Assembly (NCBI GenBank): GCA_947627695.1
Contig: CANQXF010000010.1
Coordinates: 19,192-83,191, forward strand
Reading direction: 5' to 3'
DNA length: 64,000 nt
Source: an uncultured Ruminiclostridium sp.
GTDB taxonomy: Bacteria > Bacillota > Clostridia > Oscillospirales > Ruminococcaceae
Below the pieces are notes generated by a model that was given only the letters and a program-made list of their open reading frames with translations, was not told where the DNA came from and did not search any database. Shown here one piece after another: positions 1 to 64,000 of this stretch. The position numbers and the translations under genes were made by a program. Position 1 is the first letter of the stretch. Every line of letters starts with the position of its first letter.

Positions 1-59
1 ATTTTTCCGCCATACTTTCAACCAAAAACCAAAAACAAAAGAAATCGAGGTAAACAAAA

Positions 60-1346
60 ATGTCAAATACAGAATGGAAATTTGAGACCAAGCAGCTTCA
101 TATAGGGCAGGAGCAGGCGGACGCCGTTACCGACGCCCGCGCGGTGCCTATTTACGCCACAACTTCGTATGTGTTCCACAACTCACAGCACGCCGCAGAC
201 CGTTTCGGACTGCGTGACGCAGGCAATATTTACGGCAGGCTCACCAATCCCACTCAGGATATTTTCGAGCAGAGGATAGCGGCGCTGGAGGGCGGCGTTG
301 CGGCGCTGGCGACAGCGTCGGGCGCGGCGGCGATAACCTACACGGTGCAGGCGCTTGCCAAGGCGGGGGAACATATCGTTGTCTCCAAGACCATTTACGG
401 CGGGACCTACAACCTGTTCGCCCACACTCTCCCCACTTACGGGATAACCACGACTTTTGTGGATCCTTACGAGGAGGGAGCTTTTGAAAAGGCGATACAG
501 CCCAACACAAAGGCAATTTTCATTGAAACTCTGGGAAATCCCAACTCCAACATAATCGACATTGAGGAAATTGCAAAGCTCGCCCACGCTCACAAGATAC
601 CGCTGGTGGTTGACTCCACCTTCGCAACTCCTTATCTTGTAAGACCTATCGAGTACGGGGCGGACATTGTGGTACACAGCGCCACCAAGTTCATCGGCGG
701 TCACGGCACGGCGATAGGCGGCGTTATAATAGACAGCGGTAAATTCAACTGGGAGGAAAGCGGAAAGTTCCCTCAGTTCACCGAGCCAAACCCCTCCTAC
801 CACGGCGTAAGCTTCACAAAGGCGGTGGGCGCGGCGGCGTTCGTCACCTACATAAGGGCGATACTTCTCCGCGATACGGGCGCGACCCTGTCCCCGTTCC
901 ACGCGTTCCTGTTTTTGCAGGGACTTGAGACCCTTTCCCTTCGTGTGGAACGCCACGTTCAGAACGCTTTGAAGATAGTGGAGTATCTGAACGATCACCC
1001 GAAAGTTGAGGCGGTACATCACCCCTCCCTCCCCACCGAGCCAAGCAACGCGCTGTACAAGAAATACTTCCCCAACGGCGGCGGTTCTATCTTCACGTTT
1101 GAGATAAAAGGCGGCGTCCAGGAAGCGCATAAATTTATAGATAATCTGGAGATATTCTCCCTGCTTGCCAATGTTGCCGACGCAAAGTCGCTTGTGATAC
1201 ACCCCGCCACCACCACCCACTCCCAGTGCACCGAGCAGGAGCTTGAGGAGCAGGGCATAAAACCCAACACTATCCGCCTGTCCATAGGCATTGAGAACGT
1301 AGACGATTTGATAGCGGCGCTGGATAAAGCGTTCGCCAGCGTTTAA
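60..1346 (+). CDS. metY: O-acetylhomoserine aminocarboxypropyltransferase / sulfhydrylase (Cys/Met metabolism PLP enzyme)
   Basis: 428 aa; motifs VPIYATTSY, IYGRLTNPT, GADIVVHSATKFIGGHG (PLP lysine), LANVADAKSLVIHPATTTH. Confidence 0.92.
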   Translation: MSNTEWKFETKQLHIGQEQADAVTDARAVPIYATTSYVFHNSQHAADRFGLRDAGNIYGRLTNPTQDIFEQRIAALEGGVAALATASGAAAITYTVQALAKAGEHIVVSKTIYGGTYNLFAHTLPTYGITTTFVDPYEEGAFEKAIQPNTKAIFIETLGNPNSNIIDIEEIAKLAHAHKIPLVVDSTFATPYLVRPIEYGADIVVHSATKFIGGHGTAIGGVIIDSGKFNWEESGKFPQFTEPNPSYHGVSFTKAVGAAAFVTYIRAILLRDTGATLSPFHAFLFLQGLETLSLRVERHVQNALKIVEYLNDHPKVEAVHHPSLPTEPSNALYKKYFPNGGGSIFTFEIKGGVQEAHKFIDNLEIFSLLANVADAKSLVIHPATTTHSQCTEQELEEQGIKPNTIRLSIGIENVDDLIAALDKAFASV

Positions 1347-1354
1347 GTTTTTGA

Positions 1355-1525
1355 GGGATTCTTAAGGGGACTTTTTACAAAAAGTCCCCTTAAGCGGAGT
1401 TTGAGGCGGAGCCTCAAAAAAATAATACCCGCATTCGCGGGTATTATTTTTTATGTGGGACTCTGTCCCACACCCTGCCTAAGAAACTTTTTTGTAAAAA
1501 AGTTTCTTAGGGATCTTCAAAAAAC
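1355..1525. repeat. REP-like multi-hairpin element between convergent genes
   Basis: Stacked inverted repeats: TTAAGGGGACTTTTT/AAAAAGTCCCCTTAA, TTGAG-GCGGAGC-CTCAA, AATAATACCCGC/GCGGGTATTATT, CTAAGAAACTTTTTT/AAAAAAGTTTCTTAG; related elements at ~40425-40500 and ~49210-49320. Confidence 0.75.
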
Positions 1526-1526
1526 T

Positions 1527-3296
1527 TTAAGGCTCGGGCTTTTCCAGTATAGTCGCATAGCCTTCGGTGGAAACCACCTTGTACCCTTTTTCCGTCCACT
1601 CCTTGAGTAGCTTTTCGTACTCCTTCACAGCGCCATGGCGGTTGTCCAGGCATACGTAGTCGGGAACTATCTCAGGGTCTATCTTGTAGATAGCGGGGTA
1701 CATATACACGTTAGGACAGTCGTACAGGTGCGGGGTGATGAAGGTGGTGGCAAATATCACGGAATCCCTCGGTATGCTGTCCAGCGCCTCATTCGTTTGC
1801 TCCAGCTTCGGTGAGGACAGGTCGTGCATACTGGCGTATTTTGAGGAGGAAAAGCCTGTAAGACAGATAAACGCCGCCAATACCGCCGCCATTGCCACAC
1901 GGTTTTTGCTCCTGACATAGCGGAAATTCTTTGCAAACAGGAACAACAGCATTGCCCCCGTGCCGAAAACGTACTGGAAGTTTATGTCCGACTGGTACGC
2001 ATAATCAGGCGCCATATTCAGCAGTATCATAGGCGCGATCAGCATCCAGTCGCAGGGCTTTCTGCTGTAAAAGGCGATGAACATCAGCGGCACTCCCATT
2101 TGCAGCAAAAACAACAGCTTTTGCTCCGACAGCAGCTTGCTGAAGAAGAATATGGGGTTTTTCAGCACGTTCAGCACCACGTCCACAAGGCTGTCCTGCC
2201 CGCTGTTGAGATAGATGTCGTAACGGGATACTTTTATTCCCTCGCCGAACATCTCCACCACAGAGGTGGAGAGAACGAATCCCACGGCTCCCATAACTAT
2301 AAGGAGTATGGAGGAAAGGCGGGAGGAATTTTTGTTGAACAGGGCGTAAAGCCCGATAAATACGACGTAAAAGCCTGCGTCCTCTTTGACGCACAAAAGT
2401 AGAAGGGCGCTTATCACAGTGCCGAGGATCTGATTTTTTTCAAGGAAATACAAGGTCCATAAAATAAGGGGAGTTAAAAATGCGTTCTCGTGAAAGTCGT
2501 AAAAGCAGGCGGTGGATAAGGCGGGGTAAAAGCAGTAAACACAGCAGATGAGAAAGCTGACGGTGTTTGGGTACCTGTATCGTTTCAGCAGTAGCAACAG
2601 CGGGATAACACCCGACATACACACCGTCGCTTGCGCCGCCAGCAAAAACTGAGGACAGCGGAATATCATATAAAACGGCAAAAGCAGGTAGTAGATAGGG
2701 GAACAATGCACCGAAAAGTGGGAAAGCAGCTGATTGCGTTCCATGGTGGTATTCTGGGTCAGGTCCGTCGCCATACTCTCGAACATCTGGGCGAATATCC
2801 CGAAGTCAAAGGTAGACGAATTGTAAGCCTCGTATCTTGCTATCGTCCCGACGGAAAGCACGGTGGTCATCACCACCCCCACGGCGGCAACGGCAAAGTA
2901 AAGTCCCTTGCCCTCAAGAAGAAAAAACTGCTTTTCGGGGAAAAGCCCCTTTATCACAAACACAGAGCCTGCGGTCAGCGCGCACAGCGCCAGCACGGCG
3001 TACGGTCTTACCGTTGCGGAAACGCTTATTCCAAGCACGGAAAAGGCGAGCAGGCACAGCGGCGTCAGCCACTTATATACCCGCTTTTTCAGAATAAAAA
3101 GCAGCAGCGCTCCCGTCCACAGGGGGAGAAATACCCCTGCAAGGAGCCAAAGGTTCAACTCAGGCACCGACTGTATGAAAAATATGTTGCTGTGATTTTG
3201 AGCAGCTACAAACAGCATTACGCCGCTTGCCACGGCAAATGCGTCAACAAACGCCCACAGCGCATATATTATAACTTTTCGAAGTTTATCCGTCAT
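1527..3296 (-). CDS. DUF2079-like multi-pass membrane protein (putative GT-C-type glycosyltransferase)
   Basis: 589 aa, many TM segments; FDFGIFAQ, SHFSVHCSP, FYDFHENAF, LCVKEDAG motifs. Confidence 0.7.
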   Translation of the reverse strand: MTDKLRKVIIYALWAFVDAFAVASGVMLFVAAQNHSNIFFIQSVPELNLWLLAGVFLPLWTGALLLFILKKRVYKWLTPLCLLAFSVLGISVSATVRPYAVLALCALTAGSVFVIKGLFPEKQFFLLEGKGLYFAVAAVGVVMTTVLSVGTIARYEAYNSSTFDFGIFAQMFESMATDLTQNTTMERNQLLSHFSVHCSPIYYLLLPFYMIFRCPQFLLAAQATVCMSGVIPLLLLLKRYRYPNTVSFLICCVYCFYPALSTACFYDFHENAFLTPLILWTLYFLEKNQILGTVISALLLLCVKEDAGFYVVFIGLYALFNKNSSRLSSILLIVMGAVGFVLSTSVVEMFGEGIKVSRYDIYLNSGQDSLVDVVLNVLKNPIFFFSKLLSEQKLLFLLQMGVPLMFIAFYSRKPCDWMLIAPMILLNMAPDYAYQSDINFQYVFGTGAMLLFLFAKNFRYVRSKNRVAMAAVLAAFICLTGFSSSKYASMHDLSSPKLEQTNEALDSIPRDSVIFATTFITPHLYDCPNVYMYPAIYKIDPEIVPDYVCLDNRHGAVKEYEKLLKEWTEKGYKVVSTEGYATILEKPEP

Positions 3297-3502
3297 TTTG
3301 TCTTCTCCTTTTTGAATTGACCCTCTATATATAAAACGAACGAAACAATGAAAAAGTCACTTGGCTGAAAAATTTTTGGGTTCAAAAACACCTTATTATA
3401 ATAGCACAAATGGGAAAAACTGTCAATTAGGCAGTTCACGGGCGGGATTGATTTTGTGGTGAAAAATGCGGGAGTTATTTGCGAGATGATGAACGCTGAT
3501 TG

Positions 3503-4147
3503 TTTTCATTGTTTTTCACTCATGTCCTGTGTTATACTTCATAATAGCGAAAAATAGACGAGGGCTTGTGATTAGTATGTATCCCATGAGTGGGAAGATG
3601 TGCGGGGCAGGGGCGGCGAAGCCGCCTTTTGTTCGGGCGAAGCCCGAACAAAAGCACTGATTTTGCGGAGCAAAATCAGTGAGTCTGTGCGCCGGAGGCG
3701 CACAGACTGCGGCTTCGCCGCCCCGGACAAGCAGGCGTGCCGTTAAAAGTGCCAAGTGCGGAATAAATCGGTCAGCACCACTGACAGTTTACAGTGCAAA
3801 GTGCAGAGTACACAGTAAATTTATTTATAAGGTTTATTGTTTTGCTTTCACTATCTCGGTTGAATATGCTCTGACAAAGGCGATGCTTTTGCACCGCCTT
3901 TCACTTTTGTGTCCTGCATACCAGCCTCACGAGTGCGCCCCACCCTCCCACCCGCCACCTGTCCCCCTCACCTTTTCATTGTTTTTCACTCACGTTCTGT
4001 GCTATACTTCACAATAGCAGAAAAGGCCAAAAAGCGAAGCCGCCCCGCTATAAGAAAACCAGTGTTATCCGACGTCAGGGAGGCAAAACCTTTTCATTGT
4101 ATTTCACCCCACCCCCATGCTATACTCCATAATAGCAAAAAATAGGA
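3503..4147 (+). promoter_or_regulatory. Three copies of a ~55-bp promoter-like motif upstream of the phage-like cluster
   Basis: TTTTCATTGT(T/A)TTTCAC...TG(T/C)TATACT(T/C)CA(T/C)AATAGC at 3503-3557, 3973-4024, 4091-4147; extended -10 TGnTATACT; last copy runs into RBS AGGAGG. Confidence 0.65.
3610..3734. repeat. Composite REP-like element family B (GGGGCGGCGAAGCCGC...GCGGCTTCGCCGCCCC termini), copy 1
   Basis: Inverted termini enclosing variable hairpins; other copies at ~12613-12737, 33157-33271, 36751-36856, 53378-53486, 63519-63637. Confidence 0.8.
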
Positions 4148-4157
4148 GGCTGCGTAA

Positions 4158-4406
4158 ATGGTAGAAGATTTTATACTTTCAAATCAGAACAGGATCCTCT
4201 CCTTCGGCGAATACGTTTTAGAGAAGCTGGAGGACAAGGACGCCATGGACAAGGTAGCTGAAAAGGACCCCGAGAAGCTGGCGAGAGTGCTGAAGCTGCT
4301 TCTGGAATGGCTTGACAGCGCTCAGCCCAAGGCGGAAAGTCCCGCCCTGGCGGCAATAATCCGCGCTGTGGGCAAACGCGGCGAGGAGCAAAGCGATGAA
4401 TACTGA
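4158..4406 (+). CDS. Small protein in terminase small subunit position
   Basis: 82 aa, strong RBS AGGAGG, overlaps the terminase large subunit start; helical, no evident HTH. Confidence 0.55.
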   Translation: MVEDFILSNQNRILSFGEYVLEKLEDKDAMDKVAEKDPEKLARVLKLLLEWLDSAQPKAESPALAAIIRAVGKRGEEQSDEY

Positions 4407-5637
4407 AAAAGAAAAAACGTCCGCCCTGTCCCCGAAGCAGGAACAAACGATAGCTCTGCTGAAGGAGGACGGGCTGAAGCGGCTTAATATTTTAGAGGGA
4501 AGCGTGCGTTCGGGAAAAACGTACGTTTCCCTTATTTTATGGGCTTTCTGGATAGCGCTGAGGGGGAACGGGCGTTATCTTATGGCGGGAAAGACGCTGA
4601 ACACCTTGAAGCGGAACCTGCTTGAGCCCCTTGCTGAAATTTTCGGCGAGGAAAATTTCGCCTATTCCCTCTCAAAAAAGGAAGCGTTTTTGTTCGGTAT
4701 AAGACTGCACCTTGAGGGCTGCGCCGACAGCCGCGCGGAGGGACGCATACGGGGAATGACCCTTGACGGGGCGTACTGCGACGAGCTGACCCTGTTCAAC
4801 GAGGATTTTTTCTCAATGCTGCTGTCAAGGCTCTCCTCCAAGGGAGCAAAGCTGTTTGCCACCACCAACCCCGACCACCCCTGCCATTGGCTCAAGGCAA
4901 ATTATCTTGACCGAGGGGAGGAGCTTGACCTGCTGGATATCCACTTCACCCTTGAGGATAATCCCTACCTTGACCCCGCCTACGTCAGGGCGCTGAAAAG
5001 CGAGTACAAGGGCGTTTACTACGAGCGTTACATTCTTGGGAAATGGGTTGCGGCGGAGGGCTCTATCTACACCGACTTCAAGGACAGCCAGATAATGACC
5101 GAGGAGCAGACGAAGCAGGCGGAAGAAAAATGCGTCTTCACCGTTATGGGCGTGGATTTCGGCGGAAATCGCTCCGCCTCCGCATTTGTGCTTATAGGCT
5201 TTGACGCGGGATTTGAAACGTTGTATGTGCTGGACGAGCATTACGACAAGGAAAACCGTTCCGCAGAAAAGCTGATAAGCGACTTTACAGAAATTACTGA
5301 ACGCTGGTCGAAGGATAAAAAGCTGCGTGCGGCGTATTGCGACAGCGCGGAGCAGCTCCTTGTGAAGAGCTTTCGTCAATCGGTAACGCTACCTGTGAAA
5401 AACGCACTGAAAAATCCCATAAACAACCGTATACGAATGTTCTGCCGCCTTATGGCGTCTGACCGTATACGCGTAAGCTGCCGCTGTAAGGAGCTTATCA
5501 AGGCGATAAAGACCGCCGTCTGGGACAGCGGCTGCCTTTGCGACAGCAGACTGGACGACGGCACCACGAATATCGACTCGCTGGACGCCATGGAGTATGC
5601 GGCGGAGAGGTTTGAGAGGGAGATATTCAGGTGGTAG
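4396..5637 (+). CDS. Phage terminase large subunit (PBSX-like)
   Basis: 413 aa; Walker A LEGSVRSGKT, Walker B AYCDE, ATTNP coupling motif, nuclease GVDFG and DSLDAMEYA. Confidence 0.92.
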   Translation: MNTEKEKTSALSPKQEQTIALLKEDGLKRLNILEGSVRSGKTYVSLILWAFWIALRGNGRYLMAGKTLNTLKRNLLEPLAEIFGEENFAYSLSKKEAFLFGIRLHLEGCADSRAEGRIRGMTLDGAYCDELTLFNEDFFSMLLSRLSSKGAKLFATTNPDHPCHWLKANYLDRGEELDLLDIHFTLEDNPYLDPAYVRALKSEYKGVYYERYILGKWVAAEGSIYTDFKDSQIMTEEQTKQAEEKCVFTVMGVDFGGNRSASAFVLIGFDAGFETLYVLDEHYDKENRSAEKLISDFTEITERWSKDKKLRAAYCDSAEQLLVKSFRQSVTLPVKNALKNPINNRIRMFCRLMASDRIRVSCRCKELIKAIKTAVWDSGCLCDSRLDDGTTNIDSLDAMEYAAERFEREIFRW

Positions 5638-5689
5638 TTAGTTGGATAGTGGTTAGTAGCTGGTTGATTTGATTATCAGGTGGTTTCGT

Positions 5690-6380
5690 TTTGCTTTCAC
5701 GGGCTTGGTTGGGAAAGCTGTGCTTTGGGAGAACGGGCGGCACAGCTTTTCACTTTTGTGTCCTGCACACCAGCTTCACGTCTGCGCCCCACCCTCCCGC
5801 CCCCTTTGCTTGCTCCTCAACATATTTTTTCTCACAACTGCAAAACACTGAAGGCTCAAGCCTGCGGGCGGGAAAGCGTGTTTGCGGCTTTGCCGCAAAC
5901 AGCGGGTGGGACGCTGGTGTGAAGCTGGTGTGCACAACACAAAACATAAAGCCAACTCACCACATTTCCACTCTCTCAACATTGGTAAATGACCTTCCCT
6001 AACCGCACAACGCCGTGCCGCACGCTGCACGCCTGTGATAGCGACCCGCAGGGGCGCGGGACTAAACCTCGCAATTGCGAACGCCATAATCAGCACATTG
6101 AGAAGAAGTCGAGCAGGCGAATTTGACAAGGTAGGCTAAAAATAAAGTTTTTCCGGAATTCTTAAAACCGCCTTTTCCGAAAAAGCGGTTTAAGCTCGAA
6201 TGTTGCGGTTTTGCTTTGCAAAACTGCAACATTTGACTAGAAATCTGAAAAGCGAAGCTTTTCAGTTTCATGGGGGCTGGCCGCGCCGCATCCGCACGGT
6301 ACCGTGCAAAACCGTTACTAACATCTCCCGATTAGGCAGACATATAAATCAATTCCAAAAGGTACAACCTTTTCCGAAAA
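5690..6380. repeat. Long intergenic module, copy A (upstream of portal)
   Basis: Near-identical in blocks to 8165-8840; contains 41-bp imperfect inverted repeats 5754-5794/5904-5944 and a ~210-bp conserved block ending in hairpin CTTAAAACCGCCTTTTCCGAAAAAGCGGTTTAAG. Confidence 0.85.
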
Positions 6381-6484
6381 TTCGACATTGCCTTATCAAG
6401 CGAAACAAGATATAAACTACATCAAAAAAGCCCGTCTTGCCAAAGACAAAAACACATTCCGTTCAAGAAAGGAGACCAATTGAA

Positions 6485-7846
6485 ATGAACTTCAAAACCA
6501 TCTTCCCCCGCCTTTTCTCCGAGAAAAGCACCCCCGCGATCTCGATCGACAGCCTGACAGAAAAACACCTGTCCGAACACATTCCCGCCTGGAAAAACGT
6601 CTACGACGGCGAAACCCCTTGGCACTATGCCAGAAAGGGAGGACTTGACGGCGGCTACCGCCGCGTAAGAGGCATTTTCGCCGCAAGAGCTCTTTGCAGT
6701 GAGCTTTCCGCATTGTGCTTTTCTCAGCAGATGGACCTGCGCTTTTCCTCCCCCGACACAAAGGATCTCGTGGAAAAGGTCTTGCAGGAAAACGCCTTCT
6801 GGAGCTGCTTCCCGCTGTTTCTGGAAAAAATGTTTGCCCTTGGCGGCGGGGTAGTTAAGGTGTACGTTGAGGGCGAAAAGATACGCCTGAATTACGTCGG
6901 CGCAGAGGGCTTCGTCCCCACGCAGTACGATGAAAAGGGCGTTTATGGCGGAATAATCCTTTCCGCCGCCGCAAAGAACGGGGAAAATTACCTCCTTGCG
7001 GAAATAAACTCAAAGACCGACAACGGCTACACCGTCACCAACAGATTGTTCAAACAAAAAGGCGGTGAGTACAGGGAAGTCCCCCTGTCGGAGCTGTATC
7101 CTGAGCTTGAGGAGAGAACAGAGATAAACGGGCTGAAAAAGCCGCTTTTCGTATACTTTCGCCCTGCCTGCTCAGGGGACGGCCCGCTGGGAACTTCCGT
7201 TTACGCAAACTGCACGGACACGTTGGAAAGCCTTGACGTCGTTTTCGACAGCCTCCAGCGGGAATTTGTCCTGGGCAAAAAGCGGATAATCGTCCCCACC
7301 TCCGCCTTGCGTGGCGAGTACGGCAAGGACGGCAAGCTGCACAAATACTTTGACGAGCAGGACGAGGTGTATCAGGCGTTCTCCCCCGACGACAGGGAAG
7401 AACTGAAGATATACGATAACAGCGCACAGCTGCGTGTGGAGGAGCATAAGCAGGCGATAGAGCAGCTTCTGGACCTGCTTTGTATGCAGACGGGACTTTC
7501 GGCGGGCAGCCTTTCCTACCACAACGGAAATCCCGCCACCGCTACAGAAGTTACCGCCAGAAACGACAGGACGTTCCGCACAAAGACCGCACATCAGCAG
7601 CTTATCCGCGAGGGACTTTTGCAGGTGACGGAAAATATCGTACTGCTTGCCGTGCTGATGGGACAGCTTCCTGCCTCCGCAATGGAGGATAAGCCTGTGA
7701 TAACCTTCCCTGACAGCGTTTCCCGTGATAATACTTCCAAGATAGACAATGCGGTGAAAATGCTTTCTGCGGGAATTATCGACAAAAATCAAGCCCTTGG
7801 GGAGATCTACGGACTTACCCCCGAAGAGGCTGAAAATACCAAATAA
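6485..7846 (+). CDS. Phage portal protein (A118/SPP1 gp6-like)
   Basis: ATG at 6485 after AAGGAG; YFRP...LGTSVYANCTDTLESLDVVFDSLQREFVLGKKRIIVP, ATATEV motifs; follows terminase. Confidence 0.88.
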   Translation: MNFKTIFPRLFSEKSTPAISIDSLTEKHLSEHIPAWKNVYDGETPWHYARKGGLDGGYRRVRGIFAARALCSELSALCFSQQMDLRFSSPDTKDLVEKVLQENAFWSCFPLFLEKMFALGGGVVKVYVEGEKIRLNYVGAEGFVPTQYDEKGVYGGIILSAAAKNGENYLLAEINSKTDNGYTVTNRLFKQKGGEYREVPLSELYPELEERTEINGLKKPLFVYFRPACSGDGPLGTSVYANCTDTLESLDVVFDSLQREFVLGKKRIIVPTSALRGEYGKDGKLHKYFDEQDEVYQAFSPDDREELKIYDNSAQLRVEEHKQAIEQLLDLLCMQTGLSAGSLSYHNGNPATATEVTARNDRTFRTKTAHQQLIREGLLQVTENIVLLAVLMGQLPASAMEDKPVITFPDSVSRDNTSKIDNAVKMLSAGIIDKNQALGEIYGLTPEEAENTK

Positions 7847-7864
7847 GAAAGAGAGGAACTAACT

Positions 7865-8107
7865 ATGGAAGAGATCAGACAGGAACAGGAGATCGTTCAG
7901 ACCACGGCGGCAGAGGAGCAGACCGCTGCTCCCGACCCTATGGCGGAGATCAAGGAGGAGCTGAAAGTCATAAAGGAGCAGAACGAGGCGCTCAAAGCCG
8001 AGCTTGCCGCCCTGCGCACCCTCCCGCATTTCTCCGTACCGTCAACGCCTCCCGAAAATGCGGGAGAGGAGATGATAAAGGGAATATTCAGGAAGAGGAG
8101 GAGCTGA
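7865..8107 (+). CDS. Small coiled-coil protein, possible minimal scaffold
   Basis: 80 aa, RBS GAGGA, acidic/coiled-coil, located between portal and capsid. Confidence 0.45.
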   Translation: MEEIRQEQEIVQTTAAEEQTAAPDPMAEIKEELKVIKEQNEALKAELAALRTLPHFSVPSTPPENAGEEMIKGIFRKRRS

Positions 8108-8164
8108 AACAGTTGACAGTGTACAGTTGACAGTTGATAGTTAATTGAATTATATGGTTGTTTC

Positions 8165-8840
8165 TTTGGCTTTCACGGGCTTGGTTTGGCAGTTGTGATT
8201 TGGGAGAACGGGCGGCACAGCTTTTCACTTTTGTGCCCTGCATACCAGCTTCACGCCAGCGCCCCACCCTCCCGCCCCCTCTGCTTGCCCCTCAACATAA
8301 ATTTTTTCACAACATCAAAACGCTGAAGGCGCAAGCCTGCGGGTGGGAAAGCGTGTTTGCGGCTTTGCCGCAAACAGCGGGTGGGACGCTGGCGTGAAGC
8401 TGGTGTGCACCACACAAAACTGAAAAATACTTCCGCCGAAGGCGGAAGTACGATCCAACATTGCTTGAATTGCCCTAAAGGCAATTCATATTGCTTCGCA
8501 ATACCGCAATATTGGACACCGCCTGCGAAATCAATATGCTCCTTCCCTAACCGCACAACGCCGTGCCGCACGTTGCCCGCCTGTGGTAGCGACCCGCAGG
8601 GGCGCGGGACTAAACCTCGCAATTGCGAACGCTATAATCAGCACATTGAGAAGAAGTCGAGCAGGCGAATTTGACAAGGTAGGCTAAAAATAAAGTTTTT
8701 CCGGAATTCTTAAAACCGCCTTTTCCGAAAAAGGCGGTTTTAAGCGGTGTGGCAGCGCCACAACCGCACGGTACCGTGCAAAACCGATACAAACATTTCC
8801 CGATTAGGCAGACATAAAAAATAAACAAAAAGGTACACCT
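8165..8840. repeat. Long intergenic module, copy B (upstream of capsid)
   Basis: Matches 5690-6380; inverted arms 8229-8269/8379-8419; has an extra inserted hairpin module at ~8428-8517. Confidence 0.85.
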
Positions 8841-8955
8841 TTTCCAACCCCACCATCACCACCACTTAAAGCATCCGCTTTAAGATAGAAAACCCCCTGC
8901 AACGCAGGAAAAACACCCCTGCTAAACAGGGAAAACAACGAAAGGAGAACACCCT

Positions 8956-9849
8956 ATGAACACAACATCTTACGCAAAGCTCTTTCAGGGCGAACTGGAC
9001 CGCCAGGTGACCGAGGGAGCGACCTCAGGCTGGATGGAGGACAACGCCGATCAGGCGGTATATGCGGGAGGAAAGGAAATAAAGCTCCCCGCAGTATCCA
9101 CCCAGGGACTGGGCGATTACGACCGTGACGAGGGCTATAAGGGCGGAGCCGTGACCTTTAGCTACCAGACCTGCACCATGACCAAGGACAGAGGCAGACG
9201 CTTCCGTATCGACGCCATGGACGTAGCTGAAAGCGACTTCCAGCTCACTGCCGCAAAGGTAGCCGAGGAGTTCCAGAGAACAAAGGTGATACCTGAGATC
9301 GACGCTTACCGTTATTCCACTCTGGCGGGAAAGGCGAAGATAACCCAGGATTACACCCCCGACGCCTCCACCGTTTACAGCAAGCTGCTGGAACAGCTTG
9401 GTCAGGTGTGTGACGTTACAGGCGGAGAAACACCCGTTGTCATCAGCATTTCCCGCCCCGTTTACGACCTGCTGATGAACAGCGCCGAGCTTAACAGGAC
9501 CCTTGACGTGACCCAGTTCAGCCAGGGGGATATCACCCTTGAGGTAAAGTCGATAAACGGCGCCGTTATCATTCCCGTGCCCTCCGCCAGAATGAAGAGC
9601 AAGTACACCTTCAGCGCCGACGGCGACGGCGGCTTTACTCCCGCCGAGGACGCAAAGAGCATTAACTGGATAATCTGCCCCAGGACAGCTCCTGTCGCCG
9701 TTTCCAGAACGGACAAGATAAAGGTGATCCCTCCCGAGCAGAACCAGTTTGCCGACGCATGGGACATTGATTACAGAAAGTATCACGACCTGTTCGTAGG
9801 CGACAGCGCGGCGCAGGCAGTGGCGGCGTCTATCGACCAGGCTGTGTAA
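8956..9849 (+). CDS. Phage major capsid protein
   Basis: 297 aa; YAKLFQGELD, GGKEIKLP, GLGDYDR, DRGRRFRIDAMDV, IPEIDAYRYS, YRKYHDLFV typical of Firmicute siphophage capsids. Confidence 0.88.
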   Translation: MNTTSYAKLFQGELDRQVTEGATSGWMEDNADQAVYAGGKEIKLPAVSTQGLGDYDRDEGYKGGAVTFSYQTCTMTKDRGRRFRIDAMDVAESDFQLTAAKVAEEFQRTKVIPEIDAYRYSTLAGKAKITQDYTPDASTVYSKLLEQLGQVCDVTGGETPVVISISRPVYDLLMNSAELNRTLDVTQFSQGDITLEVKSINGAVIIPVPSARMKSKYTFSADGDGGFTPAEDAKSINWIICPRTAPVAVSRTDKIKVIPPEQNQFADAWDIDYRKYHDLFVGDSAAQAVAASIDQAV

Positions 9850-9892
9850 ATCCTGAATGACCCGTTTGTAATTATCAGAAAGGGGCGGAAAA

Positions 9893-10237
9893 ATGATCCT
9901 TACCATTGAAGAGTATAAAAATATGGGATTTGAGGGCGGGGAGGACGAAAGCGCCTGTGAAAAGGCGATCACAAGGGCGGAAAACCTTGTGGCGCTCCTT
10001 TGCGGCGGCAGTCTTGATAGCTTCGGCGAAAGCGCAGTCCCTTGCTTAAAGCAGGCGATAGCCGCCCAGGCGGAGGAGTATTTGCTGAACGGCGGTCAGC
10101 CCGTGTCGGGAAAAACCACGGTGGGCGACTTTTCCTATTCCGCCGAGGAAAGCGGCGGCACTGCCGTAAGCCCGCTGACTATGACCGTCCTGAAGCTGGG
10201 CGGACTTTACTGCTGCGCTGTGGAGGGAAGAAGATGA
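9893..10237 (+). CDS. Head-tail connector/adaptor protein
   Basis: 114 aa directly after capsid; YxxMGF, KQAIAAQAEY, TVGDFSYS pattern. Confidence 0.7.
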   Translation: MILTIEEYKNMGFEGGEDESACEKAITRAENLVALLCGGSLDSFGESAVPCLKQAIAAQAEEYLLNGGQPVSGKTTVGDFSYSAEESGGTAVSPLTMTVLKLGGLYCCAVEGRR

Positions 10238-10566
10238 ATATCCTGCCTATACCCAGACGCCTGCTCACCGACAGTGCCGTTCTGCTTGTCCCCGAGGGAA
10301 AGGAGACCTTTGGGGACAGATACGGCGAGGTGGAGCTGGAAAACGTTCGCATCTGCTTTGAGAGGAAAGTCCGCCTCAGCGGGCACGACACTGTTCCCTC
10401 TTCGGGAGGAACGCTGTATTTCGACTGCCGTAATTCCTCCCCCATAAATACCCGCTTTGACACCAAGATGAAGCTGAAGATAGGTGAAAACCGCTTTCAC
10501 ATAGCCGCCGCAAAGCCTGTCAAGGGGGAAAGTGAGGTCCATCATTGGGAAATAACCTTTGTGTAA
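10234..10566 (+). CDS. Head closure / A118-type minor capsid protein
   Basis: ATGA overlap with upstream stop; IPRRLLTDS...LYFDCRNS...VHHWEITFV pattern. Confidence 0.65.
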   Translation: MNILPIPRRLLTDSAVLLVPEGKETFGDRYGEVELENVRICFERKVRLSGHDTVPSSGGTLYFDCRNSSPINTRFDTKMKLKIGENRFHIAAAKPVKGESEVHHWEITFV

Positions 10567-10575
10567 GGAGCAGAT

Positions 10576-10905
10576 ATGGATATCGTAACAGTGACGCTGA
10601 ACCTCTCCTCCACCCTGAAAAAGCTGGGAATGAAAGCGGTAAAGGCGCAGCTTGCCCTGTCCCAGACCGCCTTTGAGGACTGCAACAAATACTGCAAGGT
10701 GGACACGGGAAAGCTGCAAAACAGCGGCAAGGTGGACAAGGTGACGGGAATAATGACCTGGACCGCCCCTTACGCCCGAAACGCCTACTACACCGGTGCG
10801 CCCAACAAAACAAAAAATCCCCTTGCCTCTCTTATGTGGGCGCACAAGGCGGCGGAGGTGAACAGGGAGAAGTGGCGGGGGATAGTCGCGGACAGTTTGA
10901 AGTGA
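10576..10905 (+). CDS. A118-type minor capsid / tail completion protein
   Basis: 109 aa; DCNKYCKVDTGKLQNS, WTAPYARNAYY, WAHKA motifs. Confidence 0.7.
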   Translation: MDIVTVTLNLSSTLKKLGMKAVKAQLALSQTAFEDCNKYCKVDTGKLQNSGKVDKVTGIMTWTAPYARNAYYTGAPNKTKNPLASLMWAHKAAEVNREKWRGIVADSLK

Positions 10906-10925
10906 AAAGCAAACAGGCGGGAAAA

Positions 10926-11312
10926 AGTGTACAGTGTACAGTTGACAGTTGACAGTTGTGGAGTCCGCTTCGCGGACGGATTAGGATTGCCGCCTGCAAA
11001 TCAGCACCTGTCACTTTAAATCCGTTTTTCGCCAAAGGCGAAAAACTCCACAACTTTACACTGTACACTGTCAACTGAGAAATAGTGTACAGTTGACAGT
11101 TGTGGTATCCTGTACTTTCGGCAAGCCGAAAGTACGATCCAACATTGCTTGGATTGCCCTAAAGGCAATCCATATTGCTCCGCAATACCGCAATATTGGA
11201 CGCCTTCGGCGATGGATTAGGATTGCCGTCTGCAAATTTGTACCTGTCATTTCAAATCCGTCCGCGCAGCGGACACCACAACTGTACACTGTCAACTGTC
11301 AACTGTCAACTG
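10926..11312. repeat. Two tandem heptamer-bounded cassettes (family A)
   Basis: (GTGTACA/GTTGACA)n-GTTGTGG...CCACAAC-(TGTCAAC/TGTACAC)n with internal hairpins; followed by GGGGG RBS and ATG at 11329. Confidence 0.85.
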
Positions 11313-11328
11313 CTAAATTGGGGGTTTT

Positions 11329-11700
11329 ATGTTCAACACATCAACACTTATGAAAGATCTTACGTCCTTGCTGTCACAGAGCCTTTCCCTTACCGTCAGC
11401 GCTGACAGGGCGGACGAGGAGTGCATGACCCTGCGGTTTTGCGGCGGGGATTATGACGAGGTATTTCTGGACAGCGGGAAAAAAGCAAGGATACCCCTTT
11501 TGCTGCTGTCAAAGAGCATTGACGGCGAAAAGGCACTGAAGGAGCTTTGCAAAGCGCTGGATATTCTGGAAAAACAGCCGCCCGACGGCGTTATGCAGGT
11601 GAAGCTCTCCTCCCTGCCCGAATTGGTGGACAGGGGCGAGGACGGCGCGCTGTATGAGGCGCAGGCAGAGCTTTTCTGCTATCAGACTGCCGAGGGGTGA
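11329..11700 (+). CDS. Tail terminator-like / minor capsid protein
   Basis: 123 aa; position before tail tube; acidic C-terminal DRGEDGALYEAQ. Confidence 0.55.
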   Translation: MFNTSTLMKDLTSLLSQSLSLTVSADRADEECMTLRFCGGDYDEVFLDSGKKARIPLLLLSKSIDGEKALKELCKALDILEKQPPDGVMQVKLSSLPELVDRGEDGALYEAQAELFCYQTAEG

Positions 11701-11711
11701 AAGGAGTTTTT

Positions 11712-12146
11712 ATGATTTTGCTGAACAATGAGATAAAAGCGTATCTCAAAATAGGCGGCAACGACGAGGAGCCTGTCTGGGGCGATCTGGGCAAGGCGTT
11801 CAAGTCGGTGTCCCAAAGCCTTGGCGAGAGCAAGTACACCGCCGCATATCTTGCGGACGGCGGCTTTTCCTCAAGCGAGGTGACGGGGCTGAGCTTTCAG
11901 CTCACCCTGACGGGGGATTATATGAAAAACGACCCCGTGATAAAGTATCTTTTCTCCGAAGCCGTCCTTTACGGCACGGGAGAAGCCCGCAAAAGCAAGC
12001 TGAAATTAGTCCGTGACGGGACGCAGATACTCTGGAGCGTCACTATGACCAAGATATCCGAGGACGGCGGCGACGCGGACGAGCCTGACGAGGTAACGCT
12101 TGAGCTTTCGGGCAACGGAAAGCCCGCCGTTTCGGAGGCTGAATGA
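11712..12146 (+). CDS. Major tail (tube) protein
   Basis: ATG at 11712 after AAGGAG; WGDLGKAFKSVSQS...YLADGG...TGLSFQLTLTGD...LSGNGKP pattern. Confidence 0.7.
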   Translation: MILLNNEIKAYLKIGGNDEEPVWGDLGKAFKSVSQSLGESKYTAAYLADGGFSSSEVTGLSFQLTLTGDYMKNDPVIKYLFSEAVLYGTGEARKSKLKLVRDGTQILWSVTMTKISEDGGDADEPDEVTLELSGNGKPAVSEAE

Positions 12147-12484
12147 TGAAATTGCGCCGAAAAACGTTCACCCAGCATATACGGCTGGGCAAAACAAGGC
12201 TGACGGCGGAGATAGACCCCGAAATGGCGCTTTGCTCGATGAAAGCGGCGGCGGAGCGTGCGGGGCAGCTTGAGGACCCCGCCGCCCTCTGCGGTGAGGC
12301 GGCGCAGCTTTTCACGGATATTTTCGGGGAGGAAAATGCAAGGGCGTTGCTCTCCTTTTATGGTGGCAAGGCGGGGGAAACGGCGCTGCGCCTTATGCCC
12401 TTGCTGCTGGGGAAGATACTCCGCAAGGCGGCAAGGCGGGAGAAGAGGGAGCAGAAGAGAATAGCGAGGACGTTTGTAAGGTGA
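12143..12484 (+). CDS. Tail assembly chaperone (putative)
   Basis: 113 aa, ATGA overlap; IFGEENARALLSFYGG; lies after tail tube. Confidence 0.55.
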   Translation: MMKLRRKTFTQHIRLGKTRLTAEIDPEMALCSMKAAAERAGQLEDPAALCGEAAQLFTDIFGEENARALLSFYGGKAGETALRLMPLLLGKILRKAARREKREQKRIARTFVR

Positions 12485-12744
12485 AGAAGCGGGGGACGCT
12501 GAATAAGGAGCGAGTTATCGTTTTTTAATGCAATGTGCTTGTGAATTTTGACCGTTAAGCGTTCGGAATATGTTGTTTTGCCTTGTGCTTATCTTTATGC
12601 CTGCTCCTACGAGGGGCGGCGAAGCCGCCTTTTGTTCGGGCGAAGCCCGAACAAAAGCACTGATTTTGCTTCGCAAAATCAGTGAGTCGGAGCGCCTTTG
12701 GCGCTCCGACTGCGGCTTCGCCGCCCCTGACAAGCAGGCGGGAA

Positions 12745-12901
12745 AGTTAAAAGTGAAAAGTGCAAAATACACAATAGTGGAATTCGCTCCGCAGATGGAT
12801 TAGGATTGACTCCTGCAAATCAGCACCTGTCATTTCGAATCTGTTTTTCGCCAACGGCGAAAAACTCCACAACTATAAACTATCAACTATTAACTGTCAA
12901 C
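12745..12901. repeat. Heptamer-bounded cassette (family A), adjoining family B copy 12613-12737
   Basis: GTTAAAA-GTGAAAA-GTGCAAA...CCACAAC-TATAAAC-TATCAAC-TATTAAC-TGTCAAC. Confidence 0.8.
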
Positions 12902-12947
12902 TGCAACCCTTGCTGCTTTGCAGCAAGGGTTGCACGGGGGTGATACT

Positions 12948-13562
12948 TTGAAGAATTTGTGGAAATATTTCGGCAGGGGACTTCCTCCCTGCAAGGCGGG
13001 AGCGTTCTCCGTCAACACCAATGCGGGGGACGTGCTGAGAGCGTTATCTGTGATAGACGAGGACAGCCTTTGGGAAGACGTAAAGGTGAAATATGCCCTG
13101 CGGCTTTTGCTGAAGCCTTTGGGGAGGATCGCCGCTTTCTTCCTGCCGAAAAGAAAAAAGGCGGAGCTCCTGAACAAGGCGCTTTCCACTCTTTCCCCCA
13201 AGGGCGGAAAAGGCGGCGGCAGGCGCACCCTCTCCCTCACTTGCGACAGCGGACTTATCTATACCGCACTGCTCCAAAGCTACGGCATTGATATTCTGCG
13301 GGAGAAGGTGGATTTTCGGCTGCTGCCCCTGCTGGCGGCGGGAGCAGGTGAAGATACCCTGCTCCACCGTGTCGTTGAGATTCGCACGGCGGAAATTCCC
13401 CCTGCGGGAAAAGCTCCCGCCGAATATATCAGTCGACTTTCCCGCCTGAAGGCAATATACGCCCTGCCCGAGGAAAGCGGCTTTCAGAACGGAATGAACA
13501 GGCTTTTTGACAGCCTTGCCCGCGGCGGCGCAGAAAGGAACTCACAATGGACGGACAAATAG
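12948..13562 (+). CDS. Bacteriophage Gp15-like tail chaperone
   Basis: TTG start after GGGGG; DSGLIYTALLQSYGIDIL...EDTLLHRVVEIR matches A118 gp15 pattern. Confidence 0.7.
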   Translation: MKNLWKYFGRGLPPCKAGAFSVNTNAGDVLRALSVIDEDSLWEDVKVKYALRLLLKPLGRIAAFFLPKRKKAELLNKALSTLSPKGGKGGGRRTLSLTCDSGLIYTALLQSYGIDILREKVDFRLLPLLAAGAGEDTLLHRVVEIRTAEIPPAGKAPAEYISRLSRLKAIYALPEESGFQNGMNRLFDSLARGGAERNSQWTDK

Positions 13563-14296
13563 TATATCAGGTGAAGGTGGACAGCAGCAGAGTCCCCTCC
13601 GACCTGAACATGGCGGCAAGCCTGATAAATAACGGAACCAAAACGCTGGTGACCTTGGGTCAGCAGGCGGCAGCGAGGATAGGCAGCGCCCTTTCCTCCT
13701 TCTTCGCCGCAGAGGGGAACAAAATGAACGGTATGCTTTCATCTCTTTCAGGTGGCTTTAATATGCTGTCGGGAAGCACGGCGTCTGCTGCGGCGTCCCT
13801 TTCCCCTCTTACTCAAGGTATAAATTACCTGCTGTCTCTTGATCTGAACAGGCTGCTGTCCTTCTTCACACAGATGGGCAGTGCGGCCGTCAGCAAGGGG
13901 GCGGCGCAGGTCGCGTCTATCGGACTTGGCACTATGACGAAAAAAAGAAACGGTATGCAGTCTCAGCTTAATTCCGTGCCCACCTACCGAAGCGGCAAGG
14001 AGTATATCGACAGGGATAAGTACGCCTATCTCCATAAGGGAGAGGCGGTGCTTACCGCTGCGGAAAACCAGACCTTCCGTTCCCTGGGCGGACTGGAGGG
14101 ACTGTCCCTGCTGTGGGAGGGCGGAACGACGCCAATGCCTGCCCCTCCTCCCTCTCAGGGAGAAATAAGCGTACCTGTTCCCCAGCCGCAGAACGTGAAC
14201 GTGACCGTCGAGCTGGACGGCTACCAGATGGCAAAGGTGATGGCGACTGCCACCAACGAGCTGAACAGACAGCTTAATACGAGAGTAGTCAGGTAG
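13547..14296 (+). CDS. Miniature tape measure protein
   Basis: 249 aa; N-terminal DGQIVYQV, Ala/Ser/Gly-rich core, C-terminal YAYLHKGEAVLTAAEN and VTVELDG motifs typical of TMP ends. Confidence 0.65.
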   Translation: MDGQIVYQVKVDSSRVPSDLNMAASLINNGTKTLVTLGQQAAARIGSALSSFFAAEGNKMNGMLSSLSGGFNMLSGSTASAAASLSPLTQGINYLLSLDLNRLLSFFTQMGSAAVSKGAAQVASIGLGTMTKKRNGMQSQLNSVPTYRSGKEYIDRDKYAYLHKGEAVLTAAENQTFRSLGGLEGLSLLWEGGTTPMPAPPPSQGEISVPVPQPQNVNVTVELDGYQMAKVMATATNELNRQLNTRVVR

Positions 14297-14298
14297 AT

Positions 14299-14890
14299 GA
14301 CAGTTAAAAGTTAAGAGTGCAAAGTGCACAGTTGTGGATTTTTTGCTGCGCAAAAAAGATTAGGATTGCCGCCTGCAAATCAGCACCTGTCAATCAAAAT
14401 CCGTCCGCGAAGCGGACACCACAACTTTACACTGTACACTGTACACTTTACACTGTCAACTGCCAGCGGGCGTTTTGCCTTGTGCTTATCTTTATGCCTG
14501 CTCCTACGAGGGGCGGGACAGTTAAAAGTTAAGAGTGCAAAGTGCACAGTTGTGGATTTTTTGCTGCGCAAAAAAGATTAGGATTGCCGCCTGCAAATCA
14601 GCACCTGTCAATCAAAATCCGTCCGCGAAGCGGACACCACAACTTTACACTGTACACTGTACACTTTACACTGTCAACTGCCAGCGGGCGTTTTGCCTTG
14701 TGCTTATCTTTATGCCTGCTCCTACGAGGGGCGGGACAGTTAAAAGTTAAGAGTGCAAAGTGCACAGTTGTGGATTTTTTGCTGCGCAAAAAAGATTAGG
14801 ATTGCCGCCTGCAAATCAGCACCTGTCAATCAAAATCCGTCCGCGAAGCGGACACCACAACTGTCAACTGTACACTGTACACTGTCAACT
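14299..14890. repeat. Tandem 218-bp repeat (~2.7 copies) of a family A cassette
   Basis: Unit starts GACAGTTAAAAG at 14299, 14517, 14735; first two units identical. Confidence 0.92.
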
Positions 14891-14907
14891 GCTAAATTGG
14901 GGGTTTT

Positions 14908-15261
14908 ATGACAACAGATATTTATTTCGGGGACTACAAGCTCCCCTCGCTGATAAGCTATTCTGCGGACAGAGAGTGCCGCAACACAAAAAAGGAGTAC
15001 AACGCCGACGGCGACTTGCTGATAGATATGGTCTCCCGCAAGCTGAAGCTGACCCTTTCGCTGGGAAGATTGACATCGGAGCAGATGAAAGAGATACAGA
15101 CGGCGACACAGCCCGTGTTCTTTCCCGTCACCTTTTTCGACCCGCTGAAAGGGGAGACCTCCACCGCATATTTCCACCTGTCCGAACAGCCCGCACAGCT
15201 TGTCCCGTCAGGCGGGGGCGGAGCTTTCGACAGCCTGAAGCTGGTGCTGGAGGAAAAATAA
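14908..15261 (+). CDS. Distal-tail-like phage protein
   Basis: 117 aa after TMP; GDLLIDMVSRKLKLTLS, VTFFDP pattern. Confidence 0.6.
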   Translation: MTTDIYFGDYKLPSLISYSADRECRNTKKEYNADGDLLIDMVSRKLKLTLSLGRLTSEQMKEIQTATQPVFFPVTFFDPLKGETSTAYFHLSEQPAQLVPSGGGGAFDSLKLVLEEK

Positions 15262-15299
15262 CCGCCGCTTGCACGGCGTAAAACGTCAACGGAGGAACG

Positions 15300-17243
15300 A
15301 TGCTTAATATAACCGACAAATTCAGGGAGCTTGCCACGGCGGGCGGCAGACAGCCCTTCTGCGTCATCAGGGCGGGGGAAAAGACCTTCCTTGACGACAG
15401 CATAAAGTCCTTTCAGTTTCAGGAGGTGATATTCCCTGAGGAGCTGACCTTTGGCGCGGCCTGCTCGGGCAGATTTCACTTTGAGCTGGAAACGGCGGAG
15501 AATATCCCCCTTTCCGCCGAGATAAGACCGTATATCGGCTTCGGGGAATATTCCGAGGACGCAGAGCTTTGCCCGCTGGGAGTTTTTTGCATATCAAAGC
15601 GTTACAGGCGGAGGAACAGCTATTCCGTCACCTGTTACGACAGAATGTACCGCCTTGAGGACAAGTATAAAAGCGAGCTTGCCTTTCCCACCACCTCTGA
15701 CAAGCTGTTGGAGGAGATATGCGAAAAGTACGGTCTGGAATTTCAGGGGGACGCAGGCAGTAACTCCTGCGAAAAAATGCCCGCAGACGAAAGCGTAAGG
15801 AATATTCTGGGCTATCTGGCGGGACTGGAGGGAGCCTGCGCAGTTTTCGACAGATACGGCAGGCTTTGCTTCAGAAAGATGACGGACAGCGGCTTTCGCA
15901 TAACGCGGAGCAATTACGCCTCTCTTGATTTGAAGCAGGACCCTATGACCGTTGAGAAGATAGAGATAGACAACGGCGGGGACGAGCTGATAGAAAAGGG
16001 GGAAGGCACCAAGCTGGGGACGTACAGGATATACGACCCCTTTGCAAGTCAGCGTACCGCAGAAAAGCTGTACACTATGTACGGCGGCTTCACCTATTAT
16101 GGGCTGGAACTGGATATGCAGGGACTTCCCTTCCTTGAGGCGGGGGATATAATCACCGTGCAGAACGATTGCGACGACGGGCTTTTCACCGCCGTCATAG
16201 GCGAGCTTAACTTCACCTACAACGGCAGCTTCTGGCTCACCCTTTCCTCCAAGTCCAAAAATCCCGTGCAGGATTCGGAGGACGCTGAAACGCAGGAGGA
16301 GCAGTTCCAGCAGATGACCAAGTCCCTCAGCACCGTATATTACAATTATCGCAGCGAAAGGGACGTCACTGTGGGCGAAAATCTCACAAGCGTTGCAGAG
16401 GTGGATCTTGAGGTGCTGGAGGAGACCTCGGCGGTGCTGGCGGCTCAGCTTGTGGCAGAGCCGAAAAGCGACTGCCTGCTCACCCTTTCATACACGGTGG
16501 AGGATCTGGAAACGCCTCCTGAGATAACGGCCTCGCTGAAAGAGGGGGAGCATTTCCCTATCTGCCTGCACAACTTCTTTTCCGCCATTCCCGCAGGGTA
16601 TATCACAGTAAGGATATACGCCAAAGCTGAGGGAGGAACGGTGCTGTTCAGAAAGGGAAAGATAATCGCCACCGTAAGCGGTCAGCACCTTGCGGAAAAC
16701 GCTCTTAACCGTTCGCCCAACAGGACGATATATCAGAGCTTCGCACCCTTTGCGATACAGGCATCGAAATTTCAGTTCCCTATGCAGGAGCATCTTCTTC
16801 CCTCGCTTCAGATACCGGTGGGAATTACGCCGAAAGAAAGCGTTGCTTTGCGGATGTACGAATACAAGGTCTGCTTCGGGATCTGCGACAGCCTTATAGT
16901 GCCGAAAAGCGTACAAAAAGCGGAAATATATTCTCAGGACAACGTGATGTACGCCCGCCTTACCTTTTTCAACCCCATATTCACACAGGACGCCGCCCTG
17001 CTTGCCCCCGCCTTTAAGATACTTGCCGTATTCACCGAGGAGCAGGAGGAGCATAGCGTGACTGACGCAGTATGGGACGGCAACACCGAACTCGTTCTCA
17101 CCGTGGACGGAATGTTTGTGGGAGCTTCGCAGATACGGGTGCTTTATGAAAGCGCAAAGGGCGATATGACAGACGAATTTTCGGGTGAAAAATTAGACGA
17201 CTTTGATATCACCGCCGAGGCGGGAAAGGAGAATGTAGTATGA
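15300..17243 (+). CDS. Phage tail/baseplate protein
   Basis: 647 aa; LTFGAACS, PLGVFCI, VTCYDRMYRL, GLPFLEAGDIITV motifs of clostridial tail proteins. Confidence 0.7.
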   Translation: MLNITDKFRELATAGGRQPFCVIRAGEKTFLDDSIKSFQFQEVIFPEELTFGAACSGRFHFELETAENIPLSAEIRPYIGFGEYSEDAELCPLGVFCISKRYRRRNSYSVTCYDRMYRLEDKYKSELAFPTTSDKLLEEICEKYGLEFQGDAGSNSCEKMPADESVRNILGYLAGLEGACAVFDRYGRLCFRKMTDSGFRITRSNYASLDLKQDPMTVEKIEIDNGGDELIEKGEGTKLGTYRIYDPFASQRTAEKLYTMYGGFTYYGLELDMQGLPFLEAGDIITVQNDCDDGLFTAVIGELNFTYNGSFWLTLSSKSKNPVQDSEDAETQEEQFQQMTKSLSTVYYNYRSERDVTVGENLTSVAEVDLEVLEETSAVLAAQLVAEPKSDCLLTLSYTVEDLETPPEITASLKEGEHFPICLHNFFSAIPAGYITVRIYAKAEGGTVLFRKGKIIATVSGQHLAENALNRSPNRTIYQSFAPFAIQASKFQFPMQEHLLPSLQIPVGITPKESVALRMYEYKVCFGICDSLIVPKSVQKAEIYSQDNVMYARLTFFNPIFTQDAALLAPAFKILAVFTEEQEEHSVTDAVWDGNTELVLTVDGMFVGASQIRVLYESAKGDMTDEFSGEKLDDFDITAEAGKENVV

Positions 17244-18655
17244 TAAAGGGAAAAAGCACCGTACAGCTTTTCGATGCAAAGACGGGAAAGCAGATTTCCA
17301 GTCAGACAAATTCCAATATGGTAACAAATGCGATAGAGACAATCGCGAATAATAAAGACGATCTGGATCTTCTCAAGTGGGAAAGGATATCTGCCGGTGA
17401 TGTTTCAAACCTGGTGTCCGTCTCTCCCCTGCCTGCGATGATGCCCATCGCACAAAAGGCAATGTCGGGGGTTCTGCTGTGGGACGAGAATATAACTGAG
17501 GATCCCTCAATAGTTATCAAGCCTGATAAAATACACGAGGTAGGGCACGCAGGATCGCCTTACAGCGGCACGGATATTTACAAAGGCAGCTACAACGAAA
17601 ACGAAAGCGGGGCAATAGAGGGCGGTTATCGTCACGTCTGGGACTTTGACACCGACAAGGCAAACGGCACGATAAAATGCATTTCCCTCACATCACAAAA
17701 CGGCGGGAACATAGGGTATCATCTGTACAGCGACTCCAGCACAAAGCCGATTTATAATCAGAAATATTTCCATTCCTCAAACTATTATATTTCCCCTCAC
17801 TATAACAATAATTATGTGGAATATACGGGAGATACGAAGGGAAGATGCTTTTATATAAAGAAGCTGGAAGGTGAAGGGATCAGAATATATAAAAGGCTTA
17901 ACACAGATCTGTATTACAGCGACGTTCATCATCTGGCAAGTATACTTTCGATAACTCAGGAGCGCACTCCCGCTATGGAAAAGGCGGTGCGTCTTCCCAT
18001 AACACTGATAAGCAGTAATGATTCGGTGTATGTCCACGACGGAAAAATAAATGAAATAAACGTTACGGGTACTACCCTTCGTCATCTGACTTTTGATCTT
18101 GAGGGAAAGAACCTTTCCGACAAAACAGTAAATCTGCCGTTTTCAATAAGGCACATTTTCTCGCCTGCCGTATACAGGGACGGATATTATTACTGCGTAG
18201 GACAGAATGAAACCAACGGAGAAGTAAAAAAAGTAGACTCCGAGGGCAACCTGATATCCACCATATTACCTGACGTTCAAAAAAAATCTGTTGTTGCGTC
18301 GGGCATTGCGATGAATGATTTCTCGGGAGAAATTATATACTCCTTTGTCAGCACCAGCTATGTCAGTGAGTTGAACGTTCTGATAATAGACAGCGAGGAC
18401 CACAGTCATTGGACGACGACAGGCTCTATGGTGACGCCTTATTCGGGAACGCATAGCAGCCCATATCAAGCTCAGGTCATACAGCTTGATAATATGAAAA
18501 CGCCGTTTTTGCTTGCCAGCGACGGTTACTATGCTTTCAAAGCATATCCGTTCATAAATTCGTGCTATCTTGCCACGATAAACAATCTTCAAACCCCTAT
18601 CGTCAAAACCTCCGCCCAGACGATGAAGATAACCTACGAAATTTACGACGAATAA
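17240..18655 (+). CDS. Tail fibre / receptor-binding-like protein
   Basis: 471 aa, ATGA overlap; conserved ends (NMVTNA, GSYNENESG, VWDFDTDKANGTI; YLATINNLQTPIVKTSAQTMKITY) around an aromatic beta-rich core; visibly more AT-rich than upstream genes. Confidence 0.6.
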   Translation: MIKGKSTVQLFDAKTGKQISSQTNSNMVTNAIETIANNKDDLDLLKWERISAGDVSNLVSVSPLPAMMPIAQKAMSGVLLWDENITEDPSIVIKPDKIHEVGHAGSPYSGTDIYKGSYNENESGAIEGGYRHVWDFDTDKANGTIKCISLTSQNGGNIGYHLYSDSSTKPIYNQKYFHSSNYYISPHYNNNYVEYTGDTKGRCFYIKKLEGEGIRIYKRLNTDLYYSDVHHLASILSITQERTPAMEKAVRLPITLISSNDSVYVHDGKINEINVTGTTLRHLTFDLEGKNLSDKTVNLPFSIRHIFSPAVYRDGYYYCVGQNETNGEVKKVDSEGNLISTILPDVQKKSVVASGIAMNDFSGEIIYSFVSTSYVSELNVLIIDSEDHSHWTTTGSMVTPYSGTHSSPYQAQVIQLDNMKTPFLLASDGYYAFKAYPFINSCYLATINNLQTPIVKTSAQTMKITYEIYDE

Positions 18656-18659
18656 GGGC

Positions 18660-18688
18660 TTGCTTTTTCGGCGGGATTGTGTTATACT
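18660..18688 (+). promoter_or_regulatory. Sigma-A promoter of tRNA-Arg
   Basis: TTGCTT-17 bp-TATACT with extended -10 TG. Confidence 0.7.
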
Positions 18689-18730
18689 GTTAAAGCAGTA
18701 AAAAAAGGGATCGTTCAGCGATCCCGATAA

Positions 18731-18805
18731 GCCTCCATAGTTAAACGGATATAACAAACCCCTCCTAAGGGTTAGTTATCGGTTCGATTCCGGTTGGGGG
18801 TGCCA
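18731..18805 (+). tRNA. tRNA-Arg(CCT)
   Basis: Cloverleaf: acceptor GCCTCCA/TGGGGGT, anticodon arm AACCC-CTCCTAA-GGGTT, T-loop GGTTCGATTCC, encoded CCA. Confidence 0.93.
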
Positions 18806-18811
18806 CTGCAT

Positions 18812-18848
18812 TAGGAAAAATCCCCTCGTTTACGAGGGGATTTTTTTG
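18812..18848 (+). terminator. Intrinsic terminator after tRNA (near-duplicate at ~18980-19017)
   Basis: AAAAATCCCCTCGT-TT-ACGAGGGGATTTTTTT. Confidence 0.8.
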
Positions 18849-19228
18849 CAAATGGGAAAAGGGCTCAGACTTCGCCTTTGGCTCGTCTTTGCCTCTTTTC
18901 CTTGCACGATTTTTTCTTGAATTGCCCTTAAGGCAATTCATTTTGCTTCGCAAAACCGAAAAAACCGTGGTGTGGCATTAGGAAAAATCCCCTCGTTTCA
19001 CGAGGGGGATTTTTTGCAAATGGGAAAAGGCTTCGTCCGTCGCCTGACGGCTCGTCCTCAGCTCTTTTCATTGCACAGCCCCGTTTGGATTGCCCTAAAG
19101 GCAATCCATTTTGCTTACGCAAAACCACGGGATTGGACACGTTGTGCGGTCAAGTGGGAGGTGCTTGTCGGTCGGTGGCTCGTCCTCGTTTTTTCTTTTT
19201 TGCTTGCTCAAAGCCGAGAGCTAATATT

Positions 19229-19257
19229 AAAAAGCCCCCTCCTGGAGGGGACTTTTT
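19229..19257 (-). terminator. Terminator downstream of rnpB
   Basis: AAAAAGCCCCCTCC-T-GGAGGGGACTTTTT hairpin with A/T tails. Confidence 0.7.
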
Positions 19258-19260
19258 GGT

Positions 19261-19594
19261 GACCTCATCTGTAAGCCGAGTTCTGTCTTGTGCGAACATT
19301 TATCTACCTCCAAGGTCGCCCTTGGAGTCAAGCCGCCTATATGGGAGCACGCCGAGCAGGCGTGTTGTTCTCCGTACCAATCGGCGTTGCATCGGGTAGG
19401 GTTTACATGGCAGCGCAGTCTCCTGCGCTCCGGTGAGCTCTTACCTCGCCTTTCCATCCTTACCGCAAAATTGCGGCGGTATATCTCTGTTGCACTTGCC
19501 CTAAGGTCGCCCTCGGCTGCCGTTAGCAGCTACCCTGCTCTGTGATGCTCGGACTTTCCTCACGGATATCTCCCCGCGTTCGCACGGTGAAGTC
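19261..19594 (-). ncRNA. rnpB: RNase P RNA
   Basis: Minus strand contains GAGGAAAGTCC, AGTGCAACAG and 3' ACAGAACTCGGCTTA; P1 GACTTCA/TGAGGTC; upstream TTGACA-17-TACAAT promoter (19630-19602). Confidence 0.93.
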
Positions 19595-19697
19595 ATTTTG
19601 TATTGTACCACATTTCTTTGCATCTGTCAATTTGCCGCAGCATTTTTCACTTGTCCACCGCTTTGGATTTTTGCTTTTATAATGGGCTTTTTCAACA

Positions 19698-20124
19698 TTT
19701 TCCACTGACTTTTCCACCGATTTGAGGGCGGAATGAGGTAAAAACCCCTGCTTTTCCACACTTTCCACGGGAAAACAGGCGGAAAACCCCGTTTTACATT
19801 CTGTAAAATCACTTTTATCCCGAAAGTATATTTTCCCGAAATTATACTCTCAGGCGACCCTTTTAAAACACCGTTTTATGGGGGCAGAATTTTTTAAGTA
19901 AATTACTCTGCAACAAAACAGGTTTACATTAAAATTTTTTGTCCATACGATTTAGTTGTCACGAGAAAAATGTCGAAAAAAATCGAACAAAAATCAGGTG
20001 GCTGAAATTCCCTATTAAAAAAGGACTTTTTAACATTTTCCACGGAGTTTTCCACCGTTTTTGGCGTGCTTGTCCCGAAAATCACAGGGTTTTCCACGCT
20101 TTTCACCTAAAAAGTTGTGGAAAA
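19698..20124. promoter_or_regulatory. Cluster of DnaA-box-like TTTTCCAC motifs
   Basis: Eight TTTCCAC motifs in two groups; two perfect TTTTCCACA (19752-19760; reverse at 20116-20124). Confidence 0.5.
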
Positions 20125-20198
20125 CCGTATATTTTTCCAACCTGTTCCAATAATACACTGTGTTTAATTTTCATCATTCCGACAAAGGAGAGGGAGAA

Positions 20199-20450
20199 AT
20201 GAAGGGTGTAAACAAGCTGGTGGTGGAGATAAAGGACACCGAAAGTGAGTATTTTGACAGGGCTATCCTGTTTTTAAAGCCGGGAAAGCTGAACGCAGGG
20301 CAGACAAAGCTGAACGACAGTGCAATGCGCCTGCTGAACGAGGTGGGCAGGACGGCGCAGCGCAAAAGCAGAAAAAACATTCTGCTCGTTTGCGGCGCTG
20401 TTGCCGCAGTTATTCTGGCTGTAGCGTTGGGGATAATTTTAAGTCTGTAA
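20199..20450 (+). CDS. Small membrane-anchored hypothetical protein
   Basis: ATG after GGAGAGGGAG; NKLVVEIKDTESEYFDRAILFLKP; C-terminal TM helix. Confidence 0.7.
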   Translation: MKGVNKLVVEIKDTESEYFDRAILFLKPGKLNAGQTKLNDSAMRLLNEVGRTAQRKSRKNILLVCGAVAAVILAVALGIILSL

Positions 20451-20523
20451 GCATGAAAAAACAAAGCGCCTGTCGTTGTAAGCTGACAGGCGCAGTATAT
20501 AGGAAAAACAAATCGGAATCGCA

Positions 20524-22146
20524 TTATTCGGCTGTGAAAAGGTACGCTGTACCGTTTTCGTCTATTTCGTATTCCATATTGGAAAGGGCGGGTATGTCAA
20601 AGAACGGCAGAGCCTCTTCTTCGGAAATTACGGCAACGGCGCCGTCCTTCAGGGCGTAATAAGCAGTTCCGTCCGTGAAGACACCTCCGTCAAGAGGAGC
20701 AAAGGTCACATTGCCCACAGGGCTTTCCACAAGCTGTCCCTCGGGAGTGAGGAAGAGGTAGCTTTCTTCTCCGCTTCCCGCCGTAATGGTCAGCATTGCG
20801 GAGTTGAATGAGGGACTTACCGTCCAGCGCACAGCACCGTCAAGAACGGTCAGGTCTGCGGTGGAGCCGTCGGCGGTGTTCACTGAGAATATCCTTGCAG
20901 TCTCGCCCTCGCTGTCGGTAACGGCATTGTATATAACGCCGTTTATGTAGGCTATGGGGGAAACGGGAGTGGTATATTCTCCCGTAAGCGTTATTGCAAG
21001 AGCGTCTGCGCCACGCTTTACAAGGTAAATGCGGGTCTTTTCCAGAGTGACGGTTCTGATGATAAGGTCGTTTTCTGCTCCCACGCCGACAAACGCTATC
21101 TCTGCGCCGTCAGCGGTAATGCCGCTTATATCAAGCTCGGTGAGCGTTCCCGCTATACCGTCCGCACAGTACAGCCTGTTGCGGCGGTTTCCGTCGCAGG
21201 CTGTGATGTACAGCCTTGAGTTGTACGCGATTATCTTTGCGTTGGAGGCGTAGAACGTGGTTTCGTTTATCAAAGCGCCGTTTTCAAGACGGAACAGCCG
21301 TATGCTGTCGTCTGTTGTTACCACAATGCGGTCGCCGCTTATGACGTTCACCGTCTTTACTCCGCTGACGGGAATAAGGATATTTCCGTTTTCTTCGGGA
21401 GTTGAAGCGGAGACCTCAGTGGTAACGGAGGGCGTTGTGTTTTCCGTTTCCGAAGTGGTCGTCTCCTGAGAGGAGGACTGGGAAGAAAATGTGCCTGAGG
21501 GGAAGGTGTATATATTGTCCGTCACAGGGTCGTTTTGTGAGGTGACGGTCATGGAGTTTTCAAAAGGAATAAAGCTGTCGTCGGTAGTTCCGCCTTCCGC
21601 AAGCTCCAGCAGAATTACTGCTCTGTGGAACCTTATGTCCCTGCAAAGGGAAACGGGAGAGGATATCTTTGCACCCGTGTATATCCTGTCGTTTAACGGT
21701 GCGGCGTATGGCGCAGTTTTCGTTCCGTCCTGGGAATACAGCAGGCGCAGATTTATGTCGCCGTACTGGTCAACGGCGGAGAAAAGCAGCATTATCTCAT
21801 TTTTGGACATTGCGCTTTCAAAGGAAACGTACATATCCATACGCTCGTCCTTGATGTGAGCGACGGCGTTTATGCCGCTTTCAGCCGCCTGAACACGCTG
21901 GGCGGCAGCTTCGGGACTGAGAGTCCCCGTATATGTGAGATCCATTCCCGGGTCGTGGTTTCCAAACAGGTTGAAGGAAGCCACCGTGACAGCAACTGCC
22001 GCCGCAGCGGCGGTACAGCCTGCGGCAATACGTATCACCGCGGTATTTCTGCGTCTGAGCTTGCGGCGCTTTGCGTTGTATTTGATCTTTTCGGTGTCCA
22101 CAGTGTAGGTGGACATAAGCTCTTTGTAGAAATCGTATTTGTTCAC
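20524..22146 (-). CDS. Putative anti-sigma factor with large extracytoplasmic beta-rich domain
   Basis: 540 aa; short basic N-terminus, single Ala-rich TM, Ser/Thr linker; directly downstream of ECF sigma. Confidence 0.6.
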   Translation of the reverse strand: MNKYDFYKELMSTYTVDTEKIKYNAKRRKLRRRNTAVIRIAAGCTAAAAAVAVTVASFNLFGNHDPGMDLTYTGTLSPEAAAQRVQAAESGINAVAHIKDERMDMYVSFESAMSKNEIMLLFSAVDQYGDINLRLLYSQDGTKTAPYAAPLNDRIYTGAKISSPVSLCRDIRFHRAVILLELAEGGTTDDSFIPFENSMTVTSQNDPVTDNIYTFPSGTFSSQSSSQETTTSETENTTPSVTTEVSASTPEENGNILIPVSGVKTVNVISGDRIVVTTDDSIRLFRLENGALINETTFYASNAKIIAYNSRLYITACDGNRRNRLYCADGIAGTLTELDISGITADGAEIAFVGVGAENDLIIRTVTLEKTRIYLVKRGADALAITLTGEYTTPVSPIAYINGVIYNAVTDSEGETARIFSVNTADGSTADLTVLDGAVRWTVSPSFNSAMLTITAGSGEESYLFLTPEGQLVESPVGNVTFAPLDGGVFTDGTAYYALKDGAVAVISEEEALPFFDIPALSNMEYEIDENGTAYLFTAE

Positions 22147-22161
22147 GCTGTTCCCTCCTTC

Positions 22162-22722
22162 CTATAATCCGAATTTTTTCTTCTGACGTTCAATGGTGCG
22201 GTACAGCTTGTTCTTCACGGCGGAAAGGGTCATTCCCATTTCCTTTGCTATATCGCTCAGCTTCATATCGCAGACGAAGTAAAGGTAGAATATCTTTCCC
22301 ACCGTTTCGTCCGTCCCCGCAATATCCTCAAATATCTGGCGGGCGAGAAGCTCGTCGCACAAAACGTCCTCAAGATTTTTCTGGTGACGGGACATTTCGT
22401 TTTCCACCATCACCATCTGCTCGTCGGAATATTCCGAAAAGCTTTCGGAAACGCTCTGCTTTTTCAGCGAGCCGAAATAATTCTTGCACTCGAATTTTGC
22501 TATGCTTATAAGAAACGCCTCGGGATTTTCTATATCGTCGTATCCTTTTTTGGAAATACGCTGGAAAAAGCGGGCGTAAATGTTCTGCAAAACGTCCTCA
22601 GCGTCAAGTATGCTTCCGCATTTGCTGATGACAAAACGGGTAATTGAGCTTATGGTCTCGTCGTATACCCGATTGAAATAACTTTCAGTGGAGCTGTCTG
22701 CGGACGGACGCAATGATGTCAC
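22162..22722 (-). CDS. ECF RNA polymerase sigma factor
   Basis: 186 aa; DAEDVLQNIY, FLISIAKFECKNY (region 2), IAKEMGMTLSAVKNKLYR (region 4). Confidence 0.85.
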   Translation of the reverse strand: MTSLRPSADSSTESYFNRVYDETISSITRFVISKCGSILDAEDVLQNIYARFFQRISKKGYDDIENPEAFLISIAKFECKNYFGSLKKQSVSESFSEYSDEQMVMVENEMSRHQKNLEDVLCDELLARQIFEDIAGTDETVGKIFYLYFVCDMKLSDIAKEMGMTLSAVKNKLYRTIERQKKKFGL

Positions 22723-22883
22723 CTCGCTTTCCGCCTTACACTATGTAGTAATCGTTTTTTGACAAAAAGTTTCAACAAAATTATTACTCCGACAGGTTAC
22801 AAATTGAATAAGTTTCACATAAATGCCAAGAATGAAGCTGACAGCTTACTTAAGCTGTAACTATCTTACATCGGAGAAATAAA

Positions 22884-23534
22884 ATGAAATTACTTACAAA
22901 AGAAAAAATACTTACGATCTCAATGCTTTTCGGTGCGGCTGTGGCGATACTTTTCGGCGGGTTCGGGGAATTTGCCAGCCAGTGTGAGGAAATGCCGCAG
23001 AAGCTGTTCCGCCTGCACATTCCCGCCAACTCCGACAGCGTTGAGGACCAGAAGCTGAAATACGACCTGCGGGACTATATCCTTGAGTATATGCAGGACG
23101 TTTTCGCAGGCTGTTCCACCGCAGAGGAGGCAAAGGAAGCGGCAAAGGCAAATCTTCCCCGGATAGCCCGGAAAGCGCAGGAATTTGTAGATTCACAGGG
23201 AGTAGATGAGACCGTCTCCGTTTCGGTGGAAAATATGTATTTCACCACCCGCCGATACGGGAGCTACGTCGTTCCCGCAGGGAATTATGATGCGCTTCGC
23301 ATAGTCGTCGGCGAGGGGCAGGGGAGAAACTGGTGGTGCGTGATGTTCCCGCCGCTGTGCCTCGGTGCGGTGGAGGAGGACGTGGAGCTTGATCAGGATA
23401 TGTTTTTGTGCAGATCCGCCCTGCGCCAGACTGAAAGCGGCAGGCTCAGCTTTGCCGCGTCACGGCGTGTTGAAAGCGACCAGCCTGTTCAGATACGTTT
23501 CAAGCTGTTCCAGTGGCTTGAGGAGTGCTTTTGA
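22884..23534 (+). CDS. spoIIR: Stage II sporulation protein R
   Basis: LFRLHIPANSDSVEDQKLK, PAGNYDALRIVVGEGQGRNWWCVMFPPLC. Confidence 0.92.
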   Translation: MKLLTKEKILTISMLFGAAVAILFGGFGEFASQCEEMPQKLFRLHIPANSDSVEDQKLKYDLRDYILEYMQDVFAGCSTAEEAKEAAKANLPRIARKAQEFVDSQGVDETVSVSVENMYFTTRRYGSYVVPAGNYDALRIVVGEGQGRNWWCVMFPPLCLGAVEEDVELDQDMFLCRSALRQTESGRLSFAASRRVESDQPVQIRFKLFQWLEECF

Positions 23535-23535
23535 T

Positions 23536-24645
23536 TTATTCGTAAATATAAAGTCTGCACTTCAGCATACCGTTGTACAGCTTGCGCTCTTTTTTCGGCT
23601 TTTCCCCGAAAAGGGCGGGGAAGTTTTCGTTTGAGGTTATCACGTAAAGCCTGTTGTCGCCAAGTGGGAGCATGCGCTCTCCCATAGTCCTGTATATGTC
23701 CTCCGCCTGCTCCTCTGTGAGCAGGCGCTTTGCGTAAGGCGGGTTGGTTATCACCTTGCAGGGAATGATGGGAAAGTGAAAATCCGCTATCTCCCTTTGC
23801 CGTACCTTTATATATTTATCCACTCCCGCCTTGCGGGCGTTTTCCATTGTCAGCCTGACTGCGGCGGGGTCCTTGTCAAAGCCGTAAAGGGTCACGTCCT
23901 CCTGCTTTATCTGTTCCTTTGCGGCAAGGCGTTCCTTTTCCCAGATATTTTTGTCAAAGCAGTCCCACTTTTCGGCAGCAAAGCTCCTGTTCATATTGGG
24001 AGCAATGTTCAGCATTTTCAGCGCGGCTTCTATTAAAATCGTTCCGCTGCCGCAGAACGGGTCGCAGATATTGTCAAAGCTCCTGACGTGAGCAAGGTCT
24101 ATCATTCCCGCCGCAAGCGTTTCCCTTATAGGAGCCTCCAGCGAGGCGGCACGGTAGCCCCGCTTGTGCAGGCTGTCGCCGCTGGTGTCCAGCGTGAGCA
24201 GGCAGAAATCCTTCTGCAAAAGGAAATGCACGGGAAAGACCTGTCCCGTTTCTGTGGGGCGCTGTACCTTATAGGCTTTCCCCATTCTTACGGCGAGAGC
24301 CTTTTTTATCGTCCGCTGGACGGCGGGGATACTGGTGAGCTTTGAATTTACCGAATGTCCCCCCACAACGGGAAAGGCGTCGTCCCGTCCCGCAAACTGC
24401 TCGATAGGCGACGCCAATGCTCCTTCAAAAAGCGTATCAAAGTCGGGCGAGGAAAACTCGCCCAAAACTATACCAACTCTTTCGGCGCAGGAGGAGGTCA
24501 GGTTTACCCTTGCCATTGTTTCCTCACTGCCGTCGAAAAAGACCTTTCCGTCCCTGACGGCGAGGTTCTCGCCGCCTGCCCGCCTTATCTCAAAGGCGAG
24601 GGTTTTTTCCAGCCCGAAAAGACACGGGCAGACAAGTCTCAGCAT
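23536..24645 (-). CDS. THUMP-domain class I SAM-dependent rRNA methyltransferase (RlmL/YpsC-like)
   Basis: ATG at 24645 after GGGGG; DTSGDSLHKRGYR, APIRETLAA, DPFCGSGTILIEAA, ITNPPY. Confidence 0.88.
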   Translation of the reverse strand: MLRLVCPCLFGLEKTLAFEIRRAGGENLAVRDGKVFFDGSEETMARVNLTSSCAERVGIVLGEFSSPDFDTLFEGALASPIEQFAGRDDAFPVVGGHSVNSKLTSIPAVQRTIKKALAVRMGKAYKVQRPTETGQVFPVHFLLQKDFCLLTLDTSGDSLHKRGYRAASLEAPIRETLAAGMIDLAHVRSFDNICDPFCGSGTILIEAALKMLNIAPNMNRSFAAEKWDCFDKNIWEKERLAAKEQIKQEDVTLYGFDKDPAAVRLTMENARKAGVDKYIKVRQREIADFHFPIIPCKVITNPPYAKRLLTEEQAEDIYRTMGERMLPLGDNRLYVITSNENFPALFGEKPKKERKLYNGMLKCRLYIYE

Positions 24646-24659
24646 AAATCCCCCCAAAA

Positions 24660-27092
24660 TCAACCGTAGAACGGTATTTCCTTGTCCCCGTGAGTGGACC
24701 AGTACAGACCGTCGTGCTTTGAGTCGCACGCCTGGGGCATACAGCTCTTGCGGTAGTAGCCTATCTCCGTGGAGGGACAGTCGTCGGTGGCTATCAGTCC
24801 CGAATTGGTGCAGTAAGGCATTTCCACTACCCCTGCGTCGGGAGTGAATTTCTGAGGCGGCTCGTCCTCAACTATGGGCTTCATCACCCTGCTCCAGGCT
24901 AATGCGATAATGTCCCAGCCTGCGCCGCCCTGAGGTATCTCCTTGTGGTTATCTCTTGCGATGCGGTAGCAGGCCACGTATCTGGGTGTAAGTCCCACGA
25001 AAGAATAGGTGGACAGGTCGTTTGCGGTACCCGTCTTTCCTATTACCTCAATGTCCCCTAAATCTGCATAGCGGCCCGAACCGCCCGTATCATCAGCAAC
25101 TACCTTTCTCATCATACGGTTGACTATCCATGCGGTGTCAGAGGAAATGACCCTTTCACCCACAAGGTTCTGCGCCAGCACTATCCTGCCGTCGCTGTCC
25201 ACCACCTTGGAGTAAAGGTACGGCTCGTAGTAAAGCCCTCCGTTGCCCATCATAGAATATGCGGCGGCAAGAGACATCAGCGTAACGCCGTGAGTTATGG
25301 TACCCTGTCCCAGAGGAGAGTAGGCAAGGTCATTAACAGGGTCAAGGTCAAAGTGGAGCTTTTGTGAAAGCTGGTCGTAAGCCGCCTGAAGTCCCACCTT
25401 GCTCAGGACGTAAACGGCGATGGTGTTCTTTGATTTCTGCACGGCGTACCATGCGGGCCAGTAAAGTCCTGAACCGAAGTCGGATTCCTGGAAGTTGTGA
25501 GGCCAGCGATAGGTGTTGTCCGTGGGGTCGTAGCCTGGTTGTCCCGTAACGTCGATACCCATTGCGTCGGCGGGTACCTTGCCCGAAATATCCTTTAACT
25601 CGGTGGAATAGGTGATAAGGTTTTTCTCTATCGCAAGGGAATATACCGCCAGCGGCTTTACGGTAGAGCCTATCATCTGAGGGTCCTGAGTCGCACGGTT
25701 AAAGCAGCTGTTGCCCTCCTTCTCTCCTATTCCTCCCGCAAGGGCAAGGACACTGCCGTTGTAGTTCATTATAACGAATGCGCCTTGTATAAGGTTTTTG
25801 GGGTCGGTCTCGTTCTCGTTGTAATACTGGAGGAAGTTGTACGGGTTGCGGAAAGCCTCCTCCACCTGATTTTGCATTTCAATATCCATATTCAGGTAAG
25901 CGGTGTAGCCGCCCTGATAAAACAGCGTTCTCGCCTCGTCGTAATCTATCCCGCGAAGCTCCGCCATATCGCCGATTATCTGTTCGATAGCGGCGTCCAC
26001 GTACCAGTTCTGGGTCACCTCGTAGTCGCCGTTCCATTTGTAGGGAACGTAGGCTTTTTCCTCCTCGCCCAGCTCCTCCCAGGAGACGTTCTCGTAATAC
26101 AGGTCGTCGTCGGCGTTTTCGTCCTGTATACCGTAGTATTCGTTGTAACGCTCGTCAATATAGCCGTAAGCGTCGCCGTAAACGGGGCGGGCAAAATGCA
26201 CCTGCTCCTTTACTGCGTCCTCATATTCCTGAGTGGTGATAAAGCCTTGTGCGTACATTGCGTCCAGCACGTTTATCTGCTGTTCCTTGCTCTTTTGAAG
26301 GTCGGCGTATGGGTTGATAGCGGAGGGGGATTTTACTATCCCCGCTAAAATTGCGCTTTCGGCGATAGTAAGGTCGGAGGGCTTTTTCCCGAAATACTGC
26401 ATCGACGCAGAGTATATCCCGTAGGAAGTACCGCCAAAGCCTATTCGGTTGAGATAGCTTTCCATAATGTCGGACTTGGTGTACTTGTCCTCCAGAGTAA
26501 GGGCTCTGAATATCTCTCTCAGCTTTCTTCCTATGGTTATATCCTTGTCCTTGGTTATATCTCTAACAAGCTGCATGGTGATAGTGGAGCCGCCGTCGGT
26601 GCCGCCCTCGGCGAACATTCCGTAAGTTACCGCAACGATACGCTTCCAGTCAACGCCGTCGTGCTCGTAAAATCTTGCGTCCTCACGGGCGATAAAGGCG
26701 TTTATGGTGTAGGGCTGAAGCTCCTCTATGTCAATAAGCACGCGGTTGCTGTCGGAGCTCAGCTGCTTTATCATCTGCTCGTTGCCGTCAGCGTCGTAGG
26801 CGTAGATGAAAGAGGAGGTGTTAAGCTCGGCGTCCTCAAGGTCTATCTCAAAATCCTCGTCCGCAAAGCGGGAAATGTACATGGCAAGTCCCACCACAAC
26901 GACGCAGAACGCCACTACCACTATCAGCATCATAATGGAAACGGTAGCGCCGATAACGCCCAGACTCTTTCCTATCATCTGGGGAACGGTGAGCCTTTCA
27001 GGCTCAAGCAGGGACTGAGGCTTGCGCCTTGCGTTATGCTGTTTTGCCGAAGTTACGTATTTTATTTTTTTATCGTTTTTGTTACTGCTCAT
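24660..27092 (-). CDS. Class A penicillin-binding protein (transglycosylase/transpeptidase)
   Basis: 810 aa; EDARFYEH, GGSTITMQLVR, RKLREI, GSTVKP (SxxK), SKN, KTGT. Confidence 0.9.
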   Translation of the reverse strand: MSSNKNDKKIKYVTSAKQHNARRKPQSLLEPERLTVPQMIGKSLGVIGATVSIMMLIVVVAFCVVVVGLAMYISRFADEDFEIDLEDAELNTSSFIYAYDADGNEQMIKQLSSDSNRVLIDIEELQPYTINAFIAREDARFYEHDGVDWKRIVAVTYGMFAEGGTDGGSTITMQLVRDITKDKDITIGRKLREIFRALTLEDKYTKSDIMESYLNRIGFGGTSYGIYSASMQYFGKKPSDLTIAESAILAGIVKSPSAINPYADLQKSKEQQINVLDAMYAQGFITTQEYEDAVKEQVHFARPVYGDAYGYIDERYNEYYGIQDENADDDLYYENVSWEELGEEEKAYVPYKWNGDYEVTQNWYVDAAIEQIIGDMAELRGIDYDEARTLFYQGGYTAYLNMDIEMQNQVEEAFRNPYNFLQYYNENETDPKNLIQGAFVIMNYNGSVLALAGGIGEKEGNSCFNRATQDPQMIGSTVKPLAVYSLAIEKNLITYSTELKDISGKVPADAMGIDVTGQPGYDPTDNTYRWPHNFQESDFGSGLYWPAWYAVQKSKNTIAVYVLSKVGLQAAYDQLSQKLHFDLDPVNDLAYSPLGQGTITHGVTLMSLAAAYSMMGNGGLYYEPYLYSKVVDSDGRIVLAQNLVGERVISSDTAWIVNRMMRKVVADDTGGSGRYADLGDIEVIGKTGTANDLSTYSFVGLTPRYVACYRIARDNHKEIPQGGAGWDIIALAWSRVMKPIVEDEPPQKFTPDAGVVEMPYCTNSGLIATDDCPSTEIGYYRKSCMPQACDSKHDGLYWSTHGDKEIPFYG

Positions 27093-27232
27093 ATTTTTTC
27101 ACCTGAAGTTATTCACAGACCCGAAAGGGCATAGTTTCATATCATACATTGCTATTATACCACAAAGAAAGGCAAATGTTAAGCCTTTTTTCAATAATTT
27201 CACACAATTTACTCAAAATTGACCGTTTCAGA

Positions 27233-27261
27233 TTGACAAAATATAAATATAATAGTATAAT
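27233..27261 (+). promoter_or_regulatory. Sigma-A promoter
   Basis: TTGACA-17 bp-TATAAT perfect consensus. Confidence 0.8.
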
Positions 27262-27296
27262 TTGCCTAAAAGAATATTAAATCGGAGGAATTCCTT

Positions 27297-28091
27297 ATGA
27301 ATTATCAATACGGCGGTCAGCCGCCTGTAAATGTTTCTGAAATGAACGCAAAGAAAAAAGCCGCTTTTGAAGCGATGGCGGACAAAATGGCGGCGTTTTT
27401 CGCAACACATAATTTTCTGGCGGCGATAGCCCGCTATTCCGACCTGATATGCTATATCGTGGTGGGCGTGGGAGCACTGCTTTCCATATTGGGAATGGGT
27501 CTTGGCGCCGCTATTCCGATAGCGGCGCTGACGTTTGGTGTTATTGCCGTATCCAAAAGGAAACTGCTGCCCTTGTCTATTGCGCTTTCATACGTCACGC
27601 TGTTTTCGTTTATCGCTCTTATTTCGTCCTTCGTTCACTTTATGTCGTTGGCTATATCGCACTGGCTGACCTTTTCGGGGGCTATGACCAATATGCTGAG
27701 TATTCTTATGCAGCTTGTAGATATTGCCGTGCTTTGCGTTGCCACGATACTCAGCTGGATATATTTTGCGGCGGCTCGGCCTCCTAAAGCAAATTATGTG
27801 AATAACGCACAGCAGACCGTTCAGCCTGTACAGCAAAACGTTCAGCAGGCTGCACCTGTTCAGCCCGCACCCGCGCCTGTACAACAGCCCGCACCTCAAT
27901 CTGCGCCTGTTCAGCAGCCTGCACCTGCACAACAACCTGCCCCTGCTCCTACCCCCACACCTGCCCCTGCCCCCGCACCTCAACCCGCACCCATTCCCGC
28001 CCCTGCGGCAGAGAAAGTCTGCGCTAACTGCGGCACGGTGAATAAGCCCGACTCTCTGTTCTGCAAAGGCTGCGGCAATAAGCTGTCGTAA
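27297..28091 (+). CDS. Membrane protein with Pro/Gln/Ala-rich linker and C-terminal zinc ribbon
   Basis: 264 aa; 4 TM segments, QPAP repeats, CANCG...FCKGCG. Confidence 0.75.
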   Translation: MNYQYGGQPPVNVSEMNAKKKAAFEAMADKMAAFFATHNFLAAIARYSDLICYIVVGVGALLSILGMGLGAAIPIAALTFGVIAVSKRKLLPLSIALSYVTLFSFIALISSFVHFMSLAISHWLTFSGAMTNMLSILMQLVDIAVLCVATILSWIYFAAARPPKANYVNNAQQTVQPVQQNVQQAAPVQPAPAPVQQPAPQSAPVQQPAPAQQPAPAPTPTPAPAPAPQPAPIPAPAAEKVCANCGTVNKPDSLFCKGCGNKLS

Positions 28092-28166
28092 GCGCTTTGT
28101 TCCTTATATGTATTGCCGTCGGAGTTTTACCGGCAATAAACGTCGCAAATCTGGGAATAATTTAAC

Positions 28167-28202
28167 AAAAAAATCCCTTCGGCTGACCGAAGGGATTTTT
28201 TT
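28167..28202. terminator. Bidirectional terminator
   Basis: AAAAAAATCCCTTCGG-CTGA-CCGAAGGGATTTTTT. Confidence 0.8.
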
Positions 28203-28488
28203 ATTTTACAACGAATATCATAACCGCCGCCAGTGCAAGGTGCAGTAATATTATCAGCGGAAAGCCGACGGAAAACTTCGGCTTTTTTGTTTTGTGGCGG
28301 ATAAGCTGCATTGTGATATACATCGGTATCGCTCCGCCAAGCACGCCGAACATAACCAGTACCGCCTCGGGCACTCGGTGTCGGGGGAGCTTTTTTGCGG
28401 CGATTTTGTCGTAAATTGTCAAAATAACGCCGATAATCCCGAAAACCGCAAGGCACAACAGCAAAGCGGCAAGTATATTTTCCCTCAT
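28201..28488 (-). CDS. DUF1294 family small membrane protein
   Basis: YDKIAAKK...HRVPEAVL...GGAIPMY...RHKTKKPKF. Confidence 0.8.
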   Translation of the reverse strand: MRENILAALLLCLAVFGIIGVILTIYDKIAAKKLPRHRVPEAVLVMFGVLGGAIPMYITMQLIRHKTKKPKFSVGFPLIILLHLALAAVMIFVVK

Positions 28489-29249
28489 CAGCCCACGTCC
28501 AGCCAAGATAAAAGCAGATCCCGTTCTTTTCCCGCCATATTTTTGTATTTTAGACCGCAGGCGGCGGCAAGGGGTATCCATTCCCGCAGGTAGCTAAGCT
28601 GTGAGCCGCTTTTTTCGCAGAATATGGCGAGGTAACGCTCCGCCGTTTCGGTGGAGGAAAAGGATAATTTCAGATAAGCGGTGGCGGCGTCTGCGGCGGA
28701 ATTTCCCACGCAGGCGGCGGACCAGTCCACGATAAACGCCTTGTCCAGCCCGTCGATAACTACGTTGTCGCCGCCGAAATTCCCGTGACACAGCTTTTTG
28801 TGCTGTGGCATAGAAGCAAGGCGGGTGAGCAGCTCGTACTTTTTCACCTCGTCGGTGTCAAGCGCCTTGATGTCCTCCGTCATTTTGTCCCTCAGCAGGG
28901 GAAGTCCCTCTATATAGACGGAATTTACGCTCAACTGGGCGGAAACGAGAAGCTCAAGATAATAATCCTGCTTGGCGGGATTTTCCTCTAAAAGCTGCTC
29001 CACAGTGAAGCCCTCTATATAGTCGGAAATTATCATAAAACGGTCGTCCGCCTTGGAAACGCCGTGAATTTTCGGCACGTTGAGCCCTGCTCCCGCCGCC
29101 ATAGACTGAAGCAAAGCTTCCCGCAGTATCAGCGGGGTGGGGCAGGTCTTGTCAAACAGCTTGTAAGCCTGATCCCCTATTGAGAGGACTTCCGTTTTAG
29201 CGCCCGAATAAACGGACTCGGCGGTTTTTTTAAGCTCCTGATAAGTCAT
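28488..29249 (-). CDS. Aminoglycoside phosphotransferase / choline-kinase-like fold protein (catalytic HGD is HGN)
   Basis: 253 aa; AYKLF, GLNVPKIHGV, LCHGNFGGDNVV, IVDW. Confidence 0.75.
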   Translation of the reverse strand: MTYQELKKTAESVYSGAKTEVLSIGDQAYKLFDKTCPTPLILREALLQSMAAGAGLNVPKIHGVSKADDRFMIISDYIEGFTVEQLLEENPAKQDYYLELLVSAQLSVNSVYIEGLPLLRDKMTEDIKALDTDEVKKYELLTRLASMPQHKKLCHGNFGGDNVVIDGLDKAFIVDWSAACVGNSAADAATAYLKLSFSSTETAERYLAIFCEKSGSQLSYLREWIPLAAACGLKYKNMAGKERDLLLSWLDVG

Positions 29250-29290
29250 AGGCGCTTTCCTTTCTTTGTTCTGTGTTTTCTCTTTTTGTA

Positions 29291-30412
29291 TTATTCTTCG
29301 CTGGGAGTGAATTTACCCACCAGAAGTGAAATTCCCGCCCCGAAAATTAAGGCGATAAAGCCTATCCCCGTTTCAATATTAAGACCGAAGCCCTCGGGCA
29401 GTATAGCGTACAGCGAGCCGAAGCAAAGCCCCAGTATTGCGCTGAACACCATAAGGCGGTATTTTTTCAGCAGAAATCTTATCAGCTTTGCGCCGAACAC
29501 CAGCCCTATCACCACGCCTATGGCGACGGGGATAAGCACGGCAAAGTTAAAGTCCTTGACTGCGCTGATAACGGTGGCGTAAGTACCCAGCAAAACCATT
29601 ATGAACGAGCCGCTGACGCCGGGAATAATCATAGCTATCGCCGCGGCGACTGACGCCAGCAGAATTATCGCTATAAAGCCAAAGCTAATCTTAACGCTGT
29701 ATTCGGAGGAAAAGGCGGGAGCGCTGTCCGCTTTTACGGTAAAGGTGACGCTCTCTCCGTTTTTCAGCTCCGTTTCTTCCTTTGGTATTATCGTGTCGGG
29801 AGTATCGTCAGGCGTTGCTCCGAACCAGCTTAAAACAGTTTCCAGCTTTCCGCCCTTGTGGATAAAGTCCACGTTTTTCGAGATAAGGGAAACATTTTCC
29901 CCCTCCTCAAGCTCAAGGCTCCAGCTTTCCATATCCTGACCGCTGTTGTTGGTAAAAACTACGGTGTAGGAATTTCCGTTTTCCGTCACGTTGATGGGAG
30001 CCTGCTCCCCGCTGCCGCCCTCAAGCACGGCAAGTCCCACCACCAGCGCCAAAGCGATAAGAAACGGCACGAAGCATATGGGACGGAAATTTTCCTTTAC
30101 CGTGGCGTTGCGCACTATCAGCGGGATACTGCCCAGAATAAGCCCTATAAAGAACATATAGGTTGGTGTGGGGAATTTGCTGAACAGCAGGGAGATTATG
30201 TTGGAAAAGCCCACTATCCCCAGCACCGCCCCTATTGCAAAAAAGATGAGGAATTTTATATTTTTCTTTATTTCCTTGAAGTCAAGCGCCAATGCTCCGC
30301 AAACCTTGTCGTAACAGCCGAAGGTCACCAGCATTGTGCCGCCGCTGACCCCGGGGATAACGTTTGCTATGCCGAACACCGCGCCGTACAGAATACCCAG
30401 AAGATCTTTCAT
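29291..30412 (-). CDS. DUF368 family membrane protein with inserted extracellular domain
   Basis: GIANVIPGVSGGTM and AMIIPGVSGSFIMVLLG repeats; ~110-aa soluble insert between the halves. Confidence 0.85.
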   Translation of the reverse strand: MKDLLGILYGAVFGIANVIPGVSGGTMLVTFGCYDKVCGALALDFKEIKKNIKFLIFFAIGAVLGIVGFSNIISLLFSKFPTPTYMFFIGLILGSIPLIVRNATVKENFRPICFVPFLIALALVVGLAVLEGGSGEQAPINVTENGNSYTVVFTNNSGQDMESWSLELEEGENVSLISKNVDFIHKGGKLETVLSWFGATPDDTPDTIIPKEETELKNGESVTFTVKADSAPAFSSEYSVKISFGFIAIILLASVAAAIAMIIPGVSGSFIMVLLGTYATVISAVKDFNFAVLIPVAIGVVIGLVFGAKLIRFLLKKYRLMVFSAILGLCFGSLYAILPEGFGLNIETGIGFIALIFGAGISLLVGKFTPSEE

Positions 30413-30463
30413 AATTTTTCCTTTTACGTTGATTTAAAACAATGTATTCGCCTGTCCGCAGAA

Positions 30464-32932
30464 TTATTCCGTGAACTTTTTCTGCACCTCGCGCCAGAAT
30501 GTGAACAGGAAAGTTATCACCAAAGCGATGAGCAGGAGCAGAAGCTCGGGCGGCTCAAAGCTGAACAGCCTGTTCAGGAAAGGAACGTATATCAGTACGA
30601 GGGAAACCAGGAACATTATCCCCGCCTGCAACATTCCCCCAAAGCTGCTGTTCTTGTCCTTCATCACCGAAACGAACGTGCGGCGGCGGGACGTGAACGT
30701 AAAGCCCTGAAGCACGGTTCCCACCGTCATCATCATAAGCAATACGGCTCTTTGCACGGCAGGGTCAAGCTCCAGCGTGAACAGGTAGAACAATGTTATG
30801 GCGATAGCCAGCGTTCCCCCCATTATAAATGAACGGAGGAAAAAGCCCTTGTTCATAATGCCCTTTCTGATATAGCCGCTGGAAATAAAGTCGGAGCGCA
30901 GGTCCCCCGTGTTCCCCACCAGAGTGGAGGCGGCGACGGGAAATACCACAAAGGAAAGCAAAGCGGGAAGAATGGGGAGAGAAAGCACTGCTCCGCCCAC
31001 TGCCACAGCCACCGCCGCAAAGATCGCGAGGGCGGCGTGAGCAGACAAAAGCAGGTTCAGCGCACTTTTTATATTGCGGTGTATCTGTCTGCTCTCCTTG
31101 ATTGCGTCCGCAACGGCGAGGAAGTTGTCGTCCCCCATAAGCAGGTCGCAGCTTTCGCAGGCGGCGGGAGTTGAGCTGCTGCTTGACGCTATCCCCACGT
31201 CGGATTCCTCAAGCAGCTCCACGTCGTCGGAGCCTGTTCCAACCATAGCCACGGTTTCGCCGCTGTCCTTCAGCATTTTCACCACCTGAAGCCTTTGCTG
31301 AGGGGTGACTCGGGCGAAAATGCCCACCTTATCAAGATCGGGGAAAGGTCCTTCCCCGCTGTATTCCTCAAGCTCCGCGCCTGTCACGGTCTGCGTGCTT
31401 TGCAGACCTATCTGCCTGCCAACGGCGGCGGCCGCTTCCTCATTGTCGCCCGTTATCATAATTACACGGACGCCCGACCTTATGCAGGATTTCACCGCAT
31501 AGGGAACGGTGTCGCGGGTGGTGTTCTCAAGGGCGACCAGACCGATGTATTCATATCTTATGTCGGACAGCTTTTCGGGCGCGGCGTCCTGCGGGGCAAG
31601 AGTGGAGTATGCCACCGCCAGCACCTGCCGCCCCTGTTTGGTGTAGGACTGCCTTTTCTGCTGGATATAGTGTATCTCGTCAGGCTCTATTTCGCACAGG
31701 GCGAGTATCTCTTCGGGGCTGCCCTTTATGCAGAGCAGCTTCTGTCCGTTTATCTCCCAGAGATTTCCCGCCATTTTTGCATTTTCGGTAAAGGGGTAGG
31801 AGGCTATCCTGCGGTTGGAGAAAAGCTCCTTTGAATCTGCCCCGCCGAAAGCGGCGTAAAGCAGTATCGCCTTTTCCTCCGCAAGGGTAGGTGTGGGCTC
31901 GCAGGCTAAAACGCACACGTTGGTGAACAGACGGTTGTTTTCGGTGAACACGTCCGCCACCTCGATATGGCTCTTTGTGACAGTGCCCGTCTTTTCCACG
32001 CAAATGCAGGTGATAGCGCTGAGCTGTTCCACCGTGCCGATATTTTTCACAAGGGCGTGATGGCGGCTCATTGAGGAGGCGCCGTCAAGGTAGATGAGCC
32101 GTACCAGCTTGTCCGCCTGAGAGGGGATAAAGCAGATCCCTACCGAAACGGCGGGGAGAACTATCTGCGTCAGCACCTGAATGTAGTCGGTTATCTCCCC
32201 CGCCCTCAGAAAGCAGACAAAAGCGGTTATTACTGCGGCGGCTAAGCCCACAATACACATTATCCTGCTGGGCTTTTTCAGACTTTCCTCTATGCGGGAG
32301 CCTGTTCTCGTTTCGTGGCGCTTGATAACTGCGTCCTCGCCTGTGGCGAATACGCGGGCGATAAGACTTCCGCTTAAAATAAGGGTATTCTTGTAGATAC
32401 AGGTGGATTTCGGAAGAGCGTTGCCGCTGTCTGCGCCGGGTCTTTTCACTGCGGGAGAGGAGTCGCCTGTGATAAGGCTTTCGTCCACGGTCAGGTCCTC
32501 CGACTCAAGCAGATGTGCGTCGGCGGGAACGCGTTCCCCGCCCTGAAGCACGATTATATCGTCGGGAACTATGTTTTCCTTGCGGATAAGGGTAAGCTCC
32601 CCGTCTCTTATAACGCGGAATTTCATACCCGCCAGCTTTTTCACCAGCTCCTGCCGTTCAAACAGGCGCAGCTGCCATATCGCGTCTCCCGCCGTCAGCA
32701 TAACGGTGAGCAGGAGCATTACTGCCCCCAAAGTGAACTGCCCCGCCGCAAAGAGCAGTATTGCGGCGACAACTTGTGCGAAAAAGCGCGGGGTAAGTAT
32801 GGCTTTTTTAAGGCTGTACGGCGGCTGGGGTGAAATGCGGTCGTCGTTGGAGCCGTACATTTTCAGGTTTTCCTCCGCCTGAGCCGTTGTCAGTCCGTTG
32901 TAATCGCCTTTGAAATTAAGTATCTGTGACAT
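30464..32932 (-). CDS. P-type (P2-like) cation-transporting ATPase homolog with degenerate catalytic motifs
   Basis: 822 aa; VDESLITGDS, CVEKTGT, KGSPE, MITGDN, FARVTPQQR. Confidence 0.85.
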   Translation of the reverse strand: MSQILNFKGDYNGLTTAQAEENLKMYGSNDDRISPQPPYSLKKAILTPRFFAQVVAAILLFAAGQFTLGAVMLLLTVMLTAGDAIWQLRLFERQELVKKLAGMKFRVIRDGELTLIRKENIVPDDIIVLQGGERVPADAHLLESEDLTVDESLITGDSSPAVKRPGADSGNALPKSTCIYKNTLILSGSLIARVFATGEDAVIKRHETRTGSRIEESLKKPSRIMCIVGLAAAVITAFVCFLRAGEITDYIQVLTQIVLPAVSVGICFIPSQADKLVRLIYLDGASSMSRHHALVKNIGTVEQLSAITCICVEKTGTVTKSHIEVADVFTENNRLFTNVCVLACEPTPTLAEEKAILLYAAFGGADSKELFSNRRIASYPFTENAKMAGNLWEINGQKLLCIKGSPEEILALCEIEPDEIHYIQQKRQSYTKQGRQVLAVAYSTLAPQDAAPEKLSDIRYEYIGLVALENTTRDTVPYAVKSCIRSGVRVIMITGDNEEAAAAVGRQIGLQSTQTVTGAELEEYSGEGPFPDLDKVGIFARVTPQQRLQVVKMLKDSGETVAMVGTGSDDVELLEESDVGIASSSSSTPAACESCDLLMGDDNFLAVADAIKESRQIHRNIKSALNLLLSAHAALAIFAAVAVAVGGAVLSLPILPALLSFVVFPVAASTLVGNTGDLRSDFISSGYIRKGIMNKGFFLRSFIMGGTLAIAITLFYLFTLELDPAVQRAVLLMMMTVGTVLQGFTFTSRRRTFVSVMKDKNSSFGGMLQAGIMFLVSLVLIYVPFLNRLFSFEPPELLLLLIALVITFLFTFWREVQKKFTE

Positions 32933-33056
32933 TTATTCCTCGTATATTTTTGTTATTTTAAGGTTTTATTTTTGTGCATAGTGCTTATAATTATTTTTAT
33001 TATATCATAAATATGTAGTTAAGTAAACACTTTTTTCACATTTTTCGGCAAAACAA

Positions 33057-33525
33057 ATACAGTTGACAGTGTACAGTTGACAGTTGACAGTTGTGGTTCC
33101 GCTTCGCGGACGGATCGGGATTGCCGCCTGCTCATCTTTCACATCTGCTCCTACGCGGGGCGGCGAAGCCGCCGACGCCTGCGGAGCAGGAGTCGGGCAA
33201 GCCTGCCGAGGGCAGGCTTGCCGCTTGCCCGCGAAGCGGGCAAGCGCGGCTTCGCCGCCCCTGACAAGCAGTTGTTTGCTTAAGGAACAAAGTGAAAGTC
33301 CGCCTGTGAAAGTCCAGCACAAGAAAATAAAAAACGGCAGGCACACAAATTCGCACCTGCCATTCCAATCCCATTTTTCGCCAAAGGCGATGTCCAATAT
33401 TGCGGTATTGCGGAGCAATATGGATTGCCTTTAGGGCAATCCAAGCAATGTTGGATCGTACTTCCGCCGAAGGCGGAAGTACTGAATTCCACAACTTTAC
33501 ACTGTGCACTGTCAACTGTCAACTG
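33057..33525. repeat. Composite intergenic repeat (family A ends enclosing family B and the TTGCCCTAAAGGCAA module)
   Basis: Heptamer arrays at both ends in inverted orientation; begins 3 nt after the mazF stop on the minus strand. Confidence 0.85.
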
Positions 33526-33528
33526 TTC

Positions 33529-33873
33529 TTACTCCAGCCCAAAGCTGACGGACAGGGCATTGTCCACCCTGTGCATAGCGTCGTTGTCCAGCTCGCCCAT
33601 TCTCTCCTTCAGCCTTTTCTTGTCTAATGTACGGACCTGCTCCAGCAGAACGATAGAGTCCTTGGCAAGCCCGTAGCGTTCTGCGTCCAGAGATATGTGG
33701 GTGGGCAATCTGGACTTTTCCTTCTGACTTGTTATCGCCGCCGCTATCACCGTGGGAGAGTGGCGGTTGCCCATATCGTTCTGGACTATCAGCACGGGTC
33801 TTACTCCTCCTTGCTCGGAGCCGACCACGGGACTGAGGTCCGCATAATAAATTTCTCCTCTTTTTACTGTCAT
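33529..33873 (-). CDS. mazF: MazF/PemK family endoribonuclease toxin (NdoA/EndoA-like)
   Basis: [51 protein letters not shown]. Confidence 0.92.
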
Positions 33874-34127
33874 TTTTCTTTTCCTTTCGTAATTTGCCTG
33901 TGGAACGTCAGGTTTTTCCCTGCATATCTATTGTTGACCGCATATGGAAAAATATTCGGAATTTTTTTCAAAAGGGGAAAACGGTAAATTCCCCTTTAAC
34001 ATTTTATTAAATACATCGGGGTTTGGTGAATTTTTCCCGTATTGACTTTCACCGTATTTCTGATATAATTATTATAAGATGTAATATAGTGAAAAAGCGG
34101 CGTTTTGCCGTTATGGAGGAAAACATT

Positions 34128-35468
34128 ATGAAAAAATTTATCTGTATCACGCTGGCGCTGGCTTTGCTTGCGCTGGGCGGCTGCAATAACGGCGAGACGG
34201 AGGGAACTCAAAGCGGAGATAATTCCCAGAGCTCCCAAAGCTCCGAAAGCGCCGAGAACAGCAGCAGCGCTGAAAACAATGAAACAGGAGAGGTGACACA
34301 CTTGGACAGCTTTGGCAAAAATCCCCCTGTTGAAACCTCGGAATATCCCATCACCGAGCCCACCGAGGGAATGAGCGAGGAGGAGCAAAGGCAGCTTATG
34401 ATAGACAACAGCCTGATGTCTATGGGCGATACCTCGAGAATGGTAAAGGTGCTGCAAAAGGCGGCGTCAGGCGAGGAGATAACCATAGGCTACATAGGCG
34501 GCTCTATCACCGAGGGAATGACCGTGGGTGCAGAGAAATGCTGGGCGAAGCTCACCTACGAAGCCCTGTGCGAAATGTACCCCGATACAAAGATAAACTA
34601 CGTAAATGCGGGGCTCAGCGGCACGCCCTCAGTACTGGGCGTGGTGAGAGCAGAGAGGGACCTGTACTCCGAATACACCCCTGACATCGTTTTCGTGGAA
34701 TTTGCGGTGAACGACGGCGGCGAACAGATATACAAGGACAGCTACGAAAGCCTTGTAAGAAAGCTGCTGGAAAAGGAAAACAACCCTGCGGTGGTACTGC
34801 TGTTCACCGTACTGAAAAACGAATACAGCTGTCAGCCCTGGATGACTATGGTGGGCGAGCATTATAACCTGCCTATGATAAGCGTTGGCAACGCCATAAA
34901 TCCCATGTTCCATGAGGGACTGCTGAAGTGGGAGGATTATTCCGATGACGAATCCCACCCTAACTTGTGGGGACACGAGCTGCTTAAGGATTTCAATATG
35001 AATTATTTCAACAAGGTAAAGGAAATTGCGGATCAGGAAACTGCTCCCGAGATCCCCGCCCTGCCTGAAGATACTGTCTACTCCGACGCATATAAGGGAA
35101 TGAAGCTGCTGGAAAGGGACGAGATGAACGCCGAAGTTGAGGGTCTCAGAGAGGCGGACACCATAATCGCCACCTTCAACAACGGCTGGACCACCAGAGA
35201 TGCTGACGGCTCAAGCGTCAAATTCATGGCGGAATTCAGGACCCTGTTCCTTATATTCAATTGCAAAAACAGCGACAAATACGGCAATGCAGACGTTTAT
35301 ATCGACGGCGTGAAGGTGAAGACCTTAAGCTCGGGACGTTCAGGCGGCTGGGGAAATCCAGAGGCGGACATAGCCTGGTCGGGGGAAAAGAGCGCATCTC
35401 ATGAGGTCGAGATAAAGATAGAGGACGGAAAATACTACGGCTTCCTTGGCGTAGGTATCAGTGACTGA
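34128..35468 (+). CDS. SGNH/GDSL hydrolase lipoprotein
   Basis: Lipobox LGGC; IGGSITEG, VNAGLSG, VEFAVND, DESHPN; promoter TTGACT-16-TATAAT at 34042-34069. Confidence 0.85.
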   Translation: MKKFICITLALALLALGGCNNGETEGTQSGDNSQSSQSSESAENSSSAENNETGEVTHLDSFGKNPPVETSEYPITEPTEGMSEEEQRQLMIDNSLMSMGDTSRMVKVLQKAASGEEITIGYIGGSITEGMTVGAEKCWAKLTYEALCEMYPDTKINYVNAGLSGTPSVLGVVRAERDLYSEYTPDIVFVEFAVNDGGEQIYKDSYESLVRKLLEKENNPAVVLLFTVLKNEYSCQPWMTMVGEHYNLPMISVGNAINPMFHEGLLKWEDYSDDESHPNLWGHELLKDFNMNYFNKVKEIADQETAPEIPALPEDTVYSDAYKGMKLLERDEMNAEVEGLREADTIIATFNNGWTTRDADGSSVKFMAEFRTLFLIFNCKNSDKYGNADVYIDGVKVKTLSSGRSGGWGNPEADIAWSGEKSASHEVEIKIEDGKYYGFLGVGISD

Positions 35469-35502
35469 GCTTCTTCTGAAATTATGATAGCACAGCCTGA
35501 CA

Positions 35503-36711
35503 GTGCAAAACAATGAAAATTTTTCGGCGCAAAAGCGGCGACAAGGGAAAAAGAGTATGGCGGAGCAGGGCAGGGAAGATACTCCCAAAAAAGAAAAAAA
35601 GCCGCTTTCAAAGCGGGGAAAACATATGCTCATACGATGGACGGCGGCGGCAGTTATGACGCTGCTGTCCTTTGCTGTGCTTTTTGCCGCAAGGTCAAGC
35701 ACCGCCTTTGCCGACTGGTTCGACGCTTGCGTTTACCCTGTGTTTTCGGGGATAGGCTCGCGGCTGTGGGGGCTTTTACCCTTTTCGGCGGGGGAATTTT
35801 TCGTTATCCTGTTTATTGCGGCGGTTTTAGTGGGAATAGTCCTGCTTGTGATATTCGTGATAAGGGGAAAGGGACACCGACTGCTCACCCTGTTCGGCGG
35901 GCTTTCCTACGGGGGAATAGCGGCGGCGGTGCTTTTCCTGCTGATGACCTTCAACTGCCTTGTGAATTACAGCAGAACGCCTTTTTCCGCATACAGCGGG
36001 CTGACGCTGAGGGCCTATTCCAAGGAGGAGCTTCAGGAATACACGGAGTATCTTATTGCTCAGGCAAATCAGTGCGCCGAAAAAGTCCGGCTTGACGAAA
36101 ACGGCAGGGCGGTGAAGCCTGAGGAATTTGACCGCCTTGCGATAGAGGCGATGGAAAAGCAGGGGCAGAAATACCCCGTTCTTGATACATACTATCCAAA
36201 GCCAAAGGCGGTGGTGTTTTCCTCTGTGATGTCCGCCTTTGACACGGCGGGGATATACTTTCCCATAACGGTGGAGGCGAACTATAATCAGGCTATGCCC
36301 GTTTCCTCCCAGGGCTTTACCGCCTGCCACGAGCTGAGCCATCTCAGCGGCTTTATCCGTGAGGACGAGGCGAATTTTATTGCGTTCATCGCCTGCCGTG
36401 ACAGCGGGGACGAATATTTCAGGTACAGCGGGTATCTGGGCGCGCTCACATACACGCTGAACGCATACAACACGGTCGCCTCGAAAGAGGAATACTATCA
36501 GGTCTACGCACAAATTTCCCCTGTGATAACGGCGGAATTTGCGTACAGGAACGAATACTGGGCGCAGTACAGGGACAAGGGCACGTATAAGACCGCCGCC
36601 GCTGTAAACAACGCCTATCTCCAGGCGAACGGGCAGACGGACGGCTCAAGGAGCTACGGGAGAATGGTGGACCTGCTGTTGGCGGAATACTTTGGGGAGC
36701 AGCAGTCTTGA
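35503..36711 (+). CDS. DUF3810 family membrane protein (HExxH motif)
   Basis: GIYFPITVEANYN, TACHELSHLSGFIREDEANFIAF. Confidence 0.8.
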   Translation: MQNNENFSAQKRRQGKKSMAEQGREDTPKKEKKPLSKRGKHMLIRWTAAAVMTLLSFAVLFAARSSTAFADWFDACVYPVFSGIGSRLWGLLPFSAGEFFVILFIAAVLVGIVLLVIFVIRGKGHRLLTLFGGLSYGGIAAAVLFLLMTFNCLVNYSRTPFSAYSGLTLRAYSKEELQEYTEYLIAQANQCAEKVRLDENGRAVKPEEFDRLAIEAMEKQGQKYPVLDTYYPKPKAVVFSSVMSAFDTAGIYFPITVEANYNQAMPVSSQGFTACHELSHLSGFIREDEANFIAFIACRDSGDEYFRYSGYLGALTYTLNAYNTVASKEEYYQVYAQISPVITAEFAYRNEYWAQYRDKGTYKTAAAVNNAYLQANGQTDGSRSYGRMVDLLLAEYFGEQQS

Positions 36712-36983
36712 GATAAAGGGAAGAAGTGCGATGCTTAGAGTGTTGTGCGTGCGGCGAAGCCGCCGACGCCGAAGGCGTCGGGCAAGCCTGCGCAGCAGGC
36801 TTGCTGTTTGCCCGCGAAGCGGGCAAACACGGCTTCGCCGCCCCGCGTAGGAGCAGGCGTGAAAGATACGCAGGCGGCAAGACCTTTCTTAAGCACAACA
36901 AGATCTCAAAAGTGCTCCCGATAAATTACTGCCCCTGCTCCACAAACCTTCAAATAAACCCATTCAAAAGGACGTACACAAAA

Positions 36984-38222
36984 ATGAACTTTAACTTTGA
37001 CTCAAAAATAATCTCCGCCGCACAAAAGGCAGAACAGAGGATCGTTCCCGCTTTCGCACGGATAGAGGAGACCTGCCGCCTTAACAGCGAAAAGGTGCTG
37101 AAAGCCTTTATTGACAACCGTGTAGGGGATATGCACCTGAAAGGGACCACGGGCTACGGCTACGGCGACGAGGGACGGGACAAGCTGGACGAAGTGTTTG
37201 CCTCAGCTCTGGGAGCAGAGGACGCCCTGGTACGCCACAGCTTCGTGAACGGCACCCACGCCCTTTCCACCGCCCTTTTCGGCGTACTTCGCCCCAACGA
37301 CCTTATGCTTGCGGTGACAGGCAGACCTTACGACACTCTGGAGCAGGTGATATTCGGGGACAGCGGCGGCTCGCTTAAAGAGTTCGGCGTTAAATATCAG
37401 CAGATAGACCTGCTCCCCGACGGCACTCCCTATTACGAAAAAATAGCGGAGCTGTCAAAGTCCGCCAAAATGGTGTATATCCAGCGTTCAAGGGGATATT
37501 CTCTCCGCCCGTCACTGACCGTTGAGGTGATAGGAAGGATAGTTTCCGCAGTCAGGGATGCAGGCAGCAGCGCCGTGATAATGGTGGACAACTGCTACGG
37601 CGAATTTGTTGAGGAAAAGGAACCTCTCGCCGTGGGCGCAGACCTTATCGCAGGATCGCTGATAAAAAATCCCGGCGGCGGCATCTGCTCCACAGGCGGC
37701 TATATCGCAGGGAGAAAAGACTTGGTGGAGCTTTGCTCCTATCGCCTTACCACAGTGGGAACAGGCAAGGAGGCGGGCTGTTCACTTTCCCAGAACAGGG
37801 AGATGTTTATGGGACTGTTCAACGCTCCCGCTGCCGTGGCAAATGCGCTGAAGACTTCGGTGTTTGCTTCTGCGCTCTTTGAGGAGCTGGGCTTTACTGC
37901 GCTTCCCTCTTATGATGAATACAGAACGGACATAATCTGCTCCATAAAACTGGGCAGTCCCGAAAAGCTCATCGCTTTCTGCAAAGGCATTCAGGCGGCC
38001 AGTCCCGTTGACAGCACCGCCGCCCCCGAGCCTTGGGATATGCCGGGTTACGGCTGCAAGGTGATAATGGCGGCAGGCTGTTTCACTATGGGAAGCTCCA
38101 TCGAGCTTTCCGCGGACGCGCCTTTGCGTGAGCCCTATGCAGTCTGGGTTCAGGGTGGAGTTTCGTATTACGCCGCAAGACTTGGCATTATGAATGCGGC
38201 ACAGATGACGCTTGAAAGCTGA
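36984..38222 (+). CDS. Methionine gamma-lyase family / aluminium-resistance protein (YnbB-like)
   Basis: ATG 36984; GTTGYGYGDEGRD, FVNGTHAL, YIQRSRGYS, VDNCYGEF, GSLIKNPGGG. Confidence 0.88.
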   Translation: MNFNFDSKIISAAQKAEQRIVPAFARIEETCRLNSEKVLKAFIDNRVGDMHLKGTTGYGYGDEGRDKLDEVFASALGAEDALVRHSFVNGTHALSTALFGVLRPNDLMLAVTGRPYDTLEQVIFGDSGGSLKEFGVKYQQIDLLPDGTPYYEKIAELSKSAKMVYIQRSRGYSLRPSLTVEVIGRIVSAVRDAGSSAVIMVDNCYGEFVEEKEPLAVGADLIAGSLIKNPGGGICSTGGYIAGRKDLVELCSYRLTTVGTGKEAGCSLSQNREMFMGLFNAPAAVANALKTSVFASALFEELGFTALPSYDEYRTDIICSIKLGSPEKLIAFCKGIQAASPVDSTAAPEPWDMPGYGCKVIMAAGCFTMGSSIELSADAPLREPYAVWVQGGVSYYAARLGIMNAAQMTLES

Positions 38223-38245
38223 CAGCTTTTGAAAAGGACAACGCT

Positions 38246-39283
38246 ATGAAAAGAACAAACGTTTACAAGGTCGTTTCCGTATTGCTCACAGTTTCACTAT
38301 TGCTGGCGGGGTGCAGCTCGTCGGAGGAGGTAAACCGAACGGAAGAAATCACGGTTTCTGAAGAAACGCAGGAGCCTGAGACGAGTACAACAGAAACAAC
38401 AAAAGTCAGCAATACCACAAGCGAGAGCGACACTGACAGTACGACAACTACAACTACCACAGCGGCAGAAACCACAGTAGCTACCACCACGACCGAAAAG
38501 GCAGTCACTACGCCTGTAACTGAAAGTGAGCCTGTTCCTGAGTGGACGGAAAACGCAATCAATAAGACTACGATGTACGTCAACACAAACGGCATATACA
38601 GCAGAAAAAAGGCATTACAAGGCAGCACAGCCGTTAAGCAGTACGCTCTGAACACCGCCGTTACCGTTGTTGCTCTGACCGACACTGACTATTACAAGCT
38701 GACTGACGGAACGTATATCCACAAGGATTATCTGAGCCTTGGAAAAGTGAGTGTTACCACCACAACTACAAGCGCTACTACCACTACACCACCCGTTCAA
38801 AGTTGGACCGTTACTGATAACAAGCCTGAAATCGTATTCACAGAAGAATTAAGGCTTGAATACGAAAAGGAAGCCGCAAGGTTAATAAACGAATTTAGAG
38901 TGGCAAACGGTCTGCCTGCGCTTGAATGGAATGAAACAATGCACCAAGCCACAAGAATAAGGGCGGAAGAACAATTGATTTATCCTTCCCATGACCGTCC
39001 TAACGGTGAAACCGATGTTGAGTTACTTGTTGAATTAGGATATTGGGACAGTATTGAGGAATATGGAAAACTTGCCCGCCAAGGACTTGTGAGCAATACA
39101 GGCGAATGTTTGGCGTGGGGACAAATGACACCCCAAATAGCTGTTCAATCGTGGATAGACTCCCCTGCACATAGAGATAATTTGTTAGACGACTCTCCTA
39201 ACCCAATGGCAGTTGGCGTTATCTATGATGAAGATACAAGGGTTTTTATGTGGGTATATTGGTGCATGAAAGATATAACATAA
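38246..39283 (+). CDS. CAP/SCP-domain lipoprotein with Thr-rich linkers and an SH3-like module
   Basis: Lipobox LAGC; INEFRVANGLPAL, SHDRPNG, GECLAWGQ, WIDSPAHRDNLL. Confidence 0.8.
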   Translation: MKRTNVYKVVSVLLTVSLLLAGCSSSEEVNRTEEITVSEETQEPETSTTETTKVSNTTSESDTDSTTTTTTTAAETTVATTTTEKAVTTPVTESEPVPEWTENAINKTTMYVNTNGIYSRKKALQGSTAVKQYALNTAVTVVALTDTDYYKLTDGTYIHKDYLSLGKVSVTTTTTSATTTTPPVQSWTVTDNKPEIVFTEELRLEYEKEAARLINEFRVANGLPALEWNETMHQATRIRAEEQLIYPSHDRPNGETDVELLVELGYWDSIEEYGKLARQGLVSNTGECLAWGQMTPQIAVQSWIDSPAHRDNLLDDSPNPMAVGVIYDEDTRVFMWVYWCMKDIT

Positions 39284-39398
39284 TCAAAATAAAATATAGA
39301 GTTAAGAGCCTTGTTTTTCAAGGCTCTTTTCTTTTTCAATAAATCCTCAAAAATAACGCCCGCCCCTATCCGCTTTCCTCCGCCGTTTCCGTTTACAG

Positions 39399-39427
39399 TT
39401 GACAATCCCGCCGTAATGGTGTAAAAT
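39399..39427 (+). promoter_or_regulatory. Sigma-A promoter of yicC; -35 lies within a heptamer pair
   Basis: GTTTACA-GTTGACA then 17 bp then TAAAAT. Confidence 0.75.
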
Positions 39428-39458
39428 AAAAACAAGATCTACGAAACGAGGACAAAAA

Positions 39459-40334
39459 ATGCGCAGTATGACAGGATTCGGCAGGTCGAGAGCCGTTATC
39501 GGCGGCAAGGAATACCTGCTGGAAATAAAATCGGTGAACAGCCGTTACAGCGAGTTCAACATGAAGCTCCCACGGAGCTGTACATATCTTGAGGAACGTC
39601 TGAAGACCCTTTTAAAAGGCGTTATCAGCAGGGGCAAGGTGGACGTGTGGCTGTCTGTCACCGACGTGGAGGACAGGAGCATCAGCGTCACTGTCAATCT
39701 TCCCGTGGTTAAAAATTATCTTGAGGAAATGCGAAAGTGCGGGGAGGAATTGTCCCTGCCCGACGATCTTCAGCTTTCAAGCATTTTCCGTATGACCGAC
39801 GCTTTCACCATAGTCCGCACCGAGGCGGACGAGGAGGAGATATGGCAGGCGGTGCAGACCGTTGCAAACGCCGCGCTCGCCGAATTTGCCGCTATGCGGG
39901 AAAAGGAGGGCGAAAAGCTGAAAGCCGACCTGCTGGAAAAGGTGGCGAATATCGAAGCTATGGTGGGAGAGATAGAAAAGCTGTCCCCCGAGACCTCCGC
40001 CGCTTACCGCCAGCGCCTTACGGACAAGCTGAACGAGCTGCTGGAGGGTCAGCAGATAGACCAGCAGAGAGTGCTTACCGAGGCGGCTATTTTCGCTGAA
40101 AAGATAGCGGTGGACGAGGAGACCGTCCGCCTGCGCAGTCACTTCAAGCAGTTCAGGGATATGGCGGAAAGCACCGAGCCTATCGGCAGAAAACTGGATT
40201 TCCTCATTCAGGAGTTTAACCGCGAATCCAATACCATAGGCTCAAAGGCTCAGGATCTGCGAATAACAAAATTAGTCATAGATATGAAAAGCGAGATAGA
40301 AAAAATAAGAGAACAAATACAAAACGTAGAATAA
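39459..40334 (+). CDS. yicC: YicC/YloC family endoribonuclease
   Basis: MRSMTGFGR, EIKSVNSRY, ISRGKV, EETVRLRSH, GRKLDFLIQEFNRESNTIGSK, EKIREQIQNVE. Confidence 0.93.
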   Translation: MRSMTGFGRSRAVIGGKEYLLEIKSVNSRYSEFNMKLPRSCTYLEERLKTLLKGVISRGKVDVWLSVTDVEDRSISVTVNLPVVKNYLEEMRKCGEELSLPDDLQLSSIFRMTDAFTIVRTEADEEEIWQAVQTVANAALAEFAAMREKEGEKLKADLLEKVANIEAMVGEIEKLSPETSAAYRQRLTDKLNELLEGQQIDQQRVLTEAAIFAEKIAVDEETVRLRSHFKQFRDMAESTEPIGRKLDFLIQEFNRESNTIGSKAQDLRITKLVIDMKSEIEKIREQIQNVE

Positions 40335-40568
40335 AAAAAGAGCGCTTATAAAAATAAGCGCTTATTTTTTACCAGAATTTTTTCTTGCTGTTGGATAAGC
40401 TCAAAATTCAATAATCCCCCAGTCAAAAGTTTTCTAAGGAGAGTCTGAGAGGATTTCTTTTTCAAAAGAAATCCTTTCAGAGGGCGGCGGAAAAATTCTC
40501 AACTGAAAAATCTGCATTATTATCTTATATTTGCATATAATATTATCAGCATTGTTTATCAATGCTTA

Positions 40569-40632
40569 AGTGATCGTGTTGTGTACGCTTGCGAGGCGCA
40601 CGACCGAAAGGGACTTCTGAGGGAGTCCCTTT
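40569..40632 (+). ncRNA. Putative Abi-associated small RNA, copy 1 (hairpin + terminator)
   Basis: AGTGATCGTGTT-GTGTAC-GCTTGCGAGGCGCA-CGACC then AAAGGGACTTC/GGAGTCCCTTT; matches copy 2. Confidence 0.55.
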
Positions 40633-40732
40633 AAATAATTCAGCACCCTAAACATTTATACATTTTTCTGATAGGTTCACTGCCTCATATGTTGAAAAAA
40701 GTGAAAATATATGCAAATTTTGTTTATTATGC

Positions 40733-40761
40733 TTGACAAATCAAAACACATATGGTATTAT
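40733..40761 (+). promoter_or_regulatory. Sigma-A promoter for sRNA copy 2 / Abi gene
   Basis: TTGACA-17 bp-TATTAT with extended TG; predicted start at the repeat's first bases (~40768). Confidence 0.75.
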
Positions 40762-40767
40762 AATCCC

Positions 40768-40832
40768 AGTGATCGTGTTATGTTGCTTGCGAGGCGCATA
40801 ACCTTGGGGGCTCCTGCGGGAGTCCCCTTTTC
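40768..40832 (+). ncRNA. Putative Abi-associated small RNA, copy 2 (hairpin + terminator)
   Basis: AGTGATCGTGTT-ATGTT-GCTTGCGAGGCGCA-TAACC then GGGGGCTCC/GGAGTCCCC-TTTTT. Confidence 0.6.
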
Positions 40833-40859
40833 ACTATTTTAACAATTCAGAGGAAAAAA

Positions 40860-41801
40860 ATGGACAGAAAAAAATTTCTCACCTATGAACAACAGATAGA
40901 CTTGTTAAAAAACAAAGGGTTAAACATACCTGACCCTGAAAAAGCGATCACTCTTTTAAAAGAGCACAGCTATTTTGATTTGATAAACGGATATAAAAAA
41001 CCGTTTAAGGCGGAAGACGGAAATTACAAGAAAAATATATCCTTTGATGATATTTACTGCCTTTACTGCTTTGATGATGAACTGAGATACGCTTTGATAA
41101 AAAGAATTATGGAGGTGGAGATCCATATCAAATCTCTTCTCTCCTATTCATTCTGCGAGCAATTCGGCGATGAAGAAGCCGGCTATCTCAACGTAAATAA
41201 TTACAATTATTCCATAACCTCAAATCAAAGCGAAATAAACAAGCTGATAAGCATAATTACCGACCTTCAGAATAAGAGCGATTCATTTTTATATATGAAG
41301 CATCAGAAATCAAAATATGGAAATATACCGTTGTGGGTTTTGGTAAAGGTTATGACTTTAGGAAACGCCTCAAAAATGTACAGCTTTCAGAAGCCTGAAA
41401 TACAAACAAAAATAAGTAAGGAATTTAAAGGAATTACAGAACACGGACTGGAAACCTTCCTGGACATACTTACAAAGTTCAGAAATGTATGCGCTCATAA
41501 TGAACGAGTGTTTGACCATAGGTATATAAAGCACGAGATAGTTGATACTGATGTACATTTAAATTTGAATATTCCTAAAAATAAAAACCGGTATACAAAA
41601 GGAAAATCGGATTTGTTTGCCGCTATAATCGCCTTAAAATACTTATTGCCGCAAGATGATTTCGGCTTGCTGATCGATGACGTAAATAAAGCGGTAACAG
41701 AGCTTTTCGACCATACAAACAGCATTCAGAAGCCTCAGTTATATAACTACATGGGATTCCCCGAAAATTGGCTTGAAATCAAGGATTGCAAGGTTGACTA
41801 A
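40860..41801 (+). CDS. Abi family (Abi_2 / AbiF-AbiD-like) HEPN protein
   Basis: 313 aa, AT-rich; KFLTYEQQIDLLKNKGL, SYFDLINGY, LYCFDDELR, EVEIHIKS, IPLWV, HEPN RNVCAH. Confidence 0.88.
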   Translation: MDRKKFLTYEQQIDLLKNKGLNIPDPEKAITLLKEHSYFDLINGYKKPFKAEDGNYKKNISFDDIYCLYCFDDELRYALIKRIMEVEIHIKSLLSYSFCEQFGDEEAGYLNVNNYNYSITSNQSEINKLISIITDLQNKSDSFLYMKHQKSKYGNIPLWVLVKVMTLGNASKMYSFQKPEIQTKISKEFKGITEHGLETFLDILTKFRNVCAHNERVFDHRYIKHEIVDTDVHLNLNIPKNKNRYTKGKSDLFAAIIALKYLLPQDDFGLLIDDVNKAVTELFDHTNSIQKPQLYNYMGFPENWLEIKDCKVD

Positions 41802-41841
41802 TAATAAAAGCAAAAGGAACGTTTGTTCAGAACGCTCCTTT

Positions 41842-43752
41842 TTATTTATCCTCCAACTCGCTCAGCTCTTCCATCGCCTGTTCCCAGCTTTCCATAAGCT
41901 GTGCCTGCAATTCCTCCAGCTCTCCCAGACGCTCAGTATCCTCCATCACCTTCTGATAATCCGCACTGCCGTCCGCAAGGCGGGCGTTTATCTCCGCAGC
42001 TTCCTGCTCCGCCGCCTCTATCTCCGCCTCAATGCGCTTGACCGCAGTTTCCGCCTTGCGGCGGCGGCTTTGAAGCTCCTTCTGCTGCTTGTAGGAATTT
42101 GGCTTTTCCGCCTTGGGAACGGACTTTTCGGGAGCAATTGCCGCCCTGCTCTCTTTCCAGAGGTCGTAGTCGCCGTCGAAAACCTCCATTCCGTCCTTAT
42201 GCAAAAACATCAGCTTGGTGGCAAGAGCGTTTATCATTCCCCTGTCGTGGGAGATTATCAGCATCGTGCCCTGATAGTCCTGCAATGCCTCTGTCAGCCC
42301 CTCTCTCGCCTCAAGGTCAAGGTGGTTGGTGGGCTCGTCAAGAAGCAGGAGGTTGGGTCCCTCCAGCATAATTTTAAGCAGTATTACCTTTGCCGCCTCG
42401 CCGCCTGACAGGGTGTTCACAGGCTTTTCAAGCTCGTCCCCGTACAGTCGGAACAGCGCCAGCGCAGACTGCACCTGCGTTCGGTTCAGCGAGGGAAAAT
42501 CGTCCCACACAAAGTCCATCACCGACTTTTTGCTTGTGAGCCTCAGCTCCTGAAGCTGGTCGAAATATCCTATTTTCAGCCAGTCGGCTATGTCGGAATA
42601 CCCTGCGGTTTCGCCCCGCTTTTCCCCTAAAATAAGCTTCATCAGGGTGGATTTTCCGCAGCCGTTTGCCCCTAACAAAAACACCCGTTCCCCGTGCTTT
42701 ATCTCGAAATCAACGTTCTGAAACAGCGTGCGCTCCCCTATTTTGCAGGAAAGATTTTTCGCCGTGATAACGTCAGTGCCGTGAGCAGTTTTGCAGGGAA
42801 TGGAAAAGTGGATCTTCCTCCTTGGGGGCGGTGGCGGGACAAGCTCCTTTTTCAGTCGCTCTATCTGCTTTTCCTTGGAGCGTATGGTGATGTAGTTATG
42901 CTCCTGATTAAAACGGCGCTGCTGCTCGATTATGCCCTCGATCCGCTTTATCTCCTCGCTTGTCTCTTTATATTTCTTGGTGAGATAGGTCACCCTCTCG
43001 TCATACTGTCGGAGGTATTCGGTGTAGTTCCCCTTGTAGGTATCCAGCGTGCCGTTATCCAGGGCAAAGGTCTTGTTCGTCACCTTGTCCAGAAAATACT
43101 TGTCGTGGGAAATCACGATGTATGCGCCCCTGAACTCTTGCAAAAAGTTTTCCAGCCACTCGCAGGCGTCAATGTCAAGGTGGTTGGTGGGCTCGTCAAG
43201 GAGCAGCAGCTTTGCTCCCGACAACAACAGCTTCACAAGCTGTAGCTTGGAGCGCTCGCCGCCGCTGAGGACGCTGACAGGCTTTGACAAGGTTTCTGCG
43301 GGAAAGCCCATTCCCGCCAGCATACTTTCAGTCCTTGAACGGCAGGTGAGCCCGCCGTCCCGCTGAAATTCCTCGGTAAGGCGCATTTGCTTTTCCAGCA
43401 GCTCGTCATTCACCTCGCCGCTGTCTATTCTGTCGTGGAGCTGTTCTATCTCTCTTTCTTTCTCGATAAGCGGAGCGAAAACGGATAACGCCTCCTCGTA
43501 AACGGTAATGTCGTCGTTTCTCAGAACATGCTGTTCCATAAAGCCCACGGAAAGCCCCGCCTGCTTTGTTATCTGCCCCTGCCAGTCCTCAGGCTCCTGC
43601 CCCGAAAGCATTTTGAAAAGGGTGGTCTTTCCCGCGCCGTTTGCTCCCGCAAGACCTATCTTGTCGTTTTCGTCCACGGAAAAATTTACGTCTGAAAACA
43701 GCACCCGTTCCCCAAAATTTACTGAAATGTCCTTTCCCTGAAGGATTATCAC
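41842..43752 (-). CDS. ABC-F family ATPase
   Basis: Two ABC domains (GANGAGKTT, LSGGE, LLLDEPTNHLD twice), no TM, C-terminal coiled coil; GTG start after GGGGGG. Confidence 0.92.
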   Translation of the reverse strand: MIILQGKDISVNFGERVLFSDVNFSVDENDKIGLAGANGAGKTTLFKMLSGQEPEDWQGQITKQAGLSVGFMEQHVLRNDDITVYEEALSVFAPLIEKEREIEQLHDRIDSGEVNDELLEKQMRLTEEFQRDGGLTCRSRTESMLAGMGFPAETLSKPVSVLSGGERSKLQLVKLLLSGAKLLLLDEPTNHLDIDACEWLENFLQEFRGAYIVISHDKYFLDKVTNKTFALDNGTLDTYKGNYTEYLRQYDERVTYLTKKYKETSEEIKRIEGIIEQQRRFNQEHNYITIRSKEKQIERLKKELVPPPPPRRKIHFSIPCKTAHGTDVITAKNLSCKIGERTLFQNVDFEIKHGERVFLLGANGCGKSTLMKLILGEKRGETAGYSDIADWLKIGYFDQLQELRLTSKKSVMDFVWDDFPSLNRTQVQSALALFRLYGDELEKPVNTLSGGEAAKVILLKIMLEGPNLLLLDEPTNHLDLEAREGLTEALQDYQGTMLIISHDRGMINALATKLMFLHKDGMEVFDGDYDLWKESRAAIAPEKSVPKAEKPNSYKQQKELQSRRRKAETAVKRIEAEIEAAEQEAAEINARLADGSADYQKVMEDTERLGELEELQAQLMESWEQAMEELSELEDK

Positions 43753-43831
43753 AATTTCACCCCCCCTTTGAAAATTCATAAGCGCCCCGTCCGTGCGGGC
43801 AGGGCGCCTTGATTTTATTTTCCCGAACGGC

Positions 43832-45298
43832 TTAATATCCGCCGCCCAGCAGTGAAGAATAATACTGGCTGTAATACTGAATCATCGAGATGGTGGAAAG
43901 CGCGCTGCTGGCGTTTTCACACTGCTGAGCCGCATAGTCGGGAGCGCCTGAGTTCTCGGTGACGGTGTAGTTTGCGTACATATCCTCAAACACCTTGTCC
44001 ATATCGTCGCCCTTGAGCCCGTCAAGCGCTATATCCGTGTAGTCCTCAACGTATTCGTCGTTTTCAGTGATGTCAAGTCTTTGAACCACGTAGTAGTAAG
44101 TGTCCGCCTTGAACACGTCGGCGGTGCCTATTTTCTGCTCGAACAAAGCCTTTACAAATTCCTCGCTGGGAGAGGTAGCCTCCTTGCTGATTATGCGGTC
44201 GTACTCGCTGTCGTCATGCTCGTGCTCGTCCTCGTCGTCTGCGGCAGTGGTGGCGGCGGTAGTGCTTTCCTCAGTCTCGGAGGTATCGCCTGTTTCCTCG
44301 GTGTCTTCGGCAGGCTCGCTGTCCTCAGTGCCTGCGGTTTCGGAGGTATCTTCGCCGCTTTCCTCAGGAACTTCCTCCTCGGTGCCTGCGGTGGTGGTGC
44401 CCTCCTCGTCAGGCTCGTCGTTCTGAGCGTCTATGCCCTCATCGTCGGCGGGAGTTGTGGCGGCAGTGGTGGTAGTTGTGGTAGTAGTTGAACTGCTGTC
44501 GTCCTCCTTGTTGTCGTCCAGATATTTCTGGTAACGCTCGTATACCTCGGCGTAGGAATCGCCGTCGTTAAGCATTTTTGCATAATCCTCCGCCAGCTTT
44601 TCCAGAACGGCAAGCTCGGTCTTGGATTCGATCAACTCGTTTTCGCCGTCTCTCAGAGAAATTCCGAAATAGCGGGCAAGAGTGTAGTTTTCCTTAAGAT
44701 AGCTTTCTATCTCGGACTTGGGCACTTCTTCCTTGCCGCCCTCGCCGTAGTAATACTTGAAAATGTTGCTCGCCTTGTAGGAGGCGGTCATAACGGCCTT
44801 GAATGAGGACTTGGAAACGCCTATTGATTCATAGTATGCGCCCAAGGTGTCACAGCCCTTGAGGTAAGGGAGGGTGCTGTCCCAGCCCTTGACGTTGTAA
44901 TCCCATTGGGAGTTTATGCTGTCGTTAAGGTCGTCCTCCTCGACGGGGTCGGCTTCGATCCCCAGCTCGTCATACAGCCTGTTTACAGCTACGTAGCGCT
45001 TGCAAAGTCTTATCGCTTCCTGCTTTACATAGTCGGCAAACTTTACGCCGCCTACTGTCTGATCGTAAAAGCTGAAATCCTCCTTTGAGGTGTCCAGATC
45101 GGGCTGTTCCTCCATTACCTTCGACTGTGCGTCGTTCAGCGCATAGCCGCTGTAAAGGATATACACCCCTGAGGGTATCGCCTCGCCGTCAACCGTAAGG
45201 GCGTAGCTCACGTCGGAACAGCCTGTCAGGCTGAACATTGAAGTAACAGCCAGAGCCGCGGCGGTGAGCGCCGACATTATCTTTCTTTTAACTGACAT
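43832..45298 (-). CDS. Lipoprotein, SurA/PrsA foldase-like with acidic low-complexity insert
   Basis: Lipobox LTGC; ALTVDGEAIPSGVY; long Thr/Glu-rich linker; YYYVVQRLD. Confidence 0.6.
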   Translation of the reverse strand: MSVKRKIMSALTAAALAVTSMFSLTGCSDVSYALTVDGEAIPSGVYILYSGYALNDAQSKVMEEQPDLDTSKEDFSFYDQTVGGVKFADYVKQEAIRLCKRYVAVNRLYDELGIEADPVEEDDLNDSINSQWDYNVKGWDSTLPYLKGCDTLGAYYESIGVSKSSFKAVMTASYKASNIFKYYYGEGGKEEVPKSEIESYLKENYTLARYFGISLRDGENELIESKTELAVLEKLAEDYAKMLNDGDSYAEVYERYQKYLDDNKEDDSSSTTTTTTTTAATTPADDEGIDAQNDEPDEEGTTTAGTEEEVPEESGEDTSETAGTEDSEPAEDTEETGDTSETEESTTAATTAADDEDEHEHDDSEYDRIISKEATSPSEEFVKALFEQKIGTADVFKADTYYYVVQRLDITENDEYVEDYTDIALDGLKGDDMDKVFEDMYANYTVTENSGAPDYAAQQCENASSALSTISMIQYYSQYYSSLLGGGY

Positions 45299-45332
45299 AT
45301 TCTGTCTCCTTTATTTTGTATTTTAAGCGGTA

Positions 45333-47741
45333 TCAAACTCTTAAAGTAATGTTTTTTGCCGCAAGTGAACTGATTATCTTTCCAACAGCCTTGTCGCATT
45401 CCTCATCGGTGAGGGTGCCGTCCGACTTTCTGAAGGTCAGCTTGTAGGAAAGGCTCTTTTTGCCTTCGGGAATCTGTTCTCCCATATACATATCGAACAG
45501 GCGGACGCTTTCAAGGTGCTTTGCGGCGGCGGTTATGGTGTCAACTATCTCGCCGCTTGAGATCTCCTCATCGCATACAAGGCTCAGATCCCTGACGGAG
45601 GCGGGGAATCTGGGCAGGGACTTGTACTTAACTTCGCCGCTTATGCTCTCCAAAAGCTCCTCAAGCCTGATAACGAGCATATATACTCTTGTCTTTCCTA
45701 TGCCGTAATTCTCGGTGACAAGTGGGTGTATCTCGCCGCAAACGCCCAGAACTCTGCCCTCGGCGGTAAGCTCAGCACAGCGCCCCGTGTGGAACGTTTT
45801 GTCGGAATGAAGCGCGGTGAACTTTATATCCACGCCGCATTTTTCCGCTATCTCCTCGGCAATTCCCTTGGCGGTGAAGAAGTCCTCGTTCTCGCCGTAA
45901 AGGGTGCAGATAAGCACGTCCTTTTCCACGGGAAGAACGTTCACGTCGTCGCTGACAGGGTGATATTCCCTGCCTATCTCAAAGAAACGCCCACTCATAT
46001 TTCTTGCGTTTATGTTGAACGCGGTAAGCTCCATCATAGAGGGGATAAGGCTGGTGCGCATAACGCTGGTGTCCTCGCCCAGAGGATTGAGCAGTTTTAC
46101 GCTCTTTGCGTCCTCTATCCTGCACTTGTCGTAGCCCTTGGGGGAGATGAAGCTGAAGGTCATAGTTTCAAGACAGCCTTGTGACAGCATAATTCCAATC
46201 AGCTTTTTCTGCAAAATGTCCATAGGGGTCTGCTTGCTGTGTGAGGAAAGTCTGGGAACGGTGCTGGCAATACGGTTGTAGCCGTAAATTCTCGCTACCT
46301 CCTCCGCAAGATCGCACTGGCGCACGATGTCTATTCTCACGCTTGGAGGAGAAACTTCCTTGGTATTTTCATCGTAGGTGAAGTCAAGGCGCTTCAGTAT
46401 GGATATCTGCTCCTCTTCGGGAATGTCTGCGCCTAAAAATTCATTTATCCACTGATAGTCAAGTTTCAGCTTGTTTGGCTTTTTGGGAGTTGTGTAAACG
46501 TCAATGACGGTATTTACCACCTCGCCGCAGCCTAACATTTCCACTAACTCCAACGCTCTGTAAAGCGCATTTTTAGCGTTGTCGGGGTCAAGTCCCTTTT
46601 CAAAGCGGGAGCTGGATTCTGTTCTTACGCCCGCTTTCTTTGCGCTCCTGCGGATATTCACGCCGTCAAAGCAGGCTGCCTCGAAAATGACCTCCGTGGT
46701 GTCGTCCTGTATCCCGCTGTGCTCGCCGCCCATTACGCCCGCCAAAGCCATAGGCTCCTTCTCGTTGCATATCACAAGCATATCAGAGCTTAATTTCAGC
46801 TCGGGGGTGGATTCGTCCAGCAGCTTCAGCACCTCGCCGTCCTTTGCATTGCGGACTACTATCTTGTTCCCCTCAACAAATCTTGCGTCAAAGGCGTGCA
46901 TAGGGTGACCGTATTCCAACATTACGAAGTTGGTGATGTCAACTAAGTTGTTTATAGCACGCACGCCGCTTGCCCTCAGTCTTTCCGCCATCCAGCGGGG
47001 AGAGGGGGCGATCTTTATGTTCTTCACCTTTGCCGCCATATAGCGGGAGCAAAGCTGAGGATTTTGCACCTCAACGGACAATTCCTTGTTAATGTCGGCG
47101 TCTATCCCCTTGAACGTGGGGGGAGTTAATTTCAAAGGCTTGTTAAATGTGGCGTGAGCCTCTCTTGCAAGTCCTATTACCGAAAGGCAGTCGGGGCGGT
47201 TGTTGGTTATCTCGAACTCCACGCAGATGTCGTCAAGTCCCACCGCTTTTATCACGTCCTCGCCAACCTTGAACTTTTCAAATTCGGGGTCGTCGTTGAA
47301 GATGAGTATCCCGTCAGGAGATGAGTAGGGGAAATCGCTGTTTTCCATTCCCAGCTCATCAAAGCTACACATCATGCCGCAGCTTTCCACTCCTCTCAGC
47401 TTGCCCTTCTTTATCTTCATCACGGTCTTGTTGTGACGGTCAATGCACACGCCGCCGTCCAGCACGACGGGAACTACCGCGCCGACATAAAGATTTTGCG
47501 CGGCGGTGACTATCTGTATGGGCTGTTCCTTGCCGATGTCAAGCTGACATATCCACAGCTTTTCGCTGTCGGTGTGCTTTTCTATGGAAATAACCTTTCC
47601 CACAACGATATTTTTCAGCGGCTGGGACAGGTCGCGGTAGGTCTCCACCTTTGAACCACTCATAGTCATTCCCGCCACGAAATCCTTTATGGGCATATCG
47701 GCGTCAACATAGTCGCCAAGCCATTTCATTGAAAGATCCAA
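45333..47741 (-). CDS. pheT: Phenylalanine--tRNA ligase beta subunit
   Basis: 802 aa; GKLRGVESCGMMCS, EITNNRPDCLS, NNLVDITNFVMLE, RFEKG, PRFPASVRDLS. Confidence 0.96.
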   Translation of the reverse strand: MDLSMKWLGDYVDADMPIKDFVAGMTMSGSKVETYRDLSQPLKNIVVGKVISIEKHTDSEKLWICQLDIGKEQPIQIVTAAQNLYVGAVVPVVLDGGVCIDRHNKTVMKIKKGKLRGVESCGMMCSFDELGMENSDFPYSSPDGILIFNDDPEFEKFKVGEDVIKAVGLDDICVEFEITNNRPDCLSVIGLAREAHATFNKPLKLTPPTFKGIDADINKELSVEVQNPQLCSRYMAAKVKNIKIAPSPRWMAERLRASGVRAINNLVDITNFVMLEYGHPMHAFDARFVEGNKIVVRNAKDGEVLKLLDESTPELKLSSDMLVICNEKEPMALAGVMGGEHSGIQDDTTEVIFEAACFDGVNIRRSAKKAGVRTESSSRFEKGLDPDNAKNALYRALELVEMLGCGEVVNTVIDVYTTPKKPNKLKLDYQWINEFLGADIPEEEQISILKRLDFTYDENTKEVSPPSVRIDIVRQCDLAEEVARIYGYNRIASTVPRLSSHSKQTPMDILQKKLIGIMLSQGCLETMTFSFISPKGYDKCRIEDAKSVKLLNPLGEDTSVMRTSLIPSMMELTAFNINARNMSGRFFEIGREYHPVSDDVNVLPVEKDVLICTLYGENEDFFTAKGIAEEIAEKCGVDIKFTALHSDKTFHTGRCAELTAEGRVLGVCGEIHPLVTENYGIGKTRVYMLVIRLEELLESISGEVKYKSLPRFPASVRDLSLVCDEEISSGEIVDTITAAAKHLESVRLFDMYMGEQIPEGKKSLSYKLTFRKSDGTLTDEECDKAVGKIISSLAAKNITLRV

Positions 47742-47759
47742 AATAATACCCCCAAATAA

Positions 47760-47907
47760 TAGTGTAAAGTGTAAAGTGTACAGTGCAAAGTTGTGGTATC
47801 GCCTGCGGCGATGGATTTAAAAATGATAGGTGCGAATTTGCAGGCGGCAATTCTGATCCGTTTTTGCGAAGCAAAAACTCCTTAACTCTTAACTTTGCAC
47901 TTTGCAC
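47760..47907. repeat. Family A cassette filling the pheS-pheT junction
   Basis: Starts immediately after pheS TGA (GTGCAAA-GTGCAAA-GTTAAGA) and ends 5' of the GGGGG RBS of pheT. Confidence 0.85.
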
Positions 47908-48927
47908 TCAGAACTGTTTAAGAAATCTTTGGTCATTCTCGTAGAACAGTCTCAAATCGTCCACCTGGTACCTCATCATAGCGATACGCTCAAGCCCGAG
48001 ACCAAAGGCAAAGCCGCTGTATACTTCGGGGTCGATACCGCAGTTTATCAGCACCTCAGGTCGAACCACGCCGCTGCCCAGCATTTCTATCCAGCCCTCG
48101 CCCTTGCAGAGAGGACAGCCCTTGCCGCCGCAGGTGAAGCACTGAAAGTCCATTTCGGCGGAGGGTTCGGTGTAGGGGAAGTGGTGGGGGCGGAAGCGGA
48201 CCTTTACATCATTTCCGTAAAGCCGCTTTGCGAACAGCTCAAGCGTTCCCTTTAAATCCGAAAAAGTTATCCCCTTGTCGACGACAAGCCCCTCGCACTG
48301 GTGGAAAATGGGGCTGTGAGTGGCGTCAACGGCGTCACGCCTGTAAACTCTGCCCGGGCTGAATATGGCGATAGGCGGAGCTTGCTCCAGCATTGTCCTT
48401 ACCTGTATGGAGCTTGTCTGCGTGCGGAGCAGTATGCTGTCTGTTATATAGAAAGTATCCTGCGGGTCACGGGCGGGGTGTCCCTCGTCGGTATTCAGCA
48501 TATCGAAAACGTACTTCGTTTCCTCCACCTCGGGACCGTCAACTACCGAATAGCCCATTCCCCTGAATATATCCTTAAGCTCGTCCATAACGGTGTTAAG
48601 CGGGTGGCGTCTGCCCTGGGAAAAATGCTTTCCCGGAAGAGTCACGTCGACTCTCTCGCTTTTCAGCTTCATTTCTGTCTGGGCGGCTTTGAGCTGCTCG
48701 CGCATATTGGCAATGCCGTTTTCAATGGACTGCCTTACGTCGTTGGCAAGCTGCCCTATCTGGGGACGCTCCTCGGGGGAAAGTCCGCCCATCTGCTTTA
48801 AAATGGCGGTAAGCTCGCCCTTTTTGCCCAACAGCCTGACCTTCAGATCGTCAAGCGCTTTGGTGTCGGACGCATTTTTTATTTCCGCAAGAGCCTTTTC
48901 CTGTATGGTTTTTAGCTGCTCCTTCAT
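47908..48927 (-). CDS. pheS: Phenylalanine--tRNA ligase alpha subunit
   Basis: HPARDPQDTFY, LRTQTS, GRVYRRD, FHQCEGL, RFRPHHFPYTEPS, GFAFGLGLER; promoter TTGCAA-17-TATAAT at 49162-49134. Confidence 0.96.
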   Translation of the reverse strand: MKEQLKTIQEKALAEIKNASDTKALDDLKVRLLGKKGELTAILKQMGGLSPEERPQIGQLANDVRQSIENGIANMREQLKAAQTEMKLKSERVDVTLPGKHFSQGRRHPLNTVMDELKDIFRGMGYSVVDGPEVEETKYVFDMLNTDEGHPARDPQDTFYITDSILLRTQTSSIQVRTMLEQAPPIAIFSPGRVYRRDAVDATHSPIFHQCEGLVVDKGITFSDLKGTLELFAKRLYGNDVKVRFRPHHFPYTEPSAEMDFQCFTCGGKGCPLCKGEGWIEMLGSGVVRPEVLINCGIDPEVYSGFAFGLGLERIAMMRYQVDDLRLFYENDQRFLKQF

Positions 48928-48939
48928 AATAACCTCCGC

Positions 48940-49097
48940 TGATAGTTTATAGTTTACAGTTAATAGTGCATAGTTGTGGTTCATTTCGCCGTTGGCGAAA
49001 TGTTATCTGAATTGTCGGGTGGGAATTTGTGGGTTTGATGTTGATTATCCTGCGGGTGGAATTGACATTGTCAACTGTCAATTTTCCATTGTCAACT
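48940..49097. repeat. Degenerate family A cassette in pheS 5' leader
   Basis: Heptamer arrays at both ends; ends AACTATCAGCGGAGG on the coding strand. Confidence 0.75.
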
Positions 49098-49333
49098 GTT
49101 TTTGTGCATACCACTCTATTTTATATCTTACCTATTATAGCACAAGTGGGGGAAAGTTGCAAGAGGAAACGGGAAATTTTCATAATAAGGCTAATGTCAA
49201 AGTTTTTTGAAAATTCTTAAGAAACTTTTTTCCAAAAAAGTTTCTTAAGCCTGCGGAGCATTGGGCGAAGCCCAAAATAAATTTCCCCGCCTGAAAACGG
49301 CGGGGAAATTATTTTTATTAACTCTTTCTCAAG

Positions 49334-51268
49334 TTACTCAAGTTCAAACGCACCTGTATACAAGCTGTAATACTGTCCCTTTTCCTCAATCAGCTTCTCA
49401 TGGCTGCCACGCTCGATAATGCGACCGTGGTCAAGCACCATAATAACATCTGAGTTCTTTACAGTAGAAAGCCTGTGCGCGATGACGAACACCGTTCTTC
49501 CTTTCATCAGAGCGTCCATTCCACGCTGAACGATAGCCTCCGTTCTGGTATCTATGGAGGAGGTCGCCTCGTCGAGTATCATAACGGGCGGGTCTGCTAC
49601 CGCCGCCCTTGCGATTGCGATAAGCTGGCGCTGACCTTGTGACAGGCTTGCGCCGTTGTTGGAAAGCTGGGTGTTGTAACCGTCGGGAAGTCGGGTTATA
49701 AAGCTGTCCGCACCCGCTAACTTCGCCGCATTTATGCACTCCTCGTCAGTGGCGTCCAGCTTGCCGTAGCGGATATTGTCCATTACCGTACCTGTAAACA
49801 GATTGGTGTCCTGCAAAACTATGCCCAGCGACCGCCTCAGATCCGCTTTCTTTATCTTGTTAATGTTTATGCCGTCGTAGCGTATTTTGCCGTCGTCAAT
49901 GTCGTAGAAACGGTTGATAAGGTTGGTTATAGTGGTCTTTCCTGCGCCTGTCGCGCCAACGAACGCCACCTTCTGCCCCGGTTCGGCGTAAAGCGTTACG
50001 TTGTGCAGCACTATCTTGTCCTCAACATAGCCGAAATCCACGTCGAACAGTCTTACGTCCCCTGTCAGCTTTGTGTAGGTAACGGTGCCCTGCTCGCTGT
50101 GAGGGTGCTTCCAAGCCCAGATACCCGTTCTCTCCTCACATTCAACAAGCTGTCCGTTTTCTTCCTTTGCATTCACAAGGGTAACGTAGCCCTCATCCAC
50201 CTCGGGCTCCTGATCCATAAGGTCGAAAATTCTCTCTGCGCCCGCAAGACCCATTACAACGGAGTTTATCTGGAACGATACCTGACCGATGTTGCCTGCG
50301 AACTGCTTTGTCATATTAAGGAAAGGAACAGTGACGCTGAGGCTGAATGCAAGCCCCGAAATGCTCAGGTTGGGAACGCCAGCGATAATGAAGAAGCCGC
50401 CTACAAGCGCGATCACAACGTACAGAATATTTCCTATGTTGTTCAGCACGGGTCCTAAAATGTTGGAGTAGGAGTTCGCCTTTTCGGAATCGGCACAAAG
50501 CTGGTCGTTCAACCTGTCGAACTGCTCCTTGCACTCGTCCTCGTGGCAGAATACCTTGACTACCTTCTGACCGTTCATTATCTCTTCAATGTAGCCCTCG
50601 GTCTTACCAAGGGATTTTTGCTGCTTGATGAAGTATTTGGCGGAGCCGCCGCCGTATTTTTTTGTGATGAACAGCATTACCGCAGTTCCCGCAAATACCA
50701 CCAAAGTCAGCCATACGCTGTAATAGAGCATTATGCACACTACCACAGTCACGGTTATGGCAGTGACCAGCAGCTGAGGCAGGCTTTGTGAAACAAGCTG
50801 ACGGAGAGTGTCTATATCGTTTGTGTAAACGCTCATCACGTCGCCGTGGTTGTGTGTGTCAAAATACTTTATGGGCAAGGACTGCATTTTCTTGAACATC
50901 TTTACACGCAGCTTTGCCAGTATGCCCTGGGTTATGGTCGCGCCCATCTGGTTGAAGATGATCGCCGCTATCAAAGACAAAACGTACAGCACTGCCAGTA
51001 TCGTAACGTATTGCAGTATCTGTCCGCCTGCCGCCGCCCAGTCGCCGCTTTCCCAGTTTTCCTCGATAACGGCGATTATGTTCTGCATAAATACCGAGGG
51101 AATGGAGCTTATGGCGGCGTTGAAGATTATGCAAAACAGCATAAGGGGCAGTCTTACGGGGTAAAACTCGAACATAGTCTTGATGACTCTGCCAATAACG
51201 CCTTTTTTCGGCTTGATGGAGGGGGCGCGCATCTGCTTTTGTCCGGGACCCATTTTCATATTAGCCAT
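49334..51268 (-). CDS. ABC exporter, fused permease/ATPase (heterodimer subunit 2)
   Basis: TM domain + GATGAGKTT, LSQGQRQ, LDEATSSID. Confidence 0.92.
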   Translation of the reverse strand: MANMKMGPGQKQMRAPSIKPKKGVIGRVIKTMFEFYPVRLPLMLFCIIFNAAISSIPSVFMQNIIAVIEENWESGDWAAAGGQILQYVTILAVLYVLSLIAAIIFNQMGATITQGILAKLRVKMFKKMQSLPIKYFDTHNHGDVMSVYTNDIDTLRQLVSQSLPQLLVTAITVTVVVCIMLYYSVWLTLVVFAGTAVMLFITKKYGGGSAKYFIKQQKSLGKTEGYIEEIMNGQKVVKVFCHEDECKEQFDRLNDQLCADSEKANSYSNILGPVLNNIGNILYVVIALVGGFFIIAGVPNLSISGLAFSLSVTVPFLNMTKQFAGNIGQVSFQINSVVMGLAGAERIFDLMDQEPEVDEGYVTLVNAKEENGQLVECEERTGIWAWKHPHSEQGTVTYTKLTGDVRLFDVDFGYVEDKIVLHNVTLYAEPGQKVAFVGATGAGKTTITNLINRFYDIDDGKIRYDGININKIKKADLRRSLGIVLQDTNLFTGTVMDNIRYGKLDATDEECINAAKLAGADSFITRLPDGYNTQLSNNGASLSQGQRQLIAIARAAVADPPVMILDEATSSIDTRTEAIVQRGMDALMKGRTVFVIAHRLSTVKNSDVIMVLDHGRIIERGSHEKLIEEKGQYYSLYTGAFELE

Positions 51269-53006
51269 TCAGCTCACCTGCCTTTTCGTCGCTGTCCGCC
51301 TTGTTCTGGGAAACGTAGACCTCACGGTAGATAGCGTTGCTCTTCATAAGCTCGTCATGGGTGCCTACGGCGTTTATCCTGCCGTTGTCCATAACGATTA
51401 TCCTGTCCGCCTCTTCAACGGAGGAGGTGCGCTGAGCGATTATTATTTTAGTGGTGTCGGGCATAAATTTCTTCATACCCTGCCTAATCATAGCGTCAGT
51501 CTTGGTGTCAACGGCGCTGGTGGAGTCGTCGAGAATGAGTATCTTAGGCTTTTTGAGCAAGGCTCTTGCGATACACAGCCTTTGCTTTTGTCCGCCTGAA
51601 ACGTTGGTACCGCCCTGCTCTATGTAGGTGTCGTAGCCGTCGGGGAAGGAGGACACAAATTCGTCCGCCTGGGCTATCTTGCAGGCTTCCACAAGCTCCT
51701 CGTCAGTCGCCTCCTTGTTGCCCCAGCGGAGATTTTCCTTTATCGTGCCGCTGAAAAGCACATTTTTCTGGAGCACTACCGCAACCTGATTTCTCAGGGA
51801 GTCGATGTCGTATTCCTTAACGTTCCTGCCGCCAACCTTGACCTCGCCCTCCGTCGCGTCGTAAAGACGGGAGATGAGCTGGATAAGGGTGGATTTTGAA
51901 GAGCCCGTGCCGCCGATTATGCCTATTGTCTCGCCCGACCTGATGTGCAGGTCTATGTCGGACAAGGCGGGCTTTTCAGAGCGTGAGGCGTAGCTGAAGC
52001 TGACGTTCTCGAAATCTATGGAGCCGTCCTTTACTTCGTGTACGGCGTTTTCGGGGGAAGTCAGTGTGCTTTGCGCGGTTATTACCTCGGTGATACGCCT
52101 TGAGGACTCAGCCGCCATAGTTATCATAACGAATATCATAGATACCATCATCAGGCTGTTGAGTATCTGGAAGCTGTATGTAAGCAAAGCGGAAAGCTGA
52201 CCTACCTGTAATTCCGCACCTGTGGTGGAAATTACCAGATAAGAGCCGAAGGACAGCACGAACACCATTACCGTGTAAAGGCAGAACTGCATCATAGGAC
52301 CGTTGAACGCCAGTATCTTTTCAGCCCTGGTGAAGTCCCTGCGCACGTCCTCGGCGGCGGCGGTGAACTTTTCGCTCTCGTAATCCTCACGGACGAAGGC
52401 TTTCACCACACGCATACCGTTTATGTTTTCCTGAATGGAGCTGTTGATGTTGTCGTATTTTTTGAATACCCGCTTGAAAAGGGGCATTGTCTTTTTGATG
52501 ATAACGAACAGACCTGTTCCCAGCAGGGGCAGCAGCACCACAAAGATCCACGCCATTTTTCCTCCCATGACGAATGCCATAACAAAGGAAAAGATGAGCA
52601 TGAACGGGCAGCGCACCGCCGTTCTGATTATCATCATAAACGCCATCTGCACGTTGGTGACGTCGGTAGTAAGACGTGTCACCAGCGAGGAGGTGGAAAA
52701 GGCGTCGATGTTTTCAAAGGAAAATCCCTGTATCCTGTAAAACATATCCTTTCGCAGATTTCTGGCAAAGCCTGCGGACGCAGTAGCGCAGGTGCGCCCC
52801 GCCCAGGTGCCGAAGGTGAGGGAAACCAGCGCCATTACCACCAGAATAGCGCCGTACATAGCTATCTCTCCAAATTCGCAGCCTGCCTGTATGCGGTTTA
52901 TGAGTTGTGCGGTGATGAACGGGATTATACATTCCATAACCACTTCAACGGAAACCAGAATAGGCGTCATAACAGTGGGCTTTTTGTACTCCCTTATGGA
53001 CGCCAT
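51261..53006 (-). CDS. ABC exporter, fused permease/ATPase (heterodimer subunit 1, degenerate site)
   Basis: GGTGSSKST, VSGGQKQR, LDDSTSAVD; start may be ATT at 53072. Confidence 0.92.
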   Translation of the reverse strand: MASIREYKKPTVMTPILVSVEVVMECIIPFITAQLINRIQAGCEFGEIAMYGAILVVMALVSLTFGTWAGRTCATASAGFARNLRKDMFYRIQGFSFENIDAFSTSSLVTRLTTDVTNVQMAFMMIIRTAVRCPFMLIFSFVMAFVMGGKMAWIFVVLLPLLGTGLFVIIKKTMPLFKRVFKKYDNINSSIQENINGMRVVKAFVREDYESEKFTAAAEDVRRDFTRAEKILAFNGPMMQFCLYTVMVFVLSFGSYLVISTTGAELQVGQLSALLTYSFQILNSLMMVSMIFVMITMAAESSRRITEVITAQSTLTSPENAVHEVKDGSIDFENVSFSYASRSEKPALSDIDLHIRSGETIGIIGGTGSSKSTLIQLISRLYDATEGEVKVGGRNVKEYDIDSLRNQVAVVLQKNVLFSGTIKENLRWGNKEATDEELVEACKIAQADEFVSSFPDGYDTYIEQGGTNVSGGQKQRLCIARALLKKPKILILDDSTSAVDTKTDAMIRQGMKKFMPDTTKIIIAQRTSSVEEADRIIVMDNGRINAVGTHDELMKSNAIYREVYVSQNKADSDEKAGELNG

Positions 53007-53223
53007 AAGGGTCTTTATCGCACCGCGGCTGATCTTTTCCTGCGTTTCTTTTTTCTCTTTTACGCTGTTAATAGTCGTTTCCTCCGTTTCTTCCTATTTT
53101 ATTCCTATCCTTTAATTATAAGATAAAAAATTTTTATTGTCAACAGATGTCACAAAGTTTTCATTTTTCTGTTGTGATAAAGGGAAGGTGGGGCGCTGAG
53201 AGGGTGTTGTGCAAGCGGCAAAC

Positions 53224-53662
53224 AAGTTGACAGTGTACAGTTGACAGTTGACAGTTGTGGAGTTTTCGCCTTTGGCGAAAACGGATTTGGAATGACGGGT
53301 GCTTGTTTGTGCGTATGCGCTGAAAAGTATGTTGTGCTGAATGATTTGATTTTTCAGTGTACCTTTTTACAAAACTGCTGCTTGTCAGGGGCGGCGAAGC
53401 CGCACTTGCCCGCTTTGCGGGCAAGTGACAGCCTGCTTCGCAGGCTGTCCGACGCCTTCGGCGTCGGCGGCTTCGCCGCGCACAACGCCCTCTCATCGCC
53501 GCCACCCTCCCTTTATCACAACAGAAAAACAAAAAACGTTTTGGTTCCGCTTCGCGGACGGATTTGAAATGACAGGTAAAAATTTGCAGGCGGCAATCCA
53601 AATCCGTTTTCGCCAAAGGCGAAAACTTCACAACTGTCAACTGTACACTGTACACTGTCAAC
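53224..53662. repeat. Composite intergenic repeat (family A + family B)
   Basis: GTTGACA-GTGTACA-GTTGACA...CCACAAC-TGTCAAC-TGTACAC; family B copy at 53378-53486. Confidence 0.85.
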
Positions 53663-53695
53663 TAACAAAAAGGGCTCGAAGAGCCCTTTTTGTTA

Positions 53696-53893
53696 CTATT
53701 GCCATTGCGTTTTATCCAGTTCCGCCACGAATTTTTCCATTTCCGCCTTTGAGCGGAGGGTATGCGTGCGGTCGATTATCTCCCGCCTGTGAGCGGGGGT
53801 CAGCGAGGAAAAATATTCCATTGCGGAATGATTTTTCGCCAGCGCTATCCCAAATCCCAGAGGCAGTTCGTTTTCGTCGTCGTGTGTAAGCAT
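53696..53893 (-). CDS. Small conserved clostridial protein (YdeI/OmpD-associated-like)
   Basis: 65 aa; ELPLGFGIALAKN...FSSLT...SKAEM; RBS AGGAG; terminator at 53664-53692. Confidence 0.6.
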   Translation of the reverse strand: MLTHDDENELPLGFGIALAKNHSAMEYFSSLTPAHRREIIDRTHTLRSKAEMEKFVAELDKTQWQ

Positions 53894-53973
53894 TGTTTTC
53901 TCCTTTTTGCGTTTTTTCCGCTGAATTTATTTTCCGCAGAAAAGGAGACCATATTAAAGGAAATTTTTGCAAA

Positions 53974-55383
53974 TCACTTTTTTGCTTCGGTTTTTTCAGC
54001 TTCGGCGTGTCTGTGCTTGTGCTTTGTAAAATGGCGGCGCAGGAAGCCGTGCTTCGTCTGTTTTTGGAGCATTTCCTGCTCCTCCTTCACCTGTTTGTCC
54101 CTGTTCATCTCGTAAAGGGAGATAAGCTCGCCGGTGTCCTCGTCAACGTACGCCACCTTGCGGTAAACGTTGGAGTCGGAGGGAAGTCCCTTGTTCTCCA
54201 GCTTCATTCCCACTCTTGCCCTGAGTATGGAGTAAATAACGGCGAACAGCGGTATTCCCACGATAAGACCGATAAAGCCGAATATCCCCTGCCCCACCAG
54301 AAGCGCAAAGATTATCCAGAAGCTGGAAAGTCCCGTGGATTCTCCCAGTACCTTGGGACCTATAACGTTTCCGTCAAGCTGTTGAACGACTATGACCACT
54401 ATGATGAAGTACAGGCAGTACAGCGGGTCCTCCAGCAGTATCAGCAGTGCGCAGGGAACTGCGCCTATGATAGGACCGAAAACGGGGATTATGTTGAACA
54501 CGCCCATAACCACGCTGCAAAGCATTGCGTAAGGGAAGTTGAACAGGCTCAGTATAATGAAGAACAGTATCATTATGATAAGGCTGTCGATTATCTTTCC
54601 CGACAGAAAGCCGCCGAAGGTGCGGTGAATGGTGCGCATATTGCGGATAACGGCGTTCCCGTATCTTGGGGCGGTAAGGCTGTAAAGCGCCTTTTTAAGC
54701 TGTGCGGCGAAAAGCTCCTTGCTGTAAAGGAAGTAAACGGCGATGACGATGCCGAAAAATACGTTCAAAAATACCTGAACCACTGACATAATGCCTGTTG
54801 AGAATGTGACGATTATCTCCGACATCTGAGGCATAAGGGTGTCCGTCAGCCAGTCGGTGAAGCTGGAGGAAACGGTGCTGAGAGCGTCGTTCACCCACTT
54901 TTGCACGTCGGGATAGCTGGCAAGCTGTTGATTTGCCCAGCCTGTCACGCCGTCAACGTAGCCCTGCATATTGTTCGCCAGCTTTTGCAGTGTGGTGAAA
55001 AGCTGAGGCAGTATGATGAGCATCATACCCGCCACCACCACGAACAAGGTCAGCATAGAAAATACCACGCCGAAAATGCGGGCGTTTCTCTTGTCCTTTA
55101 TCATCACCTCGTTGCCGTAGCCGTGGGTGGGGTCATTTTTCGCCCTGCGGCGCATACACAGCTTCATATATACGTTTTTCTCAAAAAAGTTCTCCACGGG
55201 ATTCAGCAGGTATGCAATTGCAAAGCCGTAAATGATAGGCGACAGCACCGCCATAGCCTTGTCGAAAAAGCCGCCTACGTTTATGTCCCCTGTGACTATG
55301 CCGTTGAATATCTCCACCGCCACAAGCACGCAGAAAGCGGTTATTCCCCAGTAAAGATACTTTTTATCCCATTTATACTTCAT
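53974..55383 (-). CDS. AI-2E family transporter
   Basis: ATG 55383; PIIYGFAIAYLLNP, FLSGKIIDS, NIIPVFGPIIG, QQLDGNVIGPKVLG. Confidence 0.88.
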   Translation of the reverse strand: MKYKWDKKYLYWGITAFCVLVAVEIFNGIVTGDINVGGFFDKAMAVLSPIIYGFAIAYLLNPVENFFEKNVYMKLCMRRRAKNDPTHGYGNEVMIKDKRNARIFGVVFSMLTLFVVVAGMMLIILPQLFTTLQKLANNMQGYVDGVTGWANQQLASYPDVQKWVNDALSTVSSSFTDWLTDTLMPQMSEIIVTFSTGIMSVVQVFLNVFFGIVIAVYFLYSKELFAAQLKKALYSLTAPRYGNAVIRNMRTIHRTFGGFLSGKIIDSLIIMILFFIILSLFNFPYAMLCSVVMGVFNIIPVFGPIIGAVPCALLILLEDPLYCLYFIIVVIVVQQLDGNVIGPKVLGESTGLSSFWIIFALLVGQGIFGFIGLIVGIPLFAVIYSILRARVGMKLENKGLPSDSNVYRKVAYVDEDTGELISLYEMNRDKQVKEEQEMLQKQTKHGFLRRHFTKHKHRHAEAEKTEAKK

Positions 55384-55395
55384 AAAACCCCCGAT

Positions 55396-55700
55396 GACAG
55401 TTGACAGTGTACAGTTGACAGTTGACAGTTGTGGAGCGGCTGCGCCGCGGATTTGGAATGACAGGTACAAATTCGCAGGCGGCAATCCAAATTCGTTTTC
55501 GCCAAAGGCGAAAACTCCACAACTGTGTATTGTGCACTGTGCACTGTGAACTTTTATTGTGTCCGTTGCGCGGACGGATTTGAAATGACAGGTACAAATT
55601 CGCAGGCGGCAATCCAAATCCGTTTTCGCCAAAGGCGAAAACTCCACAACTGTGTACTTTTCACTTTGCACTGTGCACTTTTATTGTGTTCGCTTCGCGG
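55396..55700. repeat. Two tandem family A cassettes upstream of AI-2E gene
   Basis: Direct duplication of GGATTTG(G)AATGACAGGTACAAATTCGCAGGCGGCAATCCAAAT(T/C)CGTTTTCGCCAAAGGCGAAAACTCCACAACTGTG. Confidence 0.85.
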
Positions 55701-55905
55701 ACGGATTTAAAAATGGCATATTTATACATTATTATTATATCTCTATTTCCTGCCGATGTCAATAAAAAATAAAGTGATTTTCGAAAATTTGACTTTGTCA
55801 GTTAAATGCGTGTATAAGGGCTTTGACAAGAGCAACGTCAACAAGGAAAATTAAGTGTAGCTAAAGAAATTCCCCTCTGTATTTCAGAGGGGAAACGGTT
55901 GCTTT

Positions 55906-56913
55906 TTAATTCAATTCAGAAAAGAGCTGTTGATTTATGTCGAAATATTTCTGAAGAAGCGGCATTGAGTTCACTTTTACATTAACGTATTTTTCAACGT
56001 CCTGTGCGATAGCGGCCGCTTCGTTCAGTATTTCATCTGATGTGTGCTGATTCAGTTGATATGTTTCATATAAGGCGTATGCTCCTCTTGCACCGTTAAA
56101 GTCGCTCACTCTGTTCGTTTCAAAAAGCTCTGCCATATACAAAAGTGCGGAAGCGTTGCGGTATTTGGGATATATCAGACCGTTTGCATACAGCTTTTCC
56201 GACAGGCTTTTCAGTTTGTCCAGTTCAGGCGGTATTTTTGAAATAACTCTCAATATTCTCGCTTTTTTTATCGACACAATCTTTGCTCGTGCCTTGTTTG
56301 CCTTGCAATGCCTTTTGAATTGCCTTTTTGCTTTTCCGTACCTTATTCGTTGGATTATTATTTTACTGAAAGAGATAGCTCCGCTTACAAGGATAACAGC
56401 TACAGCGCCACCGAATAATCTGTCCTGTACGGTGGCGGCAATGCCGTTTTGTACTATTGAAGCAATGAGGATATAAAGCCAGAATCCGAACATTATAAAC
56501 GCTCCGGCCCTTAAAGACAGCCATATGCACCCACCTGAAATTTTGTAATCGCTGTATATCGGCTTGTCCCATTCCGAGTCGATATAGTGGTCTGCCGTCA
56601 AATCTTCAGACATAGATTCAAGCATTCTCTTGACGCTGTAACCTATTTCCTTCTGCTTTTCAACAGCTCCGCAGGCTTTCAGATAATCTGTGGTCTTACT
56701 ACGGTCTAAATTATTCTCTTTTGCTATTGGGTGAATAGCAGTATCTTCAACTGCTTTTTCAAAATAAATGACTTGTTCTTCCCTTTGCGCTCTATTCATG
56801 GCGTTCCATGCATTACCTGCGTCACACAGCCTTTTTACAAGTTCTTCAGCTGTTTCTTCATTGTCATCATTTTCAAATTCGTTCGTTTCAATTTTTTTGT
56901 CATCTAACGACAT
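55906..56913 (-). CDS. Hypothetical membrane protein (AT-rich islet)
   Basis: 335 aa, two TM segments; IYPKYRN...ETNRVSDFNGARGAYALYE. Confidence 0.65.
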   Translation of the reverse strand: MSLDDKKIETNEFENDDNEETAEELVKRLCDAGNAWNAMNRAQREEQVIYFEKAVEDTAIHPIAKENNLDRSKTTDYLKACGAVEKQKEIGYSVKRMLESMSEDLTADHYIDSEWDKPIYSDYKISGGCIWLSLRAGAFIMFGFWLYILIASIVQNGIAATVQDRLFGGAVAVILVSGAISFSKIIIQRIRYGKAKRQFKRHCKANKARAKIVSIKKARILRVISKIPPELDKLKSLSEKLYANGLIYPKYRNASALLYMAELFETNRVSDFNGARGAYALYETYQLNQHTSDEILNEAAAIAQDVEKYVNVKVNSMPLLQKYFDINQQLFSELN

Positions 56914-57041
56914 AACGATTATCCTTTCTTCCTATGCTTGATATACATCAAGCCTTGTTCGCAGCTTCCGAGTTCTGTTGTTACGTAAAATCCTGTGCCA
57001 AAATCAAATTTTTATGATATATTTCAAAGGATAAACAGTTA

Positions 57042-57473
57042 TCATAAAGCATCGTCTTCCTTGATTAAATCAATAGCGGTTTTTACGCTGACAGTATGCA
57101 AAACATCATATTCGTTTATGATTTTGCGAATGTTATAATTTGCGGATATTTCTTTACCGGTTATGCCTTCGGTAACGATCCAATAAGCTGTTACATATCC
57201 AAACCAATACATTTCTTCTTTGAAAAATATGCTTTGTTTATTGACGGTTGGCAGATCCTCTCTGTATTCATCTTCAAAAGCAAGCAAAATATAGGTTTTT
57301 GATTGCGAACATAATGCGACATCAAATTCCAATGTTTTTTGACAAACATCAGACGTAAGCCATTTTTCCGCAAACGAATACGGCTCATATCCTCTGTTTT
57401 CTACTGCATATTCAAATATTTCCGCCACTTTTTCGATCAAAGCCAATTCTACGTATCCTATATCGCTCTCCAT
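57042..57473 (-). CDS. Hypothetical protein resembling DUF3990-associated partner proteins
   Basis: 143 aa; IFEYAV, YWFGYVTAYW, YDVLHT pattern (recognition only). Confidence 0.5.
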   Translation of the reverse strand: MESDIGYVELALIEKVAEIFEYAVENRGYEPYSFAEKWLTSDVCQKTLEFDVALCSQSKTYILLAFEDEYREDLPTVNKQSIFFKEEMYWFGYVTAYWIVTEGITGKEISANYNIRKIINEYDVLHTVSVKTAIDLIKEDDAL

Positions 57474-57726
57474 ACTCTATCCGATTATCCTTTCAGAATT
57501 ATTCGCTCTTTATGGAATATTGTACACTTTTTTGCAATATATGTCAACCTTATTTGTAGTCAACATAATTAAAAAATGTATTGCAGACGAAATCGCATCG
57601 CCTTTTAAGCAGTTTTTAGATTATCTCATAAGCGATATTTAAATTATAATGTCTTTTATTACCCCTGTCAAGCGCGGTTTTTATAAGTGTCCTATTTTTG
57701 GGACTGCAAATCAAAAAACATTATTT

Positions 57727-57770
57727 TAAAAAATCTGACAGCTTCTTTACGGGAGCTGTCAGATTTTTTA
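57727..57770. terminator. Bidirectional terminator-like hairpin downstream of valS
   Basis: AAAAAATCTGACAGCT...AGCTGTCAGATTTTTT. Confidence 0.7.
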
Positions 57771-57903
57771 TTGTTTTTGGAATATCAAACGTCAACTGAT
57801 ATCGCGCCTCTATCCCGACAGTATACTGTGCAATATGCCCGTCCTGTCTGCGGTCGGCGCGGGTGAAGGTCGTCTTTGGGCGACAATATTCCGTACCTTG
57901 CCG

Positions 57904-60528
57904 TCAGTTCTCCACCGTTTTCAGCTTTTCCATTTTTTCAAGGGCTTTCGCCAGCTTTGACTTTTCGTTTTCTATCTGCTGGGCGGGGGCTTTGGCGAGG
58001 AAGCCGGGGTTGTTCAGCTTGGCGGTGAGGAAGTCTATGTCCTTTTGTACCGCCTTTTTCTCCTTCTCTATCCTTGCCGCCTCTTTTTCAAGGTCAATAA
58101 GCTCGCCTCTTGGCATAAACACCTTTGCGGCGGCGGTAACAGCGGTCATCTTGCCCTCGGTGTCGGTCACCTTGTCGGTAACCAGAACGCTTGACGCTCC
58201 CGCCAGCTTCTCAAAGAACGGTATGCAGGAGGTGAAAAGCTCTTTCTCCGCCGTTTCTATCTCCATAGCGGCTTTTTTTGAGGGAGGAACGTTAAGCTCG
58301 CTCCTCTGCGTTCTTACCGCCCTGATAGCGTCAACTACCTTGCCGAAAGCTTCCTGTTCTTCGGGGAAGTGGAGCTTTTCGTCATATCTGCACCAGTCGG
58401 ATATCATAATGCTTTCGGGCTGATCCGCAACGGGCATTGACTGCCATATCTCCTCGGTGATGAACGGCATAAAGGGGTGGAGCAGCTTCAGCAGTCCCGC
58501 CATAACGTAAACGAGAACGTTCTGCGCCGCCTTGGCGGTCTCTCCGCCCTCGGCTATGCGGGGCTTGGTAAGCTCAATGTACCAGTCGCAGTAGATATCC
58601 CAGATGAAGTCGTACACCTTGCCGCAGGCTATACCAAACTCATAAGCGTCAAGATTGGCGGTGACGTCCTTTATCAGGTCGTTGTACAGCGACAGCACCC
58701 ACTTGTCCTCTATGGGGAGAACCTCGGGCAGCTCCGCCTTTTCCATATCCTCAGGCAGATTCATCAGAATGTAGCGGGAGGCGTTCCACAGCTTGTTTGC
58801 AAAATTCCTGCTGTTGTTCAGCTTGCCCTCAGACCAGCGCATATCGTTGCCGGGGGCGTTGCCGATAACGAGGGTGAGGCGCAGAGCGTCGGTGCCGTAC
58901 TTATCGATTATCTCCAGCGGGTCAATGCCGTTGCCCAGGGATTTCGACATTTTCCGACCCTGCTCGTCGCGGACAAGTCCGTGGATATAAACGTGTTCAA
59001 AGGGCTTTGTCCCCGTGTAGTGCAAGCCGCTGAAAATCATTCTCGCTACCCAGAACGGGATTATGTCATAGCCTGTTACCAGCGTGCTGGTGGGATAGAA
59101 AAATTCGTAATCCTCTGTCTTTTCAGGCCAGCCTAAGGTCGAAAAAGGCCAGAGGGCAGAGCTGAACCAGGTATCGAGGGTGTCCTCGTCCTGCTTCATC
59201 TCGCCGCCGCATTTGGGGCATTTGTGAGGAGCCTCGGCGGATATCATCTCATAGCCGCAGTCCTTGTTCTGACAGTAGTAAGCGGGTATGCGGTGTCCCC
59301 ACCACAGCTGACGGGAAATGCACCAGTCCCTGATATTCTCCATCCAGTGAAGATAGCCGTTTTCAAAGCGCTGGGGAATGAATTTCAGCTCCCCGCTTTT
59401 TACAACGTCGATAGCGGGCTTTGCAAGCTCCTTCATAGCGACGAACCACTGCTTTGAGCAGCGTGGCTCAACAACAGTGTGACAGCGCTGGCAGGTGCCT
59501 ACGTTGTGAACGTGTTCCTCCACCTTTACCAGCAGTCCAAGAGCCTCAAGGTCGGCAACTACCGCCTTTCTCGCCTCGTACCTGTCCATTCCCGCATATT
59601 TGCCGCCCTTTTCGTTTATGGTGGCGTCGTCGTTCATTATGTTTATTACTTCAAGGCGGTGTCTTAAACCTACCTCATAGTCGTTGGGGTCGTGGGCAGG
59701 GGTTATCTTTACAACGCCCGTTCCGAACTCCATATCGACGTATTCGTCGGCAATAACGGGTATCTCCTTGTTTACAAGGGGGAGAATGACGGTACGTCCG
59801 ATAAGGTTCTGGTAACGTTCGTCCTCAGGATTTACCGCAACGGCGGTATCGCCCAGCATCGTTTCGGGACGGGTGGTCGCTATCTCAACAAAGCCGCTGC
59901 CGTCCGCAAGGGGATAGTTTATGTGCCAGAAATGTCCTGCCTGCTCCTCGTACTCGCACTCTATGTCGCTGATGCTGGTCTTGCAGCCTGGGCACCAGTT
60001 GATTATTCTTTCGCCGTGGTAGATAAGACCCTCGTTATACAGGTCGATAAAGGTCTTCTGCACCGCCTTTGAGCAGCCCTCGTCAAGGGTGAATCTAAGC
60101 CTGTCCCAGTCGCAGGAGCAGCCCAATTTGGTAAGCTGTTCGCATATCCTGCCCGAATAGGTGTCCTTCCACTTCCAGGCACGTTCCAGAAAGCCCTCTC
60201 TGCCTATGTCGTCCTTGGTGACGCCCTCCTCCTTCATAGCGGCGACTATCTTAGCCTCGGTAGCGATAGAGGCGTGGTCAGTCCCGGGTACCCAGAGGGC
60301 GGCGTAGCCCTGCATTCTCTTGTAGCGTATCATTATGTCCTGGAAGGTGTTGTCCATAGCGTGCCCCATATGGAGCTGTGCGGTGATGTTTGGCGGGGGC
60401 ATGGAGATGGTAAAGGGCTTTTTGCTCTTGTCTATCTTTGTGTGGAAGTATTTTTTCTCCGTCCACTCCTTGTATATCCTATCCTCAAAGTCCTTGGGAG
60501 AATAGGTTTTGGCGAGTTCTTTCTTCAT
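57904..60528 (-). CDS. valS: Valine--tRNA ligase
   Basis: 874 aa; [37 protein letters not shown]. Confidence 0.97.
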
Positions 60529-60546
60529 TTTTATGGTGTCCTCCGC

Positions 60547-60684
60547 TGATAGTTATTAGTTTATAGTTTATAGTTGATAGTTGTGGAGATTTTTCGGCGG
60601 AGCCGAAAAATGGATTTGAATGGTTTATTTGAAAGAGTTGTTTTAATTATACACTGGTAATTGGCAAATGTCAATTGTCAACTG
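60547..60684 (-). promoter_or_regulatory. valS promoter and leader embedded in family A cassette
   Basis: GTTGACA-ATTGACA (60669-60674 = -35)-17 bp-TATAAT (60646-60651); leader ends AACTATCAGCGGAGG. Confidence 0.75.
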
Positions 60685-60759
60685 CTTGTGGGAGGGGGTG
60701 TGGGGCGGGTCTATATTTCTGCCGATTTTGATACGGCGGGGAAATCATATTTTTCCGTA

Positions 60760-61440
60760 TCAACTGATCACTTTATATCTCATACGAACATACGAATCAC
60801 AAAGCGGCGTACATTCGATAAGTTTTAGTGCGCTCAATCCGGGGAGCTCGCTTTCGCAAGTCAAAGAATTGCCGTCAATCAGCGTGGAAGTGTCTTTTCC
60901 GCCGATAAGAATCGGCGCAACGATAATATCAACATAATCAAGCAGCTTTTCTCTTAAAAGCAATTCGTTTACAGTCCCGCCCGATTGTATTGTCATCCGT
61001 TCACATCCGAAATCAGATTTCAGCCGCTTAAATGCTTCCCGCAGGGATACTTGCTCCTGTGCAAGGATATGCAGATTATTTTCCTCAACGGAAAATGCGG
61101 GATGATCCGTATTGGAAGTAATCAATACACATTCTTTTGCCAAGGCGCAGAAATAACGAATACCATGCGCTGTCAGGTGGCTGTTGTCTAAAAGAACAAA
61201 AGATACCGGGGTTTTCTCGGGCATCTCTTTTTGATTTACGCCTACTTTTGCCTGAACTCTGCCGGTATTAAATGACCAGAGATCGGTCGTCCTCTCAATT
61301 TCGTAGTACTGATGCAGCCCTTCCTTCACTCCGTCTATCTTTGGGAAGTCTTTATCTACATCCATTTCGTCCGTTGAGCCGGTACTGATTTTTCCGTCTA
61401 AAGACATTAACAAAAATAAAGTGGTTATCGGTCTGTCCAT
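60760..61440 (-). CDS. RibD C-terminal / dihydrofolate-reductase-like protein
   Basis: LMSLDGKIST, TIQSGGTVN, VAPILIGGKDT; lower GC than neighbours. Confidence 0.8.
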   Translation of the reverse strand: MDRPITTLFLLMSLDGKISTGSTDEMDVDKDFPKIDGVKEGLHQYYEIERTTDLWSFNTGRVQAKVGVNQKEMPEKTPVSFVLLDNSHLTAHGIRYFCALAKECVLITSNTDHPAFSVEENNLHILAQEQVSLREAFKRLKSDFGCERMTIQSGGTVNELLLREKLLDYVDIIVAPILIGGKDTSTLIDGNSLTCESELPGLSALKLIECTPLCDSYVRMRYKVIS

Positions 61441-61652
61441 TAGTTGTCCTCCTCACTGCCGATTTGCCGAGCGGATATGCTCGGCTTTTAATAAATCTTA
61501 TCACAAAAATATGGGTAAATCAACATATATCAGCCATCGGTACATAATTTATACCTTATGTAATAATTACACCGCAAAGGCGCACTTTTTGTTTTCCTCC
61601 GCTTTTTATCAAGCTCCGCAAAATGACGTCCACAACCGTGAACTCTCAACCG

Positions 61653-63389
61653 TCACGTTCCGTCCACAATGACCGTCTTATTATTCGTAAATATCACCAT
61701 TCCCGGCTTTGCTCCTGACGGCTTTTTGACGTATTTCACCTTTGTGTAGTCCACGGGTATCCTCGTGGAGCCTTTCGCCTTGGAGTTCTGCGCGGCTATC
61801 CTTGCCGCCTCGAGAATGGTGCTGTCGGGTATCTCCTTTCCCGCCGCGAACACTATCACGTGCGCTCCGGGAATGTCCTTTGTGTGGAGCCACAGGTCGT
61901 CGCCCTTGGCGGTCTTAAAAGTCAGCCTGTCGTTTTGCAGGTTGTTCCTCCCCGCCCATATGTCAAAGCCGTCTGATGATTTGAATTTCAGCGGCTGAAG
62001 TGGCTTTACGTCCTTGTCGGTGCGCCTGTCGCGACCCTTTTTCAAGTATCCCGCCTGAGAAAGCTCAAAGCGTATCTCCTGAAGCTCGGCGTCCGTCTGC
62101 GCCCTTGCGGCGGCGTCAAACACGCTGTCAAGGTAGACAAGCTCCTGCTTTTCCTGCTCTATCAGCTTAGTTAGCATTTTTTCGGCGGTGTCCAGCTTTC
62201 TGTACTCGGCGTACAGCTTCTGGGCGTTTTGCGCAGGGGTCAGCCTTACGTCAAGGGGGATCACCTCAGTTTCTCCTGTCAGGTAGTTTTCCGCCTCCAG
62301 CCTGTTCATACCCTTGCTCATTCGGTAAATGTTGGCGGAAACTATGTCCCCTTTGACTCGAAATACCTCCCGTTCACCGCAGGCGGCAAGCTCCGCCTTT
62401 TGCAGCTCTATCTTCTTCGCAGTTCGGTTGTATATGGCAAGAATTGATTTAAGCAGGTCGCCTGAGCGCTGTTTCATACGCTCTGCGGCGGCTCTCCCCG
62501 AAAAAAATCCGTCCAGCAGGCGGCAGGGACTGTCAAATTCCTTTTGCACCGCCGAGGGGCCGTACTGCTCCGTATTTATAAAAGTAAAATCAAGGGGCTT
62601 TCCGTTTTTGTCCGAAATGGTGAAGAACCTCGCCTCACCCTCGGTCAGCGCCGCTTTCAGTTTTCCCAGAAAAAAGGCGAAACGCTCCCGCTTTTCTTCC
62701 AGCGCCGAGCAGGGGGCATCAACGTCCCTTGCGGTGTAGTAAGCCCATTCGCGGCATATTATGGGGGAAATTCCCTCGAATGTTTTCAGAAGTTCTTTTT
62801 CCAGCTTTTTGTCGGGGCAGGTCAGCAGGCGCTTTGCCGCCTCGTCAGCGGTGCAAAGGCGCAGATCCAGCCTGTCCTCCTTTGGCGGCGGCTCGTAGGT
62901 TATCCCCGGCAAAATGCGACGTACCGCCGAAACGTTGTCGCCGATACGCTTTATGCTGTCAACTACCCGCAGAATGCCGTCTCTTTCGGTGAGTAGGATA
63001 ATATTGCTGCACCGTCCCAAAAGCTCTGCCGAAAGGCGGTTGTGCACGATATCGCCTATCTCGTTGACGCACTCAAAATCAAAGCTCAGCACACGCTCTA
63101 ATCCGTCCTGCTCTATGCCGAGGAGCCGCCCGCCGCTTAAATGCTTTCGCAGAAGCATACAGAACATAGGCGGGGACTGGGGGTTGTCCGCCGAGGCTTC
63201 GGTTATGCAGACCCGTGCAGTTGACGGATTTGCGGACATAGCAATTCTGACGCCGCCTTGACTTCCCCGCAGGGAGATCACAAGCTCGTCTTTTGCAGGC
63301 TGATGTATTTTGTCCACCCGTGAGCCGATAAGCCCTTTGCTCAAAAGCTCTTTGCGGACAAGGCTGAGAAATGCGCCGTCAAGCGACAT
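61653..63389 (-). CDS. rqcH: Rqc2/RqcH (FbpA, NFACT) ribosome quality-control protein
   Basis: PPMFCMLLRKHL, ERVLSFDF, ELLGRCSNIIL, AQNAQKLY, GRNNLQND, WLHTKDIPGAHV, VDYT, KPGMVIF. Confidence 0.93.
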   Translation of the reverse strand: MSLDGAFLSLVRKELLSKGLIGSRVDKIHQPAKDELVISLRGSQGGVRIAMSANPSTARVCITEASADNPQSPPMFCMLLRKHLSGGRLLGIEQDGLERVLSFDFECVNEIGDIVHNRLSAELLGRCSNIILLTERDGILRVVDSIKRIGDNVSAVRRILPGITYEPPPKEDRLDLRLCTADEAAKRLLTCPDKKLEKELLKTFEGISPIICREWAYYTARDVDAPCSALEEKRERFAFFLGKLKAALTEGEARFFTISDKNGKPLDFTFINTEQYGPSAVQKEFDSPCRLLDGFFSGRAAAERMKQRSGDLLKSILAIYNRTAKKIELQKAELAACGEREVFRVKGDIVSANIYRMSKGMNRLEAENYLTGETEVIPLDVRLTPAQNAQKLYAEYRKLDTAEKMLTKLIEQEKQELVYLDSVFDAAARAQTDAELQEIRFELSQAGYLKKGRDRRTDKDVKPLQPLKFKSSDGFDIWAGRNNLQNDRLTFKTAKGDDLWLHTKDIPGAHVIVFAAGKEIPDSTILEAARIAAQNSKAKGSTRIPVDYTKVKYVKKPSGAKPGMVIFTNNKTVIVDGT

Positions 63390-63403
63390 AAAAACCCCCG
63401 ATG

Positions 63404-63793
63404 ATAGTTAAAAAGTGTACAGTGTAAAGTGAAAAGTTGTGGTGATTTTTCGGCGGAGCCGAAAAATGGATTTGGATTGATGTATTGTGCTTAATGGAAG
63501 GTGGTGCGAGGAGAGAAGGTTGTGCGCGGCGAAGCCGCCGACGCCTGCGGAGCAGGCGTCGGGCAAGCCTGCCGAGGGCAGGCTTGCCGCTTGCCCGCAA
63601 AGCGGGCAAGCGCGGCTTCGCCGCCCCCGACAAGCAGCTGTTCAGTGTACAGTGTACAGTTGACAGTTGACAGTTGTGGTATCGCCTGCGGCGATGGATC
63701 AGGATTGCCTCCTACAAATTTCTACCTGTCATTTCAAATCCGTCCGCGAAGCGGACTCCACAACTGTACACTGTACACTGTACACTGTCAACT
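63404..63793. repeat. Composite intergenic repeat (family A + family B) between nif3-like gene and rqcH
   Basis: Heptamer arrays at 63404-63440, 63644-63680, 63760-63793; ends at GGGGG RBS of rqcH. Confidence 0.85.
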
Positions 63794-63815
63794 TACGTCT
63801 GACAACTGTAAGTTG

Positions 63816-64000
63816 TCAGACGTAACTCACTACGTCTATGCTGCTGTCCAGCACCAGCACTTCAGCTCCCAGCGTTTCAAGCCTTGCGGCAAGCTGAGGG
63901 CAGATTATATTTTCCGTGTGGAAATGCCCTGCGTCTATAACGGAAATGCCTCTGTTCGCCGCCTCGATAAAGCCGCTGTGCTTTACGTCGCCCGTTATCA
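63816..64000 (-). CDS. Nif3-like dinuclear metal protein, C-terminal part (truncated by window edge)
   Basis: Own translation of minus strand: ITGDVKHSGFIEAANRGISVIDAGHFHTE...DVVSYV-stop. Confidence 0.8.
   Translation of the reverse strand, partial: ITGDVKHSGFIEAANRGISVIDAGHFHTENIICPQLAARLETLGAEVLVLDSSIDVVSYV

Follow-up and report, generated by a model that had tools for sequence, protein, structure and literature searches.

A head, tail and packaging gene cluster of uncultured gut Clostridia as a strong candidate for the structural operon of a multi-locus gene transfer agent

A 14.5-kb block of phage-type genes in the chromosome of an uncultured Ruminiclostridium sp. is a strong candidate for a gene transfer agent (GTA) rather than a dying prophage, because the operon is inherited with the chromosome, is kept intact, and has a promoter signal in common with an activator gene and a lysis cassette. 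The cluster is kept by a group of uncultured gut Clostridia, where, by our in silico analysis, it has diverged in step with the host chromosome and stayed under purifying selection. We consider it probable that the block is the operon for head, tail and packaging in a particle system that derives from an A118/PBSX-like siphovirus, is spread over several loci, passes vertically with the host and is built like a GTA. The window is the whole stretch of 64,000 nucleotides that was analysed (assembly GCA_947627695.1, contig CANQXF010000010.1, positions 19,192 to 83,191 of the forward strand); its genome is referred to as G000.

Searches of Pfam, PHROG and NCBIfam showed positions 4158–18655 to hold 16 head, packaging and tail genes, all on the plus strand and with no internal stops, in agreement with the complete, co-oriented head–tail set described in the first-pass annotation. 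The families matched are those of the large terminase (TerL), portal, major capsid protein (MCP), adaptor, Minor_capsid_1 and 2, tail tube, Gp15, a tail protein and fibre. The genes of the cluster, and the host RNA genes that follow them, are:

4158–4406, plus strand: 82-aa all-helical protein at the small-terminase position; overlaps the terL start; no family match
4396–5637, plus strand: large terminase TerL; PF03237/PF17289 (Terminase_6N/6C), phrog_2
6437–7846, plus strand: portal protein of A118/SPP1 type; PF05133 (SPP1_portal), phrog_533 (E 1e-101)
7865–8107, plus strand: 80-aa coiled-coil protein at the scaffold position; weak coiled-coil matches only
8956–9849, plus strand: MCP; phrog_422 (E 4e-97)
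9893–10237, plus strand: head–tail adaptor; phrog_541
10234–10566, plus strand: connector protein Minor_capsid_1; PF10665, phrog_793
10576–10905, plus strand: connector protein Minor_capsid_2; PF11114, phrog_556
11329–11700, plus strand: 123-aa protein at the tail-terminator position; no family match, 37–98% identity in relatives
11697–12146, plus strand: tail tube protein; phrog_820, NF047353 (tube_lmo2291)
12143–12484, plus strand: 113-aa protein at the tail-chaperone position; no family match
12918–13562, plus strand: Gp15-family tail protein; PF06854, phrog_706
13547–14296, plus strand: 249-aa protein at the tape-measure position; no family match
14908–15261, plus strand: 117-aa ring protein of tail-tube fold at the distal-tail position; phrog_1194
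15300–17243, plus strand: tail-tip/baseplate protein; phrog_6616 tail protein (E 6e-33), also phrog_9680 (host range and adsorption)
17240–18655, plus strand: fibre/receptor-binding candidate; phrog_19291
18731–18805, plus strand: host tRNA-Arg(CCT); junction kept in G114, G113 and G070
19256–19595, minus strand: host RNase P RNA (rnpB)

The gene names given in the first pass stand for the families of TerL, portal, MCP, connectors, tube, Gp15 and fibre, while the chaperone, the tape measure and the small terminase are named by position only. The label of distal tail protein is right as to position, and the 117-aa protein has a tail-tube fold: its AlphaFold model (pLDDT 81) matches tail-tube, baseplate and neck chains in Foldseek (TM 0.5–0.59), including the neck chain 6TOA_G of RcGTA. 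The model of the 82-aa TerS-like protein is of too low confidence (pLDDT 59) to be used in a fold search. TerL scores above the cut-off of TIGR01547 (PBSX family), matches PDB 5OE8 at E 1e-42 and contains the Walker A motif GSVRSGKT. The portal matches TIGR01542 at E 7e-75, yet lies under the equivalog cut-off. An SPP1-gp7-like head protein, a protease and a scaffold of normal size are absent from the cluster; the scaffold position holds only the 80-aa coiled-coil protein, whose position is kept in L002, the compact G113 cluster of 11.7 kb (90 aa there). No cluster protein matched a sheath family in Pfam or PHROG. The tape-measure-position protein is 228–284 aa long in 11 related clusters and 132 aa in G086, and no such gene was detected in G099; phage phiSemix9P1 has a tape measure of 1129 residues, against 249 here.

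The edges of the cluster are host genes, namely a DUF2079 membrane protein gene on the minus strand on one side, and tRNA-Arg(CCT) followed by rnpB on the other, just as the first pass had placed them. Annotation of positions 1–35468 likewise found no integrase, replication or lysis gene near the cluster, as the first pass had said of the whole window, and no att-like direct repeats were noticed at it. As expected of a GTA, structural and packaging genes occur here without genes for replication, integration or excision: none was found beside the cluster in the four carriers with annotated flanks (G000, G113, G045 and G086), and the flanks are housekeeping genes in four species.

Of the 108 species in the genus, 15 have this structural-only gene set, and its neighbours are housekeeping genes in every case. 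Besides G000, the carriers are G114, G113, G070, G084, G081, G086, G099, G101, G045, G024, G077, G014, G051 and G075. Gene set and boundaries are the same in all of them, at loci that differ between sub-clades. A search at the same locus, proposed in the first pass, found the cluster with the same gene boundaries at the tRNA-Arg junction in three further species (G114, G113 and G070); deeper lineages have it at other housekeeping loci, where direct neighbours include pgm, pyk, tyrS, pth, gltX/glnS and lgt. Around rnpB, the nearest non-carriers show a rearranged arrangement of genes without tRNA-Arg and without a remnant of the cluster. With carriers in only 15 of 108 species, vertical inheritance calls for numerous losses. 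In an order-level sample, the MCP found matches at E 1e-80 in five of 401 genomes (G000 and four others), and the MCP family is therefore narrow.

The comparison of gene tree and species tree came out as a host-maintained element would require: the tree of the element agrees with that of host valS (Mantel r 0.87, p 1e-4). The valS gene is compromised as a host marker for G113, where it is 99% identical, against roughly 77% for neighbouring host genes, and the placement of G113 therefore rests on the flanks. Between G000 and G114, its nearest species, dS is 0.08–0.44 for the element, on a par with 0.07–0.22 for host flanks. Within the 15 of 108 species that carry it, the cluster thus has the vertical inheritance of a GTA, as judged from tree congruence and flank-like dS, which together argue against horizontal movement. 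In the same pair dN/dS is 0.015–0.16 for 15 genes (0.02 for TerL) and 0.28 for the fibre, and against G113 and G070 it is 0.08–0.48 where dS could be computed, so that all genes are under purifying selection, as in a GTA. Four species separated by dS of approximately 0.2 to >1 have every one of the 16 ORFs intact. The tail tube is among the best-conserved genes, with 87% identity to L002 and to the G070 cluster L044, the maximum for any cluster gene there. The fibre evolves fastest, with 80% identity to G114 against 92–100% for the other genes, and its divergence is patchy along the protein. Locus, tree congruence and dN/dS support the proposal of the first pass that this is a host-maintained particle rather than a decaying prophage.

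Repeats cover 77–100% of five intergenic gaps, each repeat having tens of copies spread over as many as 15 contigs, and the coding parts of the cluster are unique in the genome. It had been noted from the sequence that the repeats fill gaps without hitting an ORF, and this is confirmed. The filled gaps, which have no strand, are:

5638–6436: 99% covered by repeats present elsewhere in the genome
8108–8955: genome-wide repeats
10906–11328: genome-wide repeats
12485–12917: contains the repeat-built ORF 12570–12803
14299–14883: 218-bp tandem repeat in 2.7 copies, from the tape-measure stop codon to the next start codon

ORF 12570–12803 was rejected as a gene because it is made of repeats. The distance from the tape-measure start to the start of the next gene is 438 bp shorter in G114, equivalent to about two of the 218-bp units. 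The repeat insertions are common to G000 and G114, so selection continued after they had arrived, and the insertions (0.4–0.85 kb) might impair transcription of the operon in the G000 genome.

A finding new to this analysis is that the operon appears to belong to a multi-locus regulon. A predicted operator/promoter signature, TKCAN-N5-TKCAS followed after about 10 nt by an extended −10 (that is, two TKCA half-sites 10 nt apart, then the extended −10), precedes three units: the structural operon, an activator gene upstream of addBA, and a cassette of a holin and a GH25 endolysin. Its copies in the window are:

3507–3538, plus strand: copy 1 (CATTGTTTTTCAC-N10-TGTTATACT), strict motif match (C10:22698)
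3977–4008, plus strand: copy 2, with repeat DNA between it and copy 3
4095–4126, plus strand: proximal copy 3, 32 nt ahead of the start codon of the first gene
35484–35515, minus strand: stray copy, antisense into a GDSL-lipase gene

The G000 genome has six strict matches, where about 0.1 would be expected, and the operator lies upstream of the first gene in all nine clusters examined. Copies that face no gene are found at C7:88365, C6:98014 and position 35515 of the window. The activator, encoded on contig C4, is a phage-type protein of 159 aa (phrog_36, E 5e-23, and phrog_248, annotated as transcriptional activator), with its gene fixed directly upstream of addB–addA and preceded by the operator. 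It stands beside addB in 15 of 15 cluster carriers and two of 21 non-carriers (Fisher p 2e-8, uncorrected for phylogeny): in silico, activator and cluster share their gains and losses across species. From co-occurrence alone, we propose that the activator may bind the operator. No LexA box was found upstream of the cluster or the activator with one mismatch allowed, and a reading of the system as SOS-wired does not hold. An ECF sigma/anti-sigma pair adjoining rnpB was considered as regulator and rejected because the extended −10 is of sigma-A type.

The lysis cassette on contig C6 (holin PF05105, E 1.5e-40; GH25+SH3, E 2.6e-29) is stand-alone and lies behind the operator, which also occurs upstream of holin orthologues in 10 related genomes and is not found upstream of prophage-embedded holins. 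In five carriers (G081, G045, G024, G014 and G075), a search at E 1e-8 detected no orthologue of the holin. Regulator and lysis genes are thus elsewhere in the genome under what is predicted to be common control, an arrangement characteristic of a GTA. The first-pass annotation had speculated that mother-cell lysis substitutes for lysis genes; with a dedicated holin–endolysin cassette that has the same promoter signature, it need not be invoked.

Descent from an A118/PBSX-like siphovirus is the best explanation of the gene families, which comprise an A118-type portal, Minor_capsid_1 and 2, Gp15 and an lmo2291-type tube. The MCP is at most 46% identical to those of the closest isolated phages. 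It matched no NCBIfam model at E 0.01, which places it outside the N4-gp56 capsid family. MCP relatives build heads of T=7 size. Scans of IMG/VR with single proteins gave no matches; a profile scan recovered a few tube-bearing copies of the cluster, some disrupted by IS elements (contigs L197 and L200), and phages that share the MCP only, at up to 62% identity. A related system is present in about 40 other species, where tube and tape measure have been lost and the remainder is split into two loci. In these relatives synteny is fixed, the terS-like gene and terL are elsewhere, and the promoter architecture is the same; the 82-aa TerS-like gene is still paired with terL, at 31–37% identity.

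RcGTA, the GTA of the alphaproteobacterium Rhodobacter capsulatus, has its lysis genes and a dedicated activator (GafA) at other loci, under a CtrA/GafA cascade. The present system resembles it in having a head–tail–packaging cluster of about 12–15 kb without integration or replication genes, a TerS-like protein in which no DNA-binding domain is evident, a dedicated activator and lysis genes elsewhere, vertical inheritance under purifying selection, and a short tape measure with a short non-contractile tail, predicted here from genes alone. The two share no sequence families, the cluster being of A118/SPP1/PBSX type: there is no homology to g2–g15, and the sole likeness, at the level of fold, is that of the tube-fold protein to the RcGTA neck chain. 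The host here is Gram-positive and forms spores, regulation would lie with a protein like phage late activators, encoded upstream of addBA, rather than with a CtrA/GafA cascade, and the cluster is patchy within its genus, with a GTA role predicted from its genes. PBSX of Bacillus subtilis is a single contiguous locus of about 28 kb in which a repressor and a late sigma-like activator are encoded together with lysis genes, and its tail is contractile. Both systems have a Firmicute host and a PBSX-family large terminase; PBSX makes a defective particle in which host DNA is packaged and which leaves the cell by means of the element's own holin and lysin, and the same is predicted here from the genes. 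In contrast to PBSX, the tail is predicted to be non-contractile and the regulator (C4) and lysis genes (C6) are at separate loci; with only TerL of PBSX family, the cluster is not a PBSX-like defective prophage.

For FpGTA of Faecalibacterium prausnitzii, particles and a DNA content of approximately 8.5 kb have been shown experimentally (Nat Commun 2026, PMC12946183). It too has a gut Clostridia host, is embedded among host genes, has structural and lysis genes apart in a multi-locus system, and has a TerS without a DNA-binding domain; its short-tailed form is resembled by our tube-less relatives. Its MCP is annotated as N4-gp56 family and its build is podovirus-like, whereas the MCP here matches no NCBIfam model and the cluster has a tail tube, Gp15 and a tape-measure-position gene. 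Compared by the family annotation of its MCP, FpGTA is thus not orthologous, and the differences in capsid family and tail genes point to independent domestication. A candidate GTA of Coprocola has a 14-kb core (terS, terL and structural genes) and a separate holin–endolysin cluster of about 3.6 kb, with evidence from particle-fraction read coverage (10.64898/2026.07.08.737213). By description, its core-plus-lysis layout is the same as that of our cluster, which is known from genes alone; its host family is another, and no shared operator or activator is described there.

The strong purifying selection on the packaging genes, and their retention as a separate locus in the split relatives, argue that DNA packaging matters. 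We therefore think it unlikely that the cluster encodes a PBSX-like killer particle (phibacin), which would kill competing strains by tail adsorption and in which packaged DNA would be an undelivered by-product. TerL, the portal and the TerS-like gene are constrained as strongly as the tail genes or more so, the tail is non-contractile unlike that of PBSX, and the activator is linked to recombination genes. Such a particle would nevertheless fit the PBSX-family TerL, the faster diversification of fibre and tail tip, which strain-specific killing predicts, and a tape measure so short that it might not support DNA ejection; the authors of FpGTA voice the same caveat for their system (PMC12946183).

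Of the pattern that the first pass had named as speaking against a host-maintained particle, the patchy distribution is present, while an integrase-bearing full prophage of this lineage was found neither in relatives nor in IMG/VR. Patchiness, the adjoining tRNA gene, the repeat invasion of gaps and the IS-disrupted IMG/VR copies could be expected of an inert remnant, a recent deletion derivative decaying neutrally and intact by chance. That reading is barely tenable given that every ORF is intact in four species with dN/dS well below 1 and dS equal to the flanks, that boundaries are identical across 15 species at differing loci, that the element tree follows the host tree, and that the promoter is conserved and goes together with a regulator and a lysis cassette at separate loci. 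The differing loci, the classification of some copies as viral by IMG/VR, and the status of capsid-forming satellites as a known confounder (10.64898/2026.07.08.737213) raise the alternative of a structural module of a mobile element (a satellite, capsid-forming island or segmented phage) moved with the help of genes elsewhere. We regard this as very improbable: the flanks are core genes, integrase, replication and excision genes are absent beside the cluster in G000, G113, G045 and G086, no att-like repeats were noticed, the tail gene set is complete, which sets the cluster apart from capsid-forming islands, and the tree and dS follow the host.

On the preferred reading of a GTA-like particle system, the activator would bind the operator, stimulate its own gene and, in part of the cell population, turn on both the operon and the lysis cassette. 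The TerS-like protein, with no recognisable DNA-binding domain, and TerL would fill capsids without sequence specificity. Short-tailed particles (tail approximately 35–40 nm, as estimated from the 249-aa tape measure) would be released by holin/endolysin lysis and would use the fast-evolving fibre to adhere to related cells.

A more far-reaching version, which we put forward tentatively, is that an A118-like siphovirus was independently domesticated long ago into a true multi-locus GTA, with its activator wired into the addBA operon and its relatives marking a stepwise reduction of the tail. If so, double-strand-end processing would be induced along with particle production, and the relatives would record tail reduction from a tape measure of 284 aa to 132 aa, to none, and to the tube-less two-locus form. 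The series would then supply missing gene sets behind GTA-type packaging in gut Oscillospiraceae-like bacteria.

GTA-type packaging has been reported in Oscillospiraceae and Ruminococcaceae, with loci mostly unidentified (PMC12946183). Packaging of random bacterial DNA has recently been shown to be common in these gut families, and the genes responsible are known only for Faecalibacterium. The locus described here offers a complete, testable parts list for what may be another independent lineage, comprising a structural operon, activator, operator and lysis cassette, and a simple sequence signature by which scattered parts of the system can be found in other genomes. The natural series from long-tailed to tube-less particles bears on how viruses may be converted into tools of their hosts.

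The window lies on contig C10 of a genome that comprises 2.70 Mb in 67 contigs. It carries 16 co-oriented open reading frames at 4158–18655 on the + strand, each free of internal stops, with the following order and surroundings:

5' side: Cys/Met-metabolism PLP-enzyme gene (called metY here) and DUF2079 membrane-protein gene
Gene 1: 82-residue helical protein; its ORF overlaps the beginning of gene 2
Gene 2: large terminase, TerL (Terminase_6N/6C; PBSX-family TIGR01547; match to PDB 5OE8, E 1e-42)
Gene 3: portal, A118/SPP1 type
Gene 4: 80-residue coiled-coil ORF, after the portal and before the capsid gene
Gene 5: major capsid protein, MCP (phrog_422)
Genes 6–8: adaptor, Minor_capsid_1 and Minor_capsid_2, in that order
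Gene 9: 123-residue protein of unknown family
Gene 10: tail tube, lmo2291 type
Gene 11: 113-residue protein in the chaperone position
Gene 12: Gp15
Gene 13: 249-residue protein in the tape-measure position
Gene 14: 117-residue protein with a tail-tube or distal-tail ring fold
Gene 15: 647-residue tail-tip protein
Gene 16: 471-residue fibre, the last gene of the cluster
3' side: tRNA-Arg(CCT), rnpB, ECF sigma/anti-sigma pair, spoIIR, rlmL and class A PBP

The fold of the 117-residue protein was predicted with a pLDDT of 81, and its Foldseek matches are tube, baseplate and neck chains. Annotation and repeat searches confirmed the block of structural genes with host flanks and repeat-filled gaps described in the first-pass annotation. 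The names "small terminase", "chaperone" and "tape measure" go by position in the cluster.

Five of the intergenic gaps are 77–100% covered by repeats, whose families recur tens of times genome-wide; the coding parts of the cluster are unique in the genome. One ORF, at 12570–12803, was rejected as a gene because it consists of repeats. The spacing between cluster genes is nearly identical in this genome (G000) and in the nearest other species (G114), which implies that the repeat insertions are older than the split between the two and that selection has persisted since. In G114 the starts of the tape-measure gene and of the gene after it are 438 bp closer together, corresponding to approximately two units of a 218-bp tandem repeat (14299–14883), so that the arrays appear to be still in flux. 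No strong + strand terminator was found in the repeat-filled gaps. Between 3300 and 19300, terminator-like hairpins in these gaps lie mostly on the − strand, and those on the + strand are not followed by good T tails, so that transcription of the operon in the sense direction may pass through the insertions while antisense transcription may be blocked.

All comparisons were computational and made on MAGs. The same gene set, from the 82-residue gene to the fibre, was found in 14 more species of the 108-species genus, with tail tube identities of at least 55% in 13 of the 14 and an MCP identity of 68% in G101, whose genome is incomplete. Compact versions of the cluster, as in G113, are approximately 11.7 kb long and lack the repeat-filled gaps. 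Wherever flanks are annotated, housekeeping genes adjoin the first and last genes of the cluster:

G113: pgm, GH130 and pyk
G045: LuxR-type regulator and DUF2589 genes on one side; ECF-S component, gltX/glnS and lgt on the other
G086: glycosyltransferase on one side; tyrS and pth on the other

The junction between fibre and tRNA-Arg is common to G000, G114, G113 and G070; G024 and G045 have a neighbour in common, as do G014 and G051.

Between G000 and G114, dN/dS is 0.015–0.16 for 15 of the cluster genes and 0.28 for the fibre (dS approximately 0.08–0.30, and 0.44 for the fibre), compared to 0.03–0.15 in the host flanks (dS 0.07–0.22); the fibre evolves several times faster than the other cluster genes. 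Against G113 and G070, dS is approximately 1 in the element as in the flanks, and amino acid divergences are alike. A tree of 14 genomes from concatenated TerL, portal, MCP, tube, tail-tip and ring proteins recovered all well-supported clades of the host tree, which is based on the single marker valS (anomalous for G113, at 99% identity against approximately 77% for neighbouring genes), and element and host pairwise distances are strongly correlated (Mantel r 0.87, p 1e-4). Two of the checks suggested by the first-pass annotation came out in its favour: the element and host trees are congruent, and dN/dS against G114 is well below 1 in all 16 genes. We note that valS itself (57904–60528) is 99% identical to its counterpart in G113 (C6:141251–143872), the neighbouring pbp1 and rlmL and the element being approximately 75–80% identical, a pattern suggestive of recent recombination between the two species, both from rabbit gut, or of chimerism in a MAG contig.

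Since the element and host trees are congruent, the patchy distribution is best read as repeated loss. The first-pass annotation had counted patchiness together with an integrase-bearing full prophage as contrary evidence; the patchiness is indeed seen, but no such prophage of the cluster lineage was found among the relatives or in IMG/VR. MCP identity to isolated phages is at most 46%; in phiSemix9P1, the example inspected, there is a head protein of the gp7 type, the scaffold position is taken by a 200-residue protein, and the tape measure has 1129 residues. A few copies of the cluster are present in IMG/VR, as are phages that have only the MCP in common (at most 62% identical). In two of the cluster copies (L197:7872–17721 and L200:2048–12070) terL or the tail-tip gene is truncated and the inserted genes resemble an IS-like gene on contig C36 of G000; these are examples of a decaying cluster. 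On these comparisons, the cluster in the window is not a decaying prophage.

In all nine clusters inspected, two half-sites, TKCAN and TKCAS, precede the first gene at a spacing of 10 nt, and an extended −10 (TGnTAnnnT) comes a further 10 nt downstream. In the window this operator reads TTTTCATTGTATTTCAC-N10-TGCTATACT, 32 nt ahead of the start codon, with two more copies farther 5' and repeat DNA in between. Across the 2.7 Mb of the genome there are six matches to the strict pattern, where order-2 Markov simulations give approximately 0.1, and 12 without the −10 constraint, where approximately 2 are expected. No LexA box was found ahead of the cluster or of the activator gene described below. 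Further copies of the motif lie at 35484–35515 (−) in the window and at C7:88365 (−), C6:98014 (+) and C9:15404 (−); the C9 copy precedes a 205-residue sigma-70-family factor, the other three point towards convergent genes, entering them at the 3' end, and several operator copies face no gene.

One copy, on contig C4, precedes a gene for a 159-residue phage-type transcriptional regulator (phrog_36, E 5e-23; phrog_248 "transcriptional activator", E 1.5e-6; also weak DUF1492 and sigma-70 region 4 matches), directly 5' of addB-addA. The regulator adjoins addB in 15/15 carriers of the cluster and is missing there in 19 of the 21 non-carriers with enough flank, the five closest included (Fisher p 2e-8, with no phylogenetic correction). 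The operator stands ahead of this gene in G000, G114, G113 and G070; most deeper lineages have a variant farther upstream of a canonical promoter. In G000 (C4:36258–43800) the activator gene lies 17 nt upstream of addB-addA, a placement kept in all carriers, and they are probably co-transcribed, which would link particle induction to the double-strand-end processing enzyme. Another copy, on contig C6, precedes a stand-alone lysis cassette of holin (Phage_holin_4_1, E 1.5e-40) and GH25 muramidase with an SH3 domain (E 2.6e-29), amid host genes such as that for fructose-bisphosphate aldolase. The same operator is present at the orthologous holins of ten related genomes and not at prophage-embedded holins. 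G049 and G020 (L166, L170, L309, L315) retain both the activator next to addB and the holin with its operator but have no MCP homologue; their structural operon may have been lost recently or replaced. In G051 (C48, C70; C19, C21) the tube gene, activator and holin each occur in two copies, from either a duplicated system or two strains in one bin.

A reduced relative occurs in approximately 40 other species (L004–L043, L045; e.g., L004:7993–15108) as one 7-kb operon of portal, MCP (59–66% identical), two adaptors, tube-fold ring protein, tail-tip protein and usually a fibre. It always occupies the site that has rpiR on one side and, on the other, a conserved esterase-like gene and then phoH-ybeY, and it has diverged about as much as the host genes around it. 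It has no tape measure, and no tail-tube homologue was found in the ten reduced-form genomes searched, in which a TerS-like/TerL pair (31–37% and 56–61% identical) lies at a separate locus (L119–L126). In the long-tailed form, tape measure length ranges from 284 down to 132 residues. The sequence TGCAG-N5-TGCAG-N8–10-extended −10 lies upstream of the reduced operon in 9/10 loci (the nine with the promoter region captured) and of the TerS-like/TerL pair in 5/8 loci shown, which is the same promoter architecture as at the long-tailed cluster.

Gene content, vertical history, selection, the shared operator and the co-occurrence of the three loci are all evident in these genomes. We propose that the activator would bind the operator, raise its own expression along with that of addBA, and switch on both the structural operon and the genes for lysis. 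Together with TerL, the TerS-like protein, in which no DNA-binding domain could be recognised, would fill heads without sequence specificity, and particles with a tail of approximately 35–40 nm would be set free by lysis and adsorb via the fast-evolving fibre. The main rival reading is a PBSX-like killing role of the particles. A function dependent on packaged DNA is favoured by the very strong constraint on TerL and portal and by the fact that the reduced relatives have kept the TerS-like/TerL pair at a locus of its own.

In RcGTA and other gene transfer agents, a structural cluster is accompanied by activator and lysis genes at other loci. The predicted particle system described here is arranged in the same way, but shares no sequence families with RcGTA. 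Among published cases in gut Clostridia, the closest is FpGTA of Faecalibacterium (PMC12946183), whose capsid protein is of the N4-gp56 family, whereas the window MCP matches no NCBIfam model and hence not that of N4-gp56 either; the window cluster also encodes a tube and tape measure. On account of these differences, the system here looks like an independent domestication. A candidate from Coprocola (2026 preprint, 10.64898/2026.07.08.737213), with a 14-kb core and a separate holin-endolysin cluster, has the same layout. What the system described here adds is an explicit regulon of operator, activator and lysis cassette, together with an evolutionary series towards tail loss.

Follow-up and report, generated by a model that had tools for sequence, protein, structure and literature searches.

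The window, by which we mean the whole 64,000-nucleotide stretch of DNA analysed here, carries 12 cassette loci or array groups as counted by an array detector, two half elements being included among the 12. A sequence-only reading had described a family of modular intergenic cassettes at positions 10926-63793. That family is real, and every full locus named is present at coordinates that were exact or off by a few bases. The core sequence GATTGCCGCCTGCAAAT has 12 matches with at most three mismatches against 0.31 expected, and none of 100 shuffles reached 12. The features, none assigned a strand, are as follows.

3784..3960, half element: heptad array at 3784-3817 plus G-rich cargo of ~150 nt
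8115..8270, half element: array at 8115-8147 directly after the TGA of the upstream ORF, with G-rich cargo as at 3784..3960
10922..11078, Type I cassette: arms at 10922-10961 and 11051-11078; RNA fold of -62 kcal/mol, z -7.7
11082..11318, Type I cassette: nested three-hairpin module of ~90 nt; right arm ending 10 nt 5' of a GGGGG ribosome-binding site (RBS), ATG at 11329
12741..12903, Type I cassette flanked by phage-like genes
14298..14892, three tandem copies: 218-bp unit (cassette plus 60-nt spacer) repeated 2.7 times at 99% identity; the first array runs from the upstream TAG and the last arm reaches the RBS and ATG of the gene at 14908
33065..33529, composite cassette: arms around a partial core, a GC-rich multi-hairpin module of ~130 nt and a three-hairpin module; adjoins the mazF stop codon
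47757..47915, cassette exactly filling the junction from the pheS stop codon to the pheT RBS
48938..49099, degenerate cassette in the pheS 5'UTR, with a conserved promoter on one side and an RBS on the other
53229..53664, composite cassette: GC multi-hairpin module and full core
55393..55712, two adjacent Type I cassettes: detected array group 55393-55682; 127-bp unit repeated 2.2 times; left arm adjoins the GGGGG RBS of a minus-strand gene
60549..60685, degenerate cassette upstream of valS: ATAGTTT-type heptads, GTTGTGG and a hairpin
63411..63794, composite: arm and GC multi-hairpin module at 63411-63636, then a complete Type I cassette at 63637-63794

The architecture is the one first described, running from heptads through GTTGTGG, a hairpin, a core bounded by GGATT and AAATCC, a second hairpin and CCACAAC to inverse heptads. 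At 10922..11078, for example, GTTGTGG is succeeded by the hairpin GTCCGCTTCGCGGAC, the core at 10976-11028, the hairpin TTTTTCGCCAAAGGCGAAAAA and CCACAAC. The hairpins are indeed swappable among copies, and other modules do nest inside. Three half elements had been proposed: those at ~3778-3815 and 8109-8146 stand, at 3784 and 8115, as an array with G-rich cargo, while the one at ~5638-5665 is a degenerate G/T-rich stretch with no clear heptad array. The cargo at 3784..3960 derives by deletion from a ~560-nt repeat.

Arms with a conserved sequence

A census of the 2.7-Mb metagenome-assembled genome (MAG), from an uncultured member of the Oscillospiraceae (gut Clostridia), found 190 period-7 arrays in 96 loci. 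Throughout the genome the arms face inward, a plus array preceding a minus array and never the reverse. Their consensus of about five heptads is GTTGACA GTGTACA GTGTACA GTTGACA GTTGTGG, with heptad words that are specific to their position along the arm. Arm length is tight: three, four and five full units plus GTTGTGG are found in 27, 63 and 57 arrays, and only three arrays are longer. These features make it scarcely credible that the arrays are microsatellites made by slippage or artefacts of assembly and binning. The short tandem units would fit such an origin, as would the spread of contig GC from 0.41 to 0.50 with the cassette-rich contigs at the high end, but arms that are fixed in length, carry words set by their position and require an inverted partner would not. 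Orthologous loci also occur in the independently assembled MAG of a sister species, and the contigs rich in cassettes lie next to one another on a single segment of the chromosome.

The conserved property of the arms is their sequence, not their pairing. Complementarity between the two arms of one cassette (27.1 of 35 positions) is not higher than between arms of different cassettes (27.9 of 35), and pairing is imperfect, at about 77%.

Placement between stop codons and ribosome-binding sites

To the claim that all copies are strictly intergenic, which holds, one refinement applies: the start of an array often coincides with the upstream stop codon or falls a few bases inside it. At about 25 sites an arm ends a few bases 5' of an RBS and start codon, and cassettes are placed exactly between stop codons and ribosome-binding sites. 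Copies also lie within operons and 5'UTRs; 20 loci fall between convergent and 11 between divergent genes. No copy was found in helix 25 or 45 of 23S rRNA, all being between protein-coding genes or in their UTRs. GGGGG-type ribosome-binding sites are enriched about 20-fold directly after arrays (11 of 161, versus 2 of 639 for GGAGG), and the pheT RBS reads GGAGG at the empty site and GGGGG at the filled one. RNA folding of six window copies gives one common four-way junction (z-scores of -2.9 to -7.7).

This placement raises the alternative that the cassettes are not selfish and were selected as cis-regulatory RNA, translation or stability modules that supply an RBS and a protective or processing stem. 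The arm ends next to starts, the arrays beginning at stop codons, the GGGGG enrichment and the strong folds all point this way, as does the proposal that TAACTGA heptamers 5' of starts are translational regulators in Beggiatoaceae (PMC4679880). We nevertheless consider it unlikely. Core orientation relative to transcription is random (20 sense, 17 antisense), which sits poorly with a selected RNA, as do the loci between convergent and divergent genes, and the same essential genes lack cassettes in sister clades. Arm pairing shows no compensatory upkeep. At the Rfam gathering threshold no family matches the cassettes, the only hits being RNase P, tRNA and a T-box, and none of the weak matches on the cassettes or the 560-nt repeat is credible.

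Copies are concentrated around oriC

Copies are concentrated around the replication origin: 72 of the 96 loci (75%) lie within 427 kb, or 15.8% of the assembly (binomial p about 1e-37), and this cassette-rich part is colinear with a single sister-genome contig centred on dnaA/oriC. The sister genome has the same concentration. Such a distribution, together with arms kept in sequence rather than complementarity and fixed at about five heptads, would be expected if the arms were double-stranded DNA sites bound by a host protein with a role in organising or marking the chromosome near its origin, the hairpin cargo being secondary. Comparable systems are parS/ParB, the ram sites of RacA and the operators of the omega repressor of plasmid pSM19035, which binds 7-bp heptad arrays in either orientation; B. 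subtilis-type parS was not found in the assembly. We regard this reading as quite unlikely. No candidate binding protein was identified, and ParB genes occur in every relative, with arrays or without. Near relatives that share these genes and their synteny live without arrays, a third array-rich genome (G062) has its arrays scattered over many contigs, and the same arm design surrounds a selfish-looking small gene in many phyla.

Filled and empty sites in relatives

A comparison of empty and filled sites, suggested by the sequence-only reading, proved positive. This genome and the sister species have filled sites at the pheS-pheT junction and in the pheS 5'UTR; both sites are empty in the next relatives, L002 and L003, where the pheS-pheT site is a 17-nt spacer. 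The sister's pheS-pheT cassette has arms and hairpins that differ from those here, and module insertions with near-identical flanks distinguish the two sister genomes. One G062 cassette occupies a site that is empty in this genome, and one other site is common to both but with different cargo. The pattern has 143 matches in this species, 149 in the sister species and 39 in the next relative; in 57 others the count is 0-4. Most sites are shared by the sister species, nearly all anchorable C4 loci having a repeat-bearing spacer of similar length in the sister contig, and the rate at which the cassettes evolve is close to that of ordinary intergenic DNA (92-94% identity, versus 89% at codon position 3); there is therefore no sign of recent mobility.

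High-copy intergenic palindromes with GC hairpins, here including GCGAAGC-type loops typical of stable single-strand DNA hairpins, might suggest REP/REPIN-type elements moved by a RAYT (Y1/HUH) transposase, or MITEs of a conventional IS. This identity is very improbable and, for this assembly, largely refuted. A six-frame search for PF01797 found none in this genome or G062 and only a pseudogene in the sister, and a genome self-BLAST showed no multi-copy IS. As the earlier reading had it, the window has no transposase among the 38 larger ORFs scanned. Neither a target-site duplication nor a target motif was seen at the pheS-pheT and pheS leader sites. Known plasmids gave no matches, and phages a single 41-bp array match.

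Gene-bearing cassettes in the same genus

The suggestion to look for longer copies carrying an ORF was also productive: in same-genus genomes, PF05635/TIGR02436 genes lie between inverted heptamer arrays. The parallel that the earlier reading drew with heptamer arrays around four-helix-bundle protein genes is thereby borne out: such genes occur between inverted arrays in same-genus and metagenome cassettes, in one case with homologous termini. That case is L231, from the same genus, whose PF05635 gene cassette reads GTTATGG-hairpin-GATTT...AATC-ATCGCCGCAGGCGATAC-ATTAAC-heptads. It has in common with the window copies a left end of GTT(A/G)TGG-hairpin-GATTT and a right end of AATC-ATCGCCGCAGGCGATAC-C/A-A/T-C/T-AAC-heptads, and it carries, base for base, the hairpin found at window position 47757. 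The termini of the window cassettes are thus, by sequence comparison, homologous to those of a gene-bearing cassette. In a metagenome contig (L381) the gene lies between (GTTGACA)n and (TGTCAAC)n, the same word as in the window arms, and in L172 between (AGTTAAA)n-AGTTGTGG arms. More broadly, 37 of 69 PF05635/TIGR02436 genes (54%) have a period-7 array within 350 nt upstream, some 35 times background (0.039 arrays per kb). The protein matches PDB entries 2RLD and 2GSC, both deposited with five chains.

Two observations complicate this link. Protein identity to L231 is 50-55% for L228, L229 and L381, which have other words, and only 21% for L172, which shares GTTGTGG; protein similarity therefore does not follow the heptad word, which counts against the link model. 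In addition, a profile search found no PF05635 gene or remnant in this genome, the sister or G062, and searches with an HMM of our own, in six frames and by tblastn were likewise negative, the cassettes here being ORF-less. The candidate partner is thus missing exactly where copies are most numerous, as these three array-rich genomes lack the gene.

Comparison with known elements

The closest known relative of the cassettes is the ORF-bearing intervening sequence (IVS) of 23S rRNA in Coxiella burnetii, Leptospira and Brucella, which encodes S23p. In Coxiella the IVS is a selfish element of 428 nt whose terminal stem spans 28 bp; it is excised by RNase III and has tandem GACAGAT heptamers upstream of the ORF for S23p, a toroidal homopentamer (PMC4990558); PF05635 resembles Avd (PMC10053308). 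Like the IVS, the cassettes are palindromic insertions with tandem heptamers (GACAGTT here) and terminal inverted repeats able to form a long stem. The IVS is transcribed within a host RNA, as the cassettes would be, and the IVS cargo family, PF05635/TIGR02436, supplies the gene found in the homologous same-genus cassettes. Unlike the IVS, the copies here are outside rRNA, between protein-coding genes, and ORF-less; they number ~96 rather than one per rRNA operon, contain nested hairpin modules and cluster at oriC. RNase III excision is established for the IVS and would apply to the cassettes by extension.

The heptamers of cyanobacteria, Beggiatoaceae and Bacteroidetes (STRR; TAACTGA, MacGregor 2015) are similarly intergenic 7-nt tandems, often just 5' of starts and patchy across phyla (PMC4679880). 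In the published descriptions those repeats are direct, with no partner arm and no cargo, and MacGregor 2015 (PMC4679880) neither reported them in Firmicutes nor made the link to a four-helix-bundle gene. Our pattern scan found (AMAGTNN)n-GTTGTGG arms in Microcoleus, Bacteroidales, Chryseobacterium, Planctomycetes and others.

REP/BIME and REPIN-RAYT systems are likewise high-copy intergenic palindromes that are co-transcribed, modular and non-autonomous (PMC3116915). The cassettes differ in that RAYT is absent and their arms consist of heptad arrays where a REP has a single hairpin. We know of no origin-centred distribution of REPs. Neisseria has Correia/NEMIS elements and Streptococcus pneumoniae has BOX elements; both are small, modular, built on inverted repeats and, like the cassettes, inserted beside genes. 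They are co-transcribed, as the cassettes would be, and RNase III cuts Correia stems. They have defined terminal inverted repeats and target duplications instead of heptad arrays; to our knowledge they are unrelated to the cassettes in sequence and have no gene-bearing form of the PF05635 type. Eukaryotic Foldback (FB) transposons share long inverted arms of short tandem repeats and a central cargo that is variable or absent, although they belong to another domain of life with unrelated units and enzymes and offer an analogy only.

Interpretation

The earlier proposal of a non-autonomous mobile or recombining element with heptamer termini is supported by the empty and filled sites and the ORF-bearing relatives. 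We favor, with a probability of roughly 0.6, the reading that these loci are a lineage-amplified, ORF-less foldback family, miniature relatives of heptad-armed PF05635/TIGR02436 (S23p / Avd-like) cassettes. The family would have spread in the common ancestor of this species and its sister by means of a trans-acting factor no longer encoded here, the leading candidate being the four-helix-bundle protein. Inheritance would then have been vertical, with change mainly through inter-copy recombination in the form of module gain and loss, word swaps and tandem duplication. Because they are located inside operons and 5'UTRs, copies would be co-transcribed, the arm stem closing the four-way junction into which they would fold. 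The precedent of 23S intervening sequences makes many of them probable substrates of RNase III, whose gene is present in the genome, and cutting would alter both the processing of the mRNA and the initiation of translation from the neighbouring RBS; since the arms pair imperfectly, cleavage is uncertain for many copies. Both the spread of the cassettes and their cutting as RNA are thus things that we infer. Viewed as gene-less IVS relatives, the cassettes have an origin-centred distribution that is left without explanation.

A broader reading, which we put forward only tentatively and hold to be possible but improbable, is that heptad-armed cassettes and toroidal pentameric PF05635 proteins form one phylum-spanning selfish class, with the 23S IVS and the 'unexplained' heptamer repeats as special cases. 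Here the gene would have been lost after a burst, leaving ~100 orphan copies frozen in a 0.4-0.5-Mb zone at oriC that now serve as mRNA processing and translation-start modules of housekeeping operons. On that reading, the oriC-centred zone would imply that spread, or retention, was coupled to replication initiation or to origin-proximal chromosome organisation.

Cyanobacteria, sulfur bacteria and Bacteroidetes have for decades been known to carry tandem heptamers that lack an explanation, and the 23S rRNA IVS and its S23p/Avd-like protein have had no known function or means of spread. The present work ties the two together in Firmicutes, where one genus has the arm design with and without the four-helix-bundle gene, the gene-less form being present at about a hundred operon junctions. 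New here are the ORF-less amplification, the placement of 75% of loci in 16% of the genome around dnaA/oriC and the bias towards GGGGG-type ribosome-binding sites. Two points, both new, can be tested: the extreme concentration at oriC, and the systematic coupling of cassette ends to stop codons and an unusual GGGGG ribosome-binding site. Should the link between protein and heptads prove functional, a new class of bacterial mobile or recombining element would be defined by it, and the large TIGR02436 family would gain a role.

Anatomy of the cassettes and their setting in the window

Direct reading of the window loci recovered the architecture claimed in the sequence-only reading at every full locus it named. 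In each, 7-bp words lead into GTTGTGG, a short GC hairpin, a core (GGATT..GATTGCCGCCTGCAAAT..CCTGTCATTTCAAATCC), a second hairpin, CCACAAC and the inverse words, with GTTGACA, GTGTACA, GTGCACA, GTGCAAA and GTTAAAA as the words of the window arms (the heptad arrays at the cassette ends). Every window locus shows period-7 arrays in Tandem Repeats Finder, our own period-7 detector yields 12 array groups, and the window contains 12 occurrences of a 17-nt core motif where 0.31 would be expected. The half element proposed at 5638-5665 proved to be merely a degenerate G/T-rich stretch. Larger copies contain nested modules, among them ~90-nt three-hairpin, ~130-nt GC-rich multi-hairpin and G-rich ~150-nt blocks. 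A related noncoding repeat of ~560 nt opens with a heptad array followed by GTTGTGG, one hairpin and GGATT. It also has G-runs and a hairpin resembling a terminator (AAAACCGCCTTTT..AAAAGGCGGTTTT), and lacks both a conserved ORF and an Rfam match.

Repeat features in the window and on contig C4
Window 14299-14883: tandem 218-bp unit, 2.7 copies, 99% identity
Window 3818-3960 and 8148-8270: partial copies of the ~560-nt repeat
C4: 35597, 73757, 85903 and 103883, + strand: well-conserved copies of the ~560-nt repeat
C4: 78341, 110189, 116932 and 120724, - strand: well-conserved copies of the ~560-nt repeat

The window covers C10:19192-83191 of the host genome, G000 (2.70 Mb, 67 contigs, 46% GC). 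G000 is placed by its PheS relatives among uncultured gut Oscillospiraceae (‘Ruminiclostridium’ MAGs), and its closest genome is a rabbit MAG of the sister species (G061), with 97% PheS identity and about 94-95% nucleotide identity. By our own crude ORF picks, window 4158-18655 is a phage-like, possibly GTA-like structural cluster whose genes include those for terminase, an SPP1-type portal, minor capsid and tail tube; cassettes sit between its genes, and it ends at a tRNA (18731-18802). The interval from this tRNA to the RNase P RNA gene (18808-19126) holds a 168-nt unit repeated 1.9 times (81% match) with terminator-like hairpins. The remaining window is housekeeping: pheST, valS, NFACT, ABC transporters, a PBP, SpoIIR, RNase P RNA and tRNA.

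Arms of fixed design, maintained in sequence and not in pairing

Genome-wide, G000 carries 190 arrays at 96 loci, always in the order + array, then - array, and never the reverse. Nearly all arms (147 of 150) consist of 3, 4 or 5 full units plus GTTGTGG, and the consensus arm has position-specific words (GTTGACA GTGTACA GTGTACA GTTGACA GTTGTGG). This fixed unit number and these position-specific words imply that the arms act as a degenerate, heptad-periodic terminal inverted repeat of ~35 bp rather than as a free microsatellite.

Predicted RNA folds of six window copies converge on one four-way junction (z-scores -2.9 to -7.7), modelled as a closing stem (arms plus GTTGTGG/CCACAAC), hairpin 1, a core hairpin and hairpin 2. 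Complementarity between the two arms of a single cassette (27.1/35) does not exceed that between arms taken from different cassettes (27.9/35; permutation p for a value at least as high, 0.99), which refutes a selected arm helix: the sequence of the arms is maintained and their pairing is not. Core orientation relative to flanking transcription is random (20 sense, 17 antisense), ruling out a strand-specific RNA function. Rfam searches covering the window, three C4 segments, one cassette pair and the ~560-nt repeat, with gathering and E-value cut-offs, assigned no family to the cassettes or to this repeat, and membership of a known structured-RNA family is rejected.

Heptad arms enclose four-helix-bundle genes in other genomes

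The claim that the window lacks a transposase held for the 38 larger ORFs scanned. A six-frame search for the Y1/RAYT transposase (PF01797) was negative in G000 and in G062, the next relative with arrays, and returned only a pseudogene in G061, which largely rules out a REP/RAYT identity. Self-BLAST found no multi-copy IS in G000, a MAG assembly, in which IS elements are often missing; its repeats are only duplicated cell-wall glycosyltransferase genes, and a conventional IS or MITE is rejected. The only sizeable coding repeats of the assembly are 3-4 diverged copies (85-89%) of a 2.2-2.7-kb segment on C27, C31, C61 and C23, encoding a glycosyltransferase and a UDP-galactopyranose mutase-like protein.

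Longer copies bearing an ORF, which the sequence-only reading had suggested might exist, do occur elsewhere, with four-helix-bundle genes (PF05635/TIGR02436) between heptad arms. On an Ignavibacteria contig, a 114-aa ORF between (AGTTAAA)3-AGTTGAA-AGTTGTGG and (TTTCAAC)n is a TIGR02436 ‘four helix bundle protein’ (PF05635). Six genomes of the same genus as G000 contain PF05635 genes; the heptad arrays on their two sides are inverted and use words particular to each lineage (TGCATAA, ATTCACA and others). One such cassette, L231 of genome G029, matches the window cassettes in the design of its ends, and its right hairpin, ATCGCCGCAGGCGATAC, is identical to that of the copy at window 47757. A metagenome contig, L381, has such a gene between (GTTGACA)x5 and (TGTCAAC)n, GTTGACA being the dominant word of G000; the encoded protein shares 50% identity with the L231 protein and matches PDB entries 2RLD and 2GSC, each deposited with five chains. 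In a set of 69 TIGR02436 genes for which both flanks could be inspected, a period-7 array lies upstream, at 350 nt or less, in 37 cases and downstream in 13, the background density in relatives being 0.039 arrays per kb.

The IVS, an ORF-bearing intervening sequence of 23S rRNA, is described in Coxiella burnetii as a 428-nt selfish element with a 28-bp terminal stem, excised by RNase III; three tandem GACAGAT heptamers, whose number varies among strains, lie upstream of its S23p ORF (PMC4990558). Xanthomonas S23p is a toroidal homopentamer of four-helix bundles, and an old idea holds that the IVS ORF codes for a mobility component (PMC4990558). PF05635 also resembles Avd, the DGR accessory protein (PMC10053308). 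TAACTGA heptamers have been reported in intergenic DNA just upstream of start codons in Beggiatoaceae, cyanobacteria and Bacteroidetes, with no mechanism offered and no Firmicutes among the hosts (PMC4679880). Our literature search, of incomplete coverage, found no description of four-helix-bundle cassettes with heptad arms at sites other than rRNA. On the best-supported reading, the window cassettes are ORF-less members of a class of heptad-armed, IVS-type cassettes.

Two findings are difficult for a four-helix-bundle partner. PF05635 genes are missing from exactly the three array-rich genomes (G000, G061 and G062), and the similarity of the four-helix-bundle proteins does not track the arm word. 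Our own HMM, a six-frame search and tblastn found no remnant of the gene in G000, and no degenerate four-helix-bundle pseudogene was found within the cassettes or the ~560-nt repeat.

Spread of the arm motif across taxa

A four-unit array pattern matches 143 times in G000, 149 times in G061, 39 times in G062 (in other word flavours) and 0-4 times in 57 further relatives. At least 106 stretches of a species-representative collection contain a stricter pattern that must end in GTTGTGG; they come mostly from Oscillospiraceae and other Clostridia MAGs, and beyond Clostridia in Bacteroidales, Chryseobacterium, Chitinophagaceae, Planctomycetes, Desulfobacterales, Microcoleus, Ignavibacteria, Kiritimatiellia and candidate phyla. 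With no match in known plasmids, a single 41-bp array match in phages and only one viral contig with the GTTGTGG-ended pattern, plasmid or phage carriage is rejected. In a Bacteroidales MAG (JAQUJY010000019.1, L128 2270-4500), eight same-strand units each comprise (GTKAAAA)n-GTTGTGG, then a 22-nt repeat (TTCCYTCTCCGYCATTGCRAC) present 3-7 times, and a hairpin; they appear to be a different, tandemly organised use of the GTTGTGG-type arm motif.

Empty and filled sites, and the tempo of change

Relatives display both empty and filled sites, as the sequence-only reading had anticipated for a mobile element. In two relatives beyond the sister species (L002 and L003), the pheS-pheT junction is TGA, a 17-nt spacer with GGAGG, then TTG; in G000, a 148-nt cassette starts directly after TGA and ends ..TTTGGGGGTATTATTTTG, and the sister species also carries a cassette there, one whose words and hairpin differ and whose core is partial. 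A metagenome search gave no match to an empty pheS-pheT site within the species. Conversely, one site that lacks a cassette in G000 (C35:5341-5453) is filled in G062, and at C28:21958 G062 has only two arms around a 25-nt centre where G000 has arms, two hairpins and a core.

A cassette can differ between G000 and G061 even where its flanks are virtually identical across about 250 aligned nt. One pair differs by a ~90-nt module inserted in a hairpin and 10/35 arm changes; in another, a GTTGTGG-hairpin-GGATTT module splits an array whose G061 counterpart is an uninterrupted run of nine units. Nearly all G061-anchored loci on C4 have a repeat-bearing spacer of similar length in G061.

Identity of G000 contig C4 to the sister species G061
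Codon position 3: 89.4%
Arrays: 92.2%
Cassette interiors: 94.2%
Other intergenic DNA: 93.9%

These identities, near the ordinary intergenic rate, together with the shared loci, indicate that the family is not hypervariable and shows no sign of recent transposition; the rapid turnover suggested by pheS is thus refuted by the contig-wide comparison. Most insertions are older than the G000/G061 split; some are older than G062 and others younger.

Placement next to genes and ribosome-binding sites

With crude gene calls, the loci lie between 54 co-directional, 20 convergent and 11 divergent gene pairs. At 40 of 145 outer array starts, the stop codon of an ORF of at least 100 aa ends within -6 to +14 nt (mode 0-3 nt), and beyond about 25 outer array ends an RBS and start codon follow within 5-15 nt. 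RBS-plus-ORF combinations lie within 25 nt downstream of an array for 11 of 161 GGGGG-type sites as against 2 of 639 GGAGG sites, an enrichment of about 20-fold for GGGGG directly after arrays, genome-wide. An identical 22-nt string, CTGCTAAATTGGGGGTTTTATG, precedes two different phage-like genes (window 11307-11331 and 14886-14910).

The pheS leader (window 48927-49334) has a sigma-70-like promoter (TTGCAA..TATAAT) that is conserved in L002, and its cassette occupies the 5'UTR. Lying between promoter and RBS, this cassette must, judging from the promoter position, be transcribed. No T-box was found in the leader at the Rfam gathering threshold, unlike tyrS on C4, which has one (L083 7604-7834).

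Clustering of the loci around oriC

The loci are concentrated around the replication origin. Contig C4 carries dnaA, dnaN, gyrB, gidA and parB-like genes, and an AT-rich dnaA-dnaN spacer with DnaA boxes.

C4:84535-85893: dnaA

One ~560-nt copy takes up most of this spacer beside oriC. A single 289-kb contig of G061 (its C3) is colinear with G000 contigs C7(end)-C28-C35-C4-C59-C10, and 72 of all 96 loci fall on these six contigs, which add up to 427 kb (15.8% of the assembly; binomial p about 1e-37); C1, C2, C3 and C5 of G000 have four loci in 0.8 Mb. In G061, most array matches are likewise on C3 and none on the two largest contigs. By our estimate, the window is some 110-180 kb away from oriC, on one side of it. 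A binning artefact is rejected as the source of the uneven distribution, since a single G061 contig is colinear with the cassette-rich contigs.

Another main difficulty for the cassette-class reading is this origin-centred distribution, which it does not explain; the distribution sustains a rival reading at the DNA level, with the arms as putative binding sites of an origin-domain protein. Replacement of ParABS by the arrays is rejected, as ParB is present in all relatives; two ParB-family genes lie near oriC (C4:102167 and C4:104752). The B. subtilis-type parS TGTTTCACGTGAAACA, allowing up to 2 mismatches, has no match in the whole G000 assembly, a result that is not diagnostic.

Proposed history and function

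As ORF-less members of the IVS-type class, the cassettes would have been amplified in the common ancestor of the G000 species and its sister species, and would since have been inherited vertically and reshaped by recombination between copies. A four-helix-bundle pentamer may be, or may have been, their trans-acting factor. The cassettes are probably co-transcribed with flanking genes; G000 encodes RNase III, which may cut the stems of the cassette RNA, and the cassettes may affect the translation of downstream genes.

Follow-up and report, generated by a model that had tools for sequence, protein, structure and literature searches.

An AbiF-type HEPN gene with two upstream copies of a conserved structured RNA in a probable abortive-infection cassette

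The islet and its HEPN gene

The sequence analysed here is a stretch of 64,000 nucleotides (the window). Between a yicC-like gene (39459-40334, + strand) and a convergent ABC-F ATPase gene (41842-43779, − strand), it contains an AT-rich islet of approximately 1.5 kb, which extends from 40340 to 41842 and has a GC content of 33-37% relative to 50-59% in the flanks. The islet holds a single ORF of 313 residues (40860-41801) and, 5' of this ORF, two related units of approximately 65 nt that belong to an RNA class referred to here as R1. A 43-residue ORF at 40711-40842, which overlaps the promoter and the second unit, was rejected as spurious. The features of the islet are as follows.

40340-40363, both strands: two-way terminator of yicC and left edge of the islet; a 10-bp stem with a T-run on each strand, where the GC content changes from 52-59% to 33-37%
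40442-40481, no strand assigned: 18-bp near-perfect hairpin without a T-run, from repeat-pair analysis (94% complementary)
40536-40541, + strand: candidate −10 box (perfect TATAAT) for a distal RNA gene, read from the sequence; the −35 box is poor
40548-40566, + strand: small hairpin (AGCATTG/CAATGCT) immediately 5' of the distal unit, read from the sequence
40569-40632, + strand: distal R1 unit (copy 1), with 5' tail AGUGAUCGUG, hairpin P1 at 40578-40604 and hairpin P2 at 40607-40632, then UUU only
40733-40761, + strand: sigma-A-type promoter for the proximal unit (TTGACA-17-TATTAT, TG extension, 11/12 match), placed alike in nearly all homologous loci
40768-40831, + strand: proximal R1 unit (copy 2), with 5' tail, P1 at 40777-40802 and terminator hairpin P2 at 40806-40827, then UUUU
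40850-40853, + strand: ribosome-binding site GAGG, 6 nt 5' of the ATG (40860), read from the sequence
40860-41801, + strand: AbiF/AbiD-type HEPN gene, 313 residues, predicted RNase toxin (matches to PF07751, PADLOC AbiD and 8vz6); RNVCAH is encoded at 41481-41498
41812-41842, no strand assigned: terminator hairpin common to the abi gene and the convergent ABC-F gene, and right edge of the islet; 12-bp stem, with GC content rising again past 41800

No target-site duplications or terminal repeats were found around the islet. In an empty-site comparison with a same-genus genome (G018), a different gene follows yicC, and the contig ends soon beyond it.

The ORF product belongs to the AbiF/AbiD group of HEPN proteins and has its active-site motif intact, and its role as an RNase and toxin is predicted from sequence and from a structural model. 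In agreement with the original prediction of an Abi_2 protein with an intact RNVCAH (Rx4H) motif, it matches the Pfam family Abi_2 (PF07751) with an E value of 6e-47 (160.7 bits, gathering cut-off 25.6) and, over its full length (residues 2-307), the PADLOC AbiD model with an E value of 6e-67 (224 bits). The motif occupies residues 208-213, of which R208, N209 and H213 are invariant across 35 homologues. A sequence search against solved structures returned one match, PbAbiF (8vz6, E value of 4e-14), in which RNVCAH is aligned to RNSCCH. An AlphaFold2 model of the ORF product (pLDDT of 95.6) was used for a Foldseek search, and chain A of 8vz6 was again the sole significant match (E value of 3e-12, TM scores of 0.75/0.79). 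The genome contains a second Abi_2 gene (locus L002 on contig C4), which is a member of another, GC-rich subfamily and at which the R1 covariance model described below found no R1.

R1, a conserved structured RNA of this AbiF clade

The two units that the original prediction had placed 199 bp apart, each of approximately 64 nt and with words in common, are found at 40569-40632 and 40768-40831. They share 79% identity across aligned 120-nt stretches, and both AGTGATCGTGTT and GCTTGCGAGGCGCA occur exactly twice in the window, in every case within the two units. Over the whole 2.7-Mb genome, the R1 covariance model retrieves just these two copies and no third. In the model search of the homologous loci and this one, copy 1 scored 71.2 bits (E value of 6e-19) and copy 2 scored 75.6 bits (E value of 2e-20). 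Each unit folds as the hairpin P1 followed by the GC-rich hairpin P2, with z scores relative to shuffles of −3.3 for copy 1 and −3.55 for copy 2, and the spacer of copy 2 is shorter by 1 nt than that of copy 1. The fold of copy 1 has a free energy of −28.4 kcal/mol, and this unit retains all invariant positions of the family. The compensatory difference reported for the P1 stem (GTTGTG/CACGAC versus GTTATG/CATAAC) is real: one G-C pair is replaced by A-U and the next pair changes from U·G to U-A.

As had been claimed, copy 2 lies right after its promoter and its terminator just before the ribosome-binding site. The terminator, which was recovered by a terminator scan, consists of the 9-bp stem at 40806-40827 followed by TTTT and is located 22 nt 5' of GAGG-N6-ATG. 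The further claim that each unit ends in a terminator of its own stands firmly for copy 2 and is weak for copy 1, in which P2 is followed by just TTT and A-rich sequence and was not flagged by the same scan. Transcription from the candidate TATAAT promoter would extend the 5' end of copy 1 by approximately 20 nt and include the hairpin at 40548-40566. Pairing of the 5' AGUGA with a UCACU past the terminator, as a closing helix, was also considered and dropped. RNAfold predicts this helix for copy 2, and the nearest relatives show it as well. Copy 1 and most Lachnospiraceae-type units lack it, and its 5' side is constant, which leaves nothing for covariation to test.

R1 is built from the 5' tail, the hairpin P1, which is capped by a CYUGNGAGG apex, and the GC-rich hairpin P2 with a U-run. 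Its distribution was determined in 80 homologous loci from species-representative genomes, in which the protein identity is 41-57%. With a profile made from the two units of the window, a copy was detected just 5' of the gene in 68 of these loci. The R1 covariance model, built from 64 aligned units, placed a unit directly upstream of the gene in 79; the 80th locus has only approximately 90 nt of upstream sequence. The same model found R1 upstream in 78 more loci (53 of 69 from metagenomes and 25 of 65 from viral contigs). R1 is present at essentially every homologue with at least approximately 38% protein identity and at none with 30% or less. Nearly all loci share one order: a TTGACA-17-TATAAT-like promoter, a few nucleotides, AGTGATCGTG, P1, ACC, P2 with its T-run, the ribosome-binding site and the ATG. 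On general inspection, as distinct from a locus-by-locus tabulation, the −10 box of the promoter ends a few nucleotides 5' of the conserved AGUGA.

Covariation across the homologous loci bears out the proposed structure. In the 64-sequence alignment, 93.7% of the cells pair and 17 of the 19 pairs are compensatory, with changes on both sides; none of 500 shuffles equals the observed covariation. When the partners are slid by 1-3 columns, the fraction of paired cells drops to 39-60%. At the pair 20-37, for example, 37 sequences have A-U, the other 27 have G-C, and none has a broken pair. The lower stem of P1 has 7 bp and its upper stem 3 bp (C-G, Y-G and U-A); a bulge of 3-4 nt on the 5' side lies between the two, and the loop is GNG. 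The invariant positions of the family (U3, G4, C, G, G and G) lie in the 5' tail and the apex. Based on these sequence comparisons, R1 is a real conserved structured RNA that is tied to this clade of Abi genes.

The Rfam abiF motif (RF03085), which the original prediction had named as the model to search with, gave no match at E ≤ 10 on 40340-40900, nor was it found in the whole genome. A scan of the window at the Rfam gathering thresholds and a scan of 40340-40900 at E ≤ 10 likewise returned no known family over the units; the miRNA and snoRNA matches that the latter scan placed on the 40442-40481 hairpin are spurious. As a positive control, the two RCd22 motifs of phage phiC2 were matched by RF03085 with 37.6 and 19.5 bits, relative to a gathering score of 37 bits, and the negative result at this locus is therefore meaningful. 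The two RNAs also differ in shape: RF03085 is a hairpin with a large internal loop (CAAAUC) on the 3' side, whereas in R1 the bulge is 5'-sided, other letters are conserved and there is an additional conserved 5' tail. Bacteroidales relatives of PbAbiF (32-37% identical to PbAbiF) have RF03085 upstream, with 36.7 bits, and R1 was not found at their loci. Of 20 Abi_2 loci that are only distantly related to the protein described here (identity of at most 30%), just one has RF03085. The RNA class thus differs between AbiF clades. By these comparisons, R1 is the RNA of this AbiF clade and is distinct from the Rfam abiF motif. RF03085 is so far the sole RNA motif that represents AbiF systems in Rfam, and R1, as defined by this locus, adds a second, well-supported class for a large AbiF branch of gut Clostridia. 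With more than 150 loci and strong covariation, R1 is ready for a family model.

Free-standing R1 genes and the twin layout

To survey R1 independently of the protein, 551 Clostridia genomes were searched with the RNA, which gave 15 strong matches besides those in this genome. An intact Abi_2 gene is located downstream of four of these matches, two are followed by toxin stumps and nine have no toxin gene, such that 11 of the 15 R1 genes lack an intact toxin. One stump (L247) has approximately 20 codons before a stop, plus a C-terminal fragment, and the other (L253) has three codons. Several of the nine toxin-less R1 genes retain a recognisable promoter and terminator, and some are found in prophages, where they adjoin terminase (packaging) genes. 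A scan of viral contigs for orphan units with an overly strict IUPAC pattern returned only three stretches. In the converse searches, which started from the toxin and covered the 80 species-genome, 69 metagenome and 65 viral loci, no toxin without R1 was found among homologues with at least approximately 38% identity. R1 is thus often present without the toxin and the toxin never without R1, which is the asymmetry expected of a toxin and its antitoxin. By analogy with characterised systems, from which binding and neutralisation are extrapolated, R1 is very probably the RNA antitoxin of an AbiF-type toxin.

Two upstream R1 copies occur in none of the 80 species-genome loci. They are found in five loci: the window, L096, L097/L098, L099 and L237. 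The four relatives are the closest homologues, with protein identities of 59-63%, and the start-to-start distance between the distal and proximal copies in these relatives is 123-180 nt, compared with 199 nt in the window. In the protein tree, the five loci form one clade (support of 97/92), with eight neighbouring single-copy loci outside it. When the five distal copies are considered alone, 98% of the cells pair, 4 of 12 pairs are compensatory, and both helices and the 5' tail are retained. Within a locus, the identity of the distal to the proximal copy ranges from 62% to 92%. The distal copies have diverged further than the proximal ones, and that of L099 has lost the consensus apex. In L237, a derived P1 apex is common to both copies, which suggests either that both track the same protein or that the copies have been homogenised. 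The promoters and U-tracts of the distal copies are mostly weaker than those of the proximal copies. In L096, L099 and L237 also, boxes resembling a −10 element are present approximately 25 nt 5' of the distal unit, and short hairpins or palindromes are found in these three loci at the place that corresponds to the hairpin 5' of the distal unit in the window. Since the distal copies resemble one another no more than they resemble the proximal copies, one old duplication and repeated duplications are indistinguishable.

As judged from its sequence, the second copy is apparently functional, since the five twin loci are monophyletic and the distal helices are kept by compensatory change. The duplicated RNA pair of the original prediction is accordingly retained here as a pair of conserved structured RNAs, with the qualification that both the terminator and the promoter of copy 1 are weak. 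The distal unit of the window is, on balance, best read as a second antitoxin gene without an attached toxin. In another clade (L070, L075 and L082), an extra promoter-bearing R1 copy is located downstream of the gene, with no ORF beyond it. Together with the upstream twins, these downstream copies imply that extra antitoxin genes would have arisen more than once.

Other explanations for R1 and its second copy were weighed against this reading. R1 may be no more than a cis-acting leader or attenuator, the terminator of which throttles abi transcription, with no role in trans and with an irrelevant distal copy. Consistent with such a leader, a promoter-proximal terminator is placed directly 5' of the ribosome-binding site in all loci, and RCd22 likewise acts in cis via premature termination (PMC12373285). 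The conservation of the 5' tail and of the P1 apex, including the invariant positions, nevertheless extends well past the needs of a terminator. In addition, gene-less R1 exists in the form of the distal copies, the downstream copies of L070, L075 and L082 and the nine orphans. A purely cis-acting leader would not persist without a gene to regulate, so these free-standing copies speak for a role in trans, and a leader function alone is considered very unlikely. Less improbable, and still unlikely, is that the proximal unit alone is functional and the distal copy is inactive and decaying, left over from a duplication or from a neighbouring cassette that has been lost. This would account for the weak promoter of the distal copy in the window and for the UUU that is all that follows its P2, for the strong divergence of the distal copies of L096 and L099 (62-67% identity to their partners, 35-48 bits) and for the eight sister loci that do with a single copy. 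It fits less well with the retention of the layout in five loci of one clade, the proteins of which have diverged to approximately 60% identity, or with the preservation of the distal helices by compensatory changes. The distal copy of the window, at 71 bits, is also nearly equal to the proximal one and keeps every invariant position, and the derived apex of L237 is common to both of its copies.

The original prediction had further compared the pair to an incipient repeat array, and this comparison was not sustained. A ToxI- or CRISPR-like array has at least three regularly spaced head-to-tail repeats on one transcript, whereas the window has two units with a promoter between them. A maximum of two upstream units was found among approximately 240 loci, their spacing is irregular (123-199 nt), and they contain no variable guide-like segment. 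The full proximal promoter lies within the inter-unit stretch, and the distal unit of L097 has a canonical promoter of its own. On the other side, no good U-tract follows the distal P2 of the window, L096 and L097, which makes read-through into the proximal unit possible, and AbiF has been reported to process its own ncRNA (PMC12737573). That the pair is a minimal repeat array, co-transcribed, cut by the HEPN RNase and a step toward CRISPR-like arrays is the least probable of the readings considered. A narrower version, in which both units form one precursor that the HEPN RNase would trim at the conserved 5'-AGUGA boundary to give a natural two-repeat "array", is conceivable because the distal hairpin has no proper U-tract in these three of the five loci; it too is held to be highly improbable, more so than a leader function alone. 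If true, an AbiF-processed two-repeat locus would take an intermediate place, with lone RNA antitoxins on one side and the repeat arrays of Cas13 systems on the other.

Proposed mode of action and relation to known systems

With the distal unit read as a second antitoxin gene, the segment 40340-41842 is probably a horizontally acquired AbiF/AbiD-F abortive-infection cassette of approximately 1.5 kb, a type III-like toxin-antitoxin system in which this second antitoxin gene carries no toxin. The published background on which the original prediction drew, that AbiF HEPN RNases are paired with cis-encoded RNA antitoxins, is as it had been stated (PMC12373285, PMC12737573). The RNA-antitoxin nature of AbiF systems, which have been proposed as Cas13 ancestors, was shown only in 2025. 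The kind of system is thus already known, and what sets this locus apart is the R1 RNA class and the twin-RNA layout of one sub-branch.

The closest parallel in layout is AbiFCd-RCd22 from Clostridioides difficile prophage phi027 and phage phiC2 (PMC12373285), which likewise combines an Abi_2/HEPN toxin containing Rx4H with the order sigma-A promoter, small structured RNA, intrinsic terminator, ribosome-binding site and toxin gene, and which also has two RNA motif copies per toxin gene. [quoted passage not shown] In RCd22, two RF03085 motifs are contained in one transcript of approximately 100-130 nt, whereas the two units of the islet, each of approximately 65 nt, are separate and 199 nt apart, and a dedicated promoter and terminator serve at least the proximal unit. 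The genomic setting differs as well: the C. difficile abiF gene is part of a phage lysis module, and the gene described here is located between yicC and an ABC-F gene. The second parallel is PbAbiF-AbiFr from a Prevotellaceae bacterium (PDB ID: 8VZ6; Zilberzwige-Tal et al. 2025, as presented in the review PMC12737573). PbAbiF is a dimer that is bound by two ncRNAs, which block the HEPN site (PMC12737573, PMC13064643). It shares with the protein described here the fold, the aligned Rx4H motif and an ncRNA that is encoded in cis upstream. In contrast, the two proteins are only approximately 22-25% identical, and the RNA class is RF03085 at relatives of PbAbiF and R1 at this locus.

A mode of action can be proposed by extension from AbiFCd-RCd22 and PbAbiF-AbiFr. 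Most transcripts would end at the terminator and accumulate as a small RNA, and occasional read-through of the terminator would yield the toxin mRNA. R1 would bind the HEPN dimer and block the RNase site. Upon phage infection or loss of the cassette, the RNA supply would fall, and the freed toxin would arrest the cell. The distal unit, which may have originated by duplication and been retained in one sub-clade, could raise or buffer the antitoxin supply independently of toxin transcription. The binding mode of R1 and its inhibition of the protein are extrapolated across approximately 22-25% protein identity, and R1 differs in sequence and shape from both RF03085 and the RNA of the solved complex. 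Free-standing R1 copies recur as a second upstream gene in one clade, as a downstream copy in another and as prophage orphans beside packaging genes. These extra copies offer handles on how the antitoxin dose is set, and with the orphans one can ask whether the RNA serves mobile elements as a decoy against the toxin.

The proposed arrangement also resembles the type III toxin-antitoxin systems ToxIN and AbiQ, in which a cis-encoded RNA neutralises a protein toxin with RNase activity and an intervening terminator sets the ratio of the two. ToxN and HEPN proteins have unrelated folds. The antitoxin ToxI consists of repeats of approximately 36 nt, arranged head to tail and cut by the toxin; unlike this array, the R1 units of the islet are two dispersed units with no tandem arrangement. 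Type III systems of the ToxIN/AbiQ kind are activated on phage infection (PMC13064643). A search of the sequenced plasmids in PLSDB returned no homologue with more than 30% identity to the protein described here. [quoted passage not shown] In these lactococcal systems, a conserved upstream sequence is required both for function and for toleration of the gene (PMC13064643).

R1 units apart from an Abi_2 gene

Copies of R1, the ~65-nt structured RNA unit proposed to act as antitoxin to the Abi_2 toxin, are also found as orphans. Two such RNA genes, both lacking an Abi_2 gene, lie on contig C1 of a single searched genome, G344 (positions are those of the fetched loci, designated by L-numbers):

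L252, 1501-1585: orphan R1 RNA gene (C1, at 1773899)
L257, 1501-1585: orphan R1 RNA gene (C1, at 1615327)

In both loci, phage packaging genes follow 0.6-1 kb downstream of the orphan R1. These correspond to a helix-turn-helix, small-terminase-like gene and a large terminase gene in L252, and to an HNH endonuclease gene in L257. According to a review (PMC13064643), the lactococcal phage sk1 has a cos-site hairpin that inhibits AbiF. The orphan units of L252 and L257 could be phage-borne decoys directed against AbiF-type toxins.

The toxin gene is likewise absent from five further loci with orphan R1 units, in several of which a promoter and/or a terminator is recognisable, and the Abi_2 gene is absent from two loci with an R1-like unit:

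L088, 1501-1584, (-): orphan R1, beginning where a resolvase-like ORF reaches its stop codon
L246, 1501-1585, (+): orphan R1, followed by a Cro/C1 HTH and IrrE/M78 peptidase pair
L248, L251 and L254: orphan R1
L250 and L255, 1501-1585, (-): R1-like unit of the type 'GTGGATG ... CATGCGTG'

Behind the R1-like unit of L250 and L255 are a ~63-aa ORF and a gene for a P-loop protein with an N-terminal MKKFTIVAGVNGAGKS. In L247 and L253, R1 is intact and the Abi_2 gene behind it is reduced to stumps.

Shortened Abi_2 genes and a downstream R1

An in-frame deletion form of the Abi_2 gene, preceded by an intact R1, is present on at least 15 human-gut metagenome contigs (L145-L160 and L168, e.g. L147 1086-1521; comparison locus, L106). 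In the resulting protein of ~110 aa, MAKVFF is fused straight to RNICAH..., such that the catalytic Rx4H motif and the C-terminal third are retained.

One tight Abi_2 clade carries an additional R1:

L070, L075 and L082, 2467-2551, (+): second, diverged R1 unit

This unit lies ~45 nt past the Abi_2 stop codon, has its own promoter (TTGATT-17-TATAGT) and is followed by no ORF in these three loci. L081, nearly identical to them, lacks the downstream R1.

The source genome and plasmid homologues

Two further features belong to the genome of the window itself:

Window, 40442-40481: near-perfect hairpin of 18 bp, lacking a U-tract, in the stretch that separates the terminator of yicC from the distal RNA unit
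Contig C4, 110586-111128 (L002): second Abi_2 gene, of a different, GC-rich subfamily

The second gene lies directly behind an 84-aa ORF, whose stop codon its start overlaps, and neither R1 nor the Rfam abiF RNA motif (RF03085) is present upstream of it. The best plasmid-borne homologues in PLSDB (H1 and H2), only ~30% identical to the window protein, are from Leptotrichia wadei and L. hofstadii. Leptotrichia is a genus known for Cas13a.
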